From positions 38,600,639 to 38,664,638 of the forward strand of contig NC_092698.1 in the NCBI RefSeq assembly GCF_964275005.1: 64,000 nucleotides of DNA, written 5' to 3'. The translations under genes were made by a program, and so were the position numbers. The notes under the pieces were generated by a model. That model had not been told where the DNA came from. It did not search any database and saw nothing but the letters and a program-made list of their open reading frames with translations. Of the stretch, positions 1 to 64,000 are shown in pieces. The first letter of the stretch is position 1, and each line of letters opens with the position of its first letter. This DNA comes from Diadema setosum (Eukaryota).

Positions 1-254
1 CATGCTTTTCAGTGAACCTCTCAGTTCTTTCTCTTTTTTTTTCCTCCAAACATAACTTTGTATTTTGCCGGTATGCATGTATGATTTCGTATTTGTTAAC
101 CATTATCTACCATGTAAAGTCGAATACATGCCTATGTTATATCTTCTGATACATTTCGTGTTATGTTTGACGAAAAAGAAAGAAGGAATGAAATAAATGA
201 AATGAAATGAAATGAAATGAAATCATATTTACACGTTCATATATACAAATGCGT

Positions 255-290
255 GTGTATGTGTGTGTGTGTGTGTGTGTAATATTAACT
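255..290. repeat. (GT)n microsatellite
   Basis: gtgtgtatgtgtgtgtgtgtgtgtgtgt. Confidence 0.85.
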
Positions 291-609
291 TGCTATCCCA
301 AATATCGATCACATAAAGCAACGACCCCGATTTGTGGCGTAATTCTATGGAGAGAGAAAGAGGAAGTGACAAAAAAAAATCTGTTTTATTTTGCTGCAGA
401 AATACAAACAACTTCTTCCTATTTATCATGTATAGGTTTAGCTGAACATGTTAATCGCAAAATTTAATGCACAAAATAGGGAGATAAAATTCATCATGAT
501 CAGGCTTTCTACCACAAAATTGATTAACAAGTCATTTTCATCACTTTGATTTGATTTGATATGGTTTATTTATTCTCTGTATGACATCATTTACAATTCT
601 TTTTAAAGC

Positions 610-612
<3 letters not shown>

Positions 613-660
<48 letters not shown>
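613..660. repeat. (TA)n microsatellite
   Basis: (TA)x~24. Confidence 0.9.
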
Positions 661-661
<1 letters not shown>

Positions 662-1316
662 CGGAGAAACTGAATACCTAATTTCAACCTATCTGGTTTT
701 GAAAGTGTTGTTTATACTCTGAAAGTTTCATTTTCGTTGAAATTTTATTTCTAACATTTTAGGTAATTTTATGCAAGACGTTTTAAGAAAACGATGCCAA
801 CCTAACTATCATGAGATGATGCTCTAGTGAGACTAACGGCAGACTTAACTTTAAGAGAATCTTTATACATCTGCTGATGGCGGCAAAGTTCCTTGTAAAA
901 TTCACCTATTCACTGAAACATCACTGCTCAGGCTGATTGGAAAGCAAGCAGCAGCAACACAGTAAGGCTGCCGGAGATGCAAACAGTATTCCCCAACTAT
1001 ATTATTCAAATGTTAAAAATATGGTAAAAGTTATTATAGTCATGTCTTGACAGCAGCAGTACGTTATTAGCATCATTGATTGTGGCTATGTCTCAAAATG
1101 TAATTATCTCTTTTCCAGGTGAAAATCAAAATTGAAGAACAGATGCCGTTGAAAAATCATATGTTTAGAGTTGAAGCGTTCGGGAATCGTTTTGCTCCGA
1201 GTTCACTTGAAATATGGAATAAGCTAGGTTCTAACTTAAAATAATTAAAGTGATATTGGTCCTAAACTATTCTGACGGAGTCATGATGAAGAACCGTTTC
1301 AGTTGTCATTTTTCAG

Positions 1317-1432
1317 TCAGTTACAGGTAGACCCTTGCTTGTACTCCTCGAATTCTTGTTGCCATCCAGTCAGTCCCGTTTTCCAGATACTAAAACTGTC
1401 TTGCCAATCCTTCTCTAGTTCGTCGATGTCTC
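1317..1432 (-). CDS. ChE-like-1 exon 10 (C-terminal Trp-heptad / T-peptide-like exon, including stop)
   Basis: Encodes RDIDELEKDWQDSFSIWKTGLTGWQQEFEEYKQGSTCN, then TGA at 1319..1317. Shows W-x6-W-x6-W periodicity and a Cys at position -2. Confidence 0.7.
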
Positions 1433-2455
1433 CTGATAAAGATAACGGAGAGGAATGACATGATTTATCACATTTCATGTGCTCCTAATTCTTTTCAAAT
1501 TCTACACTTTGCTTCCGAATATTTGAAGATACCTCAAAGGGTTGCACTGCTACGTAATGTAATGTGAGCAATGATGTTGAGCAGCGTTCCATCAACATGT
1601 TATCCGATCATTCACATCATTTTTAAAGTCTGAACTTTTCTAACGTGGCTGTCAAGGAAGCAGTGAATGCTTGTAAGTAAGCAACCACTCGACTGACGGT
1701 TTTAAGTCCCCTATCCGAAAGACAAGGCAATGAGGGACAAGTGCCAAGGAACACATCTGCCGCATCCAGGAGTATTCGAACCAAAAACCTTGGATCGACA
1801 CTCCATTGTCTTTTCCACTGAGACACAGCATCCAACCTTCGAGACAAGATATTACTTTAGACTTAGCTCTGACTTCCTCGTCTCCTCAAAACATGACCCT
1901 TTAAAATCGACAACACCGACTCACTTCCCAGCTCAGATTGGTTGTAGTAGACAGTATAACAGTTGAAATAATTTCCTTCCCAAAGCCATTTGTAACTTTC
2001 AATGGATTTTCAGCTATGTGGTAGAATACTGATAAATTCTCGTTTGAACTTTCAAAGTTTATAATCTCTTTCCTGTTTATAACAATAACTGTCAACCGTT
2101 GAAAGTATTCCTTCTCCTCTTGATATACCACTAATCCAAATCCAGCTTGGGACATCAAAGACATAATTATGGAATTATACAAGTACATGTACCTTCAAAC
2201 AACGGTTTTACCAATGCTTCTCGTTGCTAGTGTTGCTCAAGAAAGCCTATAATTATTTGTAATGACATAAGTAAAGCTAATTCAATCTTCGAGATTCAAT
2301 TTTCAAGATTTAATCTGACGATACTGGTATACCGCATGTTAAAGTGAGTTTTGGACCGTGTATTCAATAAGTAATATCAAACATTATATAGTCTGACCAT
2401 AGAATCAGATGTGAAATGTTTCTTTGAAATGACGGAAACTGACGTCTAGACTTAC

Positions 2456-2637
2456 TGGCATGAGTGAGAAGAGTGGGCATGTAGGAGTTCCAGAAGTGGC
2501 ACTGCCTGGCTCGAACAGCTCTACCGACTGCAAGGCCAGGAGCCAGCTCCTTGTAGTTGAGTTCAGGGATGGAGTAACTAGGCCAGAGATCCTCCCCGAG
2601 TCCAGGTTCAGCATCAACGCTTGGCTTGCTTGGATCA
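2456..2637 (-). CDS. ChE-like-1 exon 9
   Basis: Encodes DPSKPSVDAEPGLGEDLWPSYSIPELNYKELAPGLAVGRAVRARQCHFWNSYMPTLLTHA, then a gtaagt donor. Confidence 0.7.
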
Positions 2638-3351
2638 CTGAATGCATATCATTTCACAACTGAGATTTTGGACTGGTAGAGGATGGTGAAAATGATGGTG
2701 ATGATGGTGATAATGATAATGATAATGATGAGCAGCCTTTACATAGTGCTATATGTCTGTCGTATAAAGAACATTAAAGGGCACCTGGCTCCCACTTTAT
2801 ATGTCACGTATTATTCACAAAGTTGCTGGATGAAACTTTACAATATAATATGTAGAATGCATATCGCGTATTTCACAGCGTTTTACTACAGTGATAATTA
2901 GCATGGCTCTACTCTAGTCCATATTTAGTCAAGAATGTAGAACTTGCCATCCGCAAAGCACACGCCTTTTTTCCAGTTATTTCAACGTTTTTTTTTTTTT
3001 TGTTTTTTTTTTTTTGCCATATCGATATTGGCAAGAAAATTTTGAAATAAAGTAAACTGCTCAGTGACATAGTGATAGTTCTATTTTGGCTGTGACCCCC
3101 TCTGTTATGTTCATGAGGTTACATGTACATCACGTTAGAAATGATTTCAAGTGATCCTCAACTCCTTCCACAATGTTCGTCATGTTCTCTTCTGTACGTA
3201 CTCGTACATCATCTACGATAAATCTTACATATGTAATGGAATATCTACCATGTGGTATCAGTACAGATTTCTATATGGGTTCCATGTTTTCTTATTCTAT
3301 CATAGTTTAAAGTAACAAACAAAACCAAATCAAAGCTGTCATTGTGCTTAC

Positions 3352-3546
3352 CCAGATTTTGCGAAGTTTGTCCAGAACTCCATAAATTTAACGGAGAGGG
3401 TGTTTTCCTCGTCAGTCATGTTATGTCCTTTGATGTGGTAGAGCTCATCTATGAAGGGGATTCCCCAGACAAAGGTGATGTCCTCAGCGTGTCCCGCTCC
3501 AAGCCAGGGGGTTGTGGGGGTCAAACCCTGGTATTCAAAATAGCTC
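3352..3546 (-). CDS. ChE-like-1 exon 8 (catalytic His)
   Basis: Encodes RSYFEYQGLTPTTPWLGAGHAEDITFVWGIPFIDELYHIKGHNMTDEENTLSVKFMEFWTNFAKSG, then a gtaagc donor. Anchored on ORF 3348..3590. Confidence 0.8.
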
Positions 3547-4599
3547 CTGTACATCATAGTCGATAAAATGCACAGAAAAAACAACAACAAAGGTTTTAAA
3601 GCAATTTACGCTGGTTTATAAGACCAAAGGGATGTCACGGACAATTTCCTGAGAATGACTCAATTAATAGCCGCAATGTAAAGTTAATGGTATTTTCTCG
3701 TACAGATTATAATGTCAGTTTTAATTCTCTTTGCTGTGTTGTTCACCCATCATTGCTTTTAATAGTGCTAGATTTACGATTACTATTAGTATTAGTACCA
3801 GACATTGACTCTGAGGTATTCATTCAAACTTTGATAGGGCTGATAGGATGTATACGCATCTATTGGTATTCCAGAATCTATATCCAAACCAAATTATAGA
3901 GGGTTTTTGGAGTTTTTGGCACACATATCATGTTCCGCCGGGCACCACATAATATGTTTAGTCATCCGGCTGTTTATCTGTCTCGACCGATTAGACTAAC
4001 AATGGAAGAGTTATACACGTTGGTTTTCCCTATATCACTGCCATTGCGTCTCTATGCTGTATTGCTATAATGCTAAATATATGTATGTTATCGAGAAGTG
4101 TCATAATGTAAGGTGAAATAAAATTAAAATGACTTCGTGCGCTGTGATAGGGTGATATAGTTGTGCCAGTACAAATGTTTAAGTACATGTGCGTATTTTT
4201 TTTAATCTCTCGTCAATTTTCATTTGTTCCTTTTTCTATGTTTCTCTTTAGTCAGTGCAGGAGCATCATGCATCATCTCCAATAACAAGGAATTTGGAAA
4301 ATTCCATTATCTTATCGTCTTCAGAATGAAGCAAACTTGCTGACAAATAGCCAAAGATAAAGTAAAGATGCTCGTAAATGCTCAAATCATGAGAGAAGGA
4401 TACAACCAAGTTGTGTTCACTAAACTTCAACACGCGATCACAATCCACGTTTCAATGAAAAAAATGTGTTAATGCAATGCATTTCTATATACAATCCCAA
4501 TCCATGTTTTAATCTAATAAGTTGGTTAACATTTTGGTCTCATAGGTGTTGTTGGAAGATCGAGTCTGGCATGAGTTACGCAGCTTGGGCTTGGCTAAC

Positions 4600-5051
4600 C
4601 TTGTTGGTGCGTAAGGCATGTAGTATTTGTACACGGTCCCTCCTGCTTGATAGTGCGCCCTCACGAGTGCATCAGTTGGACAGTTGAAAGCGAAATCGCC
4701 GAAAAATGCAACCAGGGCATCAAAATACGAGGCGTTGGTGTTATCGTAAGTCGCCCAGTGTGTGTACTCCTGATCCACAGAATTGAGTACTATTTCATCC
4801 GGAAGCACGTATGAAGTGAGATAAGTATGCATGCTGGCAAGGTATACTTCTCGGCTGACAGGGGGCGGTGTTGGGCTTCCAATATATTCCGCGGCTGCCT
4901 GGTAAAGAAGAAGCGTCCCCTCGTCCTTGTTAAAACCGGTAAGAATGGGTATTTTCGCAAAGTCTCCCTTCCAGTAGAGATTTAGAGGAGAATCCTCGAG
5001 AAAGACGCCATCCAGGGTGACAGGGTAAACTGAATAATGGTCCGAGTAAAT
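4600..5051 (-). CDS. ChE-like-1 exon 7 (catalytic Glu region)
   Basis: Encodes IYSDHYSVYPVTLDGVFLEDSP...GFNKDEGTLLLY...FGDFAFNCPTD...VYKYYMPYAPT. Anchored on ORF 4509..5093. Ends in phase 2. Confidence 0.75.
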
Positions 5052-5861
5052 CTTCAAAAGAAATGATAATGTTCGAGGATATGAGTCATTCATTAATTTT
5101 ATATGTACATGTAGTTATATGCGTATAGCAGTTATCTTATCAAAATGCTTGCCGGGAAAAGACGATTATCTAAGCTTTTAACATTGAGTTTTGACTTGCT
5201 CGAGTTCGACAACATTCGTTATAAAACTATTGTCACGACGATAGTCAGCGTCAAAGACATCTTTAAAAGATTGCAGTGCGACACGCCTTCAACTTTCCTT
5301 TGGGTTGGAACCTCTTACAAATCGAGCCTGAACTAAACTTTTGTTGTTGCTGTTTTGTTGCTGACCTTACAAATTATAACGAAAGTAAATGTAAAACAAT
5401 GATGATGACAATATATATCATATATATTGGGTGTAAATGTGCGCAATGTAGAGTGGTGTGAATACAAATTAACAGTGAAGTCATTCAGACTCCAGCCAAG
5501 TACCGTTAGTACCCAGTTATTAAACCTAACAATAATCATGTTAATACTCTATATAATGCATTAAGACGACATCCATGTGCTTTTTATCCGTTATTTGAAA
5601 AAAAAAAATCTTTTACGAGGCAAGGAAGGCTTGGTTCACAAGTCATATATGAATTCATTCATGAACTTCATGAACTTCGGGAACTTGTATCCTTTGACAG
5701 TTAAGTAATATACTATGTATTGTTTAATCTACCTACACAGCGGGAGTTCTGCTTGAAAAGACCACAGTACGAGGGAGTCAAACAAATTGTTTATATACTT
5801 ATAAAATTCATAAAGCAATGCAGCCTGGGTAGGTGCTAGCTGATGAACTTGTGTTTAATAC

Positions 5862-6029
5862 CTGGTCAGCTGTGTTACTCAGGTTTCGGGCGTCTATTCC
5901 CCTCAGACACTCGACAAGGATAGATGATGTAGACACATCACAGCCCAGTGCTAGGCCCAGGTCTCGGGATAGCCGTCGTTCTCTGTCTGGGTCATCATCG
6001 AAGGCCCAACTACTGAACACATTCCCACT
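5862..6029 (-). CDS. ChE-like-1 exon 6
   Basis: Encodes SGNVFSSWAFDDDPDRERRLSRDLGLALGCDVSTSSILVECLRGIDARNLSNTADQ, then a gtatta donor. Anchored on ORF 5808..6020. Confidence 0.75.
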
Positions 6030-6669
6030 CTACACTCAACGATAGTGTCATGTGGTAAAATAAAATTGGATCGATTACGTCAGTAGAATTATGTGTGTGT
6101 GTGTGTGTGTGTGTGTTTGTGTGTGTGTTTGTGTGAATGACACAGACACTGTGACATCTTTTTCTATAGGTTTAATAGAAAACAGAAATTAATGCAATCA
6201 AAAATAGTATGTATCTACGATGCCCCGGAATAGGGATTAAACACGGCAATCTTATTAATTTATCTAGGACAGCAAATCATAAATGAGTTCAAGTTATGGT
6301 CGATTAGAATCAACTTGTGAGGAACTGTTTGATATATAGGTTAAAAACAAGAGTTGATCCCGGGATGTCAAACAAATTTTGAGTTTTTAATAATTATATG
6401 ATGATTACGCATGTGATAATTATGAGAGCATAATATTGAAAAAGCAATATCTGATCATTAGGTAACCATGGTTACGTATGCATGCATGACACAGGTTTTT
6501 GCCTCATGAAATTTACAGACAAGTATTGTTTTACAATGACTGTTTTGGAAGCATTGCCACCGTAGCTATCATGCTATGACTGGATTTTACCCATTACCGT
6601 CGTATCTCGTTTTGAAGAGCAAGAAAATTTGAATAGTTCGTACCGAACATTTCATCAGTGCTTTTCTTA

Positions 6670-6918
<249 letters not shown>

Positions 6919-7136
6919 TTAAGCTCATTACAAGTTAAAACAAGTTTATTCAAGTGATTTCCAACATTTTGACTGAACAATAGTTAAAACACTATCATAA
7001 CCCTTTGTGAAATAACTTGAAATTGTAGAGCACAGAGTATAAATGGACATTAAGTACTATCTTTATATAGATAAGCATGCATGATATTATAATTAAGGCT
7101 TTATGTATAATCCGTTGTCCTTTTTTTGTTTCATAC

Positions 7137-7214
7137 CTTCAATGTTTTCATAGATCCATTTAAGGGCTGCTGCTTGGTCAAGCATACCAACATTTCCCCG
7201 AGCTGAGTCATCCT
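7137..7214 (-). CDS. ChE-like-1 exon 4
   Basis: Encodes EDDSARGNVGMLDQAAALKWIYENIE. Acceptor tttccag, donor gtatga. Anchored on ORF 7131..7352. Confidence 0.75.
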
Positions 7215-7254
7215 CTGGAAATGAAATTGCATTTTATTGTTTGTTACTATCAAA

Positions 7255-7300
7255 TTATAACAAACAAACAAACAAACAAACAAACAAACAAACAAAAGAG
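7255..7300. repeat. (CAAA)n microsatellite in intron 3 of ChE-like-1
   Basis: caaacaaacaaacaaacaaacaaacaaa. Confidence 0.85.
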
Positions 7301-7737
7301 AACAAACAAGCAAAACAACAACAACAAAACAAAACAGCAAACAAACTACCACATTGCCTCACTCAGTTGTCTTCAATTCCCTTTAGTCTCGTACAGTTTT
7401 AATACATTAGAACGAGAAGTGAAAATCATATGTCTGTAATTACAGAATTCTAAAGTTTGCCTATCGCTTGGGAAGAACAAATGGCAACTTCAGAAACAAT
7501 ATGAACAATGTCCCTACGAACTCATCGTCATCTGATACAAGTTACTGAATACGAAACAAGCTACCGAACAACGAATAGTGGGAAAAATTTTCAGGGAGTG
7601 ACAAATTGTATAGACGTCAGAAAAAGACATATTATCGAGTATTAAAGTCATCGGTTTCCTATAGAGGTAGCAGTTGATCTTACTGAAACTGGCGTTACTA
7701 GATTCTAGCTCCATTCAATTGGCATATACATACTAAC

Positions 7738-7897
7738 CGGTGGAAAATTGTCCAAAGATTGCCAATCTGTAGTTGATTGCCACAACGATGACGTCACCCA
7801 CAACAGCCAATGGGACGCCGTAATAGTCATAGATCATTGCCGAGCCAGAGTTGAACGACCCCCCGTGAATCCACACCATAACTGCCATGCCTGAAGT
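7738..7897 (-). CDS. ChE-like-1 exon 3 (oxyanion-hole region)
   Basis: Encodes [53 protein letters not shown], then a gttagt donor in phase 1. Anchored on ORF 7733..8026. Confidence 0.8.
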
Positions 7898-8269
7898 CTT
7901 GAGTAAAACAAGCAATAATATGAATACCATCACAAAACAGAAAACCACTGTATACTTCACATACTGTATTTTTTTTTCAAGACATGCGTTTTTATACTTA
8001 TGCATCAACTTATTTTCTATTGACATTCAGTACCCGAGGGGCCCACGTTCTACAAGCTTTGTCTTTGTAGTGGGTCCCTCCATTATTCGAAGTTTGCGTA
8101 TTGCTATTTTATTTTCATCACTTTGATTTTTATGGCAACGTATAAGTATTGGTTCCACAATTATTTCATACTCTCCTCAGTTTACTTTGTTTTGCTTATG
8201 AAACCTGATTCTCTGTTATCAAGAAAGGGAAATGTCTATGTTCTTTTCGAAAAATGAAATATAGCTTGA

Positions 8270-8322
8270 ATTGAATTGAATTGAATTGAATTGAATTGAA
8301 TTGAATTGAATTGAATTGAATT
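8270..8322. repeat. (TTGAA)n pentanucleotide microsatellite, ~10 units, in intron 2 of ChE-like-1
   Basis: ttgaattgaattgaattgaattgaattgaattgaattgaattgaatt. Confidence 0.85.
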
Positions 8323-8393
8323 AAAAAGAAATGCTTACATAATAATAATTCTATATCATTATTAGCATTGATTGTTCTTTCTTCTCTACATAC

Positions 8394-8567
8394 CCTTGAT
8401 GTAGGCGCGTAGACGTTCAGATAGAGGCAATCCTCGGAGGTAAAAAAGTCAAAAGTGTTGGTCTGCTCACAAGCAGGAGAAAACTCCGTAGCATTCCTTT
8501 CCCCTGACCATGACGTCATATTGGTGGGCGGGGCAAATCGTATGGGCGGAGCCGCGTAAGGCACACC
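8394..8567 (-). CDS. ChE-like-1 exon 2
   Basis: Acceptor cag|GGTGTG. Encodes [14 protein letters not shown]...[28 protein letters not shown], then a gtatgt donor. Anchored on ORF 8196..8564. Confidence 0.8.
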
Positions 8568-9626
8568 CTGTAAGCATGATTAACATCTTTCAGTCAGGAA
8601 CATTAAAAACACACATAATCAATATTAGATATTTACAAACAATAATCCTCTGAAATTCGATATGCTAGCAACGACCAATTTTCCCGTTAAATACAGGTTG
8701 TACATGCACTATCCGTGTCATAAATCATCGGTGCTAACAATTTTGATGTACAGCAGTCGGTCGAAGGCAACATAGGTAAGATGTTCACTGTGCTAGGATT
8801 AAGTTGTGGTTTAAAGTTTAATCAAATGGATTGTAAAAGAGTCCGCCAATACGCCATCAAGGCTGGCACCGAAGGAAACAAGTGTATAGATAATTGGCCT
8901 ATCGATGTGGATTGTGCTGTTTTAGCTCATGCACTCTATTTCTCGGAAACATAACAAATTTGTCATTACCATGGATGTTCCTGAAGTTTGCCAGTAAACC
9001 AGTTTGCTCAATTAACCAGAACTTATGACATGATCATGAAGAAAAAAAAATGTCTCATGACTTGACCTTAAAACATTTACGCGGTGATATTATGCCCTCT
9101 GGTATGGAAATGTCCATTGATTCATATTTTCTCGCGAGATAGATTTTCTTCATGCATAATGCTTATCGAGCATTACTGACAGGATAAAGGATGAAGTCAG
9201 TCATGTCAATCCTCAAATCCAAATGAAAGTAAAACTTGATTTGGTCTACTACTTGGGAAAAACAATAGGGATTTCGATGTGATAATCACATCACCAAAAG
9301 GAAACGGCGAATTCAAGTTGCCATAATTGGCACTATGCGACAGCCAAGCTGTGTCAACTGCATAATCATTTCTTAAAGTGAAAATTTTTTGTTTATGTCC
9401 TCAACATTATGCATTTTACAGAAACGAAATCGACGAGATGATGTCGAAGCCGTGAATTCTAGGACTCAATCCTGTGACAGAGTGATTTTCTGTCTCTAGA
9501 TATATCACAGTCTGTAACTTTACAAAAAGTTCCACGAGAGAAGTTATAATTGTTTCTTTTTTTTTTTGTCAAACAAATGATTCGCGCCTTGCTCGAGGAA
9601 AGAGAAACCCGAACATAAGTCCTTAC

Positions 9627-9788
9627 CAGAAACAAGTCGACATCTCGGGTCTTGTTGATGAACCTGTTTTCACTGAAAGTGATCGTCTTTCCTACCAGAA
9701 TTCCTTCCTTAACTGTGACTCGGGGACTTTCAGCACTTGCAAAGCCCACTGTGATAATCATAACCAGCACAATTTGATGAAGCGCCAT
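9627..9788 (-). CDS. ChE-like-1 exon 1 (signal peptide plus N-terminus)
   Basis: ATG at 9788..9786. Encodes MALHQIVLVMIITVGFASAESPRVTVKEGILVGKTITFSENRFINKTRDVDLFL, then a gtaagg donor. The Met aligns with the start Met of paralogs 3 and 4. Confidence 0.8.
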
Positions 9789-12227
9789 TTTCCCGAATGA
9801 CTGAAACTTGATTAAGATCCGCTCCTCGCTTGATGCTATGTATTTCACTATACTTGTGCTCACAATTATGGTTTTCTCAAGAGCGCGAGTGCTTGTGTGT
9901 TTCATTTTAACCTAAATTCAATATATTTGTTCTTGAGGAGAGGCGCAATACTTGGTTGAACTTTGTCCAGCGTTTTGTTGTCATATTAAAAAAAAAAGTG
10001 TCTGTTGTTCCATAATTGAACATTTATGGTGGGTCAGGTGAAATATCAACCTACAATGGCCTATGTTTTCAGAAGCGAATCCATGTTTACACAGTTATTT
10101 CACGGTAATTGTAGTACATCTGCGAGTTATTTGCACGTCTTTCGTACACACTCTATAAACCCTATGTGTTTTGCTTCACGCAAGTAATGCTCAAAACATT
10201 ATTGCCCTCTACATATTGAGGAAAAGAATATTCGAATATATAGAACTCTATATACATATATACATACATATATTTATATAACATACATATATATATATAC
10301 ACACACACACGCACGCACACACACATACATGTATTATATATATATATTATACATATCATATATGAGTGTGTGTGTTTCTTTTTCCCCATAGATATTTAAT
10401 GTTTAGTTGTTGTTTTTTTATAACACTCAAAGAAACACTATCATATGTCAAGTCAAGCAGGGTTTTGAAATTACACGAGGTCATTGCGCAATGGATGTCA
10501 TTTTCCAATCAAAGAAAAAACAAACACAAAATATTTCTTTCGCATTTCTAGCTCAGACTCTTTCCCAGCATGAAGCAGGACAACAGTCTCGATATGATCT
10601 CTTTATACGGGTTTCAGGCAAGCATAAATAAGTCTAGTTGACATTGTCAGATTGTGGTTCTTTACCTATGATGTTGACAGGATGAAGCCAAATATTGAAA
10701 CTGGGTAAAAGTTCAGATTTTTCTCTTTTCTTTGACGCACTTATTGTAGCAGAATAAATATCCAAGTCCAAAAGAGTCCAAGGGAAGCTCGCGTTTAGTG
10801 TGTTGCGTTTTCCTATATTTGAAACGTTCTCTTCAAACGTTGCAGTTCTGAAGATGCTTCACACAGATATTAGTTTACATTAGCACAAGCTTTCCTTTAT
10901 TTGGGGGAATTTCTGTATTGGATTAGATAAAGGATGAAAGAAATAAAAGTTATAGAAAAGAATGACTGAATGATGGTCGTCCCTGGTCTGTGATGAATTT
11001 TGATCTGATTTTGGCTGTAACTTGTGCTGTGAAATCATACCAGACGGATTTACTCTTATAGTCTAGAGATACACAAAAACAGCGCACATTCGACTCTAAA
11101 CTGAACACCATGAAAACAATACATATAGCCTATGATATCAAGGGTCTCATCCATACATAAATATAAAAAAGAGTCTAATCCTTGTAATAAATTGACAAAC
11201 TCTGCTTGTTCTTGGTATTCGAGGCAAAATGACCTCAATTACAAAGAATATGATATATAGATTATGTCTATTCAAACATTTGCATTAATGCTTGCATGCG
11301 TATATCGTTTGCATATGTACTGTAAATATCAGAAGTATATGGATATTGCAGCATACATTGCGTTTATCTTTAGATACCCGATTTTCATTCCCCTCTCTCT
11401 CTTCCATGTATTATTGCAAACGATTATTGATAAACACGTCTTGATATCTTTGTTCGTATTTAGCCACTTAACCAAACAGACATGATTGTATTTTCGTTGT
11501 CGTTAATATGTTGTAAAGGAAGATATTCACATCAATGGCTAAGAAATCATGACAGTCAAAAGTAGAAGGAGTCTTTAAAAATAATACACAAAGACAAGAT
11601 CAAGGAATATCCCTTTTGATATTCGTTCAAATTAGGTCACTGCTAAATTGTGCAACTAAAACTGTTTGACAGAGAAATACTGCATACTTAAAAGAGATAA
11701 GAACAAAAGTAGGTAGAGAAAATATCATGTGAAAAATTGAAGGATAGTGAGTCTTTACACCCGATATACATACATTGGTGGCTGTGATCATGTGTAGACT
11801 TTTGTCACAACGCAGATCTTCAATTACTGAAACCTTTACCATGTGTTTACAACTCTACTTTTATATTCGCACTGTGTTACCACCATCACCTAAATCAAAC
11901 TTAAACGATAGGATAAACTGCAACTAGCCTTGTAATTTTGAACTGTATCAGGAAAATAACATTATTGTATGATGTGTTAATTAGTGTTAGGTATATCTAG
12001 AGGTGTACCCAAAATGGAAAACCAAATTACATCCTAAACTGCTACAAACTGTCATGACAATACTCTCAAGGACATGAAGCTGTAAAGGGATTACAATACT
12101 GTAATGTATACAGTACAACAGTGTCGATGTACTTGTGACAGCTTCATAATGAATTAAACAAACAAAAAGGGAAAACAAGACGACGAAAAACTAAAGTACG
12201 CATAATAATAAGCCATGCTAGAGTTAT

Positions 12228-12330
12228 CACGTGATATTTCCCTTTTGACAGGTTTGATCACGTGACATTCTCTTTTGACAAGTTTGATCACATGACATTC
12301 TCTTTGCACAGGTTTGAGAATCGTAACAAA
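12228..12330. repeat. Three tandem ~37-bp units, each containing an E-box (CACGTG / CACATG), just downstream of the ChE-like-2 stop codon
   Basis: cacgtgatatttcccttttgacaggtttgat / cacgtgacattctcttttgacaagtttgat / cacatgacattctctttgcacaggtttgag. Confidence 0.6.
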
Positions 12331-12335
12331 GAAGG

Positions 12336-12451
12336 TTATTTGCAGGTAGATTCATTTGTGTATTCCTCAAACGCCTGCTGCCATGCTGTCATCTCCGTCT
12401 TCCAGTCACCATAACTTTCCCGCCATTCCTTCTCCAATTCGCTCATATCGT
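12336..12451 (-). CDS. ChE-like-2 exon 10 (C-terminal Trp-heptad exon, including stop)
   Basis: Encodes DDMSELEKEWRESYGDWKTEMTAWQQAFEEYTNESTCK, then a stop. Anchored on ORF 12336..12545. Confidence 0.65.
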
Positions 12452-12684
12452 CTGGATAAAATGAATATAAATCCAAGGTAATATGAATATTTTCTTGTGA
12501 ACAACAATTTGTCAGTCCTCTGTATGTTAATTCCTGTCCGGTCATTGAAGAACTGATTATAGTGGTAAAACATTATATCATATATATATATATATATATA
12601 CATATGCCTAATATGCTCTGCTTTACAGCATTGAGCACTTTTCAATCCTCAACAAACTACATATTCCCGACGGATATATACCAA

Positions 12685-12734
<50 letters not shown>

Positions 12735-13217
12735 TGTGCATTTCGAGTAAGTTTGTTATAATCAATGATTTGACTGAGTGTAATGCTAACACTCTTACAA
12801 CATACACAAACAAAAGGAAGATCCTAGCGGTATCGATTTATTTGTTGATAAACGAAGTGGTCAACGTTATACAAGTAGGCCCTAAAATAAATAGTTAAAA
12901 ATAAAAGTAGGGAGGGAATGTTCATTACGTCAGAAGACCAAATTTGAGATGAAGTGAGCGTCTCCTCCTGACAGTATGTCATATTAAGTATATCATCATT
13001 GCAAACATACAATCCTTGTTATTGTGGTGTTTAATATCTATTCCTCCATGTAAATATAACATTAGATATGTCTAGATCAGTGTATTACTCCTTATAATAG
13101 AATAGACGGATATATCATGATCTATCACCATTAAAATGAAACTGCAAAAGAAAGCCTGACCCTTAATGCATGTACTTTGAGATCGAGCTAAACGCAAAGA
13201 AGTGGCATGAATCGTAC

Positions 13218-13399
13218 CTGTGAAGTCAGCGAGGGAAGGAATGTACTGGTTCCAGAAATGGCACTGTCTGGCTCTAATAGCCCTCCCTATGAGTAGTCCT
13301 ACAGTCATCTCCCTGTATGTGAGTTCAGGGATCGTATACTCTGGCCAGGCGTATTGTCCTTCCCACGAGTCTGAATCCATGCTCGGCTTACTGGGATTT
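13218..13399 (-). CDS. ChE-like-2 exon 9
   Basis: Encodes NPSKPSMDSDSWEGQYAWPEYTIPELTYREMTVGLLIGRAIRARQCHFWNQYIPSLADFT. Anchored on ORF 13072..13473. Donor gtacga. Confidence 0.7.
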
Positions 13400-13676
13400 C
13401 TTTGTAGAAGGAAACAAAAGGGGAAAATCACTTTTGCTTCTGTTCGTAATGAAGTCGTTGAAAACCGAGCCAAAAATAATGTACCGTTAGTTCACAACAG
13501 CAGAAATCAAAAGATTTTCAGTAGAACAGTTCTGAATTTGAAAGAAGTTCCAACTTACACGGAATATCTTGAACCAAGCTGGCTATTCATTGCCTTTTTG
13601 GGTGACATTCAACAGTAAATAATCTTATTTTAATCTAAATAAGGCCTACATAGGACGAAGAGCAAGGTTACCTTAC

Positions 13677-13871
13677 CCCGACTTGGCAAAGTTCGTCCAA
13701 AATTCCATGAACTTAACAGAGAGGGCGTTTTCATTTGCCGTCATGTTGTGGCCCTTGATGTGATAAAGTTCGTCAATAAATGGAATACCCCAGACGAACG
13801 TCAGATCCTCCGAATGGGTTGCCCCAAGCCATGGAGTCGAAGGAACAATGTATCCATACTGGAAATAGCTC
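13677..13871 (-). CDS. ChE-like-2 exon 8
   Basis: Encodes KSYFQYGYIVPSTPWLGATHSEDLTFVWGIPFIDELYHIKGHNMTANENALSVKFMEFWTNFAKSG, then a gtaagg donor. Confidence 0.7.
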
Positions 13872-14149
13872 CTTAAACAAAGAAAACAGAAAAAGAAAGA
13901 AAGAAGTGCATACTATGCAGTAGATGAAACTTGTCATAAACTGAATGGATAACTGTGGATCAAAAGTTATTTGGAAATAAAAGTTATAAAAGAATGATAA
14001 TTTATTCTTGAATTCATCAGGAAATATGGAAACGTCTAATACGGCTTCCAATTCCAAGCGACTACTGATATTTGATAAACAAGCTCGGGCTCATTTGTTT
14101 TCCATATCCATAAAATCGGTTACAGCTCGTTATTCCGAAGGCTCTTTAG

Positions 14150-14370
14150 TCCGAAGATTCGTTATTCCGAAGATTTGTTTTTCCGAATTTCATTTTCGGA
14201 TTAACGAATCTACGGAATAACGAACCTTCGGAATAACGCCACAAATGTTCTGATTAACGAACCCTTTTTCATTTTCGGATTAACGAACGTCTAGGTATAA
14301 GGAATTTGTGTGTTTCGGATTAACGACCCTTCGGAATAACAAACCTTCGGAATAGCGAACCCTCGGAATA
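14150..14370. repeat. Minisatellite (~20-22 bp unit ggaataacgaaccttc / ggattaacgaa...) in intron 7 of ChE-like-2
   Basis: Direct tandem repeats visible by eye. Confidence 0.5.
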
Positions 14371-14664
14371 ATGAGCAGCACCCATAAAATCAACGAAATG
14401 TACAAGATGATGATTATGATGATAATAATGATGAAACAGCATTTAGATAGAGCGGTATCGAGGTTTTTACAATTACAAAGTGGGATTGGTAGAGTTCAAC
14501 AGACGTGGTGCAACAAAAGAGAAGGCTCTATCCCAATATGTTTTAGGCGAGTCGGTCCAAGGTACATAAAACAACAGCAACAAACAATTACAAAACAGAG
14601 TCGTAGGTAATTCAATACCGTCAAACCTGGGCAAATGAATAAGGAAACTAAAGTAAATGCTCAC

Positions 14665-15107
14665 TTGGTTGGTTGATGAGTCATGAAATATCGGAAGACT
14701 GGATAGCTGGCCTCGGCGTGCTCCCTAACCACCAAATCGGTCGGGCACCCGAAGTCCATGTCTCCGGACACGTCCACTCTGGATCGGAAGTAGTCGGCCG
14801 AGGGGTCATCAGCCATAGTCCAGTCTACGTACTCATGTGTCGTGGCATCAACAATGATGGCGTCATCCATCTCGACTGATGCGAGTGTGTTTTGAAGTAT
14901 CTCATCAAACACAGTTCGATTGAGGTGCGGATGTTCCTCAGCTCCTGCGTAGGAGGGATAGGCGAAGTACACAAACAAGGCGGCTTCGTCTCTGTTGAAT
15001 CCAGCGAGGATTGGAACATCGGGAAAATCTCCCTTGTTGTACATAGAGCGAGGGCTCTCCTGCAGGAACACCCCGTCTAGAATCACGGGGTATCTGTCTG
15101 AATGAAT
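14665..15107 (-). CDS. ChE-like-2 exon 7 homologue (acceptor apparently lost)
   Basis: Encodes IHSDRYPVILDGVFLQESP...GFNRDEAALFVY...MDFGCPTD...VFRYFMTHQPT, then a gtgagc donor. The position homologous to the paralog-1 acceptor (gaag|ATT) reads ccat|ATT. The only nearby AG (ttcag|AC) is out of phase. The 5' end is uncertain. Confidence 0.5.
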
Positions 15108-15700
15108 ATGGAAATGAAATGCCAAACGTTACAATTAGAAATTCATCTCGGGCTTTGGACAGTATATCTTTCAAGTGTAAGCAAACCTCCCACCTAAATA
15201 GCGTGTGCTGTAGGAGGAGAAAGAGATAAGTAAGACAGCAAACACAAACATTTTCTCCCCATCATTTACTCTTTTTTTTGGGGGGGGGGGGGTAATGCAA
15301 GAGTTCTAATTCGCAGTCAAAAAAAAAAAGCGGATTATAATAATTCAAAGCGAAAAAGGCTATTTCTAGATTACAGTTTGCCGTATAACTTCCTGAAGTA
15401 TTGGTCCAGGGCTCAGCAGTCAAATGCGATGATATCAGTGAAAATGTTCTTGTTCACTCTGTCTGTGAGACGTCCAATTGACTTTGCTTCAGAATCGCAA
15501 CATTTTCACATCAAGCAACTATGACCTAAACGCCATTATGCAGTTGCATAAAAAAAAACAACAACACCGGTCTGTTTTTCAAGGGTTTCATGATCAGAAG
15601 TGCTGAATTTGGATCATATCTACCGCAGTCAGATGGAAAGATGAGTAAATAAACGTAAGCAATTAGGTATTCGTGACTTTGATCTCATTTTCTGTCTTAC

Positions 15701-15868
15701 TCGATCTCCAACTTCGCATAGTTGAAGGGGATCCTTGGTTCTAAGGCACGACACCAATAGTTCTGAGGTGGACGTGTCACACCCCATCGCCTCACCCAGT
15801 TCTCTGGCTAACTGTCTCTCCAACTCGGGGTCATCTCTAAAGGCCCAGTTAGTCAGGGAAGTCCCACT
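15701..15868 (-). CDS. ChE-like-2 exon 6
   Basis: Encodes SGTSLTNWAFRDDPELERQLARELGEAMGCDTSTSELLVSCLRTKDPLQLCEVGDR, then a gtaaga donor. Anchored on ORF 15629..15940. Confidence 0.7.
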
Positions 15869-16509
15869 CTGCGCACAGAGACAAGAAAGACGAAAACTCC
15901 ATGATAATGTTTTTATTTTGAAAACTCCATCCATACTCACACAGTCTCTGATGTGTAAATATCAAGCTACGAAAAAAAAAATAATAAGCCTGGATATAAA
16001 CGCTAAATAATTCCAAAAGTGGACATCTGTGAGTGACAGAATCCATCATATCCAATACTCAGTACTTCCCATATAATAGACAGCAGTGTGCAAATAAACC
16101 ATTAGCATGGATTCATCAGCATGGTGATATGTTTTAAAGACCTCCTAATATTGGCAGCATAATTCTCAAACTGTTTGCATTTTGGAGTGGTGCTTTTTTT
16201 TTCTTCTTCTTCGCGCATTCGAGCATTACCTAGTATCAAATTTTACAATGTCTTGCAATGGGCTATCACTTGGATGCATAAAACAAATGTTTCATTCGAT
16301 ATAATGATGAATAAAGCAAGGCATGCGATAAGTACACAGAAAAGACACTAATTAGCAAGTAGACGTGAATCAGAAGAAACGGAAATAGAAAAGAACATTT
16401 TGAAGAGGGTAGGAAAAAGCAACTTGGGAAGACGCGATGGTTACAGAGACAACATCTCAAATAGAACAATTTCAAGTCATAGAATAGGTGCCCCATGTAC
16501 TCTATATAC

Positions 16510-16628
16510 CTGCATGATGATTTTGCTGATACAAGGCCTACTCAGCTTGGAGAGGAGGAGGAGATTGACACAAGCTGCACCCGCACTCTGACCGAAGAGA
16601 GTTATCTGGTCCTTGTCTCCTCCAAAGG
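16510..16628 (-). CDS. ChE-like-2 exon 5 (variant elbow GQSAG)
   Basis: Encodes [40 protein letters not shown]. Anchored on ORF 16477..16680. Confidence 0.7.
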
Positions 16629-16786
16629 CTGACAGCAGGCATGGAAAAAAAATCATCATTTTTTTAACCATTTGATACAAGATCTTAGTTTTTGCATTGA
16701 TATCAATTTCGACAGAAGAAACGTTTCAACAAAACAAAAAGAACTAGAATAACATAAACTGGCTTTCTTTGTTTTGTAGCCGTATA

Positions 16787-17962
16787 CAAGCGCGCCGGAA
16801 CACTTTTGTTTTTGTTTGTTTGTTTGGTTTTTTTTGGGCGGGGGGGGGGGGGCAAAATCTCAACGGGGCACATTTATGCGACGATGTGAGATCCTCGTCG
16901 CGGGAGCGAAGCGAGCGGGGGGGGGGGTGGAAAGGGGGATTCCCCCCCCCCCCCCCACTGTAGGGAGCTTTTGTAAAACAGGGTACAAAAGTCGCGTTTA
17001 TAGACCATTTAAAAGTAAATTTCTAAGGAATTAAACATAGTGAAAAATAATCAGTGCAAAGGGCTATGATTATTTCATATACGGGAGTACACATAATAAT
17101 GTGATGGTGTGAGATCCTCGGCGAGGGAGCGAAGCGACCGAGCGGGGGGATGGTGTGGGAGGGGGGATATCCCCTCTCACCGTAGGGACTTTTTGTAAAA
17201 ACAGAGTATAAAAGTCGCGTTTATAGAACATTTAAAAACAAATTTCTAGGTAATTAATATATTGAAAAAAAAAAAATCAGTTGGAAGGACTATTATGATC
17301 TTAACATACGGGGGTATATCATGTGATGGTGTGAGATCCTCGTCGAGGGAGCGAAGCGACCGAGCGGGGGAGGGTGTGGGAGGGGGATACCCCCTCCCAC
17401 GGCAGGGACTTTTTGTAAAAACAGAGTATAAAAGTCGCTTTTATAGAGCATTTTAGATTAGATTTCTGAGGAAATAAACACAGTAAAAGAAATCACGGCG
17501 AAGGACTATGATAATAACTTATGAAGACTTTTCATTTTACTATAAGTACGGGCAGAACGAGCGAGCCACTTTCACTTTGCAATTTATCTGAAATGTACTC
17601 ATTAAAAACTTAAACAGGATCGCATCGTTCGAACAATAAAAAATATTCTTATACTGCTAGAAAGCAGAGAAGAAAATGAAAAATGTAAGGTTTACTAAAG
17701 GTATGTTTCAGCGGGCACACTCGAGGACACGAGGCTACCATCTATATACTAAATTTACTCATAAGTTATTATTAGTGTATATAGATACAATAATGTACGT
17801 TGTTAGTGTATTATAATTTTCGCAATTATACACAAGAAATATGCCTTTATTGTTCATTTTGGTCTTTAAATCAGTGATTAATTATTTGTTACAGGGGGCA
17901 CTTTGGGGGGGGGGGGGGGGGCAAGTGCCACCCCTGCCCCCCCCCCCGCTTCCGGCGCCCTT
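16787..17962 (+). mobile_element. Non-autonomous TIR DNA transposon (hAT-like by its 8-bp TSD), copy A, in intron 4 of ChE-like-2
   Basis: Termini caagcgcgccggaa ... ttccggcgcccttg, imperfect 14-bp terminal inverted repeats. Flanked by a perfect 8-bp direct repeat GCCGTATA (16779-16786 and 17963-17970). Interior holds ~3 tandem ~235-bp subrepeats and G/C homopolymers. Confidence 0.7.
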
Positions 17963-17971
17963 GGCCGTATA

Positions 17972-18012
<41 letters not shown>

Positions 18013-18162
18013 ATTATATGATAATAATAATGTCACAACAGAGAAATGCATTAAATGCCAATTTTGATTTTAATGAATAATCCGAATTTTCGAGGATCCT
18101 TCCTCTTCATCAGGGATGACAGCTTATTGCTATTTCTAGTACTGCCAATACGCGAAGCAACT

Positions 18163-18169
<7 letters not shown>

Positions 18170-18219
<50 letters not shown>

Positions 18220-18236
18220 GATATTACTAACATATA

Positions 18237-18268
<32 letters not shown>

Positions 18269-18272
18269 CTAT
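18170..18272. repeat. (TA)n compound microsatellite (also 17965-18008)
   Basis: Long TA runs immediately inside the TIR element copy A. Confidence 0.85.
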
Positions 18273-18603
18273 AAGCATCATGAGCACTTCAGATGTAAGG
18301 ACGAATATTTCGTTGTGATATCGTCATCTGCTCTGTCACGTCTGTGATAAGCATAGCATTCTCAGAAAGCAATAATTATGCACGAGAATATCTATTTCTT
18401 TTTTCAGAATTACTTTGGAAATTCCTCAATATGACGACAGCCTGCGTTGCACTGAATTATGTGAGTTGAATCAAAACAGTACCTAAATATCTCTTCAAAC
18501 GTGCATACGAACCAAAGCAATAATTTATAGAGTCGTTACAATAAACTGAACTGAACTGAACAATAGATTACAACATGCAAGACCGTTTCCAAGGAATTAT
18601 TAC

Positions 18604-18681
18604 CTTCGATATTATTGTAGACCCACTCTAGCGCTGCCACCTGATCCAACATGGCGAAGTTTCCTGGTGCAACATCATCCA
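18604..18681 (-). CDS. ChE-like-2 exon 4
   Basis: Encodes MDDVAPGNFAMLDQVAALEWVYNNIE. Acceptor cttcag, donor gtaata. Confidence 0.6.
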
Positions 18682-19051
18682 CTGAAGACGGATGTAATAG
18701 ATTCAATAGGGTTATGAAAGTGAATTACTGCGCAATATCACCATCACTACATCAGCAGCGAAGGAAACTTTTAAATAAATTTGAGGTAATCCATTCATCA
18801 ATACAAAGAGATAGAGGATATCAGTGTTTTCTCATTAAACCGTAACTGTGGACAGTTTAGTCTGAATACATTTTTATTATGAATATTGTATTTAAGTTTA
18901 ATACTTAACAACGATAATACGGATTCAAATTTTACAGTGGTTGTTTCTATCCCTTACTCACACTTAAGAACCATTTCAAAGCACTAATGCTGGGTTTTTG
19001 TTTCTTCTGCAAATGGTAAATTATGCCTTTAACAACATCATTTCGTAAGAC

Positions 19052-19840
19052 TCATTGGCCCGAATTCACGAAGGTGGTACAAATGAAACCATGGTTTAAA
19101 CCATGGACAAAAACCATGGGGCGCCAAGTGTCACATGGAATATTTCGTTACAAAATTGGTCATTTCGTCGAAAAAAATGACGGTTTCGTTTACAAAACTA
19201 TCATTTCGTGAACAAAATGTTCATTTAGATAAAAAATGTTGTCATTTCGTTACAAAATGATAATTTCATCGACGAAATTACTGATTTTGTAACGAAATAT
19301 TCCATGCGACACTTGGCGCTCCATGGTTTTTGTCCATGGTTTAGGGCTCACACCCATAAATATTTCCCCATAGGGATGTGTGTTAAAAATCAAATTTCAA
19401 AAAATTCTGTAAAATAGCTGGGAGAAATGAGGTGTTTCAGCTTCACTAACCTGGATAAGTGAGATATACCCTTTCATCCATCAAATTTTCAGGGTGGATT
19501 CTTCAGTCCAAATTCTGTCCAGGGGTCCGCAAAACCAGACTCAAAAAATCACCCATTTTCCGTACACGTACCCAATGAAATATAGTCCCGTCAAATTCCA
19601 CCAGAAAAGCTTTCATCTTCCAACCGAAAATGCAATTTGTAGAAGAATTCATACTCAATATCTACAGCTATTCAGATTTTTGCCAAACTACATCATTGAT
19701 TTTTAATAAAATTTTTTCTTCATTTATTTTAGTATCTTTGGTACGAATTTGTGAAGGGGTCTGGGACATTCCATTGTATTTACGGGTGTGAGCCCTTTAA
19801 ACCATGGTTTCATTTGTACCACCTTCGTGAATTCGGGCCA
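19052..19840. mobile_element. MITE-like element with ~50-bp terminal inverted repeats, in intron 3 of ChE-like-2
   Basis: Left end cattggcccgaattcacgaaggtggtacaaatgaaaccatggtttaaa. Right end is its reverse complement (19790-19840). A second internal palindrome sits at ~19095-19340. TSD not resolved (possibly ATT). Confidence 0.55.
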
Positions 19841-19933
19841 TTGTGTTTTTTGACGTCGTCTTGCATTTCTTCAGTCGATACTGATATAGTAATTGTGACT
19901 GTTACAAGAACTGTAATCGTACGAGAGTCTTAC

Positions 19934-20093
19934 TTGTAGTAAATTGTCCAAAGATCGATAATCGGTAGTTAACAGTCACGATAATGACGTCACCGACAGC
20001 AGCCAATGGAACGCCGTAAAAGTCATACGTCATAGCGGTTCCTGTTCTGATTCCTCCTCCATGAATCCACACCATCACTGGAACAGCAGATGA
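19934..20093 (-). CDS. ChE-like-2 exon 3
   Basis: Encodes [53 protein letters not shown], then a gtaaga donor. Anchored on ORF 19902..20237. Confidence 0.7.
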
Positions 20094-20439
20094 CTGCAAC
20101 ATAATGTACACGGAAAGAGAGAGAGGGAGATATTGAGGAAGAAAACAATATTTAGGCCTATATTTTACAGCTTCGGGGAAGTGCATGCTCTTACCAGGGA
20201 GGTGGAAGAGAGATATTTTCCACCTCGCTGCTCTCACACAGTTTTTACAAGGCTTACCTTTAATTTTTTACATGAGAAGCATCACTCGCAGGTTGACAAT
20301 GGTAAAACACGTGACAAATGTTGTTTGGACGTCTACGAAACTGCCTTTTCTACTATTTTTTTCTTTCGTAGGATCACGTATATATGAAAATGGTCGGAGT
20401 AACCAATTAATTGCTCGTGCATTGTATACTGTGGGAATT

Positions 20440-20720
20440 TTATCAATAAGTCACAAAGCCCACGAGCTCGACACTAAGTCAACAAGGCCCACAGGTCCGA
20501 TGCTCATTACATTATTGGGCTTAAGCAATGTCGGTCTCGTGGGCCTTGAATTGTTTGCCTATAGTGTCAGACTCATGGTCCTTTTTTGTCTAGTGTCGGA
20601 CACGTGGGCCTTGGTTGTCTACTGTCTGACTCATGGGCCCTATTTGCCTTGTGTCAAGCTCATGGACCATTTTTCATTGTCGAGTTCGTGGGCCGTAATG
20701 ACTCGTGGGTATCGGGCTCG
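20440..20720. repeat. Minisatellite (~35-bp unit containing c.tgggcc) in intron 2 of ChE-like-2
   Basis: Tandem units tgtc.gac.c.tgggcc.t...; they generate the spurious 200-aa plus-strand ORF 20185..20787. Confidence 0.5.
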
Positions 20721-20848
20721 TGGGATGACTCCAAATCAAAGCCTAGATTTTCCTAAAATATCGAGGCGTCATATCCGTAAAATGTAGAGAAAGTGGAATT
20801 AGACAATCCAGCCAGAGACATCTCGTGAGAGGGACAGATATTACTCAC

Positions 20849-21025
20849 CTTGTTACTCGGGGAGTACACGTTCAGATAGAGACAGTCCTCTGACATGTAG
20901 GGGATTTCAGTGTTGTTAACCTGCAGGCAGGCTGGGGCAAACTCGGTGGCGTTTCTCTCGCCCGTCCATGGAGTCTTGCTCACTGGCTTAGCGAAACGCT
21001 CCGGTGGATCTGCGTAGGGAACTCC
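20849..21025 (-). CDS. ChE-like-2 exon 2
   Basis: Encodes [59 protein letters not shown], then a gtgagt donor. Anchored on ORF 20753..20983. Confidence 0.7.
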
Positions 21026-21934
21026 CTACAGGCACCAACAGAAATTGTCGTCAATAATTTTAGCTCATGTATCATGCTCACTGATAGAATTAACAGCAAG
21101 ATTTCAAATGATATACATATCAACAGCATTGATATTAACATCACGAAGTGTCATTGAATGCAATTGTTATATTAACATATCTCGTAATTAAACAAGGGCC
21201 GAAAACAGATCAAATAAAATATTAAGTAGAGAAGTGCGGAGGTGTGCACCTTCTCGAGCGCGTCTCTTTAATGAATGTATGATACATCTACTCAAAAGTT
21301 CTTTTGTTTCGTCTTTAATCTATAATGTTTACCCATTGAAACGTGTGATTTTAATGTTTTTATTCCATCAGCTGTCCATACTGACATATTTTTTCAAGCA
21401 CTTTAAAGGGGATGTACAGTACTGGCTGAGGTGGGGATTCATGTTTTTTACATTTCTAAGTGAGATAATGAGAAACCTCATATGAAATATGAAAGAGCAT
21501 GACATTTTAAGAAGGATTCAACGTTTATTTGATGAAAGTTGGTTTTCAAATGGCTGAGATATCCAAAAAAAAAGTGATAATAATAAAAGACTACAAGTAT
21601 ACAGGCCACGCATTTTATTAGGATCTCTTTGTTTCACCTTGCTTTTGGTATCTCAACCATTTCAAAACCAATTTTCGTCAAAAAAAACTTTTGATGCCCC
21701 TTAGAATTGCATGCTCGTTGACATCTCATAGAGTGGTTTCTGAATATCTCGCAAAATGTAAAAGCTAAATCCTCGCCTCGACCAGAACTGTACACACCCT
21801 TTAAAACTATCTCCAAGTTGTTAAATGGGAGTCATTACAAGCAGCTTATTAGTATTTTATATTTGGCCTAAAGGATAAGAGAACCAAACATTACTTGTAA
21901 AAGAATGCGTTAAGATATAACCCATTGGACTCAC

Positions 21935-22000
21935 CAGAAATACATCGACATCGACCGTCTTGTTGATGTAAGTGCTTTCGCTGAACCTCACTGTTTTCCC
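21935..22000 (-). CDS. ChE-like-2 exon 1 remnant (3' portion only)
   Basis: Encodes GKTVRFSESTYINKTVDVDVFL, then a gtgagt donor. Upstream homology is replaced by repeat family b (22004-22540). The only nearby ATG is out of frame. Confidence 0.5.
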
Positions 22001-22003
22001 TAT

Positions 22004-22540
22004 AGTAGGCTTGCTAAGGGCGAAAAAAGGGGTGATCGCTGCATTTTATAGTACAAATGTCCTATTTGGCACACATGTTCCTCTGTACAATTGGAATTTT
22101 TTCATCTAAAGAGACAATCTGTATTTATGCAAATAAGCCTTAATTTGCATAATTTATGCAAAAATACATATAAAATTATTTAAAAATATATGTACATCTA
22201 GTGGAAATACCTAATTTGGTAGAAGTCTTCTATAGAGGATGAGTGGAAACAATTCCTGCAAAAATTGATTTCATACCTATGTAAATAAACATAAAATTTG
22301 CATAATTACGCAAGTTATTGTGCAAAAATCTGCATTTTTGAATGAATATCTAAACTATTAAGCACTGGATCTTGTAGTACAAAGTTTGGACCTGGGATGG
22401 ATGTTCCTTGGGTCAAAAGTAAATGATTCATCTGAAGAGACAAACTGTCTCTATGCATGCAGACAACCTGTTATTTGCATAATATGCATATCAATACCTA
22501 CACATCTAATAGATAATCAGAACAAACAAAAAGCCTTAAT
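22004..22540. repeat. Interspersed repeat family b, copy 1 (inverted relative to 26270-26790)
   Basis: ~500 bp, alignable in reverse complement to 26270-26790 (e.g. ctataaaatgcagcg..., ttgcataatttatgcaaaaata...). It directly abuts the truncated exon 1 of ChE-like-2. Confidence 0.55.
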
Positions 22541-22959
22541 GAAGCCATAATGAAACTCCTCTTAAATCTCATCCTAGATAGATATAACCCGTTAGAAAGA
22601 CTTTATGAAACAAAATGAGAAAAGAATTTGAATAATTGAACCATCGTTACCAGCTAATTTGCATAATTAATAAAGAAAGTAAAGTCACATATTATTGTTA
22701 AAGTTTTTCTTACAGTCTAAGAACTGCATTTTATGATGAAAACTATGGAAGTAGTATGCATTTCCTTTAGTCAAAAAGAAATGGTTTGTAATATCAAAAC
22801 ACTATTTGTCTATGCAAATACCACCCAATTAGCATATTGTGCATATTAATACCCGAATGTACCAGAAGCCAATGGTCAAGGTCGACTTAGGAAATTGTAT
22901 CAGTTTACGCGATAACTCAAGACTGGATTATGCAAATTTCACCAAACCTGGTCCAAAGG

Positions 22960-23560
22960 TGACGTATGATGGGGCAAGTGATTAAGCAGTTTTTAAGTGA
23001 AATCGGCAAGAGGTCAAAGGTCAAAAAGTTCAAGGTCAATGCTAAAATTTCATTATTTTCCCCATATCTATGCAATGCCTGAAGGTACTTTCTTCAAACT
23101 TAGTGACTGAATACAATGTACTATCAAAATAAGATTCTCCAGAGAGTTTCAGGTCAAGAGGTCAAAGGTCAAAGTTCAGGTGAAAATGTTAAAATTTCAC
23201 TTTTTTTCTCTGTATCTCGCAAGTGGTTCAAGGTGTCTTCATGGAACTTGGTGCTGACAAGGATTTTGTAGGGAATTTAGGAGTCATTTGTCAAAGGTCA
23301 GGGGTCAAAGATCAAGGTAAATTGGGCCCTCAAAATTTCACTATTTCCCTCATGTTTTTGCAATGCTTGTAGGATTTTTGAAACTTAATATATACATGTA
23401 TTACCTAATGGATATTCTCTGGGAAATTTCCTGCCAAAATGTCAAAGCGCTGATGAAAGTGCTGTATTTCACTTTTTCTTTCATATCTTGAATGTGAATC
23501 AAGGTATCATGAAACTTAGTAAGTACACATTTGCGATGTTCTCCCTGACAGTGATACCTT
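22960..23560. repeat. Minisatellite, ~150-185 bp unit x ~4
   Basis: Repeated units beginning aggtcaaaggtcaaag...aaaatttcac...tatct.gcaa.g.... Confidence 0.5.
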
Positions 23561-23872
23561 TGTTGATTATCGAAAAAATGTTAAGCCCTCCCCTCTCAAG
23601 TGTTTTTGTTTCTTCTTGATATTTAGTAGGAAAGGACATGGAATTCAGTGACATAGTATAGTCATCACCATCATTAACTGTTTAATGTATGGGTCGCATG
23701 AAAGTTAATTTTGATGCACACATGTAACCTCTGACATTCTTACCTTTGACATTTTTACCTGTGTATTTCTTTTAATTTAACCTCTGACATTTTTACACTA
23801 AACCTGTTAACATAATTATTTTTTTGAAAAAGCTTCAAGATCATGTAGGTCATGATCATCTATACAGGTATT

Positions 23873-25255
23873 CAAGGGCGCCGGAAGCGGGGGGGGGGGG
23901 GGGCAGTGGTGGCACTTGCCCCCCCCCCCCCCAAAAAAAAAACAAAAAAAACAACAACAACAAAATGTTGGGGGGGGGGGGGCAAAACGAGTTTTTGACA
24001 CCCCAAAGTGCCCCCTGTAACAAATAATTAATCACTGATTTAAAGACCAGAATGAACAATAAAGGCATATATTTCTTGTCTAAATGTTGTAATTTCATAA
24101 CTGAAAATGCAAAAATGCGAAAATAATACACTAACAACATACATTATTGTATTGATATATCTATACACTAATAGTAACTTATGAGTAAATTTAGTGTATA
24201 GATGGTAGCCTCGTGTCCTCGAGTGTGCCCCTGAAACATACCTTTATAGTAAACCTTACATTTTTCATTTTCTTCTTTGCTTTCTAGTAGTATAAGAATA
24301 TTTTTTATTGTTCGAACGATGCGATCACGTTTAAGCTTTTAATGAGTACATTTCAGATAAATTGAAAAGTGAAAGTGGCTCGCTCTATAAAAGCGACTTT
24401 TTAGTTATACTCTGTTTTTACAAAAAGTCCCTACCGTGGGAGGGGGTATCCCCCTCCCACACCCTCCCCCGCTCGGTCGCTTCGCTCCCTCGACGAGGAT
24501 CTCACACCATCACATAATATACCCCCGTATGTTAAGATCATGGTCCTTCCACTCGGAACTGATTTTTTTCAATATGTTAATTCCCTAGAAATTTGCTTTT
24601 AAATGTTCTATAAAGGCGACTTTTATACTCTGTTTTTACAAGAAGTCCCTACCGTGGGAGGGGGTATTCCCCCTCCCACACCCTCCCCCCGCTCGGTCGC
24701 TTCGCTCCCTCGCCGAGGATCTCGCACCATCACATTATTAATGTACTCCCGTATGTTATGATCATAGTCCTTCCAACTGATTTTTTCAATATGTTAATTC
24801 CCTAGAAATTTGCTTTAAATTCTCTATAAACGCGACTTTTATACTCTGTTTTTACAAAAAGTCCCCACCGTGGGAGGGGGTATCCCCCTCCCACACCCTT
24901 CCCTCGCCGAGGATCTCACACCATCACATTATTATGTACTCCCGTATGTAATGATCACAGTCCTTCGCACTGATTATTTTCACTATGTTTAATTCCTTAG
25001 AAATTTGGTCTATAAACGCGACTTTTGTACCCTGTTTTACAAAAGCTCCCTACAGTGGGGGGGGGGGGGGTGGGTAATCCCCCTTTCCACCCCCCCCCCT
25101 CACTCGCTTCGCTCACGCGCCGAGGATCTCACATCGTCACAATGTGCCCCCGCTGAGATTTTGCTCCCCCCCCCCCAAAAAAAAAAAAACAAAAACAAAA
25201 ACAAAAACAAAAAAAAAAAAACAAAAAAAAAAACAGAAGTGTTCCGGCGCGCTTG
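23873..25255 (-). mobile_element. Non-autonomous TIR DNA transposon, same family, copy B, inverted, upstream of ChE-like-2
   Basis: Termini caagggcgccggaag ... ttccggcgcgcttg. Flanked by a perfect 8-bp direct repeat CAGGTATT (23865-23872 and 25256-25263). About 4 tandem ~235-bp subrepeats. Alignable to copy A in reverse orientation. Confidence 0.7.
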
Positions 25256-26269
25256 CAGGTATTAGCTGATATGTGGTGGAATATAACATTCTTTGGACCG
25301 CCAGGGAGTTACATTATTTCGAGGGAAAACAATCACAACCAGGGAGAATATGACATTTACGATTCTCGTAAACAGTAGCCTGTGACGATCTGTTGACAAA
25401 TCACATCCTAGTAATTGTAAAAGCCATCGAATATACTCTTTTATGGCTATGAATAATATTATGTTATTTCTGCTTTGATTTATGGTGGAAATTGACTGAT
25501 TTTAAGACAGAGACTGAGATTATTTGACTTAAAGTATAACATCTCCTATATATTGTTCAGATGACAATTTTTGCATATTATTGCCTTATCAAAATGTTAT
25601 TGTGTATAAATTTCCTAACATAGTTTCCATGCCATAGCAGCTCAAAGTATACTGAGTTAACATTTTTTTTTTCCAGAAACAGACTTTGCTTCTAACTCAA
25701 ACTTGTAAGTTCTTAATGTGTGCAGATACCCTTGCATCCACATAATTTGCACAAGTTTATAATCAGTTTGATGTAAAAAGCCTCTTATTCGCTTGATTGC
25801 CTACAAAATACAATGGAAATCAGAATTCACACTTTCACTATAGTAGTATATTTTGTAATGATTTTCTAACCATGACCTCAGTTGTGTACTGTTTGCAAGG
25901 GAAAAACAGTCCTTTTGTAAGCAATATTGTTTCGATTTGCATCTGTTCATAATTATGTAGGCCCTACTCTTAGATTTGCATAATCATAATTATTTAAAGA
26001 GTGTCACTATCGATTGCTATTTTTCCCACCCTGCAAAGCATTTATGCAATGAGGGAAAATTGATAGCAAAAATTATTTCAAAGATCAATATGTTTCGAAA
26101 TTTCACGTCTGGTGTACTTATTTACATAATTTATGCATAAAATGCCTAAGTTAATTAAATAATATGGAAACAATTTAAGCAACTGAAAAGTGTTGTTGTG
26201 AGAATATTGTCTTATTCTATTAGCTTTTGGATGTTAAGTTCAAAGCGATTTAAGACATGTCACATTAAG

Positions 26270-26790
26270 GCTTTTTGTTTGTTCTGATTATCTATAGATG
26301 TGTAGGTATTGATATGCATATTATGCAAATAACAGGTTGTTTGCGTAGAGACAGTTTGTCTCTTCAGATGAATCATTTACTTTTGACCCAAGGAACATCC
26401 ATCCCAGGTTCAAACTTTGTACTACAAGATCCAGTGCTTAATAGTTTAGAAATTCTCTCAAAAATGCAGATTTTTGCGCAATAACTTGCATATTTATGTA
26501 AATTTTATGTTTATTTACATAGGTATGAAATCAATTTTTGCAGGAATTGTTTTCACTTACTCTATAGAATAATTCTAACAAATTAGGTATTTCTGCTGGA
26601 TGCACATATATTTTTAAATAATTTTTAATGTATTTTTGCATAAATTATGCAAATTAAGGCTTATTTGCATAGATACAGATTGTCTCTTTAGATGAAAATT
26701 TTTCAATTGCCCTAGGGAACATCTGTACCAAGTAGGACATTTGTACTATAAAATGCAGCGTTTACCCCCTTAGCAAGTCTACTACTAGCA
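26270..26790. repeat. Interspersed repeat family b, copy 2
   Basis: Reverse-complement match to 22004-22540. Confidence 0.55.
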
Positions 26791-26849
26791 GGATTCCCTC
26801 AGCAACATTGTAAGGAGTTGATTTAAATCTAATTTAGATACCCTCCAGT

Positions 26850-28100
26850 CTGGGAGGAAGTGAATTTGCATATGAATTTAGTCGGGTTGGAGGCATCCCA
26901 CATGCAGGTGTTTGACAGCTATTGTTCCACAGCATAGCTAAGTTTGCAGCAGCCAGCGTATGTATAGGCAGGCTCACAAGAAGTGAAGCTGCCACAACCT
27001 GTCTTGCCACCAGACAGACCAGACGCTGCAGAGCCTTGTCTAGCAGTGATGCCACAACTGGGGTGTCCAAGGCCCAACTGTAAGTTTCCGTTTGTCTTAT
27101 TTATAAATTTTGTAGTATGGATAATGGTTTGAGTTTGCTCAGATAGTAATTGGTACTGTATAGTTATATTTCTGGCGGTAAGCCGTATTCTATAATTATT
27201 GATACCCGGACAGTTTAGAAGCCCCTCCTTATTGTCTGCAGTTGTGATATGAATACAGTTTAAGTTAATTTAAGAAAGTTGATATAGGGTTTTTTGTTTG
27301 TATTCAAGTTTGATATGAGGAGGACTGAAGATAATAAAATAAGGTAAAAGAGTAATTTTGATAACGGAAGTTTGAAGTATAGTGCGGAATTGTGTCCCCG
27401 CGTAGTGAATTGTAATGATGATGATGTAGATTTAATTGTCGGCTGTATATTTTGAGATTAGGGTACATTTGAGAGGCCCTTGTGATATTTCCGTATTTGT
27501 TATATAAATGGCTAAAATAGGCTGTTTGAATGTATAATATATAATGCTTTTATTATGTTTTGAGTTGGTGATAGTAACAAGATGAACTTAAGGTGTTATA
27601 GAAGTTGATATTGTAAGACAGTTGTCCCGTGAGATGTTGTTTGTAATGTTTTCCAGACGGCTGTTAAGGGTATAGTGGAGCTTCGTCCACATAAGCTCAC
27701 ACAATCACCGGGTCGAGACTCCACAGGTGTCTCCTGTTCAGCCGCTGCCTGATCCGTTTGCCCGGATTTCCCTCGCCGAGTTCGAGACACACCCCCTCCA
27801 CAGTAACGCTGGTTACACGGGGCTGGATCCGTCGCCTTCGCTGAACCGCGGTCGACCGGTCGAAGGACGTCGTTGTCGCCCCGACACATTCTCCAAGCGC
27901 TTCGCGTTCGCCGTCTCCAAGGACGCAAGGCTGTCGTCGCATATGGAGAACGCCGATTCGCGAAGCAAAGTCAGTATGACAACATTTCCCAATAAATGAT
28001 AAACCGGAACCATAAGTTTGTATTGAACTGAACCCTGAACGCTGACCGACATTATGGTCAGGGATATCTTTTGTTGTGGCAAGCCACATGCCCACGCCGT
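26850..28100. other. GC- and CpG-rich island in an otherwise AT-rich window (core ~27650-28000)
   Basis: Visible compositional shift (many cg dinucleotides, e.g. ccgcggtcgaccggtcgaaggacgtcgttgtcgccccgac). Overlapping 80-130 aa ORFs on both strands are as expected from low stop-codon density. No recognisable protein motifs. Confidence 0.4.
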
Positions 28101-31100
28101 CTCATAATTATGTCAATATTGTGAGGAGTGTGATAGTACTGGGTTACTGAGTTAGTTTATAAGTCAAAAGATACATATGGAGAGTTATTAGTTTTGGAGT
28201 TAGAAGGTTGTTAGTATTTGATATATGGGATGACAGTCATTTAATCTGCGAGATATGTTTAAGCTCTGAGCTCAGAAGATTATTATATTGTACGACCGGA
28301 TGTATGATTTGAAGACTTGATTACATTTTAATAAATGCACACATAATTTCAACGGTACTTTATCTCTTCTTATATTTCATTTCGGGTGATCAAACTGCCT
28401 CATCTAGACCAATAAGCTAGGTCACTTGTAACACACTGTGACAAACATTCACTTTGGGATCAGCGGACTCACCCTTCCCAATGAGGGCAATACTTATCAG
28501 CACCACAAAGCCCAATTTCATTTTCCCCTCGTGGTGTTATATCGACTGTAACAGTTCAAAATATGGCGTGTAAGTCCCTGGAAACTATCAAAGAAATCTG
28601 TCGGGAAAAGGAGCAAGCATTGAAATTCGTAACAACTGACAGATTTCCCCTCTTTGAAGCCATGCACTATCGACTGAATGTCAATGTTTGTCCTCCTTTC
28701 CTTTTCCCGCGCTGTCTCAGAAAAAAAAAAATCACCATTATTGACATACAAGGCTGGATAGCAAGATATGCAAGTCATGCAATGTTTTGTTGACAGTATT
28801 CATCACGGGACTCTTGAAAGAAATATCATCGGAGTCTTCGAGGTTATCAGAGCTACTTAAAACTCCATAAACCTTTATTAAATTGAAATTATAACCGTCA
28901 ACAGGGTCGTTGCGTATGGCAAAGCGGGAAGGTGTGGTATGGCAGAGATAGGTATTAATCAATTTTACACCATTATTTTCTGTGTGATATGCTTTTTGTC
29001 ATAATAAACAAGAATGTTGAATTAATTTCTAGTCGCACTTTATTGCCTTGATGACTCAATGAGCAACGCGGATTTGTTTGGTGTTTAAATAAAAATTGAT
29101 GTTGAATGTAGATTTTATATGCTTACCTCACCTTTCTTTAAAGGCAACAGTCATGACAGTAATCTGGTTTAGATATGGAGAGGAGTTGACCAACCTAAGT
29201 CAAGAGCAGGGATGAGACTGCAAGACATCATGCGAAACACAATTTACTCTAATTTCATTCATTATCACTCAATGTTTATTTCAATTGTTTGTCAAATTGC
29301 GACTAATTTCATTGATGAAAATATGAAAGGTGCAAACTTTGCAAGTAATCAAAGATTCCCAACGAGTCCGATCCCTGACCACTCTGCCTTCTCGCATATT
29401 TGAACTCGACATCATGAACTCGGGGCCATGACAGTGTCAGCGTGTACCACTGTGTGCATAGCGTGTCGTGTTTTGTGTATAATGAATACCGTGAACCAGC
29501 GCGTGACGTTCATCGCCGAAAAACGATTGTCAACATTCAGAATAAAGGTTATAAGAAATGCGTCCTCCTCCATGTTACAGACGAAGATATTTGCCACTTT
29601 AGAAGAACGTGTACTGAAGAATGTTTTGTAACTTGGCCTATTGAATTCAAGCTTTGTTTGATGCTGAACCCCTTTACCTTTCCCCAAGTCAATATGGTAT
29701 AATGTATAATGTCTTGCTAAGCACACCTTGTGTAACATTTTGTGAATAACAATGTTATGAAAAAGACGATTCACCCCTTCTTTTTTTATGTTTGAAGGTC
29801 AGTATAATGTGATTCTTTGTGGCTGAATCTTGCTGACAGAGATTGCTAGATTGGAGTCAATAAAATCCTAGGAACTAGATCTCAAAATATCCAAAAATCT
29901 TGTGGCATCAAGTTATGGGATAATGCATATATATATATAGTTATCTTGGAACTTTCCACGTGTTGGACTTCGAATGTTGTAATTATTAGAAGGAAGAGTC
30001 TCAAGTACGCTGTGGATCCAACGATTACAAATTTTTTTATTACAAAATTTTCGGTCTGCCTCAGACCTTCGTCAGTGCAAAGACAATGATGGACAATGTT
30101 TATCATTAAGTCCCTCGACTTCGTCTCGGGACTTATAACCTTCCTCAATAGCATGTCAAACCCTTCGGGTGGAACATTCGGTATGTTCCCTCCCCCGCCA
30201 GTCATCATCTATTATACTGTTTTTATCACCACACGGTCGAAAGAGATATATACTTCATCTGCGTTGACTGGTAAAGCAAACCACTCTCTGTGCAACGTTC
30301 AGTTCTATGTATCATCGTATATGAGAGGTGATCAGTTTGGTATATAATATCCTGCATTTCATTGTTTCAGTCTTAAAGAATTAGTACAGTTATTAATTCT
30401 ATGACATAATGGGGAAATATGTTATATAAAAAAAAGTTTAATTCAATGGGTTTATTAAGGTTCATTGTCTCTTGAAGGTGAAACGTTTGGTACGTTTTAA
30501 CCATTCTTTCGACTATTTAATGATTTAAGCAAACTTATGATACTTACACACTACAATGCAAATTGGACATACTATGTTGGATTACACAATGAAGAATGAC
30601 GGGAAAAAATAAAATAAAACAGAACTCTCAAAGACAACTGATAGATGACAAGCAAGCGGAATGTATGTGCAAATGTCGTGGAGCAAACACTTCAGAGTGT
30701 TTATATTGACAATTCCTTTGGAATATCACCGTTGTAGAAAGATATGTCCTTTAGGATACTCCTGGTCAGATTTAGATTGTTCGTCAGTCACTTGACATGT
30801 CGATCATTTTTCCACTAGTCCTACAATACTTCACGGCAGAATTCGCTTACTCAGGTCTTCGCTTAAGATTTTAATCTAAGAAAACTGCTGTTGTACTTTT
30901 ATTTACAAGTAAAACCAGAATGACCACATGACTGCCACGTATCCAATGGTATCCGTGTTGTTGGTATCAGAAGGGCTCACATTTGATTCTTTAAAGACAA
31001 CTTTTGAAAACTCACAAAGAATTTGAATAACGATCAAGAATTAAAACAACTTTGTCAATCAGATGATGGGCACTGTCAGAGATAATTATAATCAATGTAG

Positions 31101-31560
31101 ACCTATCCAGACGCTAATTTAAACATAACAGGTACATGATAAGCCAAAGCATGCCCCTTAATTCAAATGTTACATTATACGAAATCATACAAAAAAGGTA
31201 AAACTATTAGAAAAGATAACAAATGAGGCAAAGAGGTCATGTGATCGAAGGAAGGTCTCGTGTTCGAACGGTGAAGATTTGTAATCCACTTTAGATCTTA
31301 GATTGCAATTTATATTATTATACCGAGGAGTTTATGTAACTTTTCATTGCTGATTGATAACAATACTCTAATATCTTTTATGATTATTTCAGACACTATA
31401 GTCTACACACTATGTGCTTCAAGGCATTCTGTTTTGCAATTTCCAGGCAATATTAAACTGACTCGGGCACTGTCTTGTCAAAGTAGCTCCAATTCAAATA
31501 AAGACATGTAGATGTAAATCGACTCCGTGCATTCAAGGTAGCTTATACGATCAAGCCAGA

Positions 31561-31676
31561 TTAACTGCAGGTAGGTTCATTCTTGTATTCCTCGAACGCC
31601 TGCTGCCATGCTGTCATCTCAGTCTTCCAGTCATTATAACTTTCCCGCCATTCCTTCTCAATGTCACTAATGTCGT
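31561..31676 (-). CDS. ChE-like-3 exon 10 (C-terminal Trp-heptad exon, including stop)
   Basis: Encodes DDISDIEKEWRESYNDWKTEMTAWQQAFEEYKNEPTCS, then TAA. Approximate. Confidence 0.6.
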
Positions 31677-32060
31677 CTGGAAAGAGAGTGAGACAGAATG
31701 AAGAATCGTTGTAATTACTACAATTAGCGCTCTTTCTTTTTAGAGTTCAAACTTACATGCTGCCCGTCAGGCCGTGCAGACCATTGGCAAATCTCAAAAC
31801 GTTTTGAAGTTGCTTTTCTGCCGAGGAATTTCTTATAAATCTCATATTTTAGTGAAGTTCTGTGATTGATGACATCTATACCCAATTTCATTAAAAAAAA
31901 AAAAAACAAACGAAGATGGCACATTCACACTCTTTACCTTGGAAGAAGATATGACGTTGAAAAAAAATTAAAAAGCCGAAGACAAATTATAAGGTTAATT
32001 GCTGAGCGATTTATATCAAACATATAGTATAACGAAGTGATTATGCTCTCGAAAAAATAC

Positions 32061-32242
32061 CTGTAAAAGCCACGAGCGACGGGAAGTAGTGGTTCCAGAA
32101 ATGGCACTGCCTGGCTCTGACAGCCCTCCCTGTTGGCAATCCTATGGCTATCTCCTTGTATGTGAGTTCAGGGATCGTGTACTCTGGCCAGGTGTACTGT
32201 CCTTCCCACGGGTCTGAATCCATGCTCGGCTTACTGGGATTT
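32061..32242 (-). CDS. ChE-like-3 exon 9
   Basis: Encodes NPSKPSMDSDPWEGQYTWPEYTIPELTYKEIAIGLPTGRAVRARQCHFWNHYFPSLVAFT. Anchored on ORF 32041..32268. Confidence 0.7.
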
Positions 32243-32515
32243 CTACCATATACATATAATAGTTGCAATCCATTAATGCATTAAGTTTTTTTTTTCTTTA
32301 AATGCCTTTCTCACGCTGTCACATGCAAAATGGAATCAATGTTTTTAAAGGCACTCAGAATTAAAATGAATTAAGGAATTTTGTCTTCAGTAAAATACAA
32401 ACAAGAATATCATCTATCCAGAGCACAGAACAATATCATCAAAGATAAGAGGTATTTGTAGCTTTTTAGATATTAGCAAACTATTTCATTTTAGTAAATC
32501 AAATGACTGACTTAC

Positions 32516-32710
32516 CCGGTCTTGGCAAAGTTGGTCCAGAATTGCATCATCATAACGGAGAGGGCGTTTTCCTCTTCAGTCATGTTGTGTCCTTTGACGT
32601 GGTACAGCTCATCAATGAAAGGGACGCCAAACACAAAAGTCATTTCTTCTCCATGTGCTGCGCCAAGCCAAGGAGTGTTGGGAGCAATTCCTTCGTACTC
32701 ATAGAAGCTC
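32516..32710 (-). CDS. ChE-like-3 exon 8
   Basis: Encodes KSFYEYEGIAPNTPWLGAAHGEEMTFVFGVPFIDELYHVKGHNMTEEENALSVMMMQFWTNFAKTG, then a gtaagt donor. Confidence 0.65.
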
Positions 32711-33839
32711 CTGGAAAAAATAAAACATTAAGAATATTACGCTGTTCTTACCAACACAAAACAACTGATACGAAAGAATACTTAAATGAGTTTGGAAAGT
32801 CTCTAACTGAATAAAAATTGAAATATTGTGTAGTTGAATTCACTCAACATGCCAATATCCTCAACTGTCTCTCTAAAAGTGTCTAAAGTAAAAACAAACA
32901 AACAGACAGACAAACATCGACATTAATTGTTGTCCACTTAAGGATTAGGTTGCATCTGTTTTGGGTTTGAGAATGGCAGGCAATTCTATTTTGTAAATTA
33001 TGCATTGATGTGTCGCCAATAACAAATAATGCGCGCGTTAAACCACGGAACCAATTCGCACGAAAGCATATAATTTTATGAAATAATAGCAATTATTACA
33101 AACTACATGATTAGGTTCTGTGAGAGAAATGCTTCCAATTATGGGCATGAGGTAAGCCTACTTATGTTGCTGTGTGACCATAATGATGACCAATCACAGA
33201 AGGTATGTCGAGCTACTTAGGTATGTGATAGAGCGTGGGGGGGGGGGGGTCCTCCCAGGCCTTTTCGCCATAAAAACTCCAAAAGGGCATATTTTTGGTG
33301 TACATATTCTTTTTAGTGTTCTTCACAAATGTAAGTGAAACACATGACTGTGCTATCAAAAATAATTTCTTAAGAATTCTGTTGTTTCTTTAATTTCTGA
33401 CGTATTTCCTTGTTTGTCGACTTTCTGTTTTTCAATGACCTTTGTCGGTGACACTGCTGCGAGGGTGAAAATATGTCACTGACTGAATCGACAAAAAGGA
33501 AAAACAAAAGGAAAAATAGACATTTTCAAACAAAATTAGACCGAAGGTAAATTTACATTGAAATTGTACATGGATTCACGTTTTTGAGCCAGTTAGGTCT
33601 GACATGTATGTAGAGCCTACATATCGTTATGCGTAATTTCAAAACCGCTCGCCCAGGTGGCGCAAATTTGATTTCAAAAGGTGCGAGAGACTGGAAAGTA
33701 AAAGAGTAGTGAAACATCGCGACGATAGTTGTTGTTTCTTTTTTTTCCGATGCTGACATGTCGCGTGAAATGTCGAAGGGGGCTCCCAGCAACCCCCCTC
33801 GATTTAGTAAAGGTTAATGGGACGGCTGGTGATCCATAC

Positions 33840-34285
33840 TTTGTAGGTACGTGGGTCATGAAGTACTGATAGACGGGCCCGCCGTGTGCTGCATGTGCTC
33901 TAGTGATGTAATCAGTTGGACAAACGAACATCAAATCTCCAAAGAAATCCACCACGGAGTCGAAGTAATCCGCAGTAATGTCGTCTGCAATACTCCAGTC
34001 GGTATACTCCTGATCTACAGAGTCGTATATGATGGCATCATCCAGACCGTTGTAGAAAGCCAGCTGGAATTGAATCGCTGCAAGGTAGGCAGCTCGGTCG
34101 TAAGGGGGCGGTGTTTCGCTACCCCTGTAGTCGGGAAAAGGTCCGTATAATAAGAAAGTCCCCTCATCCTTGTTGAAGCCGGCAATGATTGGTACATGGG
34201 CAAAGTCCCCTTTGCTGTAGAGGTTTTTTGGTGTATCTTCGAGAAACGTACCGTCCAGAGTCACTTGATACCCTCCAATATATAC
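33840..34285 (-). CDS. ChE-like-3 exon 7
   Basis: Encodes VYIGGYQVTLDGTFLEDTPKNLY...GFNKDEGTFLLY...FGDLMFVCPTDY...VYQYFMTHVPT, then a gtatgg donor. Anchored on ORF 33674..34393. Confidence 0.75.
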
Positions 34286-35066
34286 CTGAGCATTGTGGTG
34301 GCGGAAGAGGGTACTATTTACATAAAAAACAAATGATGTGTGAACAACTTGTTTGACAAAGCATAATCTTATATAGCCTATAAGGTGATACACGAAGTAT
34401 TGGCAGCTGATAGTTTGCGCATGTCACAATCTTTAACATTAATTATTTTAATGGTTTGGAGTTCTTGTTCGTAGTTACTGAAAACAGAACAGACAACATC
34501 ATGTGTTGGTGTGTACACCACTAATCTATCTACGAATCCTGCACGCACGCCCGCATACACACGCACACATCGACTTTTCTTATTGGGTATTTATTGCCTA
34601 CAGAGGCTTGGAAATTGAGCAAATCTGGAACCTATCTCCAGAAATAAGCATGAATTTAGTAACAATTATTTATGGTATGAAGCCAACTCCAAACAATTTA
34701 CAGCACATTTTAGCTATTACCGGCCGTGTCAATTTTATTCACATTATGTTTTTTAACATCTTGTGATAATTAAAGATGTTATAAGAATGGATATTGCAGT
34801 AAATTTTAGTAAATTATGAATTGAAAGACGGAATCAATGTTCTTGTCAATCCAGCAGAAACATTTTTCAAATTTCTTTTATAGTAGAGGTGATGACATCA
34901 TCGCCTCATCTAGTGTGATCTGCCGTCTCATAATATTTCATGAGAAAATGTGAAATTTGATACTTCTACTACTCTTCTTCTGAGTTTACCCTATCCATGA
35001 ACGCGTCCATGAAAATCCATCAACTGGTGGAGTGATTTTTTCTTTAGATAGAGAGTACTAGGGTAC

Positions 35067-35267
35067 TACAAATGGTGCACCGCGTTGCCATGGCAGCCAT
35101 ACCATCTCGGCGGTCTCTCTCAGTTTGTTGGCATCCTTCTCTCTGAGACATTCCACCAGAGCCTCAGAACTCGACGTGCTGCAATTCATGGCCACGCCCA
35201 CAGCTCTCGACTGCTCAAGCTCCCTATCTAGATCGTTGAAAGCCCAGTCAGCCACTGCCGTCCCACT
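35067..35267 (-). CDS. ChE-like-3 exon 6
   Basis: Encodes SGTAVADWAFNDLDRELEQSRAVGVAMNCSTSSSEALVECLREKDANKLRETAEMVWLPWQRGAPFV. Anchored on ORF 35058..35366. The donor is gtaccc, or gtagta 3 nt upstream. Confidence 0.65.
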
Positions 35268-35478
35268 CTGCATCAGTATTAACATAAAAAAGGAAATGAA
35301 ATAGGTCACTGGAATGTATCCGCAGAAAACATACACAGAAAACAGCAGATGCAGAAGTAAAAGCATTGAAACACTGGCACACCTTTTACTGGAAAGTCAT
35401 CATGTATGTAGTTTTTGGGAAGAATATCTAAAATGATGACACACGAAATTTGATGTCAGCCTTTAGTCGAAGGACGAA

Positions 35479-38400
35479 TGACTGTCGGGCTTCCACTGCC
35501 AAGAAAGCGGTATGCCACAATGATCAGCGCCTACACACCCGCGATGACCAGCCCTGATGATGTCAAGGAAAGGTTCAATGAGAACCTGCAAGCGACCACT
35601 CCCGCTGTGTCCAGATTAGATAAACTCATCACCCTTGGTGACTTCAGAGCTAGGGTCAGCGCCGACTATGCATCATGGAAAGGAGTTCCAGGGAAGATGG
35701 TCTGGGCAAATGCAATAGATGGCTTATTGCTACTGGAAACATGCGCTGTACATCAGCTACTCATTACCAACACAGTCTTTTGTCTACCCAACCGTAACAA
35801 GACGACATGGATGCATCCTCGCTCCAATCACTGGCACTTGCTGGATTACATCATCGTCAGACAAAGGGACAGGCAAGACGTTAGAGTCACTAAAGCCATG
35901 TGTGGTGCAGAGTGCTGGACAGATCACCGCCTATTGATCTCAAAGCTCAGTATCAGGATTCAACCACGTAGACGTCTTCAGGGAAAGAAGACATTGAAAC
36001 GTTAGATGTTTCAAAGTTGGAGAGAGATCAGGCCAAGCAGCCACTCGTTAAAGAGATCGACAGCAAGCTGCAACAACAAAGTTCAACTCACTGGACGATG
36101 AGTCCGACTGGATTCTCCTTCGCAGCATTGTCTATGACGCTGCCTCAGAGATGCTAGATCCCATCACATGAAAGCGTTATGACTGGTTCGCATTCAGTCG
36201 TTTAAGCATCGCCTTCACCGAGCAGACCTCAACGACCCGACATCAGCGTCCAAGAAAGCTGCTTTTTTTTTCAACATCAGAAGAAGCGTACAGCTGGAAC
36301 TACGGCAAATGCAGGATGCACGGCTGAGCGATAAAGCTGTTAAGATCCAGTCTTATGCTAATCGCAACGACATGGAAAACTTCTACAGAGAATACCGGAT
36401 CACTTCAAACAAAAATTGAAGATCTAGTTAAGTATCTTTATATCCCTTTATATGCACTGGACTTGTACTATCACTGCCTGGTAATTTGTATATAAATTAT
36501 ATGTTATCTCCTATGGCGACCAAGGATGACATCTCATAGCGCTTTTTATAGTGAAAAAGGCGCTCTTAAAATATCAACTATTATTAGAGCGCTCAAGATT
36601 TGTATTTGGACAAACTTCGTTGGGACTGTCTCCCCCAGTGCAGATGGAAACGTACTGATCACAGATCAGAAAAAGGTTCTTGAACGCTGGGCAGAACAGT
36701 TCAGAAATGTCCTCAATGGTCGATCCAGCTGCCATCAGCGAGGAAGCGATCACAAGGCTGTTCCAGGTTCCAACCAATCACTCACTTGCCAATATCCCCA
36801 CAGAAGCTGACGTGGAAGAAGCAGTAAAACACATATCTTGTGAAAAAGCACCTGGCGCTGACTCCATCCCTGCAAAAATCTGCGCCTCTGGTCGCCAAAC
36901 CTTCACTAGAAAGCTCACTGAGGTATTCCAATCTGTATGGAACCAAGAGAAAATCCCGCAGAATCCCTATGGATGCTTCCATCGTCCATTTGTACAAGCG
37001 CAAAGGAAATCGACAAGCGTGCGACAACCACCACGGCATCTCGTTGCTATTTGTTATCGGAAAGATCTTTGCCAGAATCTTGTTGAACCGCCTGATCGAC
37101 CACTTAGAGGAAGGCTTACTGCCTGAACGTCAACGCGGGTTCAGACAGGGTCGCAGTACAGTGGTTATGATTTTCGCAATACGTCAACTCCAAGAGAAAT
37201 GCCAGGAGCAGAGCTAGTGTCGGTATCTACACCACCTTCGTAGACATGACTAAGGCTTTTGACACCGTATGCCGAGAAGGACTCTGGATGATCATGCCCA
37301 AGTTTGTCTGCCCTGCAACGCTCATCTCATTGGTCAGACAGTTCCATGACTGCATCCAAGCTAACGTGCAGGATGACGATGAACGCTCAGAGCCCTTCCT
37401 TGTCATAACGGCGTGAAACAAGGCTGCGTCCTCGCCCCTACCCTCTTTAGCATGGTGTTCGCTCATCTATGCAGACAGATGTATTTCGTGAGGGTGGCAT
37501 CGGAGTGGACTGCAAATTTAGAACTGATGGAAATCTGTTCAACATACGGAGACTGCAGACAAAATCAAAACTCCAGGAGGATATCGCCCGTGACTTTCTT
37601 TTTGCTGATGACTTTGCCCTGCATGGTAGAACCCAGTCTGACATGCAGGAAAGCATTGACCAATTCGCCAATGCCTGTGACGACTTCGGTCTGACGATAA
37701 GCATAAAGAAGACTTTAGTGATGCATCAGCCCAGGGAGGTGGGAAGAGAGTTTTCCACCTCCCTGATCAGCCAGCTCCTGCAACCATTCACTATACACAA
37801 AGCCAACCATCACGGTCAACGGCGAGAAGTTGAAAGTGGCAGAAAAGTTACCTATCTAAAGTAGCATATTAAATGTTACGAAATATCTACATCGAAGAAG
37901 CCGCGAAGTCTCCCGCAGAATTGCCAGGGCCTGCTCGGCTGTCAGCAGACTCAGAGACAGGGTGTAGGAGAAAAGAGGAAAACCTTCAAAACAAAGTAAA
38001 GCTGTGCCGCGTAGTCGTCATGCCCTCTCTACTGTACACCTGCCAAACATGGACAGTGTACAGCCGGCGTGCCAGGCAGCTGATGTACTCCTTCCACATG
38101 AGATGCCTCCGAAATCTGCTACACGTAAAATGGCAAGGGAAGGTGTCAGACACCGAAATACTTTCAGGGAGACCAGATGGAGAGTTTTGATGCGATGCTC
38201 AAGTGCTCCCAACTCAGATGGGCCGGGCATGTACTTCGAATGTCCGACGAATATTTGTCAAAGTGACTGCTCTACAGTGAAGTAATGAAAGGCAAGCGCT
38301 CTCAAGGAGGTCAGAAGAAGCGCAACTGTACAAGGACACACTAAAAGCTTGGATGAAATGCTGCAGCATCAATCCTGACACATGTGAAGCAGCGGCACAA

Positions 38401-38652
38401 GACCGATCTGCCTGGCGAGCCGTGGTCAGCTCTGGTTTATAAGGCTACGAAGTAAAACGTGTGGAGGAGCAGGAACAACTACGGCAGCGACGAAAAATAG
38501 CAGAGCAACCTCTCAGCCTGGCCTACCTTCGGCATTTCCATACACACTGCACCAGATTTTTCGGAACGAGGATCGGACTGATTAGCCATCTTCGCACCCA
38601 CGGTATGTAGTGTTACTGGAAGTTATGGTCGTATTCGCCTGCGAAGGACGAA
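35479..38652 (+). mobile_element. Non-LTR retrotransposon (L2/CR1-like LINE), decayed, in intron 5 of ChE-like-3, antisense to the gene
   Basis: Plus-strand endonuclease ORF 35478..36005 (...LITLGDFRARVS...HLLDYIIVRQRD...). Reverse-transcriptase pieces: ISLLFVIGKIFARILLNRL, QRGFRQGRSTV, GVKQGCVLAPTLFSMVF, FLFADDFAL. C-terminal RCLRNLLHVKW. Multiple frameshifts. Flanked by a direct repeat cgaaggacgaa (~35468 and ~38645). Confidence 0.7.
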
Positions 38653-39603
38653 CATCATCATTGAATTATTGCATTGCCATTACAAAACAGTCATTGTATA
38701 CATTCAGGTCACTTGGAATTCTTTCCTCCTTTTATGGTTGTGTTGTTTTATTGGTGAAGTTGGAAAAGATAAATAAAGCAAAGAAGTTAATTGCAATCCA
38801 GAGGAGAAAAATGGGCAAGCTGGAAAGTAAATGGAAGGACATAATTATGTAATGAAGAGCACTCTTAATATGGCTGCATTATTTATATTGAGTTTGTCTT
38901 ATGTTGAGAAACATGGTGTGGAGAATTTGGAGATTTTTTTTTCAGATCCGTATGTAACAATTAAGAAGCAGAGAACACCAACTACCTTGATTGTATCAAG
39001 TAATGTATTTTTTAATATGATTTGTATGTTTTTATCTTTTATATGCAATTGGAAAATGACACCAAATCAAAGAGAGAGGGAGAAAATAAAAGGACGATTA
39101 AGCAATGTGAACAAGGAGAACTGAAACAACTGGCATGATAATAAACCGAGTCAAATAACTCATATCACGGAACACCCTACAAACATTGCAAAAACCCATT
39201 AGCGGGTTAATTAGTTTGTTCTTGTGAATGAAGCATGCATGTACACGTGCAAATATTTACATTGGCAAGTACAACGACAAAAGATATTGTGGATCGTGAA
39301 AGCATTGCCCTAACAGAGAGTATATTAGTTTATTGATTATGAAATTGAGAAGTCATGTCATGGTACTTGCACTTGAACACCGCGGAAATTCTCTGACTGG
39401 TAAATTCGCAGACCTGTACAACAAAGTGTAAGTGTACGTGTCTTGGTGCGGTATATTTGAAATTGTGTGTCACATTAATTTTCTCCGCTCAAATAAACAA
39501 TGATAATATAACAACAATATAACTTGATAAATAATGATGAGTCAACAGGTAATTATATTTCTTTTCTGTCACATTGATTACAGTTTTGTTAAAGAAAGTT
39601 TCA

Positions 39604-39768
<165 letters not shown>

Positions 39769-39920
39769 TCATGATGAAATAAAAGATACAAATTTAAGAA
39801 AATAAAAAAATGGATGGATGATGTATTCAAATATAGGCGGATAAGTACTACTAGCAATGGGTAGGTCCTTTAAGGGTTAACTGGCTGACTTATAAAGAGG
39901 AAGGAAAAAGAAAGATACTT

Positions 39921-39963
<43 letters not shown>

Positions 39964-40344
39964 GACATTTATCAAAAACATGAGATGCCACTACTCGAAA
40001 TGGTTAAATTAGAAAGATTTGATAATCTCACTTCAATACGACTTCATTTTCAATGAAGTACATGTGTTTGAACACACACACACACACACACATACATATA
40101 TCATAATTATTATTTAAAGCATTGTGTTCATGTACATATATCTGTCAGTCTTACAGTCTTATGGAAATAAGTAGACCCATATTCTTTTTAATTGTTACCG
40201 ATATCATCTGAGATATTTCCACTGAATCCTGCAATATCTTGCCACCCTACTGATCTGCATTCAATGTAAATATTCAAACAAATGGTTAATACATGAAATC
40301 AAGGAATAAATGCCATATCTATCCCAATATCAGGGTATTATTAC

Positions 40345-40422
40345 CTTCAATGTTAGTATAGACCCACTTGAGAGCTGCCACCTGATCCAGCATACCAACA
40401 TTACCAGGAGCTTCTTCATCAG
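40345..40422 (-). CDS. ChE-like-3 exon 4
   Basis: Encodes ADEEAPGNVGMLDQVAALKWVYTNIE. Acceptor ctaccag, donor gtaata. Approximate. Confidence 0.6.
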
Positions 40423-40824
40423 CTGGTAGAAAATAGGATTGAAATGAGTTATTTCTTGAAATACAGGTGAAAGTAATGTCAGGAATGACTAATCAGAACA
40501 ATGTCCGTATTTCTATGTATTACATGAGCAAATCGCTCCGTTTTATATTCATTAGTCATCTGTGGATCAATAGCGTCATTTGAACTATTTTTTGTTTAAA
40601 TCTTGTTTGGAGCGGGGATATCTGCCTACATTTTCTTCATATCTTTTCTTCTTGGGAGTCGATAGTTATTTTGGATCCATCGACAGGGTGTATTGACATG
40701 CTGTATCTTAATCTATAGCTTCTATATATTTCATTACGAATGCACTGGTCACACATGATCTAAACAGCTGTGACCAAAAAAAAAAAAAATCTTTTTTAAA
40801 TCTATATAAGTGATAGGAACTGAC

Positions 40825-40984
40825 CTGTGGTGAAAAAAGAAAAAATGTTCAGGCGGTAGTTGATAGTTACAATTATGACGTCACCAACAGAAACCAATGG
40901 GACGCCACTAAATTCCGCTGTCATCGCGGTTCCCATGGAGAAGCTGCCACCATGAATAAAGACCATGACCGCCGTGCCGTTCAT
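40825..40984 (-). CDS. ChE-like-3 exon 3
   Basis: Encodes MNGTAVMVFIHGGSFSMGTAMTAEFSGVPLVSVGDVIIVTINYRLNIFSFFTT. Anchored on ORF 40802..40993. Confidence 0.75.
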
Positions 40985-41285
40985 CTTTATCAATCAAAAC
41001 AATATAATAATTCATACATATATTACTGTATATCTGTTGGAATTATCATTCATAGCGCTGGAATTGATATCTATCACAGATAAATTATCACAAAGTAATT
41101 TCGAAGACATTAATCCTGATGGCTGATATTCTATGCTAAGAAAGATCAATGAATTTCCTCTCCATATTATGAAACAAGATTATCATGTTTAATATGCCAT
41201 CAACAAAACACATTTGTCCTAATAACTATAGACAAATAAGTGGTTAAAGGGGTTAGCATTATATTATTACATTCTGTTCTATTGG

Positions 41286-41317
<32 letters not shown>

Positions 41318-41666
41318 CATCATTATATTACAAAAGGAAACTCCGAAGCCATTCCATTTACTCTGAATGAAATTTCGAATATCCAACGAATTGTCATGTA
41401 TATGCTTCTAAAAATAAGATAATGCCTGTTTGTTTTCATTTTACACTGTGTTAGAAATAATGCTGGATATTTGAACTGATCATTTTTCTGTTTTTATTGT
41501 CAGATTCAAATCAAATTGTGCTCAATTAGTTCTTTCAATTGACACTGTATTTCATTTATGTATGAAAAAGATATTCAGAAATAAAAGCAAAATCAATCAA
41601 ATCAAACCCCATCGCTTTGCGGTAAAAAACTCTAGCGCAAAGACACTTGCCCTAGATTAATCCTAC

Positions 41667-41852
41667 CTTTGGATTAGGAGCAAACACGTTCAAATACAGA
41701 CAGTCTTCTGACATCTTCTCGACAGGAGGGAAAAAGTCAAATACACCTTGCTGACAGACAACTTCAAATTCTGTAGCGTTCCTCTCTCCTTCCCATGACG
41801 TCATACTTGTGGGTGGGGCGAATCTTTCAGGAGGGGCCGCATAAGGCACCCC
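41667..41852 (-). CDS. ChE-like-3 exon 2
   Basis: Encodes [62 protein letters not shown], then a gtagga donor. Anchored on ORF 41652..41849. Confidence 0.8.
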
Positions 41853-42470
41853 CTATATACGTTGGTAGAAATAAAACAAAAACACACAAAACACAACAAA
41901 TGCAATCAAACAAGGCTAATTCTGGGGAAATGATGCCAATGTCTCCATAGAAGTTCAGGCTTCGGTGAAGAGGGTTTTACTGTGGTTACAACATGACTAC
42001 ATAAGTAAGCTTATTTTATAACTGGAATACATCCCAAGCAATTTCATCTCATTGGTAAACTTGTCTGATTTGATTCAATGTTTTACCAGTCGACTCTATT
42101 AGTTTTTATTTTTTTTTTTTTGAAAATGGAGATAGAATCGAGTGGGTCGTGCGGCTGTCATTTTCTGTAAGTTAAGTCTTCTCTATCATGTGCTGTCAAT
42201 TGGGCATTCCAACACCTCGCTCAACGCGCTGCAAGAATGTCCCCTAGCTAAGAAGGAAGAATGTATACTAGTGTATAGGAAGTAAGGTTACGTATACATA
42301 CTTATGAACCAAAGGTAAATATGTATAGATACTAGTGTACTAAAAGATATAAAAACGTACAGATATTGCATTGTGTACTAAAAAATAAGAATGGTTACTA
42401 GTGTACTCAGTAGAAGTCAAATTGGCCTATACGATTCCACTTGAAAAAGCTGGCCCTTTTTTCAACTCAC

Positions 42471-42632
42471 CAAGAAAACGTCGACATCTCGAGTCTTGTT
42501 GATGAACTTGTTTTCACTGAAAGTAACCGTCTTTCCTACCAGAGTTCCTTCTTTCACCGTAACTCTTGGATTCTCAGCATTCAGTGGCTCGAAAATGGCA
42601 AAAATTGCCAACAAAGTCCACAATAGCTGCAT
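42471..42632 (-). CDS. ChE-like-3 exon 1
   Basis: ATG at 42632. Encodes MQLLWTLLAIFAIFEPLNAENPRVTVKEGTLVGKTVTFSENKFINKTRDVDVFL, then a gtgagt donor. Anchored on ORF 42462..42716. Confidence 0.8.
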
Positions 42633-42843
42633 CGTTTGAGAGGAACCGCGCTTGTCTTGTTTTCTTAATTGAAAAGTTACTGATTTATCCAGAGAGTCCA
42701 AGTCAATTGACTTCATGCAATCACTTGTCCTTTTAGAATAAACTTGAACAATGCTTGACTAAGGTTGTCCTACGCAAGGACTGCTTGTACAGCGCAAGAT
42801 ATTCAGACTTTGGTCACAATTTGCAGACGGACCAATAAGTGAG

Positions 42844-42863
42844 CCAATGACAAAATGACGTCA
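42844..42863. promoter_or_regulatory. Candidate CCAAT box plus perfect palindromic CRE (TGACGTCA), ~215-225 bp upstream of the ChE-like-3 start codon
   Basis: gagCCAATgacaaaaTGACGTCAaag. The same pair recurs upstream of ChE-like-4 at ~61673-61705. Confidence 0.35.
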
Positions 42864-44037
42864 AAGTTTAAGCAGGGACATGAACGCATGGAAACGTAGT
42901 CTAGTATCTATAACTGAAACAACTTCAAGCAACAAATGTCTTCAAATAGTTGGGAGTAGTTGTTGAAGCTGATCAATAAAATAAGTGCATGCTGCACTTG
43001 AATGAGAAAGATTATTAATGACGACTTTTCGTTTTCGTTTCCCCCTTTTTCTTTTTCTTTTTTTTTTTGCAACTGGTCTATCATGGCAAGACTAACTTTA
43101 GTCCGAGTAGATGGTCGATTTAAGCAGAGGCTTACTTCTTTACAAAAAGTTGTTTTGAAAAAAAGAAAACCGAATCTCAAACGGTCGTGAGAATAAATAA
43201 GTTTCACAAAGGTCGAAGTCCGCAAATTGTTTAAATACTGACAACGCTCAAGCACATCTGAATCGGGCGCATATAATATGACTGTCATCTTCTTTGATCA
43301 CGCTACAGACGTGGAAAATTTTACGGGCTCTGCGGCTTTGTCTGCCTCAGAAAGCATGACAATATTTTGAAACACTACATCATGCATGCAGTTAGTTGTA
43401 AGCTTTTTACTTTGTCATTCCATGGGTGGGCTTTATTACACTGACATTGCAAGAAAACCAGCTTGCATACCGAGTAGTTTAAATGTCAAACTATCAAATG
43501 AATCTTAACTGATGAAATGGTTTAAGACGACTTACGATATGTCCTACCACGTAGAACCGGTGTGTGTATTCTAAAATATTCAGGTTTTATACTCTTTGAT
43601 TCTTGTAATTTTAATGGAGAGATATTCCAACAGCAGGTATCCAACATTGGTGCGCATCGTTATGGAATCATAGTTTTATAAGGCGACTACGATCTTAACA
43701 AAGGGAAGTTCCTGCCCATTTTCTCTTGTTTGCATGGCTGTAGACCCTAATGTGCAATAATCTACTTCACCGTTTTATTGTTCGGCCATATAAAAGCAAC
43801 CTTGATATTCAAAAGGACAACAGTATCCATAAGACTATGCAATGAGGACTTTGTATCTTGGATAGAAGAATAATATGCAAGCATTTATATTGATGTAGGG
43901 TAATTTGTCAATCAGTTGCAATTTATCGGGAGAAACCAGAAAGCTAGTACGCCTTTTTTTTTAAGAAGAGAGAAGGATGGGAGAAAGACAAAAACAATGA
44001 AAAAATATAGAAACCCCTTTACCTAGGTGAACATACA

Positions 44038-44076
<39 letters not shown>

Positions 44077-44229
44077 AACAAACAAACACACACACACACA
44101 CAGAGAGAGAAGGACAGTACAGTACACATTTCGCTGGCCTTCAATTAAATTGTGAATTTATTCAAAGAAACTCAAAACGACATCATACATAAATAGTAGA
44201 GCGGCATAGCTTGAAAAGTGAGAGGAATT

Positions 44230-45900
44230 GTGCATTTTATGATAAAAGCACTAAATTTCGCACACATGTTGACAATTACATTAGAAATAAATTCAGATAT
44301 TGGGCCATCGAAAATAGCGCCCTCAACGGCCATGGCAGCCATTTTTCAAAATGGCCGCCATAAATGCAATTTTTCGTAAAAAGATTACAAATTTCAGGAG
44401 GGAAAATCAATACGATTTTGCAAACGAGTGGAAAATAACATTCAAAATAAATTTAGATATTGGGCCATCGTAAATTACGCCCTCAACGGTAATGGCAGCC
44501 ATTTTTCAAAATGGCCGCCATAAATGCCATTCTTCGCAAAAAATTACACAGTTCAGAAAGGAAAATCAGTAAGATTTTGCAAACAAGTGGAAAATAACAT
44601 TTAAAATAAATTTAGATATTGGGCCATCGAAAATAGCGCCCTCAACGGCCATAGCAGCCATTTTTCAAAATGGCCTCCTTAAATGCCATTTTTTAGTAAA
44701 AACTTACAAATTTCAGAAGGGAAAATCAATAAGATTTTGCAAACGTGTCGGAGATAGCATTAAAAAAAAGTTCAGATATTGGGCCATCGCAAATTGCGCC
44801 CTCAACGGCTATGGCAGGGATTTTTCAAAAAGGCCGCCATAAATGCCAGTTTTCATAAATTTTACACATTTCAGAAGGGAAAATCAATAAGATTTTGCAA
44901 ACGAGTGGGATATAACATTTGAAATAAATTCAGATATTGGACCATCGGAAATTGCGCCCCCTAACGGTCATGGCAGCCTTTTTTTCATAAATGGTCGCCA
45001 TAAATGCAATTTTTCGCAAAAAAAGTAAAAATTTCAGAAGGTAAAATCAACAAGATTTTGCAAACAAGTTGAAAATAAAATTCAAAATATATTTAGATGT
45101 TGGGCCATCGCAAATTGCGCCCTCAGCGCCAATGGCAGCCATGTTTAAAATTGGCTGCCATAAATACCACCTTTTCTCCGAATTTACTAATTCCAGAAGG
45201 AAAAGACAGTGAGATCTTGCACTCAATTTAAAAATTTCGTTTGAAATATATCTTGCGCCTATGTATTACATTGTTGTAAATAGCGCCCTCAATGGCCATT
45301 GCAGCCATTTTCAAAATGGCCACCATGGATTCCATTTTCTTTTATTTCCTGATTTCACAAAAGGAAAAGTCAATAAGATTTTGCACACAATTTGAAAATT
45401 ATGTTTGAAATAATATTTGTAATAGATTATTATAATACTGCCCTCAACGGCCATGGCCGCCATATGCCAGAATTGCTGCCATTGTCATAATCATTTTGTT
45501 TTAAAAAATGTTAATATCAGAAAGAAAAGTCAACAAATGTGTACATAAATTGAAAATCATGCTTAAAATCAAACAATATATCTAGATTGCATTAACTCTA
45601 GAAATTGTTCCTTCGCAAATTTTCAAGAAAAAAAAATGCTTATAACGGTAATTGCAGCCATTTTCCAAAATGGCTGTCATAGATGCCATTTTTCTTTAAT
45701 GAAGATGTCCTAATGCCGGAAGAAGACAGTAAACATTTTTCTTTCTTTTTTTTTGGCGCAAGTTGACAATACATATAAATAAGTTTAGACATTGGGCCAT
45801 CTTAAACTGTGTTCTCAATGGCTATTTCAGCTTTTTGTCAAAATGGCTACAATACGCTCTTCTTTTTTGTCTTGAAAATTTGCTTTAACTTCAGAAGGAG
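44230..45900. repeat. Satellite array, forward block (~160-bp unit x ~10)
   Basis: Units like ttagatattgggccatcgaaaatagcgccctcaacggccatggcagccatttttcaaaatggccgccataaatgc... with ~80-90% identity between units. Confidence 0.75.
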
Positions 45901-46439
45901 AGGACAGTAGAATACTCACAGAGACATTATATAATCTGAAATATGATGTTATGGAAATCATTTGAGGAACATTTGAAATAAACAAGGCAAATGCTTAACA
46001 TATATCTCACCAATGATGAATGCATATTTTTGGTGGCAAACATAAAAGATTTCCGAAAAAGAGTAATATGAATATCCAGGGATAATGGCGCCATGTGTTA
46101 ACTTTGACAGTAACACCATATCATTGAATATATGGGATATATGACGTGTATCTATTCTAAAATGTAACTTCCTAAATATTCTTAAAACAGATACGAAAAA
46201 ATGGCCTTTCATTTTACGATAAAAGTTAATCTACTTGCTATGTTTCCATAAAACACATACCTTTGATATCCATACTGTTAGCCGTCACACACGAAATACT
46301 GCAATTAGGACTAAACTGAAAACATGAATTTAGAACTAACCCATCAATGAAATCTCTTTGAACACCAGATTGCATTAGATATAATGGCTGTTTAGCAGTA
46401 TTCTATTGCTTTCTCCTTCTGGAATAAGCAAATAAGAAT

Positions 46440-48130
46440 AAGGAGTGTGTGGAAGCCATTTTGCCAAAGAGCTGTCATAGCCGTTGGGACGATGTTTAAA
46501 TGGTGGCTCAATATCTTCATTTCAAATTTGAATTCAAATTCAAACTTGAATTTATTTGAATGTCTTTTGTCAATTTTCACAAGAAATTATATTGTCTTCT
46601 TGTGGCATTATCATATTTTCAAGAAATAAATAACATATATAGTGGCCATTTGGAAAACGGCTGCCATGGACGTTGTAATGAACTCATATATTATTTTCTT
46701 TTGAATATGATTTTAAACATAAAGGTATGTACAAATTTCATTGGTTTTCTCTCTGAAATTAGCAAATCTTTCCAGAAAAGAAAAAAAGAAAAGAAAGAAG
46801 CAGACATCCATAGCGGTCAGCATGGCCCTTGAGGGCGCCTTCTAAGAAGACTTTACACTTAAATTTATTTCTTGAGCACAATTTTCAACTTGTTTGCAAA
46901 GTCTTATTGATTTTTCCTTCTGACATCAGCAAATTTTTGCAACAAAAAAAAAAAAGCAAAACAAGGGGGGCATCCATGGCAGCTGTTTTAAAACTTGGCT
47001 GCTATGGCTGTTGAGGGTGCACTTTTGGATGGCCTATTATCAAATTCAGTTTGAATGTAATTTTCCATCTTTGTGGGAAAAAAAAAGACATTCATGGTGG
47101 CCATTTTGAAATATGGCTGGAATGGCCACTGAGGGGGCAATTTGCAATGGCCCTATAAGTTTACTTTTGAATGTACTTTCCCACCTGTTTGCAAAATCTC
47201 GTTGGCTTTCCCTTCTGATTTTAGTAAATCTTTTCGAAAATATAGCATTTATGGCGGCCATTTTGAAAAATGGCTGTCATGACCGTTGAGGGCACAATTT
47301 CCGATGGCCTAATATCGATATTTATTTTAAATCTCATTTCCTATTTATAACCAAAATTTCATTGACTTTTCCTTTTGAAATTAGCATTTTTTAAATGAAA
47401 AAATGGCACTTATGGTGCCCATTTCGAAAAAAAAATGGCTGCCATAGCCATTGAGAGCGCAATTTTCAATTACCCAATATCTGGATTTATTTTGGATGTA
47501 ATTTCCAGCTTGTTTACAAAAAAAAAAAGACCATTGGCTTTCCCTTCTGAAATTTAAATTTTTTAACTAAAAATGGCATTTGTGGCAGCCATTTTGAAAA
47601 AAAGGCTACCATGGCCGTTGAGGGCGCAATTTCCGATGGACAAATATCTAGATTCATTTTGAATGAAATTTACATTTATGGGAAAAATTTTATTATCTTT
47701 TCCCTTCTGAAATTTGCAAAATCATCGAAGAAGTGGCACATTAGACAGCCGTTTTGAAAAATGGCTGTCATGGACGTTGAGGGCGCAATTCACAATGACC
47801 GAATATTTAGATTCATTTTGAATGTAATTTCCCACTTGTTTGCAAAATCTTACTGGCTTTCCCTTCTGAAGTTAGCAAATATTTTGAAGAAATGACATTT
47901 ATGGCGGCCATTTTGAAAAATGGCTGCCATTGCCGTTGAGGGAGCTATTTCCGATGGCCCGATATCTAGATTTATTTTGAATGTAATTTCCCATTTTTGA
48001 CCAAAATCTTATTGACTTTTCTCTCCTAAAATTAGTAAATTTTACGAAAACATGGCATTTATGGCAGCCATTTTGTAAAATGGCTGCCACGGACGTTGAG
48101 GGTGCTATTTACGATGGCCCAATATCTAGA
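46440..48130. repeat. Satellite array, inverted block (same ~160-bp unit, reverse complement, x ~10)
   Basis: Units like atggcggccattttgaaaaatggctgccatggccgttgagggcgcaatt.cgatggcc.aatat.tagattcattttgaatgtaatttcc... Together with the forward block this forms a ~3.9 kb palindrome with a centre near 46200-46440. Confidence 0.75.
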
Positions 48131-50034
48131 TTTGATCTGAACGTGATTGTCAACCTGTGTACGAAATTTGGTGCTTTTATCACAAAATGCACAATTTTTC
48201 GGCTATGCCGCTCCACTAAAACCCATATTCCATAACGTTTCCACCTGCCCGCATGTATATTACACACTAATTGATTGTCTCATTTAAAGATGCACGATAT
48301 GATACTCATTGATGAGCTGATCATTGCGGGGTGGGAAGAATGGTAAAGAAAATAATCCCTGTCTCGAGCAACATGAAAAGACAGCAGTTGTCATGGTTAT
48401 GATTGATCTTAATGAGGATCACGATCAACTAGCAAAGTGACCAGTGATCTGGGCGTCTGATCGCAACAGTCAACATCAAAGTGAAGGCTCGCCATCATGC
48501 AGAAACTCTAGTTTTTCTTGTAAAGTTCTAAATACCCCGATGAGTTTTAATAAAATCAATTAATGCAGTTGTAGTTTAAAGTTGTAATTCATAGCGTTCT
48601 CATTTTATCACTGTTTGATTCATTCATTATTCGTTCACGCATTTTCTATTCATCGGAATACGATAGTGAATACATAACGTCAACAGACAATATCACCCAT
48701 TCTCTTCTGTTCTACATTGTAAAGTCTGATGACTACTTTTCCACCAAGGCAAATTTCCGACCGTTAGAGTTGGCAAATGCAAACATAAATGTGTTTATCA
48801 CAATTGTCATGGTTGAAATACATATGATCTTGTATACTCCCTCTGTGTTGACTGGTAAACGAACTATACTCTCTGTGTAACAACGTTAAATTTTATGTAT
48901 CATCATGAAAGTTGTGATGGTGACCAGGTGTATATTGCTCTGCATCTTATTGTTCCAGTCTTAAAGATTCAATGCAGGTTTTAATTGTATGACGTTATGG
49001 GAAATATATAATGTAGGAAAGTTTAATTTGTTGTGATCATGAATGTTCACATATCTTAGTTTTTTTTTTCTTTCTCTGAAAGGTGTTTACCTTTTAACCA
49101 TTCATTCTACCATTAGCAAATTATGACATCAACAAACTTCAATGTAAATTGGACATAATTATTATGTTGTATTACACACTGAATAATTGCTGGACAAAAC
49201 CAAATAAAAACAAAACTCTCCAAGAAAACTTCAAGATGACAAGCAGGAGGAATGCATATTGACAATTCCTTTGGACTATCACCGTTGGAGAAAGTTCTGT
49301 CTTTAAGGATACTCCAGGTCAAGAAGAGATTTAAACTACTCTTGAATCATTTGATACGTCTATCATTTCCACGACTTCTGAAGTATGAATAAATGATACT
49401 TCACGGCAGAAGTCTTGGTGCATTTGCTTACTCAGGCCTTCGTTTAGGAATTTTAATCTAAGAGAGCTGTTGAGGTTCTTTTATTCAATATCGGAATGAC
49501 CACATGAGTGTCGCGTGTCCCAGTTGTTAGAATCAGATGGGCTCATATTTAATACTTTAAAAACAACTTTAAATCACTCATCAAATTTGAATAACGATCG
49601 AGGAATAAAAAAAGAAACTTAGTCATAGATGAGGAGGCACAGCCATGCCGAGATAATCATGACCCATTATGACACATTACGACCAGTAAAGTCATGTGAC
49701 TAAAACAAAGGCTCGGGCTTGAGCAGTGAAGGTTTGTCATTAACATTAGACTTTAGATTGCAATTTACATTATACTCGGAAGTTCATGAAACGTGTCATT
49801 GCTGATTTATGATAATATGTCAATATCATTTATCGTTATTTCAGACACTATAGTCTATATACACTTTATGGACTAGAAAGTAATTCTGTTTTGTAGTTTT
49901 TGAGGCAAAAGTCACTAAGGAAACTAATTTAGGTACTTGAAAAAGTGGCTTGATTATTCAAGTAAAGACATGTAGATGTACTTCGCTTTAATCGGCGAAG
50001 TGCATTCGAGGATAGTTGTGTGATTTCTCAAGAT

Positions 50035-50150
50035 TAATTGCAGGCAGGTTCATTCTTGTATTCCTCGAACGCCTGCTGCCATGCTGTCATCTCCGTCTTC
50101 CAGTCATCATAACTTTCCCGCCATTCCTTCTCAGTGTCACTCAAGTCGTC
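50035..50150 (-). CDS. ChE-like-4 exon 10 (C-terminal Trp-heptad exon, including stop)
   Basis: Encodes DDLSDTEKEWRESYDDWKTEMTAWQQAFEEYKNEPACN, then TAA. Approximate. Confidence 0.6.
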
Positions 50151-50928
50151 TGGAAAGAGAGGGAGAGAGAATGAAGAATCGATGTGATTATCAAAATTAT
50201 TGCGCTTTCCTTTTATAGCTCACATTCGCATCCTGATTTGTCAACCCGTGCGCCAACCAATGGCAAAACTAAAAAAAAACGTTTTGGAGTTGCTTTGCTG
50301 CCGACACATGTTTTTTTTTTAATCATCTCATATTCTTAATGCATTCTGTGATTGATGACATCTGTACCCTATTTCATAAAAAAAAAGAACAAGATGGCAC
50401 ATTTTGACTCTTTACCTTAGGAGACAAAGTCGATGTAAAAGAAAAAATCGAAAAGGCGAAGATGAATTACGTTATTCCACTTATTGGTCTGTTTCGAACA
50501 TGAATCAATTTTAGAACTCGATCATTAGCCTTTCTTATAACATCTGTGCGACTAGTCTGATTGACGAATAAAAGCAGCCGTCTAGTATCGAGATGATACG
50601 AAATTACATGGTGCATTGCGCACCAAACTTTCAAATCTTTGGTTTATACAAAACGAAACTTTTTGAATGTGCAAAGGGGCTGGAGTCAGCTATACTTAGC
50701 TGTAGGGTTGATTGCTTAACGATATGATGATGGTTTTAGGTCATTGGTTTTTCCTAATATCAGTGAACAATTATGGAACATACACACTGACTGACAGACA
50801 GACAGACAGACACACACACACACACACATACACACTTCCATTCCTCCACACTTGAAAACCACGGATGCAACCTGTCAAATCTAATATGTAGTATAATGAA
50901 GTGATCATGGTCTCGAAAAAAAAAATAC

Positions 50929-51110
50929 CTGTAAAAGCCACGAGGGATGGGAAGTAGTGGTTCCAGAAATGGCACTGCCTGGCTCTGACGACCCTCCCTG
51001 TGGGCAATCCTATAGCTATCTCCTTGTACGTGAGTTCAGGGATCGTGTACTCTGGCCAGGTGTACTGTCCTTCCCACAGGTCTGAATCCATGCTCGGCTT
51101 ACTGGGGTTT
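50929..51110 (-). CDS. ChE-like-4 exon 9
   Basis: Encodes NPSKPSMDSDLWEGQYTWPEYTIPELTYKEIAIGLPTGRVVRARQCHFWNHYFPSLVAFT. Anchored on ORF 50771..51139. Confidence 0.75.
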
Positions 51111-51384
51111 CTACGATACATATAATAGTTGCTATCCATTAATGCATTAAGTTCTTGTTGTTTAAGTGCCTGATCCTCACACTGTCACATGCAAAATGGA
51201 ATCAATGTTTCTAAATGCACTCAGAATTTAACTGATAAGGAATTTTGTCTTCAGTACAATACAAACAAGAACATCATCTATCCAGAACTTTTCATCACAG
51301 ATTAGAGGTATTTGTAACTTTAAAAAAAAAAGAAGAAGATATTAGCAAACTATTTCATACCAGTGAATCAAATGACTGGCTTAC

Positions 51385-51579
51385 CCGGTCTTGGCAAAGT
51401 TGGTCCAGAATTGCATCATCATAACGGAGAGGGCGTTCTCCTCGTCAGTCATGTTATGTCCTTTGACGTGGTACAGCTCATCAATGAAAGGGACGCCCCA
51501 CACAAAAGTCATTTCTTCTCCATGTGCTGCGCCAAGCCAAGGAGTGTTGGGAGTAAATCCTTCGTACTCATAGAAGCTC
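51385..51579 (-). CDS. ChE-like-4 exon 8
   Basis: Encodes KSFYEYEGFTPNTPWLGAAHGEEMTFVWGVPFIDELYHVKGHNMTDEENALSVMMMQFWTNFAKTG, then a gtaagc donor. Anchored on ORF 51381..51695. Confidence 0.8.
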
Positions 51580-52701
51580 CTGGAAAAAAAAAATATCATG
51601 CTGTTCTTACCAACACAAAACAACGGATAAGAAAGAATACTTAAATGAGTTTGGAAAGTCTCTAACTGAATAAAAGTTGAAATTATTGAATTCACTCAGC
51701 ATGCCAATACCTCATCTTTTTCTCTCTAAAAGTGTCAGAAGAAAAAAAAAAGGATCGACATCATTTTACCCACTTCAGGATTAGGTTGCATCTGTTTTGG
51801 GTTTGAGAATGGCAGACAATTTTATTTTGTAAATTATGTATTGATGTGTCGCCAATTACAAATAATGCTCGTGTTTAACCAAGGTGGGGTGAGATTTTCC
51901 AGGCTTGACAGACCAAGTAACACATAATAATTTCATGAAATAATAATTATTACAAACTTCATGATTAAGTTCTGTGAGAAAAATGCTTCCAATTACGGGC
52001 ATTAGGGAAGCCTACTTATGTTGCTGTGTAACTATAATTATGACCGATCACAGAAGATAGGCAGGGCTAGTCAGGTAGGTGATAGAGAGAGAGAGGGGGG
52101 GGGGGGGTCCTCCCAGGTCTTTTGTCATAAATCACTAAATAAAACTCCAAAAGGGTATATTTTTGGTGTACATATTCTTTCTACTGTTCTTCAAAAATGT
52201 GAGTGAAAAATTGTGCCATCAAAAATAATTTCTCAAGTATTCTGTTGTTTCTTTAATTTCTGACGTATTTCCTTGTTTGTCGACTTTTTTCACTGTCTTT
52301 GTCGGCGACTCTGTTGAGAGCGTAAAAATAATATGTTACCTACTGAATTCAATCGATAAAAGCAAAAATAACCATTTTTCAAATGAAATTTGACCGAAAG
52401 TACATTTGCATTAAAATTGTACATGAATTCAAGTTTTTGAGCAATTTTAGGTCTGACAAGCATGTATATAATATTTATGCGTAATTTTAAAACCGCTCGC
52501 CCAGGCGACGCAAATTTGATCTCAGAACGAGCGGGAGACTGGAAAGAAAAAGAGTCGTGAAACATCGCGGCGATAGATGTTGTTGGTTTTTTTTTTTTTC
52601 GATAGTGACGTATCGCGTGAAATGTCGAAGGGGGGCTACCAGCAAACCCCCCCCCCCCCCCCGACTTAGTACGGGTTGAAGGAACTGCTAGTGATCCATA
52701 C

Positions 52702-53147
52702 TTAGTAGGTACGTGGGTCATGAAGTACTGATAGACGGGTCCGCCGCGTGATGCATGTGCTCTAGTGACATAATCAGTTGGACAAACGAACAGCAAATCT
52801 CCATAGAAATCCACCACTGAGTCGAAGTAATCCGCAGTACTGTTGTCTGCAATACTCCAGTCGGTATACTCCTGGTCTACAGAGTCGATTATGATCGCAT
52901 CCTCCAGACCGTTGTAGAGAGTCAGCTGGATTTGAATCGAAGCAAGGTAGGTAGCTCGGTCGTAAGGGGGCGGTGTTTCGCTACCCGCGTAGGTCGGAAA
53001 AGCTACGTATGGTATCAAAGTCCCCTCGTCCTTGTTGAAGCCCGCAACGATTGGTACACGGGCAAAATCTCCGTTGCTGTAGAGGTTTTTTGGTGTATCT
53101 TCGAGAAACGTACCGTCCACAGTCACTTGATACCCTGCAACATATAC
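52702..53147 (-). CDS. ChE-like-4 exon 7
   Basis: Encodes VYVAGYQVTVDGTFLEDTPKNLY...GFNKDEGTLIPY...YGDLLFVCPTDY...VYQYFMTHVPT, then a gtatgg donor. Anchored on ORF 52290..53126. Confidence 0.75.
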
Positions 53148-53598
53148 CTGAACATCGTGGTGGCGGAAGAGGGATACTATTCACAGACCAAAACTAATAA
53201 TGTGTGAATAACCTGTTTGACAAAGCATAATCTTATAGTCTATTAGGTGATACATGAAGTGTTGGCGGCTGACAGTTTGCGCATGTCACAATCGTTAACA
53301 TTAATAATTGTAATGGTTTGAAGTTCTTGATCGTAGTTACTGAAAACTGTACAGGCAACATCGTGTGTTGGTGTGTACACCACCAATCTGTCTACGAATC
53401 CTTCGCGCGCGTGCGCACGCACACACACACACACACACACACACAAGTTGAATTTTCTCAGCGGGTGTTAATTGCGTACAGAGGCTTGGAAATTGAGCAA
53501 AATTTGAAACCTAACTCCAGAAATAAGCATAAAATTTGTAAAATTTATATAAGCCACTTCCAAACAATTTACATTTTAGCTATTACCAGTGTCAATTT

Positions 53599-53644
<46 letters not shown>

Positions 53645-53938
53645 CATCTTGTGATACAGATGTTATATGAATGGATATTGCAGAAAAATCTAGGAAATTA
53701 TGATTTTTTTAGAGGGAATCAATGTTGTTGTCAATCCAGTAGAAACATTTTCCACTTCTTTTATAGTAGAGGTGATGACATTATCGCGTTATCTAGTGTG
53801 ATCTGTCATCTCATAATGTTTCATGAGAAAATGTGAGAGTTGATACTTCTACTACTCATCTATGATTTTACCCTATCCATGTCCATCCACGAAAGCCCAT
53901 TAACTGGTGGAATGATTTTCTCTTCAGATACAAGGTAC

Positions 53939-54139
53939 TATAAATGGTGCACCACGTTGCCATGGCAGCCATACCTTATCAGCGGCCTTCCTGAGTTCTT
54001 CAGCATCCTTCTCTCTGAGACATTCCACCAGAGCCTCAGAACTCGACGTGCTGCATCCCATGGCCACGCCCAGAGCTCTCGACTGCTCAAGCTCTCTCTC
54101 CGGATCGTTGAAAGCCCAGTCAGCCAGGGCTGTCCCACT
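53939..54139 (-). CDS. ChE-like-4 exon 6
   Basis: Encodes SGTALADWAFNDPERELEQSRALGVAMGCSTSSSEALVECLREKDAEELRKAADKVWLPWQRGAPFI, then a gtacct donor. The frame-shifted ORF 53938..54138 fixes both ends. Confidence 0.7.
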
Positions 54140-54344
54140 CTACATCAGTATTAACATAAACGGGAAATGAAATAGGTCACTGGAATGTATCCGGAGAAAA
54201 CATACATAGAAAACACCAGATGCACAAGTAAAAACACTGAAATACTGTCCAACTTTTCACGGAATGTTATCATGTAAGTAGTTTTGGGGAAGAACTTTTA
54301 AAATGATGGCACACGAAATTTGAAGTCATCTTTTAGTTGAAGGA

Positions 54345-54650
54345 CAAAGATATCCTGTCTCGGATAACTGATAAGTGCCAATAGTAACCTATAGTGAGTC
54401 CCATCACACGAAAACACCAGGATTGGTTCGATGACAACAACGAACGCATTTAGTCTTTGCTGGAAGAGAAACATTGTCTCCACCGAGCATTCCTCAATGA
54501 CTCGACATCAGCGCCCAAGAAAGCTGCTTTTTGCAACATCAGAGGAAACGTACAGTTGGAGCAACGGCAAATGTAGGATGCATGCTAAACGATAAAGCTG
54601 ATAAGATCCAGTCTTATGCTGATTGCAACGACATGAAAAACTTCTACAGA
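54345..54650 (+). mobile_element. LINE remnant (same family and same site as 35479-38652) in intron 5 of ChE-like-4
   Basis: Shares the 5' junction ttgaaggacaaa with the ChE-like-3 copy. Retains a ~300 bp internal segment alignable to 36160-36400, then rejoins flank that is alignable to ~38795 onward. Confidence 0.5.
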
Positions 54651-55360
54651 GCGCTCAAGAGACAAATGGGTAAGCTCGAAAGAAAATGGAAGAACATACT
54701 TAATGAAGAGCACTCTTAATATGGCTACATGTAACTACACAAGAAATGATTTATAGATATTGAGTTTGTTTTTTTTTTTGTTGAATAACATGATGTGGAG
54801 AATTTGGAGAATTTTTTTTTTCAGATCTGTATGTAACAATTGAGAAGCAAAGAACACCAACTACCTTGATTGTATCAAGTAATGTATATTTTTAATGTGA
54901 CTTGTATGTGTTTCTATCTTTTATATGCAATTGGAAAATGAAACCAAATCAAAGAGAGAGAGAGAGAGAGAGAAAGCAATGCGAACAAGGAGAACTGAAA
55001 CAACTGGCATGATAATAATTCGAGTCAAATTACTCATATCACGGAACACCCTACAAACATTGCGACAATACATTAGCGGGCTAATTAGTTTGTTCTTGTG
55101 AATGAAGCATGCATGTTATACACGTGCAAATATTTACATTGACAAGTACAACGACAAAAGATACTGTGGATCATGAGAGCATGGCTCTTACGGAGAGTAT
55201 AGTTTATTGATTATGAAATTGAGAACTCATGTCATGGTACTTGCACTTTAACACCGTGGAAGTTCTCGGACTGGTAAATTCTCAGACCTGTATAACAAAG
55301 TGTACTCTCTCTTGGTGTGGTATACTTGCAATTCTTTGTCACATTAATTTTCTCTGCTCA

Positions 55361-55651
<291 letters not shown>

Positions 55652-56326
55652 TCATGATAAATACAAAGAAAATCAAAAGATGGAGAGTGATAGACAGATG
55701 ATCATAATAAATGCATGGATAGATCCCAAAAAGATTATCTGGCAGACTTTATAAAGAGAAAGGAAATAGAAAAAGAAATATATATCAAGAAATATGTAAC
55801 TTATTATCAAAATGATGAGACTCAATACTAAAAAAAAATGGCTGAATTCAGAAATGTGTTCTGAAGTCGTTAACTCATGCTGAAACTATACTCAGTGTAT
55901 TGCGTTCATTACTCCATGTGGTTTGTTACGCTCAAAACCACTGTTCCATTTTGTACAAACGGACAATAAAGCTGACGACAACCTGAGGTCGAAAGATTCT
56001 ACCACCAGCCGGCATCGTGTGACATCTACTGTCTTCATTGTCTCCATTATATATATTATAGGTACACGTATTTCTGTTCAGTCATACAGTCTTATGGAAA
56101 TCAATAGACACGTTCCTTTGTTTTTAATTACTGACAATATCTGAGATATTAACTGTCAACACTGAATCCTGCAGTATCTTGCAACCTGCATTTGCTATGT
56201 CAATGCATGTATCTGCATTTACTATGATTAATTAAACAGATAGTAAATACATAAAATCAAGGCATTAATGCAATATTTTTCTCAATATCAGATACCTATT
56301 TTGCTCTGATACCTTGGTATTATTAC

Positions 56327-56404
56327 CTTCAATGTTAGTATAGACCCACTTGAGAGCTGCTACCTGATCCAGCATACCAACATTACCAGGAGCTTCTTCA
56401 TCAG
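56327..56404 (-). CDS. ChE-like-4 exon 4
   Basis: Encodes ADEEAPGNVGMLDQVAALKWVYTNIE. Approximate. Confidence 0.6.
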
Positions 56405-56817
56405 CTGGTAGAAAAATGAGATTGAAATGAGTTATTTCTTGAAATACAGGTGTAGAAAGTAATGTCAGGAATGACTAATCAGAACAATGTCCGTATTTCT
56501 ACGTATTACATGAGCAAATCGCTCCGTTTTATATTCATTAGGCATCTGTGGATCAATAGCGTCATTTGAACTATTTTTTGTTTAATCTTGTTTGGAGCGG
56601 GGATATCTGCCTACTTTATCTTCATATCTTTTCTTCTTGGAAGTCAATAGTTATTTTGGATCCATCGACAGGCTGTATTGACGTGCTGTATCTTAATCTT
56701 TAGCTTCTATATTCCATTATGAATGCATTCGTCACACATGATCTAAACAGTTGAGACAAAACATCTTAAAAACACACACACACAAAAAGTATTGTTTATT
56801 ATGTGATAAGAACTGAC

Positions 56818-56977
56818 CTGTGGTGAAAAAAGAGAAAACGTTCAGGCGGTAGTTGATAGTTACGATTATGACGTCACCGACAGAGACCAATGGGACGCCG
56901 CTGAGTTCCGCTGTCATCGCGGTTCCAATGGAGAAACCACCACCGTGAATAAAGACCATGACCGCAGCACCGTTAAT
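56818..56977 (-). CDS. ChE-like-4 exon 3
   Basis: Encodes INGAAVMVFIHGGGFSIGTAMTAELSGVPLVSVGDVIIVTINYRLNVFSFFTT. Anchored on ORF 56732..56986. Confidence 0.75.
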
Positions 56978-57660
56978 CTTTATCAATCAAAACAGCATTG
57001 ATAATTGCATTTATTGTGGAATTATTATTCATAGCCCATGGATTGACACTTATCACAGACAAAAGCATTTTGAAGAATTTGACATTCCATGCTAAGAAAG
57101 ATCATTGAATTTCCTCTCCATATTATAAAAAAGATTATTATGTGTTTGATATGCCATCAACAGAACACATTTGTCCTAATAAATATAGACAAATAAGTGG
57201 TTAAAGGATCATCATTATATATTATTTTATTCTATTCTATTAAACTATTATTATTATAATATTATCATTATTGTTGTTGTTACAATTATCATTATCATTA
57301 TTATATAATGAAAGGAAAGTCCGAAGCCATTCTATTTACTCTAAATGAAATTTTGAGTATTCAACGAAGTGTCATGTACACTATATGCTTCTAAAATAGG
57401 ATAATGGGTTAGGCATAAAATAATGCCTGTTTGTTTTCATTCTACATTGTGTGAGAAAAAATGTTTTGAATTAATCATTTATCTGTTTTTATTGTCAGAT
57501 TCAAATTGTATTGTGCTCAATTAGTTCGTTCAATTGACTTTGTATTTTATTTATGTATGTAAACGAAATTCAGAAATTTATTCAAAATCAATTAAATCAA
57601 ACACCACCGCTTTGTAGTAAAAACTCTAGCGCAAATACACTTGCCCTTGATGATTCCTAC

Positions 57661-57846
57661 CTTTGGGTTTGGAGCAAACACGTTCAAATACAGACAGTCT
57701 TCTGACATCTTCTCGGGAGGCGGGAAAAACTCAAATACACCTTGCTGACACACAGCTTCAAATTCCGTAGCGTTCCTTTCTCCTTCCCATGACGTCATGT
57801 TTGTGGGCGGGGCGAATCTCTCAGGAGGGGCTGCATAAGGCACCCC
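57661..57846 (-). CDS. ChE-like-4 exon 2
   Basis: Encodes [62 protein letters not shown]. Anchored on ORF 57592..57843. Confidence 0.8.
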
Positions 57847-58202
57847 CTATACATTGGTAAAAATAAAATAACAAATACAATCAAACAAGGCTAATTGTGA
57901 GGAAATGATAAAGTCAATGCCTCCATAGAAGTTCAGGCTTACGGTGAAAAGGGTTTTACCGTGCTTACAACCTGACTAGATATAATACATCCCAAGCAAA
58001 TTCACATCATTGCTAAACCTTTCTAGGTTTTTTTTTTTCAATGTTTTACCAATCTTGCAGTAATTTTAACGACTAGCGTTGAACATCTTTAGTAATCATG
58101 AATATTTACATGTGAAATCAACGACTCTATTTGTTTTACTTTGTTTTTGTCTGCTTTCTTGTTTGGTTGTTGTTGTTGTTGTTGTTTTTTGAAAATGGAG
58201 AT

Positions 58203-60470
58203 TCAGTTCAGTTCAATTTATTCATTTCATAAAATCACATATAAAATATTTACATAAATGTGTGAGTCAAAGGAGGAAATCACGCAAAAGCCCATCAGGG
58301 CTTGGAAATGGAGATTCCCTTTACAATATAGTTTAAAATCACAGTTTTGAATGAAACATATATATATATCAAAATAGAACTTAGATTAGAGACCGTTACA
58401 AAATCAACAATATATTATGATGGAAACAGGAAACAGGAAACAAAACAACGACTAAACCAATACAATATATTACAATACAATACAATACAAAACAAAACAA
58501 ACATGCACGGTATTTGTCAAAGGTTTGTATGAGAATTGCACAATTTTCATCATTCATTCATAATAAACAATCAGTACAGATTAAGAAAAAGCTGCTTATA
58601 TTGAGTCATAAAAAGATTCAATGTGTTAGCAGTTTTCAGTTTCATGCTTAACATGTTCCACAATTTAGCCCCTTTGTACTTTATTGAGTTGGACTGACTA
58701 ATTTTCAGACGATAAAATGGTGAAACATAGCATTGTTTATTTCTAGTATTGAAAGAATGTTTCTTGGCATGAGTAGAAAAATAGTCATTGAATATATCTG
58801 GCAAGACTGAGCGAACATATTTATACATAAAAATTCCAAGTTTGAATGAAATTCTGTCTCGAAAATTTAACGTTTGCAAGTCCTTAAATAATGGAGGGGT
58901 GTGGGCAAGATTGAGGGAATTTGTACAAAGGCGAATGGCTTTCTTTTGGAGGACCGTTAGCCGATCTAATTGTCTCTGGCTGGTCCCTGACCAGACGAGA
59001 TTACAATAGTCTAAGTACGGCAAGATAAAGGCATTGTAAAGCATCAACAGTGTATTTTTCGGGATTAACGAACGAAGCTTGAACATCATACCAAGTGCAA
59101 CACTTATCTTTCCATGGACATAATTTATATGGTTATTCCAGGACAACTTTTCGTCAATATACACCCCTAACACATTTATTGTGGCAACCTTTTCAATTTC
59201 ATTATTACCAATTTTTATAGAAAAGTTTGGATAAAAATTGTATATGTCTTCTGGAAGATTGAAAAATCATATATTTCGTTTTACTAATATTCATTTGTAG
59301 TTTATTTGCCTTGAACCAGTTGCGTCAGGATTGCACTTCTTCATTAACAATTTGGTTAAGCATTTTCTGATCAGAATGTGAATATATAATATTGATATCA
59401 TCAGCATAAATTACAAAACGAAAAACTTTCGATGAATTGATGACAACGTTGACATAAATCAAAAAGAGAAGAGGGCCAAGGATACTACCTTGGGGCACGC
59501 CATGAGATACGGGCATGAGGTCCGACTTAGCACCGTTGAACCTGGTGTATTGTTGTCGTCCACTCAAATAATCAACAAACCAAGAATGAGGCACACCACG
59601 AATACCATATAGTGTTCTAGCTTGTGCAAGAGTATGTTATGGTCCAGTGAGTCAAACGCTTTGCTCAGGTCAATGTACATAGCCAAAGGAATTTCTTTCT
59701 TTTCGAGGGATAAAATGACTTGTCCCAAGGTGTGTAACAATGCTGATTCTGTCGAAGAGGAGGGCCGAAAACCAAATTGTTCTTTTATGAGAAGGTCATT
59801 TTCGGACAAATGCTTATACAATCGTTTATATACAATGCGTTCAATTATTTTGGAGAAAGTTGGAAGAAGAGAAATTGGTCTATAATTTTCTATCAAAAAT
59901 CTATTATTCTTCTTATAAACAGGAATTACCTTTGCAAGTTTGAGGGAGTCTGGGACCTTACCTGGGCATAGCGATTGATTAAATATAAAACACGTGATCT
60001 ATGTAACAAAGAATAACCTGGCATATTGTAAAGGGAGGACACATTCGAGTTAAACCAAGTCTCAGTGAAAGCATGCATTGCGAATTTATGGCAAAGGCTA
60101 CTAAGATAGTCGGCTAAACATTCGTGCTTTGCAGACAAACTCTGAGCATTCAAATGAAATAGGGAGAACACAGCCTCGTTTTGACATTTTAGAAATTTGT
60201 GATTGAAAGTGTCATTGAAATAATAATTGCATGGACTTTCTAGATTATTGATGGAGACATTATCATCACTATTCATGCCAAACACTTCAAAAACGTGGGA
60301 GTTAAGGCCTGATTCAAATGAGATATCACTGCTAGAGTAGTGAAAAAAAGAGAATAATTCTCTGTGAAAATCATCATCTTCAAGTATGTGGTTAAATGGC
60401 AATTCGTTAGATATACACGGAGGACAGATATAACATTTTGGGTTTAAGTGCAGCGAACAGCTTGACATGT
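58203..60470 (-). mobile_element. Non-LTR retrotransposon (CR1/L2/RTE-like LINE), decayed, in intron 1 of ChE-like-4
   Basis: Minus-strand ORF pieces 59926..60555, 59564..59896, 59325..59594 and 58571..59173. They carry AP-endonuclease-like motifs (...FTETWF...) and reverse-transcriptase motifs (QFGFRPSSST, IDLSKAFDS, GVPQGSILGPLLF, VIYADDINI). At least three frame disruptions. The insertion is bounded by sequence that is contiguous in ChE-like-3 (42121-42170). Confidence 0.7.
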
Positions 60471-61322
60471 AGAATCGGGTGGGTCGTGCGGCTGTCATCG
60501 TCTGTATTAGAAGATAAGTCTTCTGAATGGGCCATTCCAACATCTCACCAAACATGCTGCAAGAATGTTTCCTAGTGTGCTAAGAAGAAATAATTTATTC
60601 TAGTGCACCAGTAAGTGAGACTGCATACTTGTGAACCAAGAGGTAAGAATGTATAGATACTGGTGTACATAGAGGTATGTAAGAATGTACAGTATGTCCC
60701 AAAAACAATTACAATCAGATTTTCGCATTGATAACACCCAATATGATTGAACTATCTAAATGCTACTTCAGGGTCTTAAAATATAACATCTTAGCTCTAT
60801 TTTGCAGAAAACTCCATCCGATTTGGTTAAGCGGTCACAGAGAAATGTGGATTGTTGTAAAAGCATGTCATGAGTCTGATTCTTCCAAGTTTAGTACTTC
60901 GATGATTTCGTGTGTGAATACACTAGACAGAACTTGGAGGGAAGAGATTCCTGACATCCTCTACAAAATTCCTCATTTCTCTTTGACCATTGAAGCAAAT
61001 CGAATAGGGTTTTCTGTAAGTTGTTGGCAATAAGTTATACTTTCATACCCTGAAATTGTATTTGGATTGATTCACTATTCTTAAAGCTATCATTGTGGAG
61101 AGTACCGTTGTAATTATTTTTGGGACATACGGTATAGATACTGGTGTACTAAGAGGTACATAAGAATGGGATACTGGTGTACTAAAATATAAGAATGTAT
61201 AGATACTGGTGAACTAAGAAATAAGAATGGTTACCAGTGTACTCAGTGGAAGTCAAGTATAAGCCTACAACTCCACTTCAAAAAGCTGGCCGTGTTTCTT
61301 TCTTCTTCTTTTTTTAACTCAC

Positions 61323-61484
61323 CAAAAAAACGTCGACATCTCGAGTCTTGTTGATGAATCTGTTTTCACTGAAAGTCACCGTCTTTCCCACCAGAGTTCC
61401 TTCTTTCACCGTAACTCTCGGATTCTCAGCATTTAGTGGCGAGAAAATGGGAAAAATTGCCAGCAAAGTCCACAATAGCCGCAT
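61323..61484 (-). CDS. ChE-like-4 exon 1
   Basis: ATG at ~61484. Encodes MRLLWTLLAIFPIFSPLNAENPRVTVKEGTLVGKTVTFSENRFINKTRDVDVFL, then a gtgagt donor. 162 nt, as in paralog 3. Confidence 0.65.
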
Positions 61485-61672
61485 CGTTTGAGAGGAACCG
61501 TGCTCGTCTTGTTTTCTTAATTAAAAGTCACTGATTTAACCAGAGTCCAAGTACTTTTACTACGTGCAATCAGTTGTCGCCGTCTAGAATAATCTTCATA
61601 TACGTTTGCCTGATATTGTCCTACGCAAGAACTGCTTGTACACCGCAAGATATTCAGACTTTGGTCACAATG

Positions 61673-61705
61673 ACCAATAAATAAGTAAATGCCAAAATGA
61701 CGTCA
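61673..61705. promoter_or_regulatory. Candidate CCAAT box plus CRE (TGACGTCA), ~215 bp upstream of the ChE-like-4 start codon
   Basis: gaCCAATaaataagtaaatgccaaaaTGACGTCAgcaag. Conserved in position relative to the ATG with the paralog-3 copy. Confidence 0.35.
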
Positions 61706-64000
61706 GCAAGTTTTAGCAGAGGTATGAACGCATGGAAACGTAGTCTAATATTTATAACTGAAACAACTTCAAACAACAAATGTCTTCAAATAGTTAAGAA
61801 TGGACGTTGAAGCTGATCAATAAGAAAAGTGTATGCTGCACTTGAATGAGAAAGATTATCAATAATGATAATAATAAAGGACATTTATATTGCGCAGCTA
61901 CTATAATAATTTCGATGCGGCATTTTATACAAGAATGCCCTGTCACCAAGAGTAGCTTTTGATTTCCCTGATGGGTATTTCAGTAGCGTTTGATCCCATG
62001 AACTTCGGAGATGATAGAATGTTTGAAATGATGTTTTTAACTCTACAAGTTCCTGTAAGTACACTGGTGCTGTACCATCAAAAGCTCTATTTACAATCAA
62101 CAGAGGTTTAAATAATGATTCTCTGCTTTACAGGCAACCAATGTAACGCACGCAGTGATTTTTTAATCATTATTAGTCATTACTAATGACGAATCTTTAT
62201 TTTCTTTCGTTTTTACTTTTTTTTTTTGCAACTGGTCTATCGTGGCAAGACTAACTTCATTCCAAGTAGATGGTTGACTTAAGCAGCGGTTTTTTTCTTT
62301 ACAAAAATTGTTTGAAAAAAACAAAACACACACCAGAAAACCGAATCTCAGGAGTATGAAAACGGTCGTCAGAATAAATAAGTTTCACAAAGGTCAAAGT
62401 CCGAAAATTGTTTAGATACTGACAACGCTCAAAAACATCTGAATAGGGAGCATATATGACTGTCATCTTCTTTGATCACGCTACTAGTGTGGAAAATTTT
62501 ACCCGCTGTGACTCTCTCTGCCTCAGAAAGCATGACAATGTTTTGATACACTACATGAAGTTAGTTGTAAACTCTTTACTTTATCATTGTATGAGTGGGC
62601 TTCATTACACCGACATTGCAAGGAAACTAGCTTGAATTGTTTAAATGGCAGCTATCAAATGAGTCTAAACTGATGAAATTATTTAAAACTAATTACGATA
62701 TGCCCTACCACGTGGAACCGCTGGTATGAAATTTGAAATACTCAGGTTTTATACACTTTGATCCTTGTAATTTTAATGAAGAGATATTCCAACAGCAGGT
62801 ATCCAAGATTGGTGCGCGTCGTTATGGAATCATAGTTTTATAAGGCAATTACGATCTTAAAGTTCCTGCCCATTGTCTCTTGTTTACATGGCTGTAGACC
62901 ATAATGTGTAATGATCTATTTCACCATTTTATTGTTCGGTTATATAAAAGCAACCTTGATATTCAAAAGGACAACAGTATCCATAAGACTATGCAACGTC
63001 GAGGACTTTGTAACTTGAATAGGAGAATTTATGCAATCATTTACATTGATGTACGGTGATTTGTCAATCAGTTGCAATTTATCGGGAGAAACCTAAAAGC
63101 TAAGAAGAGAGAAAGATTGGAGAAAGACAAAAAGCAAGAAAAAAAAATACAAACCCACTTACTTAGGTGAACATACCAAAACATACTATACAGAGAGAGA
63201 GAGAGAGAGAGAGAAAGACAGTACAGTACACATTTCGCTGGCCTTCAGTTAATTGTTTAATTTATTCAAAGAAACTCAAAACAACAACATCATACACAAA
63301 CCCATATTCCATAATGTTTCCACCTGCCCGCATATATATTACACACTCATTGATTGTCTCATTTAAAGATGCACGATATTATGATGAGCTGATCATTGGG
63401 GGAGAGAAGAATGGCAAAGAAAAGAATCCCTGTCTCGCGCAACACGAAAAGAAAACAGTTGTCATGGTTATGATTGCTATTAATGAGGAAAGTGAAGATC
63501 AACTAGCAAAGTGACCAGTGATCTGGGCTTCATATTATGAAGTATTGATCGCAACAGTCAGCATCAAAGTGAAGTTTTGCTCTGACACTCGCGAAGATTC
63601 ATAGTACTCTTGTTTCTCTTGTAAAGGTCTAAATTCCCCGCTGAGTTTTACTAAATGCAGTTGTAGTTTATAATTGTAATTCACAGCGTTATCATATCTC
63701 AATGTTTATAATACATTCATTATTCGTTCATGCATTACATTTTCATCAGAATACGATTGAGAATACGTAAAGTCAACAGACAATATTTTGCAATATTTTG
63801 CAAGCAAATTTCTGTAATGTCACTATAGATAAGCCCTCGAGAATGACGGTTAACTCATCAACATTGATTGATAATATTGTTACTAATATTGACACAGATC
63901 ATTCGAAATCTGGTCTTTTGTATAGTGATATATCTGATCATTTACCTATATTTTTTTATCTGTGACGAGATACAACATTCCCATGTCAAGCAAACAGAAA

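Follow-up and report, generated by a model that had tools for sequence, protein, structure and literature searches.

Tandem cholinesterase-like carboxylesterase genes in Diadema setosum: three intact copies and one hit by lineage-specific insertions

Tandem carboxylesterase clusters that evolve by birth and death include the mammalian CES genes and the insect alpha- and beta-esterase clusters. In this study, we analyzed a stretch of 64,000 nucleotides from the sea urchin Diadema setosum (the window) containing four type-B carboxylesterase genes, paralogs 1 to 4. Arranged head-to-tail on the minus strand, they have 10 exons each, in the case of paralog 2 in its ancestral form. The intron phases (0,0,1,1,0,0,2,2,1) are common to the paralogs, and exon sizes are near-identical. 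All four proteins matched the PF00135 profile with E values of 8e-127 to 5e-133 and scores of 425-445 bits, where the curated cut-off is 27. Profile positions 2-515 were covered, or 21-515 for the truncated RefSeq model of paralog 2. The initial annotation had described four same-strand, cholinesterase-like carboxylesterase genes sharing a 10-exon, same-phase layout, and both the GT-AG models, at the coordinates given below, and the family alignment agreed with it. The four-gene cluster is already present in the public annotation and is a case of ordinary birth-and-death gene-family evolution. NCBI names the genes cholinesterase-like or acetylcholinesterase-like, and the family counts over 20 members in Diadema. 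A fifth close paralog of D. setosum, XP_072173621.1, shares 94% identity with paralog 4. Neither tRNA genes nor Rfam families were found when the whole window was scanned. A literature search returned genome papers for both Diadema species and nothing specific to the esterase cluster. Our overall reading, to which we assign a probability of about 0.93, is a tandem array of secreted cholinesterase-like genes, three of them intact, in which paralog 2 was hit by lineage-specific insertions. The four genes belong to a large family of type-B carboxylesterases in echinoderms, cholinesterase-like and predicted to be secreted.

Three of the four genes have complete frames and canonical splice sites. 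Paralog 1 (1317-9788, minus strand, active-site motif GESAG) has exons at 9788-9627, 8567-8394, 7897-7738, 7214-7137, 6890-6772, 6029-5862, 5051-4600, 3546-3352, 2637-2456, and 1432-1317, including the stop codon. Its GT-AG model encodes 601 aa and is identical to XP_072173527.1, annotated as cholinesterase-like (PF00135, E 8e-127). Paralog 3 (31561-42632, minus strand) carries GVSAG instead of GESAG, and its exons are at 42632-42471, 41852-41667, 40984-40825, 40422-40345, 39725-39607, 35267-35103, 34285-33840, 32710-32516, 32242-32061, and 31676-31561. Paralog 4 (50034-61484, minus strand, GESAG) has exons at 61484-61323, 57846-57661, 56977-56818, 56404-56327, 55608-55490, 54139-53975, 53147-52702, 51579-51385, 51110-50929, and 50149-50034. 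The GT-AG models of paralogs 3 and 4 encode 602 aa each and equal the D. setosum RefSeq proteins XP_072173758.1 and XP_072173751.1; like that of paralog 1, they match letter for letter. The earlier description of paralog 1 as intact with 601 aa was therefore correct, and the 614 aa it gave for paralogs 3 and 4 was 12 residues too long. Each of the three proteins has a predicted signal peptide, an alpha/beta-hydrolase core, and a tail with Trp heptads, encoded by the last exon, like the T peptide of acetylcholinesterase (AChE). Against Diadema antillarum, NG86 gave a dN/dS of 0.07 for paralog 1 and 0.19 for paralog 3; for the pair of paralogs 3 and 4 it was 0.30. Thus paralogs 1, 3, and 4 are under purifying selection, and the view that the array members are at different stages of decay did not hold, as lesions were found in paralog 2 only. 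NG86 dS between paralogs 1, 2, and 3/4 was saturated.

Paralog 2 (12336-28521 in its ancestral form, minus strand, GQSAG) was reconstructed by tblastn with the D. antillarum orthologue and by direct reading. Its ancestral exon 1 now lies in three pieces, 28521-28444, 26809-26785, and 22002-21935. Exons 2 to 10 are at 21025-20849, 20093-19934, 18681-18604, 16628-16510, 15868-15701, 15107-14665 (acceptor lost), 13871-13677, 13399-13218, and 12451-12336. Insertion 1 (26810-28443; 1,634 bp) follows codon 26 and is bordered by direct copies of AATGTT at 28449-28444 and 26809-26804, with no terminal inverted repeat. Its start, TGTCACAGTG, recalls Transib or RSS heptamers, and this assignment was dropped because a matching inverted end is absent. 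Insertion 2 (22003-26784; 4,782 bp) lies at codon 32/33 between direct TAG duplications at 26787-26785 and 22002-22000. It has terminal inverted repeats of about 540 bp (22003-22541 and 26263-26784) with the termini TAGTAG(A/G)CTTGC. A 2-bp TA duplication, as in Tc1/mariner, and other duplications were considered and rejected, since only the 3-bp TAG gives gap-free inverted termini together with a restored frame. Pfam searches on the reading frames of both insertions and of the 28.5-30.2 kb intergenic region gave no matches. At both D. antillarum loci (L001 and L002), the two sites are unoccupied. Once the two insertions and a single copy of each direct duplication are taken out, exon 1 is 162 nt long and the frame has 599 codons, as many as the D. 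antillarum orthologue (P0002). The third lesion is at the exon-7 acceptor (15105-15112, minus strand), which reads TTTCCAT|ATTCAT here and TTTCCAG|ATTCAT in both D. antillarum copies. An automatic splice choice had placed a phase-2 junction between exons 6 and 7, and this was rejected on inspection because the ancestral acceptor is gone. The claim that paralog 2 is broken was thus confirmed by the 1.63 kb and 4.78 kb insertions and the lost acceptor. Two transposons inserted into exon 1 in the D. setosum lineage, with loss of the exon-7 acceptor in addition.

Two insertions and a CAG-to-CAT change, none of which D. antillarum has, disrupt the coding sequence of paralog 2 relative to its orthologues, as is expected of an unprocessed pseudogene. 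However, relaxed constraint was not seen; exons 2 to 10 are free of stops and frameshifts, with a dN/dS of 0.15 against D. antillarum, which is compatible with very recent inactivation. RefSeq annotates the gene as protein-coding (XP_072174380.1; 576 aa, 13 coding exons, 12336-23752, minus strand). The ATG of this model, at 23752, is within insertion 2, an acceptor at 22013 is in the transposon terminus, and two micro-exons of 5 nt (22947-22943) and 14 nt (15388-15375) are used, the latter followed by an acceptor at 15093. The N-terminus, MSKVCKPTIGK, showed no hydrophobic signal sequence on inspection. Because nine exons are open, dN/dS is low, and RefSeq calls the gene coding, loss of function is putative. 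Paralog 2 could instead be a remodelled functional gene, in which the transposon supplied a promoter and first exon and the two micro-exons complete a 576-aa intracellular esterase without a signal peptide. The 13-exon chain is open, has GT-AG junctions throughout, and reproduces XP_072174380.1 exactly, and such small micro-exons would hardly have been picked without transcript support. On the other hand, the product has no signal peptide and misses about 31 residues of the fold at its N-terminus. Six of its Cys residues correspond in alignment to the three disulfides conserved in secreted cholinesterases and would be ill suited to the cytosol. Broken paralogs are also routinely patched by gene-prediction pipelines to hold the frame. 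Moreover, the low dN/dS is equally expected if the lesions are recent, because most of the divergence time passed as an intact gene. We therefore regard a functional gene as unlikely. Paralog 2 is probably a pseudogene of very recent origin; at best, it would be a truncated gene that lacks a signal peptide and is transcribed from within the transposon.

The active-site elbow G-x-S-x-G reads GESAG in paralogs 1 and 4, GQSAG in paralog 2, and GVSAG in paralog 3. In the alignment to Torpedo AChE, this motif falls on Ser200, NKDEG or NRDEA on Glu327, and G(A/T/G)H(G/A/S)E on His440. The triad and a tail resembling the T peptide are found in all four paralogs. The Glu before the catalytic Ser (Glu199) is kept in paralogs 1 and 4 and is replaced by Gln in paralog 2 and by Val in paralog 3. 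Among 130 homologues, this residue was Glu in 101, Gln in 12, and Val in 7. Two D. antillarum orthologues of paralog 3, P0001 and P0126, carry GVSAG as well, and so does copy A. Esterase activity is predicted for the four genes, and because the Glu before the catalytic Ser is replaced, normal activity is uncertain for paralogs 2 and 3. It is a long shot that these two array lineages left ordinary esterase function yet stayed under selection. Paralog 3, with GVSAG kept in both Diadema species and a dN/dS of 0.19, could then be a catalytically altered or non-catalytic T-tailed protein. Paralog 2 could be a transposon-rescued gene whose new promoter and first exon direct an intracellular esterase-like protein.

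A still less probable reading is that the four genes are true acetylcholinesterases ending cholinergic transmission. Among solved structures, those most similar to them are Torpedo and human AChE and BChE (E 1e-99 to 1e-84), and the NCBI names point the same way. For paralog 4, the best match is Torpedo AChE (6euc, E 1e-99), and the alignment extends through the end of the T peptide. The fold family, the Ser-Glu-His triad, the HGG oxyanion motif, and the three disulfide Cys pairs are shared with the vertebrate/Torpedo T subunit. So is a separate last exon encoding a tail with three Trp 7 residues apart and a C-terminal Cys. With phmmer, the tail aligned to the Torpedo T peptide at this spacing, terminal Cys included; PF08674 (AChE_tetra) scored 16.5-18.3 bits on the C-terminal tails, under its cut-off of 25. 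Alignment of the catalytic core is good, with many substitutions elsewhere. However, the Trp84 loop has a 9-residue deletion relative to 6euc, the loops from Cys to EDCLYLN of all four paralogs are without Trp, and the choline-binding site is not conserved. The shortened, Trp-less loop argues against classical acetylcholinesterase, and the four paralogs are not demonstrated AChEs. In addition, the Glu adjoining the catalytic Ser is gone from paralogs 2 and 3, and a family of more than 20 Diadema genes is better explained by esterase diversification than by a synaptic role.

Paralogs 3 and 4 lie in duplication units of about 14 kb, both on the minus strand. The unit with paralog 3 (30249-44193) is covered by collinear blastn blocks to 48833-63300 at 67-86% identity. 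The unit with paralog 4 spans 48833-63786, and its far upstream end (63298-63786) matched 48219-48693 by blastn. Weighted DNA identity is about 80% across about 11.5 kb, flanks included, with block E values of 0 or near 0. The proposal that the two copies can be aligned over whole units, with 5' and 3' flanks, was borne out by these blocks. Alignment gaps revealed two degraded non-LTR retrotransposons. One (35478-38804, plus strand) is in intron 5 of paralog 3 and absent from paralog 4; its reading frames are fragmented and match RVT_1 weakly, at E 2e-5 and 1.5e-4, which does not reach the Pfam cut-off. The other (approximately 58055-60579, minus strand) is in intron 1 of paralog 4 and absent from paralog 3, with RVT_1 matches at E 4.5e-15 and 3e-11. 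An assembly artefact in which two haplotypes were joined in tandem was considered, since the D. antillarum cluster is found on two contigs that resemble haplotype copies. It is refuted by the divergence: the units are only about 80% identical and several kb of insertions apart, and the proteins, active-site motif included, differ at 11% of their residues. D. antillarum also has distinct copies, some grouping with paralog 3 and others with paralog 4. The array expanded as whole units of gene plus flanks were duplicated in tandem, probably through unequal crossing-over, and its remodelling is ongoing.

The D. antillarum cluster (GCA_040938485.1, contigs JBFRCO010000276.1 and JBFRCO010000533.1) has the same gene order and orientation, with 82-96% identical non-coding DNA and shared GVSAG and GQSAG motifs. 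The orthologues of paralogs 1, 2, and 3 are 97%, 91%, and 96.5% identical at the protein level. In contrast, exon 1 of D. antillarum paralog 2 is uninterrupted, and the exon-7 acceptor is intact. The paralog 3/4 type has three copies on L002, one more than in D. setosum, and the 4-kb inverted-array insertion found upstream of D. setosum paralog 3 is absent. Exons 1-8 of paralog 3 match D. antillarum copy A, and its 3' end matches copy B, with a candidate recombination breakpoint near 32.0-32.4 kb. The dS of paralog 4 to all three D. antillarum copies was 0.17-0.21. Orthology of paralog 4 to one particular copy is thus unclear, and gene conversion may blur the history. One disrupted member and a copy number that differs between the two species fit the birth-and-death evolution initially proposed for this cluster. 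The roles suggested along with it, xenobiotic metabolism or neurotransmitter hydrolysis, are putative.

The cluster offers a clean, small example of this process, with unit duplication, a copy-number difference between congeners, and a gene apparently knocked out by dated lineage-specific insertions. Beyond annotation quality, its significance is small. Two RefSeq models deserve curation, namely D. setosum paralog 2, stitched together via the 5-nt and 14-nt micro-exons, and D. antillarum XP_071499740.1, in which two neighboring genes are fused. The names "cholinesterase" and "acetylcholinesterase-like" should not count as evidence for acetylcholine hydrolysis in echinoderms.

Compared with the D. 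setosum RefSeq genes, nothing differs for paralogs 1, 3, and 4, whereas paralog 2 is annotated as coding and in the DNA has a split exon 1 and a lost acceptor. Like the mammalian CES and insect esterase clusters, the Diadema array consists of head-to-tail paralogs, with copy number unequal between related species and occasional pseudogenes. The Diadema genes differ in belonging to another clade, cholinesterase-like with a T-type tail, and any link of theirs to xenobiotic resistance would be hypothetical.

When rough concatenated exon-like frames were used as a protein query, the top-ranking matches were all echinoderm "cholinesterase-like" proteins, the best of them from Diadema antillarum. 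The window is AT-rich (G+C about 37%) and clearly of eukaryotic character, and microsatellites are abundant. The paralog models were refined by GT-AG junctions. Paralogs 1, 3 and 4 were placed on the minus strand at 9788..1317, 42632..31561 and 61484..50034, and the ancestral form of paralog 2, guided by its orthologue, at 28521..12336. Each gene has ten coding exons of near-equal size across the four paralogs (exon 1, 162 nt; exon 2, 174-186 nt; exon 3, 160 nt; exon 4, 78 nt; exon 5, 119 nt; exon 6, 165-168 nt; exon 7, 443-452 nt; exon 8, 195 nt; exon 9, 182 nt; exon 10, 116 nt), and the intron phases 0,0,1,1,0,0,2,2,1 are common to all of them. In a protein collection search, the paralog 1 product was letter-for-letter XP_072173527.1 (601 aa) of D. 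setosum RefSeq; the products of paralogs 3 and 4 were likewise identical to XP_072173758.1 and XP_072173751.1 (602 aa each). The window is therefore part of a D. setosum chromosome, and its genes already have annotations. The models agree with the initial annotation on the gene ends (1317, 31561, about 50035 and 61484) and on 601 aa for paralog 1, and they correct the length of paralogs 3 and 4 from 614 to 602 aa.

The initial annotation had also called paralog 2 broken, which was correct in substance. The D. antillarum orthologue P0002 (599 aa) was aligned to nine open exons of paralog 2. Its first 31 residues were absent at the expected place and were recovered further upstream by sensitive search, so that exon 1 lies in three minus-strand pieces with two insertions between them: codons 1-26 at 28521-28444, codons 25-32 at about 26809-26786, and the remainder at about 22003-21935. 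The first insertion (28443-26810; 1,634 bp) has direct AATGTT on both sides. The second (26784-22003; 4,782 bp) has terminal inverted repeats of ~540 bp, termini TAGTAG(A/G)CTTGC, and direct TAG on both sides. Removing both insertions and keeping one copy per duplication gave an in-frame exon of 162 nt (...KVNVAEGILLGKTVRF...), and both copies of the locus in D. antillarum have this exon uninterrupted. A third lesion affects the exon 7 acceptor: TTTCCAT|ATT in D. setosum stands against TTTCCAG|ATT in each of the two D. antillarum copies. No stops or frameshifts were found in exons 2-10, and dN/dS against D. antillarum was 0.15. Either the damage is therefore recent, or the gene is still in use in some form.

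The RefSeq model of paralog 2, XP_072174380.1 (576 aa), was reproduced exactly by a 13-exon, all-GT-AG chain. It starts at an ATG within the second insertion (23752), uses a 5-nt micro-exon (22947-22943), and joins the exon 1 remnant at an acceptor located within the terminus of the transposon (22013). A 14-nt micro-exon (15388-15375) spans the lost exon 7 acceptor. The resulting N-terminus, MSKVCKPTIGK, is without a signal peptide, and the first exon of this model is likely transposon-borne. Codons 16-18 of the ancestral exon 1 (28474-28466) contain a perfect phase 0 donor consensus, AAG|GTGAGT, which D. antillarum shares; splicing from it to exon 2 would preserve the frame and bypass both insertions. 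Intron 4 of paralog 2 (16885-17512) holds a ~220-bp tandem repeat with many G and C homopolymer runs, which recurs inverted within the exon 1 insertion (24405-24903) at 84-89% identity.

A further element of ~4.0 kb lies upstream of paralog 3 (44194-48218). It consists of two inverted arrays (44244-45169 and 47081-48133) of a ~160-bp tandem unit, with termini TAGTGGAGCGG.../...CCGCTCTACTA and a 3-bp direct duplication (TTT) at its flanks. The element is absent from the corresponding D. antillarum site (contig 533, JBFRCO010000533.1, about 8417) and also from the paralogous site upstream of paralog 4 (63298-63300). It looks like a foldback-type transposon that was active after the species split. 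The 22003-26784 and 44194-48218 elements both terminate in TAGT(A/G)G, carry long inverted ends and are flanked by 3-bp duplications. They may be members of one transposon family; no transposase reading frame was found.

Self-comparison showed that 30249-44193 is collinear with 48833-63300, and 48219-48693 with 63298-63786, so the proposed duplication units of about 14 kb with flanks are real. Blocks were 67-86% identical, about 80% when weighted across ~11.5 kb, and the gaps are insertions. One such gap is a degraded plus-strand LINE in intron 5 of paralog 3 (35478-38804); a degraded minus-strand LINE occupies intron 1 in paralog 4 (at about 58.06-60.58 kb; RVT_1, E 4.5e-15), and the ~4.0-kb element upstream of paralog 3 accounts for another gap. 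Within intron 5 of paralog 3, a 187-bp block (36204-36390) is 86% identical to 54469-54651 in paralog 4 intron 5. Exon 9 is unusually conserved between paralogs (paralog 2, 13215-13401, 85% against paralogs 3 and 4), which hints at local gene conversion. Read-through of the exon 9 donor keeps the frame open for ~50 codons in paralog 4 (50929-50774; …VAFTGIFFFETMITSLYYILDLTGC…), and the D. antillarum RefSeq protein P0128 (567 aa) terminates in the equivalent sequence; in paralog 3 (32061-32044), a stop follows after 6 codons. The read-through could be an alternative C-terminus or a mere annotation by-product.

Protein identity was 89% between paralogs 3 and 4, 63% between paralog 1 and paralogs 3/4, and 57-62% between paralog 2 and the others. 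Identity to the D. antillarum orthologues was 97%, 91% and 96.5% for paralogs 1, 2 and 3. A rough neighbour-joining tree placed paralog 3 with copy A of D. antillarum. Paralog 4 fell with D. setosum XP_072173621.1 from outside the window and D. antillarum copy X, and paralog 2 with Diadema genes of other loci. By these groupings, the paralog 3/4 duplication happened before the two species diverged. On one D. antillarum contig, three open copies of the 3/4 type (X, A and B) lie ahead of paralog 2. Exons 1-8 of D. setosum paralog 3 with their introns resemble copy A (92.4% over 12.4 kb), and exon 10 with the 3' flank resembles copy B (92.3%). This mosaic is the pattern expected from unequal crossing-over between neighbours, which would have either deleted a segment in D. 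setosum or duplicated one in D. antillarum. The dN/dS values of 0.07 for paralog 1, 0.19 for paralog 3 and 0.30 for paralog 3 against 4 indicate purifying selection on the intact copies. The array had been described as being at different stages of decay; this holds for paralog 2 only.

The D. antillarum RefSeq model XP_071499740.1 spans 33 kb (contig 533, 10001-43289) and apparently fuses exons 1-7 of copy A with exons 8-10 of the gene that follows, copy B. Copy A has its own open exons 8-10 (20042-21517), and a 275-aa fragment model is called within the span; XP_071499740.1 is probably a chimeric annotation. Contigs 276 and 533 carry the same cluster with near-identical genes (P0003/P0122, P0002/P0129 and P0126/P0001, the last being XP_071499740.1). 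They may be two haplotypes, because the sizes quoted for the drafts are 1.73 Gb for one D. antillarum draft, not necessarily the assembly used, and 886 Mb for D. setosum.

RefSeq already contains these genes, and annotation also exists for the orthologous cluster of the sister species. The literature search gave genome papers for both Diadema species, and no paper on the cluster was found. Carboxylesterase genes commonly occur in tandem arrays that include an occasional pseudogene. What is new is confined to the lesion anatomy of paralog 2, the first exon that its transposon probably supplies, and two doubtful RefSeq models; these details are useful to curation and otherwise unsurprising. It is improbable that paralog 3, with its GVSAG motif, and paralog 2, in its transposon-initiated form, have taken on new roles under selection.

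All four paralogs gave full-domain matches to Pfam COesterase (E 1e-127 to 5e-133), and the nearest solved structures were Torpedo and human AChE and BChE (E 1e-99 to 1e-84). The alignment with Torpedo AChE 6euc extends to the end of the T peptide. The Ser-Glu-His catalytic triad, the HGG oxyanion motif and three disulfide Cys pairs are kept. The last-exon tail has three Trp at seven-residue spacing and a near-terminal Cys, and scored 16-18 bits against Pfam AChE_tetra (cut-off 25). Unlike in true cholinesterases, the loop that holds the choline-binding Trp84 in Torpedo AChE is 9 residues shorter and lacks Trp in all four paralogs, and the Glu before the catalytic Ser is replaced by Val in paralog 3 and by Gln in paralog 2, substitutions also found in the D. 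antillarum orthologues. Neither departure sets these genes apart from the rest of the echinoderm family. In a set of 130 homologues, the position before the Ser held E 101 times, Q 12 times and V 7 times, and Trp was missing from 69 of the 71 loops that could be delimited at the Trp84 position. The four genes are therefore best filed, from their predicted products, as type-B carboxylesterases of the cholinesterase-like clade and not as demonstrated acetylcholinesterases.

Follow-up and report, generated by a model that had tools for sequence, protein, structure and literature searches.

Four genes lie in tandem on the minus strand of the window (the whole 64-kb stretch of Diadema setosum DNA that was analysed), and each of them closes with its own 116-nt terminal exon, the stop codon counted, which encodes 38 residues (Table 1). 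Gene models were built from tblastn anchors and a search for GT/AG junctions, and all of the junctions are canonical. There are 10 coding exons per gene in the array, with 11 in the model obtained here for gene C, where the first coding exon is split by ∼6.4 kb (28435..22009) holding a TIR-bearing element while the other exons are intact. The RefSeq model of gene C has no signal peptide, which is present in the products of A, B, and D. Minus-strand open reading frame fragments upstream of the tails carry carboxylesterase type-B/cholinesterase motifs, the nearest proteins in a homology search are Diadema "cholinesterase-like" proteins, and the models of A, B, and D match RefSeq proteins of that name at 100% identity. 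The genes do not differ from the echinoderm "cholinesterase-like/cholinesterase 1" family that includes the RefSeq models of Diadema, Strongylocentrotus, Lytechinus, and Apostichopus. Gene D is the most divergent copy, and the corresponding locus of Diadema antillarum is collinear with the window at 80–93% nucleotide identity. The genes and their tail exon are therefore already in the public annotation, in which the tail itself is unnamed.

Table 1. Positions of the four esterase genes, their terminal exons, and the introns preceding these exons in the window.
Feature	Position	Strand	Description
Gene A	50034..61484	(-)	10 coding exons, 602 aa; identical to D. setosum XP_072173751.1 "cholinesterase-like"; GESAG
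Gene A exons	61484-61323, 57846-57661, 56977-56818, 56404-56327, 55608-55490, 54139-53975, 53147-52702, 51579-51385, 51110-50929, 50149-50034	(-)	
Gene B	31561..42632	(-)	10 coding exons, 602 aa; identical to D. setosum XP_072173758.1; GVSAG
Gene B exons	42632-42471, 41852-41667, 40984-40825, 40422-40345, 39725-39607, 35267-35103, 34285-33840, 32710-32516, 32242-32061, 31676-31561	(-)	
Gene C	12336..28521	(-)	Corresponds to D. setosum XP_072174380.1 (576 aa); GQSAG
Gene D	1317..9788	(-)	10 coding exons, 601 aa; identical to D. setosum XP_072173527.1; GESAG
Gene D exons	9788-9627, 8567-8394, 7897-7738, 7214-7137, 6890-6772, 6029-5862, 5051-4600, 3546-3352, 2637-2456, 1432-1317	(-)	
Copy A terminal exon	50034..50149	(-)	TAA stop; AG acceptor 50151-50150; phase 1; PF08674 top Pfam match; tail peptide DDLSDTEKEWRESYDDWKTEMTAWQQAFEEYKNEPACN; exon codes (D)DLSDTEKEWRESYDDWKTEMTAWQQAFEEYKNEPACN
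Copy B terminal exon	31561..31676	(-)	Phase 1; PF08674 top Pfam match; tail peptide DDISDIEKEWRESYNDWKTEMTAWQQAFEEYKNEPTCS; exon codes (D)DISDIEKEWRESYNDWKTEMTAWQQAFEEYKNEPTCS
Copy C terminal exon	12336..12451	(-)	Phase 1; PF08674 top Pfam match; tail peptide DDMSELEKEWRESYGDWKTEMTAWQQAFEEYTNESTCK, identical to XP_072174380.1 tail; exon codes (D)DMSELEKEWRESYGDWKTEMTAWQQAFEEYTNESTCK
Copy D terminal exon	1317..1432	(-)	Phase 1; PF08674 top Pfam match; tail peptide RDIDELEKDWQDSFSIWKTGLTGWQQEFEEYKQGSTCN; exon codes (R)DIDELEKDWQDSFSIWKTGLTGWQQEFEEYKQGSTCN
Copy A last intron	50150..50928	(-)	779 nt, phase 1, GT..AG; between catalytic-domain end (...CHFWNHYFPSLVAFT|G) and tail exon
Copy B last intron	31677-32060	(-)	
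Copy C last intron	12452-13217	(-)	
Copy D last intron	1433-2455	(-)	

An earlier note on this DNA had proposed a dedicated last exon of ∼38 amino acids in four paralogs, with a Trp every seven residues and a Cys near the C-terminus, and the gene models bear this out. All four terminal exons are separate, follow a polypyrimidine tract with CAG, and end in TAA or TGA, with reading frames and splice sites intact in every copy. The boundaries given in that note were exact for copies B, C, and D, but those for copy A were shifted by +1, base 50150 being the G of the AG acceptor. When the same coordinates are read on the plus strand the translation is nonsense, and the peptides come from the minus strand. 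The intron enters the tail exon in phase 1 in 4/4 copies, so that the first residue of the tail is encoded by a split codon, which is G|AC (Asp) in A, B, and C and A|GA (Arg) in D, not the Gly that a straight read across the junction gives. Translated in all six frames, the window holds just four copies of the motif W-x6-W-x6-W, each in a terminal exon, and the Cys is the penultimate residue (position 37/38) of all four tails. Unlike in the vertebrate genes, no alternative H-type (GPI-signal) or R-type terminal exon was detected as a conserved element in the last introns or downstream of the four copies. Read-through peptides considered as alternative ends are short and not conserved between copies, and the sole "hydrophobic" H-type candidate is a translated (GT)n/(CTGT)n microsatellite of copy A.

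Conservation of the tail in all copies, which the earlier note took as an argument for function, is accompanied by decay of the flanking DNA. Copy D shares 65–67% nucleotide identity with the other copies across the tail exon (65% for A vs. D), while the adjoining 150 nt of upstream intron (40–42%; 40% for A vs. D) and the 3'UTR (15–31%; 31% for A vs. D) have fallen to background. Within the tail exon pN is 0.20–0.27 with synonymous sites saturated (pS 0.69–0.85), and dN/dS in the informative pairs is 0.18–0.30, close to the 0.10–0.29 of the catalytic domain. These values show purifying selection on the tail exon, beyond what recent duplication alone would leave. A reading of the tail exon as a decaying relic, functionless now, could draw on the disrupted first exon of copy C with its signal-less RefSeq model and on the A/B pair, in which tail dN/dS is ∼0.9, though from only six differences; it can be given next to no credence against the intact frames, splice sites, and stops of the 4/4 exons, the strong purifying selection in the older pairs, and the invariance of W10, W17, W24, and C37 in 36/36 tails from two echinoderm classes, the echinoids and holothurians.

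The resemblance to the cholinesterase T-peptide suggested in the earlier note was followed up by profile comparison. For 4/4 tails the top-scoring Pfam family is PF08674 (AChE_tetra; E 2.6e-5 to 1.4e-4, 21.9–24.3 bits), although each tail on its own scores below the gathering cutoff of that family (25 bits), which was counted against homology. Compared singly with the PDB sequences, the tails match best to 1VZJ, in which the human WAT domain is crystallised with the ColQ PRAD. A profile built from the 36 echinoid and holothurian tails retrieves from the PDB only the T-peptides of AChE and BChE (1VZJ 5.5e-10, human AChE 7.5e-8, Torpedo AChE 8.8e-7, human BChE 1.9e-6), the next match standing at E 0.064. 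In an exhaustive search of 1.84 billion representative proteins the same profile gave 53 matches, and the genuine ones are all C-termini of cholinesterase-type esterases or fragments of these, the T exons of vertebrate AChE and BChE included. Three multi-stretch matches (P0124, P0133, and P0156) that might have placed WAT-like tails on non-esterases are low-complexity tandem repeats of a Trp heptad, and four apparently "internal" matches (P0131 and P0161–P0163) are mis-predicted fragments with real cholinesterase T exons.

The tail also occupies the place of the vertebrate T-peptide in the protein and in the gene. Full-length copy A aligns with Torpedo AChE-T (6EUC) at E ∼1e-99, with zero gaps from the last catalytic Cys (the Cys521 equivalent) through the tail Cys, and the distance from the last catalytic Cys to the exon boundary is 15 residues in the urchin and in Torpedo/vertebrates alike. 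The human WAT domain comprises residues 544–583 (PMC2212707), and its first residue, D544, pairs in the alignment with the split codon of the urchin tail exon. The human read-through peptide begins with Gly (PMC6225273) and the human T-peptide with Asp; since codons for both residues start with G, a phase-1 boundary would fit the human gene as well. The T-peptide is defined by seven conserved aromatics, three of them evenly spaced Trp (the WWW motif; PMC1285061), and 6/7 of these landmarks (W10, W17, W24, and aromatics at 14, 28, and 31) together with Cys37 are found at identical positions in the urchin tails. The exception is position 20, which is Glu or Gly in the urchin and Tyr in vertebrates, and this was counted against the homology. 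In the alignment Cys37 stands opposite human C580 and Torpedo C572, and it is the predicted counterpart of the Cys that in vertebrates forms disulfides between subunits and with the PRAD; its location at -2 from the end and not at -4 as in vertebrates, also counted against, follows from the shorter urchin peptide.

Convergence, in which an unrelated Trp-rich amphipathic helix would have come to resemble the T-peptide by chance, is very improbable in the light of these comparisons. Identity to the human T-peptide is indeed only ∼27% (10/37 positions), the single-sequence Pfam scores are below threshold, and tandem Trp heptads do exist in unrelated proteins (P0124, P0156). Against this stand the profile match to 1VZJ with cholinesterases as the only hits, the same placement behind a homologous catalytic domain at the same exon boundary with the same Cys spacing and no gaps, the six of seven aromatics plus Cys in register, and the four occurrences of the Trp motif in a window where 0.055 are expected (mean of 200 shuffles, maximum 1). 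At the level of sequence, the profile and alignment results show the tail to be a homologue of the vertebrate T-peptide (WAT domain). The shared features extend from size (∼38–40 residues in a separate last exon directly behind the catalytic domain, as for the vertebrate enzymes represented by PF08674, the [WAT]4-PRAD structure 1VZJ, and 6I2T) to Met21 (Leu in copy D) and a single predicted amphipathic helix. The urchin tail differs from its vertebrate counterpart in being much more acidic and in having one residue after the Cys.

A structural model agrees with this assignment. AlphaFold2, run as a monomer on an alignment of 65 homologues, gave a full-length model with pLDDT 93.2 and pTM 0.90, in which one continuous helix of 28 residues (569–596, tail positions 5–32) follows the last helix of the core; the pLDDT of this tail helix is 74–82, and the model, being that of a monomer, carries no information on assembly. 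The closest Foldseek matches to the model are AChE and BChE, with ∼595 aligned columns each for the full-length BChE tetramer 6I2T and human AChE 4BDT. The hydrophobic moment of the tails exceeds that of shuffled sequences (z = 2.3–2.8, with 1.6 for human and 2.1 for Torpedo), and all tail aromatics fall within a 120-degree arc on one helix face, which in the predicted helix is formed by W10, Y/F14, W17, W24, F28, and Y31 with Cys37 just past its end. The tail is thus predicted to be a free-standing amphipathic helix of 28 residues. The earlier note would have been refuted by a lack of significant similarity to the tetramerisation domain and of a predicted amphipathic helix; with the similarity detected and the helix predicted, its interpretation is supported.

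Both sequence and fold place the enzymes to which the tail is attached in the cholinesterase clade, yet they lack the substrate site that defines a cholinesterase. The triad, oxyanion hole, and three disulfides of true cholinesterases are retained, with Ser200-Glu327-His440 and C67-C94, C254-C265, and C402-C521 present in 4/4 copies, and the host protein looks like a catalytically competent, secreted α/β-hydrolase of that clade. G119 is replaced by Ser in B and D. E199, which adjoins the nucleophile, is replaced by Val in B and by Gln in C, and the D. antillarum orthologues of these two copies show the same replacements at E199. In cholinesterases the choline-binding Trp84 sits in the Cys67-Cys94 Omega-loop, and the gorge is lined by 14 aromatics in AChE and 8 in BChE, peripheral-site Trp279 included (PMC3045457). 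The urchin Omega-loop is 9–13 residues shorter and Trp84 is deleted in 4/4 copies; the short, Trp84-less loop is common to all of the best 120 homologues. The gorge of copy A retains W233 as the sole identical aromatic, positions 114, 288, and 432 are still aromatic, and Y70, W84, Y121, Y130, W279, F290, F330, F331, Y334, and Y442 are lost. With Trp84 and nearly all gorge aromatics missing, the urchin proteins are probably not true cholinesterases, and general carboxylesterases with a cholinesterase assembly tail are more likely than synaptic acetylcholinesterases.

Liver-type carboxylesterases such as human CES1 are, like the urchin proteins, type-B carboxylesterases of the α/β-hydrolase class in which a Ser-Glu-His triad is present and the choline-binding Trp is missing. 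The CES enzymes, however, end in a HXEL ER-retrieval signal and are not known to carry a WAT tail, and the urchin proteins are nearer to AChE and BChE by both sequence and structure, CES1 appearing at Foldseek rank 31 for the urchin model. Outside vertebrates, a T-like aromatic C-terminal peptide is present in invertebrate T-type acetylcholinesterases such as ACE-1 of nematodes, which makes the tail ancient. Such invertebrate T-type enzymes are bona fide acetylcholinesterases and keep the choline-binding Trp that the urchin proteins lack.

Among the best 120 homologues, ∼20 of which come from Diadema antillarum alone, W-x6-W-x6-W with a Cys one to three residues from the end was found in 52, from echinoids and holothurians, and a W-x6-W-x7-W variant, often without the Cys, in 39 from asteroids, ophiuroids, and crinoids. 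The catalytic domain and tail of the latter members are homologous to those of the urchin, with the first two Trp, the Phe, and the Tyr conserved, but an extra residue separates the second and third Trp (WKYTDMxxW), the asteroid tails among those listed have no Cys, and some ophiuroid tails run on to RDEL/NEL-like endings of the ER-retrieval type. The Trp tail was present in none of the hemichordate relatives among these 120. Judged from these 120, most members of this large echinoderm family carry the tail. A precomputed PF08674 assignment already exists for a few echinoderm members, and the tail is unlabelled in most echinoderm models because it usually falls just under the cutoff of that family. 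No description of echinoderm T-type tails was found in a full-text literature search, in which the vertebrate WAT/PRAD system is well covered (PMC1285061, PMC2212707, PMC5943944, PMC3045457).

These observations are probably best explained by tail exons that are genuine T-peptide homologues, descended from the ancestral gene shared by the cholinesterase-type genes of echinoderms and vertebrates and placed at the same exon boundary, and that would act as an assembly module. By analogy with the vertebrate enzymes (PMC1285061, PMC2212707, PMC5943944), the tail helix would serve as an autonomous oligomerisation module, Cys37 would form inter-subunit disulfides to give dimers, and four helices would form a supercoil about a polyproline-II stretch in a partner protein or peptide, their Trp stacked on its prolines (4:1 WAT:PRAD), giving tetramers that could be tethered or kept in circulation. 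A search with human PRiMA, a valid probe in that it is 97% identical to a primate PRiMA, gave 194 matches, the best 120 of which are all from vertebrates; this was a word-index search, and PRADs are short and of low complexity. Plain polyproline can organise vertebrate tetramers (PMC1285061), and unrelated proline-rich peptides can act as organisers, for example lamellipodin for BChE (PMC5943944). Since polyproline can suffice as an organiser, a missing ColQ or PRiMA orthologue would weigh little as evidence against an organiser.

The tail could also be a homologous T-peptide that works without a proline-rich organiser, through disulfide-linked homodimers, a weak amphiphilic association with membranes, or ER quality control and retention that limits secretion. 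In work from the Massoulie group, vertebrate T-peptides reportedly act in ER quality control and retention when no PRAD is present. The lack of an echinoderm PRiMA among the matches listed would suit such a role, as would host enzymes that are not canonical cholinesterases and, in the other echinoderm classes, the W-x6-W-x7-W spacing, the frequent absence of the Cys, and the RDEL/NEL ophiuroid ends; this heptad-breaking spacing, the missing Cys, and the ER-retrieval endings suggest more than one use of the tail. It is nevertheless rather unlikely as an account of the urchin tails, since the 36 echinoid and holothurian tails all keep the three Trp and Cys37, with a Trp spacing identical to that of vertebrates, which is the signature of a PRAD-stacking surface (PMC1285061), and since polyproline alone can organise the vertebrate tetramers (PMC1285061). 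The retention of the tail by a family of esterases without Trp84 implies either a putative organiser or a PRAD-independent role of the tail, and raises the question of a proline-rich organiser in echinoderms.

The homology of the tails extends the T-peptide/WAT module to echinoderms at the same exon boundary, which supports the tail exon as an ancient deuterostome feature that may have evolved semi-independently of the catalytic domain. What is mildly new is that selection has maintained the cholinesterase assembly tail in a large family of non-canonical, Trp84-less echinoderm esterases; the genes themselves are already in RefSeq, and the mechanism proposed for the tail is argued from homology. 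The maintenance of the tail by selection on enzymes without a choline-binding site suggests that assembly and anchoring are separable from acetylcholine hydrolysis. A more far-reaching proposal, put forward here tentatively and with some doubt, is that echinoderms underwent a large radiation of secreted carboxylesterases in which the choline-binding site was lost while the WAT tail was kept under selection and still assembles 4:1 on an organiser. If this were true, the WAT/PRAD system of assembly and anchoring would be older than vertebrates and would serve non-cholinergic enzymes in echinoderms, and tandem paralogues such as those of Diadema setosum, with their GESAG, GVSAG, and GQSAG active-site motifs, might mix as heterotetramers on a putative echinoderm PRAD protein.

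Residue 199 (Torpedo numbering), the glutamate preceding the catalytic serine, is replaced by valine in copy B and by glutamine in copy C of the four tandem esterase genes, and the canonical GESAG motif is kept in copies A and D. The D. antillarum orthologues of copies B and C carry identical residue-199 substitutions, and these changes are therefore fixed features of the two genes. A further substitution affects the oxyanion hole, where Gly119 is replaced by Ser in copies B and D. In the D. antillarum locus collinear with this region, another COesterase gene (598 aa) in the same orientation comes after the orthologues of copies C and D, and the tandem array therefore reaches past the low-coordinate end of the window.

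The last two exons of copy C (12336-13399) share 84-87% DNA identity with their counterparts in copies A and B. The 38-residue tail encoded by the terminal exon, a homologue of the cholinesterase T-peptide (WAT domain), has a pN of only 0.09 between copy C and copies A and B, whereas the catalytic part is far more divergent (pN 0.25), and this difference suggests either gene conversion of the 3' end among the tandem copies or much stronger constraint upon it.

The first coding exon of copy C is split into a signal-peptide half (...DPKVNV), which stops near 28435, and a second half (GKTVRFSE...), which begins near 22009, with ∼6 codons missing between them. The 6.4-kb gap contains an element with terminal inverted repeats of ∼515 nt. 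The RefSeq model of copy C (XP_072174380.1) has the N-terminus MSKVCKPTIGKTV... and is without a signal peptide, so that the product of copy C might not be secreted, or the copy might be a young pseudogene. Degraded retrotransposon ORFs account for the unusual length of the introns of copies B and A in which they lie. The last intron of copy A holds a microsatellite that is not conserved in copies B, C, and D; read-through would give a pseudo-hydrophobic peptide, rich in Cys and Val, that is open to confusion with an H-type (GPI-signal) tail.

Features of the esterase array, its introns and the D. antillarum locus
Feature	Position	Strand	Remark
Residue-199 exon, copy B	39607-39725	minus	GVSAG
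Residue-199 exon, copy C	16510-16628	minus	GQSAG
Exon 1, copy C	21935-28521	minus	split first coding exon
Terminal inverted repeat arms, copy C element	22026-22541 and 26263-26771		89-100% complementary
Internal tandem repeats, copy C element	24380-25145		~216 nt
Degraded retrotransposon ORFs, intron 5 of copy B	35478-38285	+	reverse-transcriptase (RVT_1) matches
Degraded retrotransposon ORFs, intron 1 of copy A	58571-60555	-	reverse-transcriptase (RVT_1) matches
(GT)n/(CTGT)n microsatellite	50770-50870		copy A, final intron, just downstream of penultimate exon
D. antillarum locus (L001)	JBFRCO010000276.1, 2094515-2123528		

The homologue P0164 (616 aa, JGI metagenome contig) retains the Trp tail and terminal Cys and has the active-site motif GSLAG, in which the nucleophilic Ser is replaced, so that it is presumably a non-catalytic cholinesterase-like protein. 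Other echinoderm classes have a tail variant that gains a single residue between the second and third Trp (W-x6-W-x7-W, 'WKYTDMxxW'), found in homologues from Amphiura filiformis (P0050-P0054, P0070, P0152), asteroids (P0045, P0058-P0062), and crinoids (P0063, P0065, P0074, P0075). The asteroid tails among the matches listed are without Cys. Several ophiuroid tails run on to ...SSRDEL or ...RNEL, endings that look like ER-retrieval signals; a WAT-like helix and a KDEL-type ending on one protein would be an unusual architecture.
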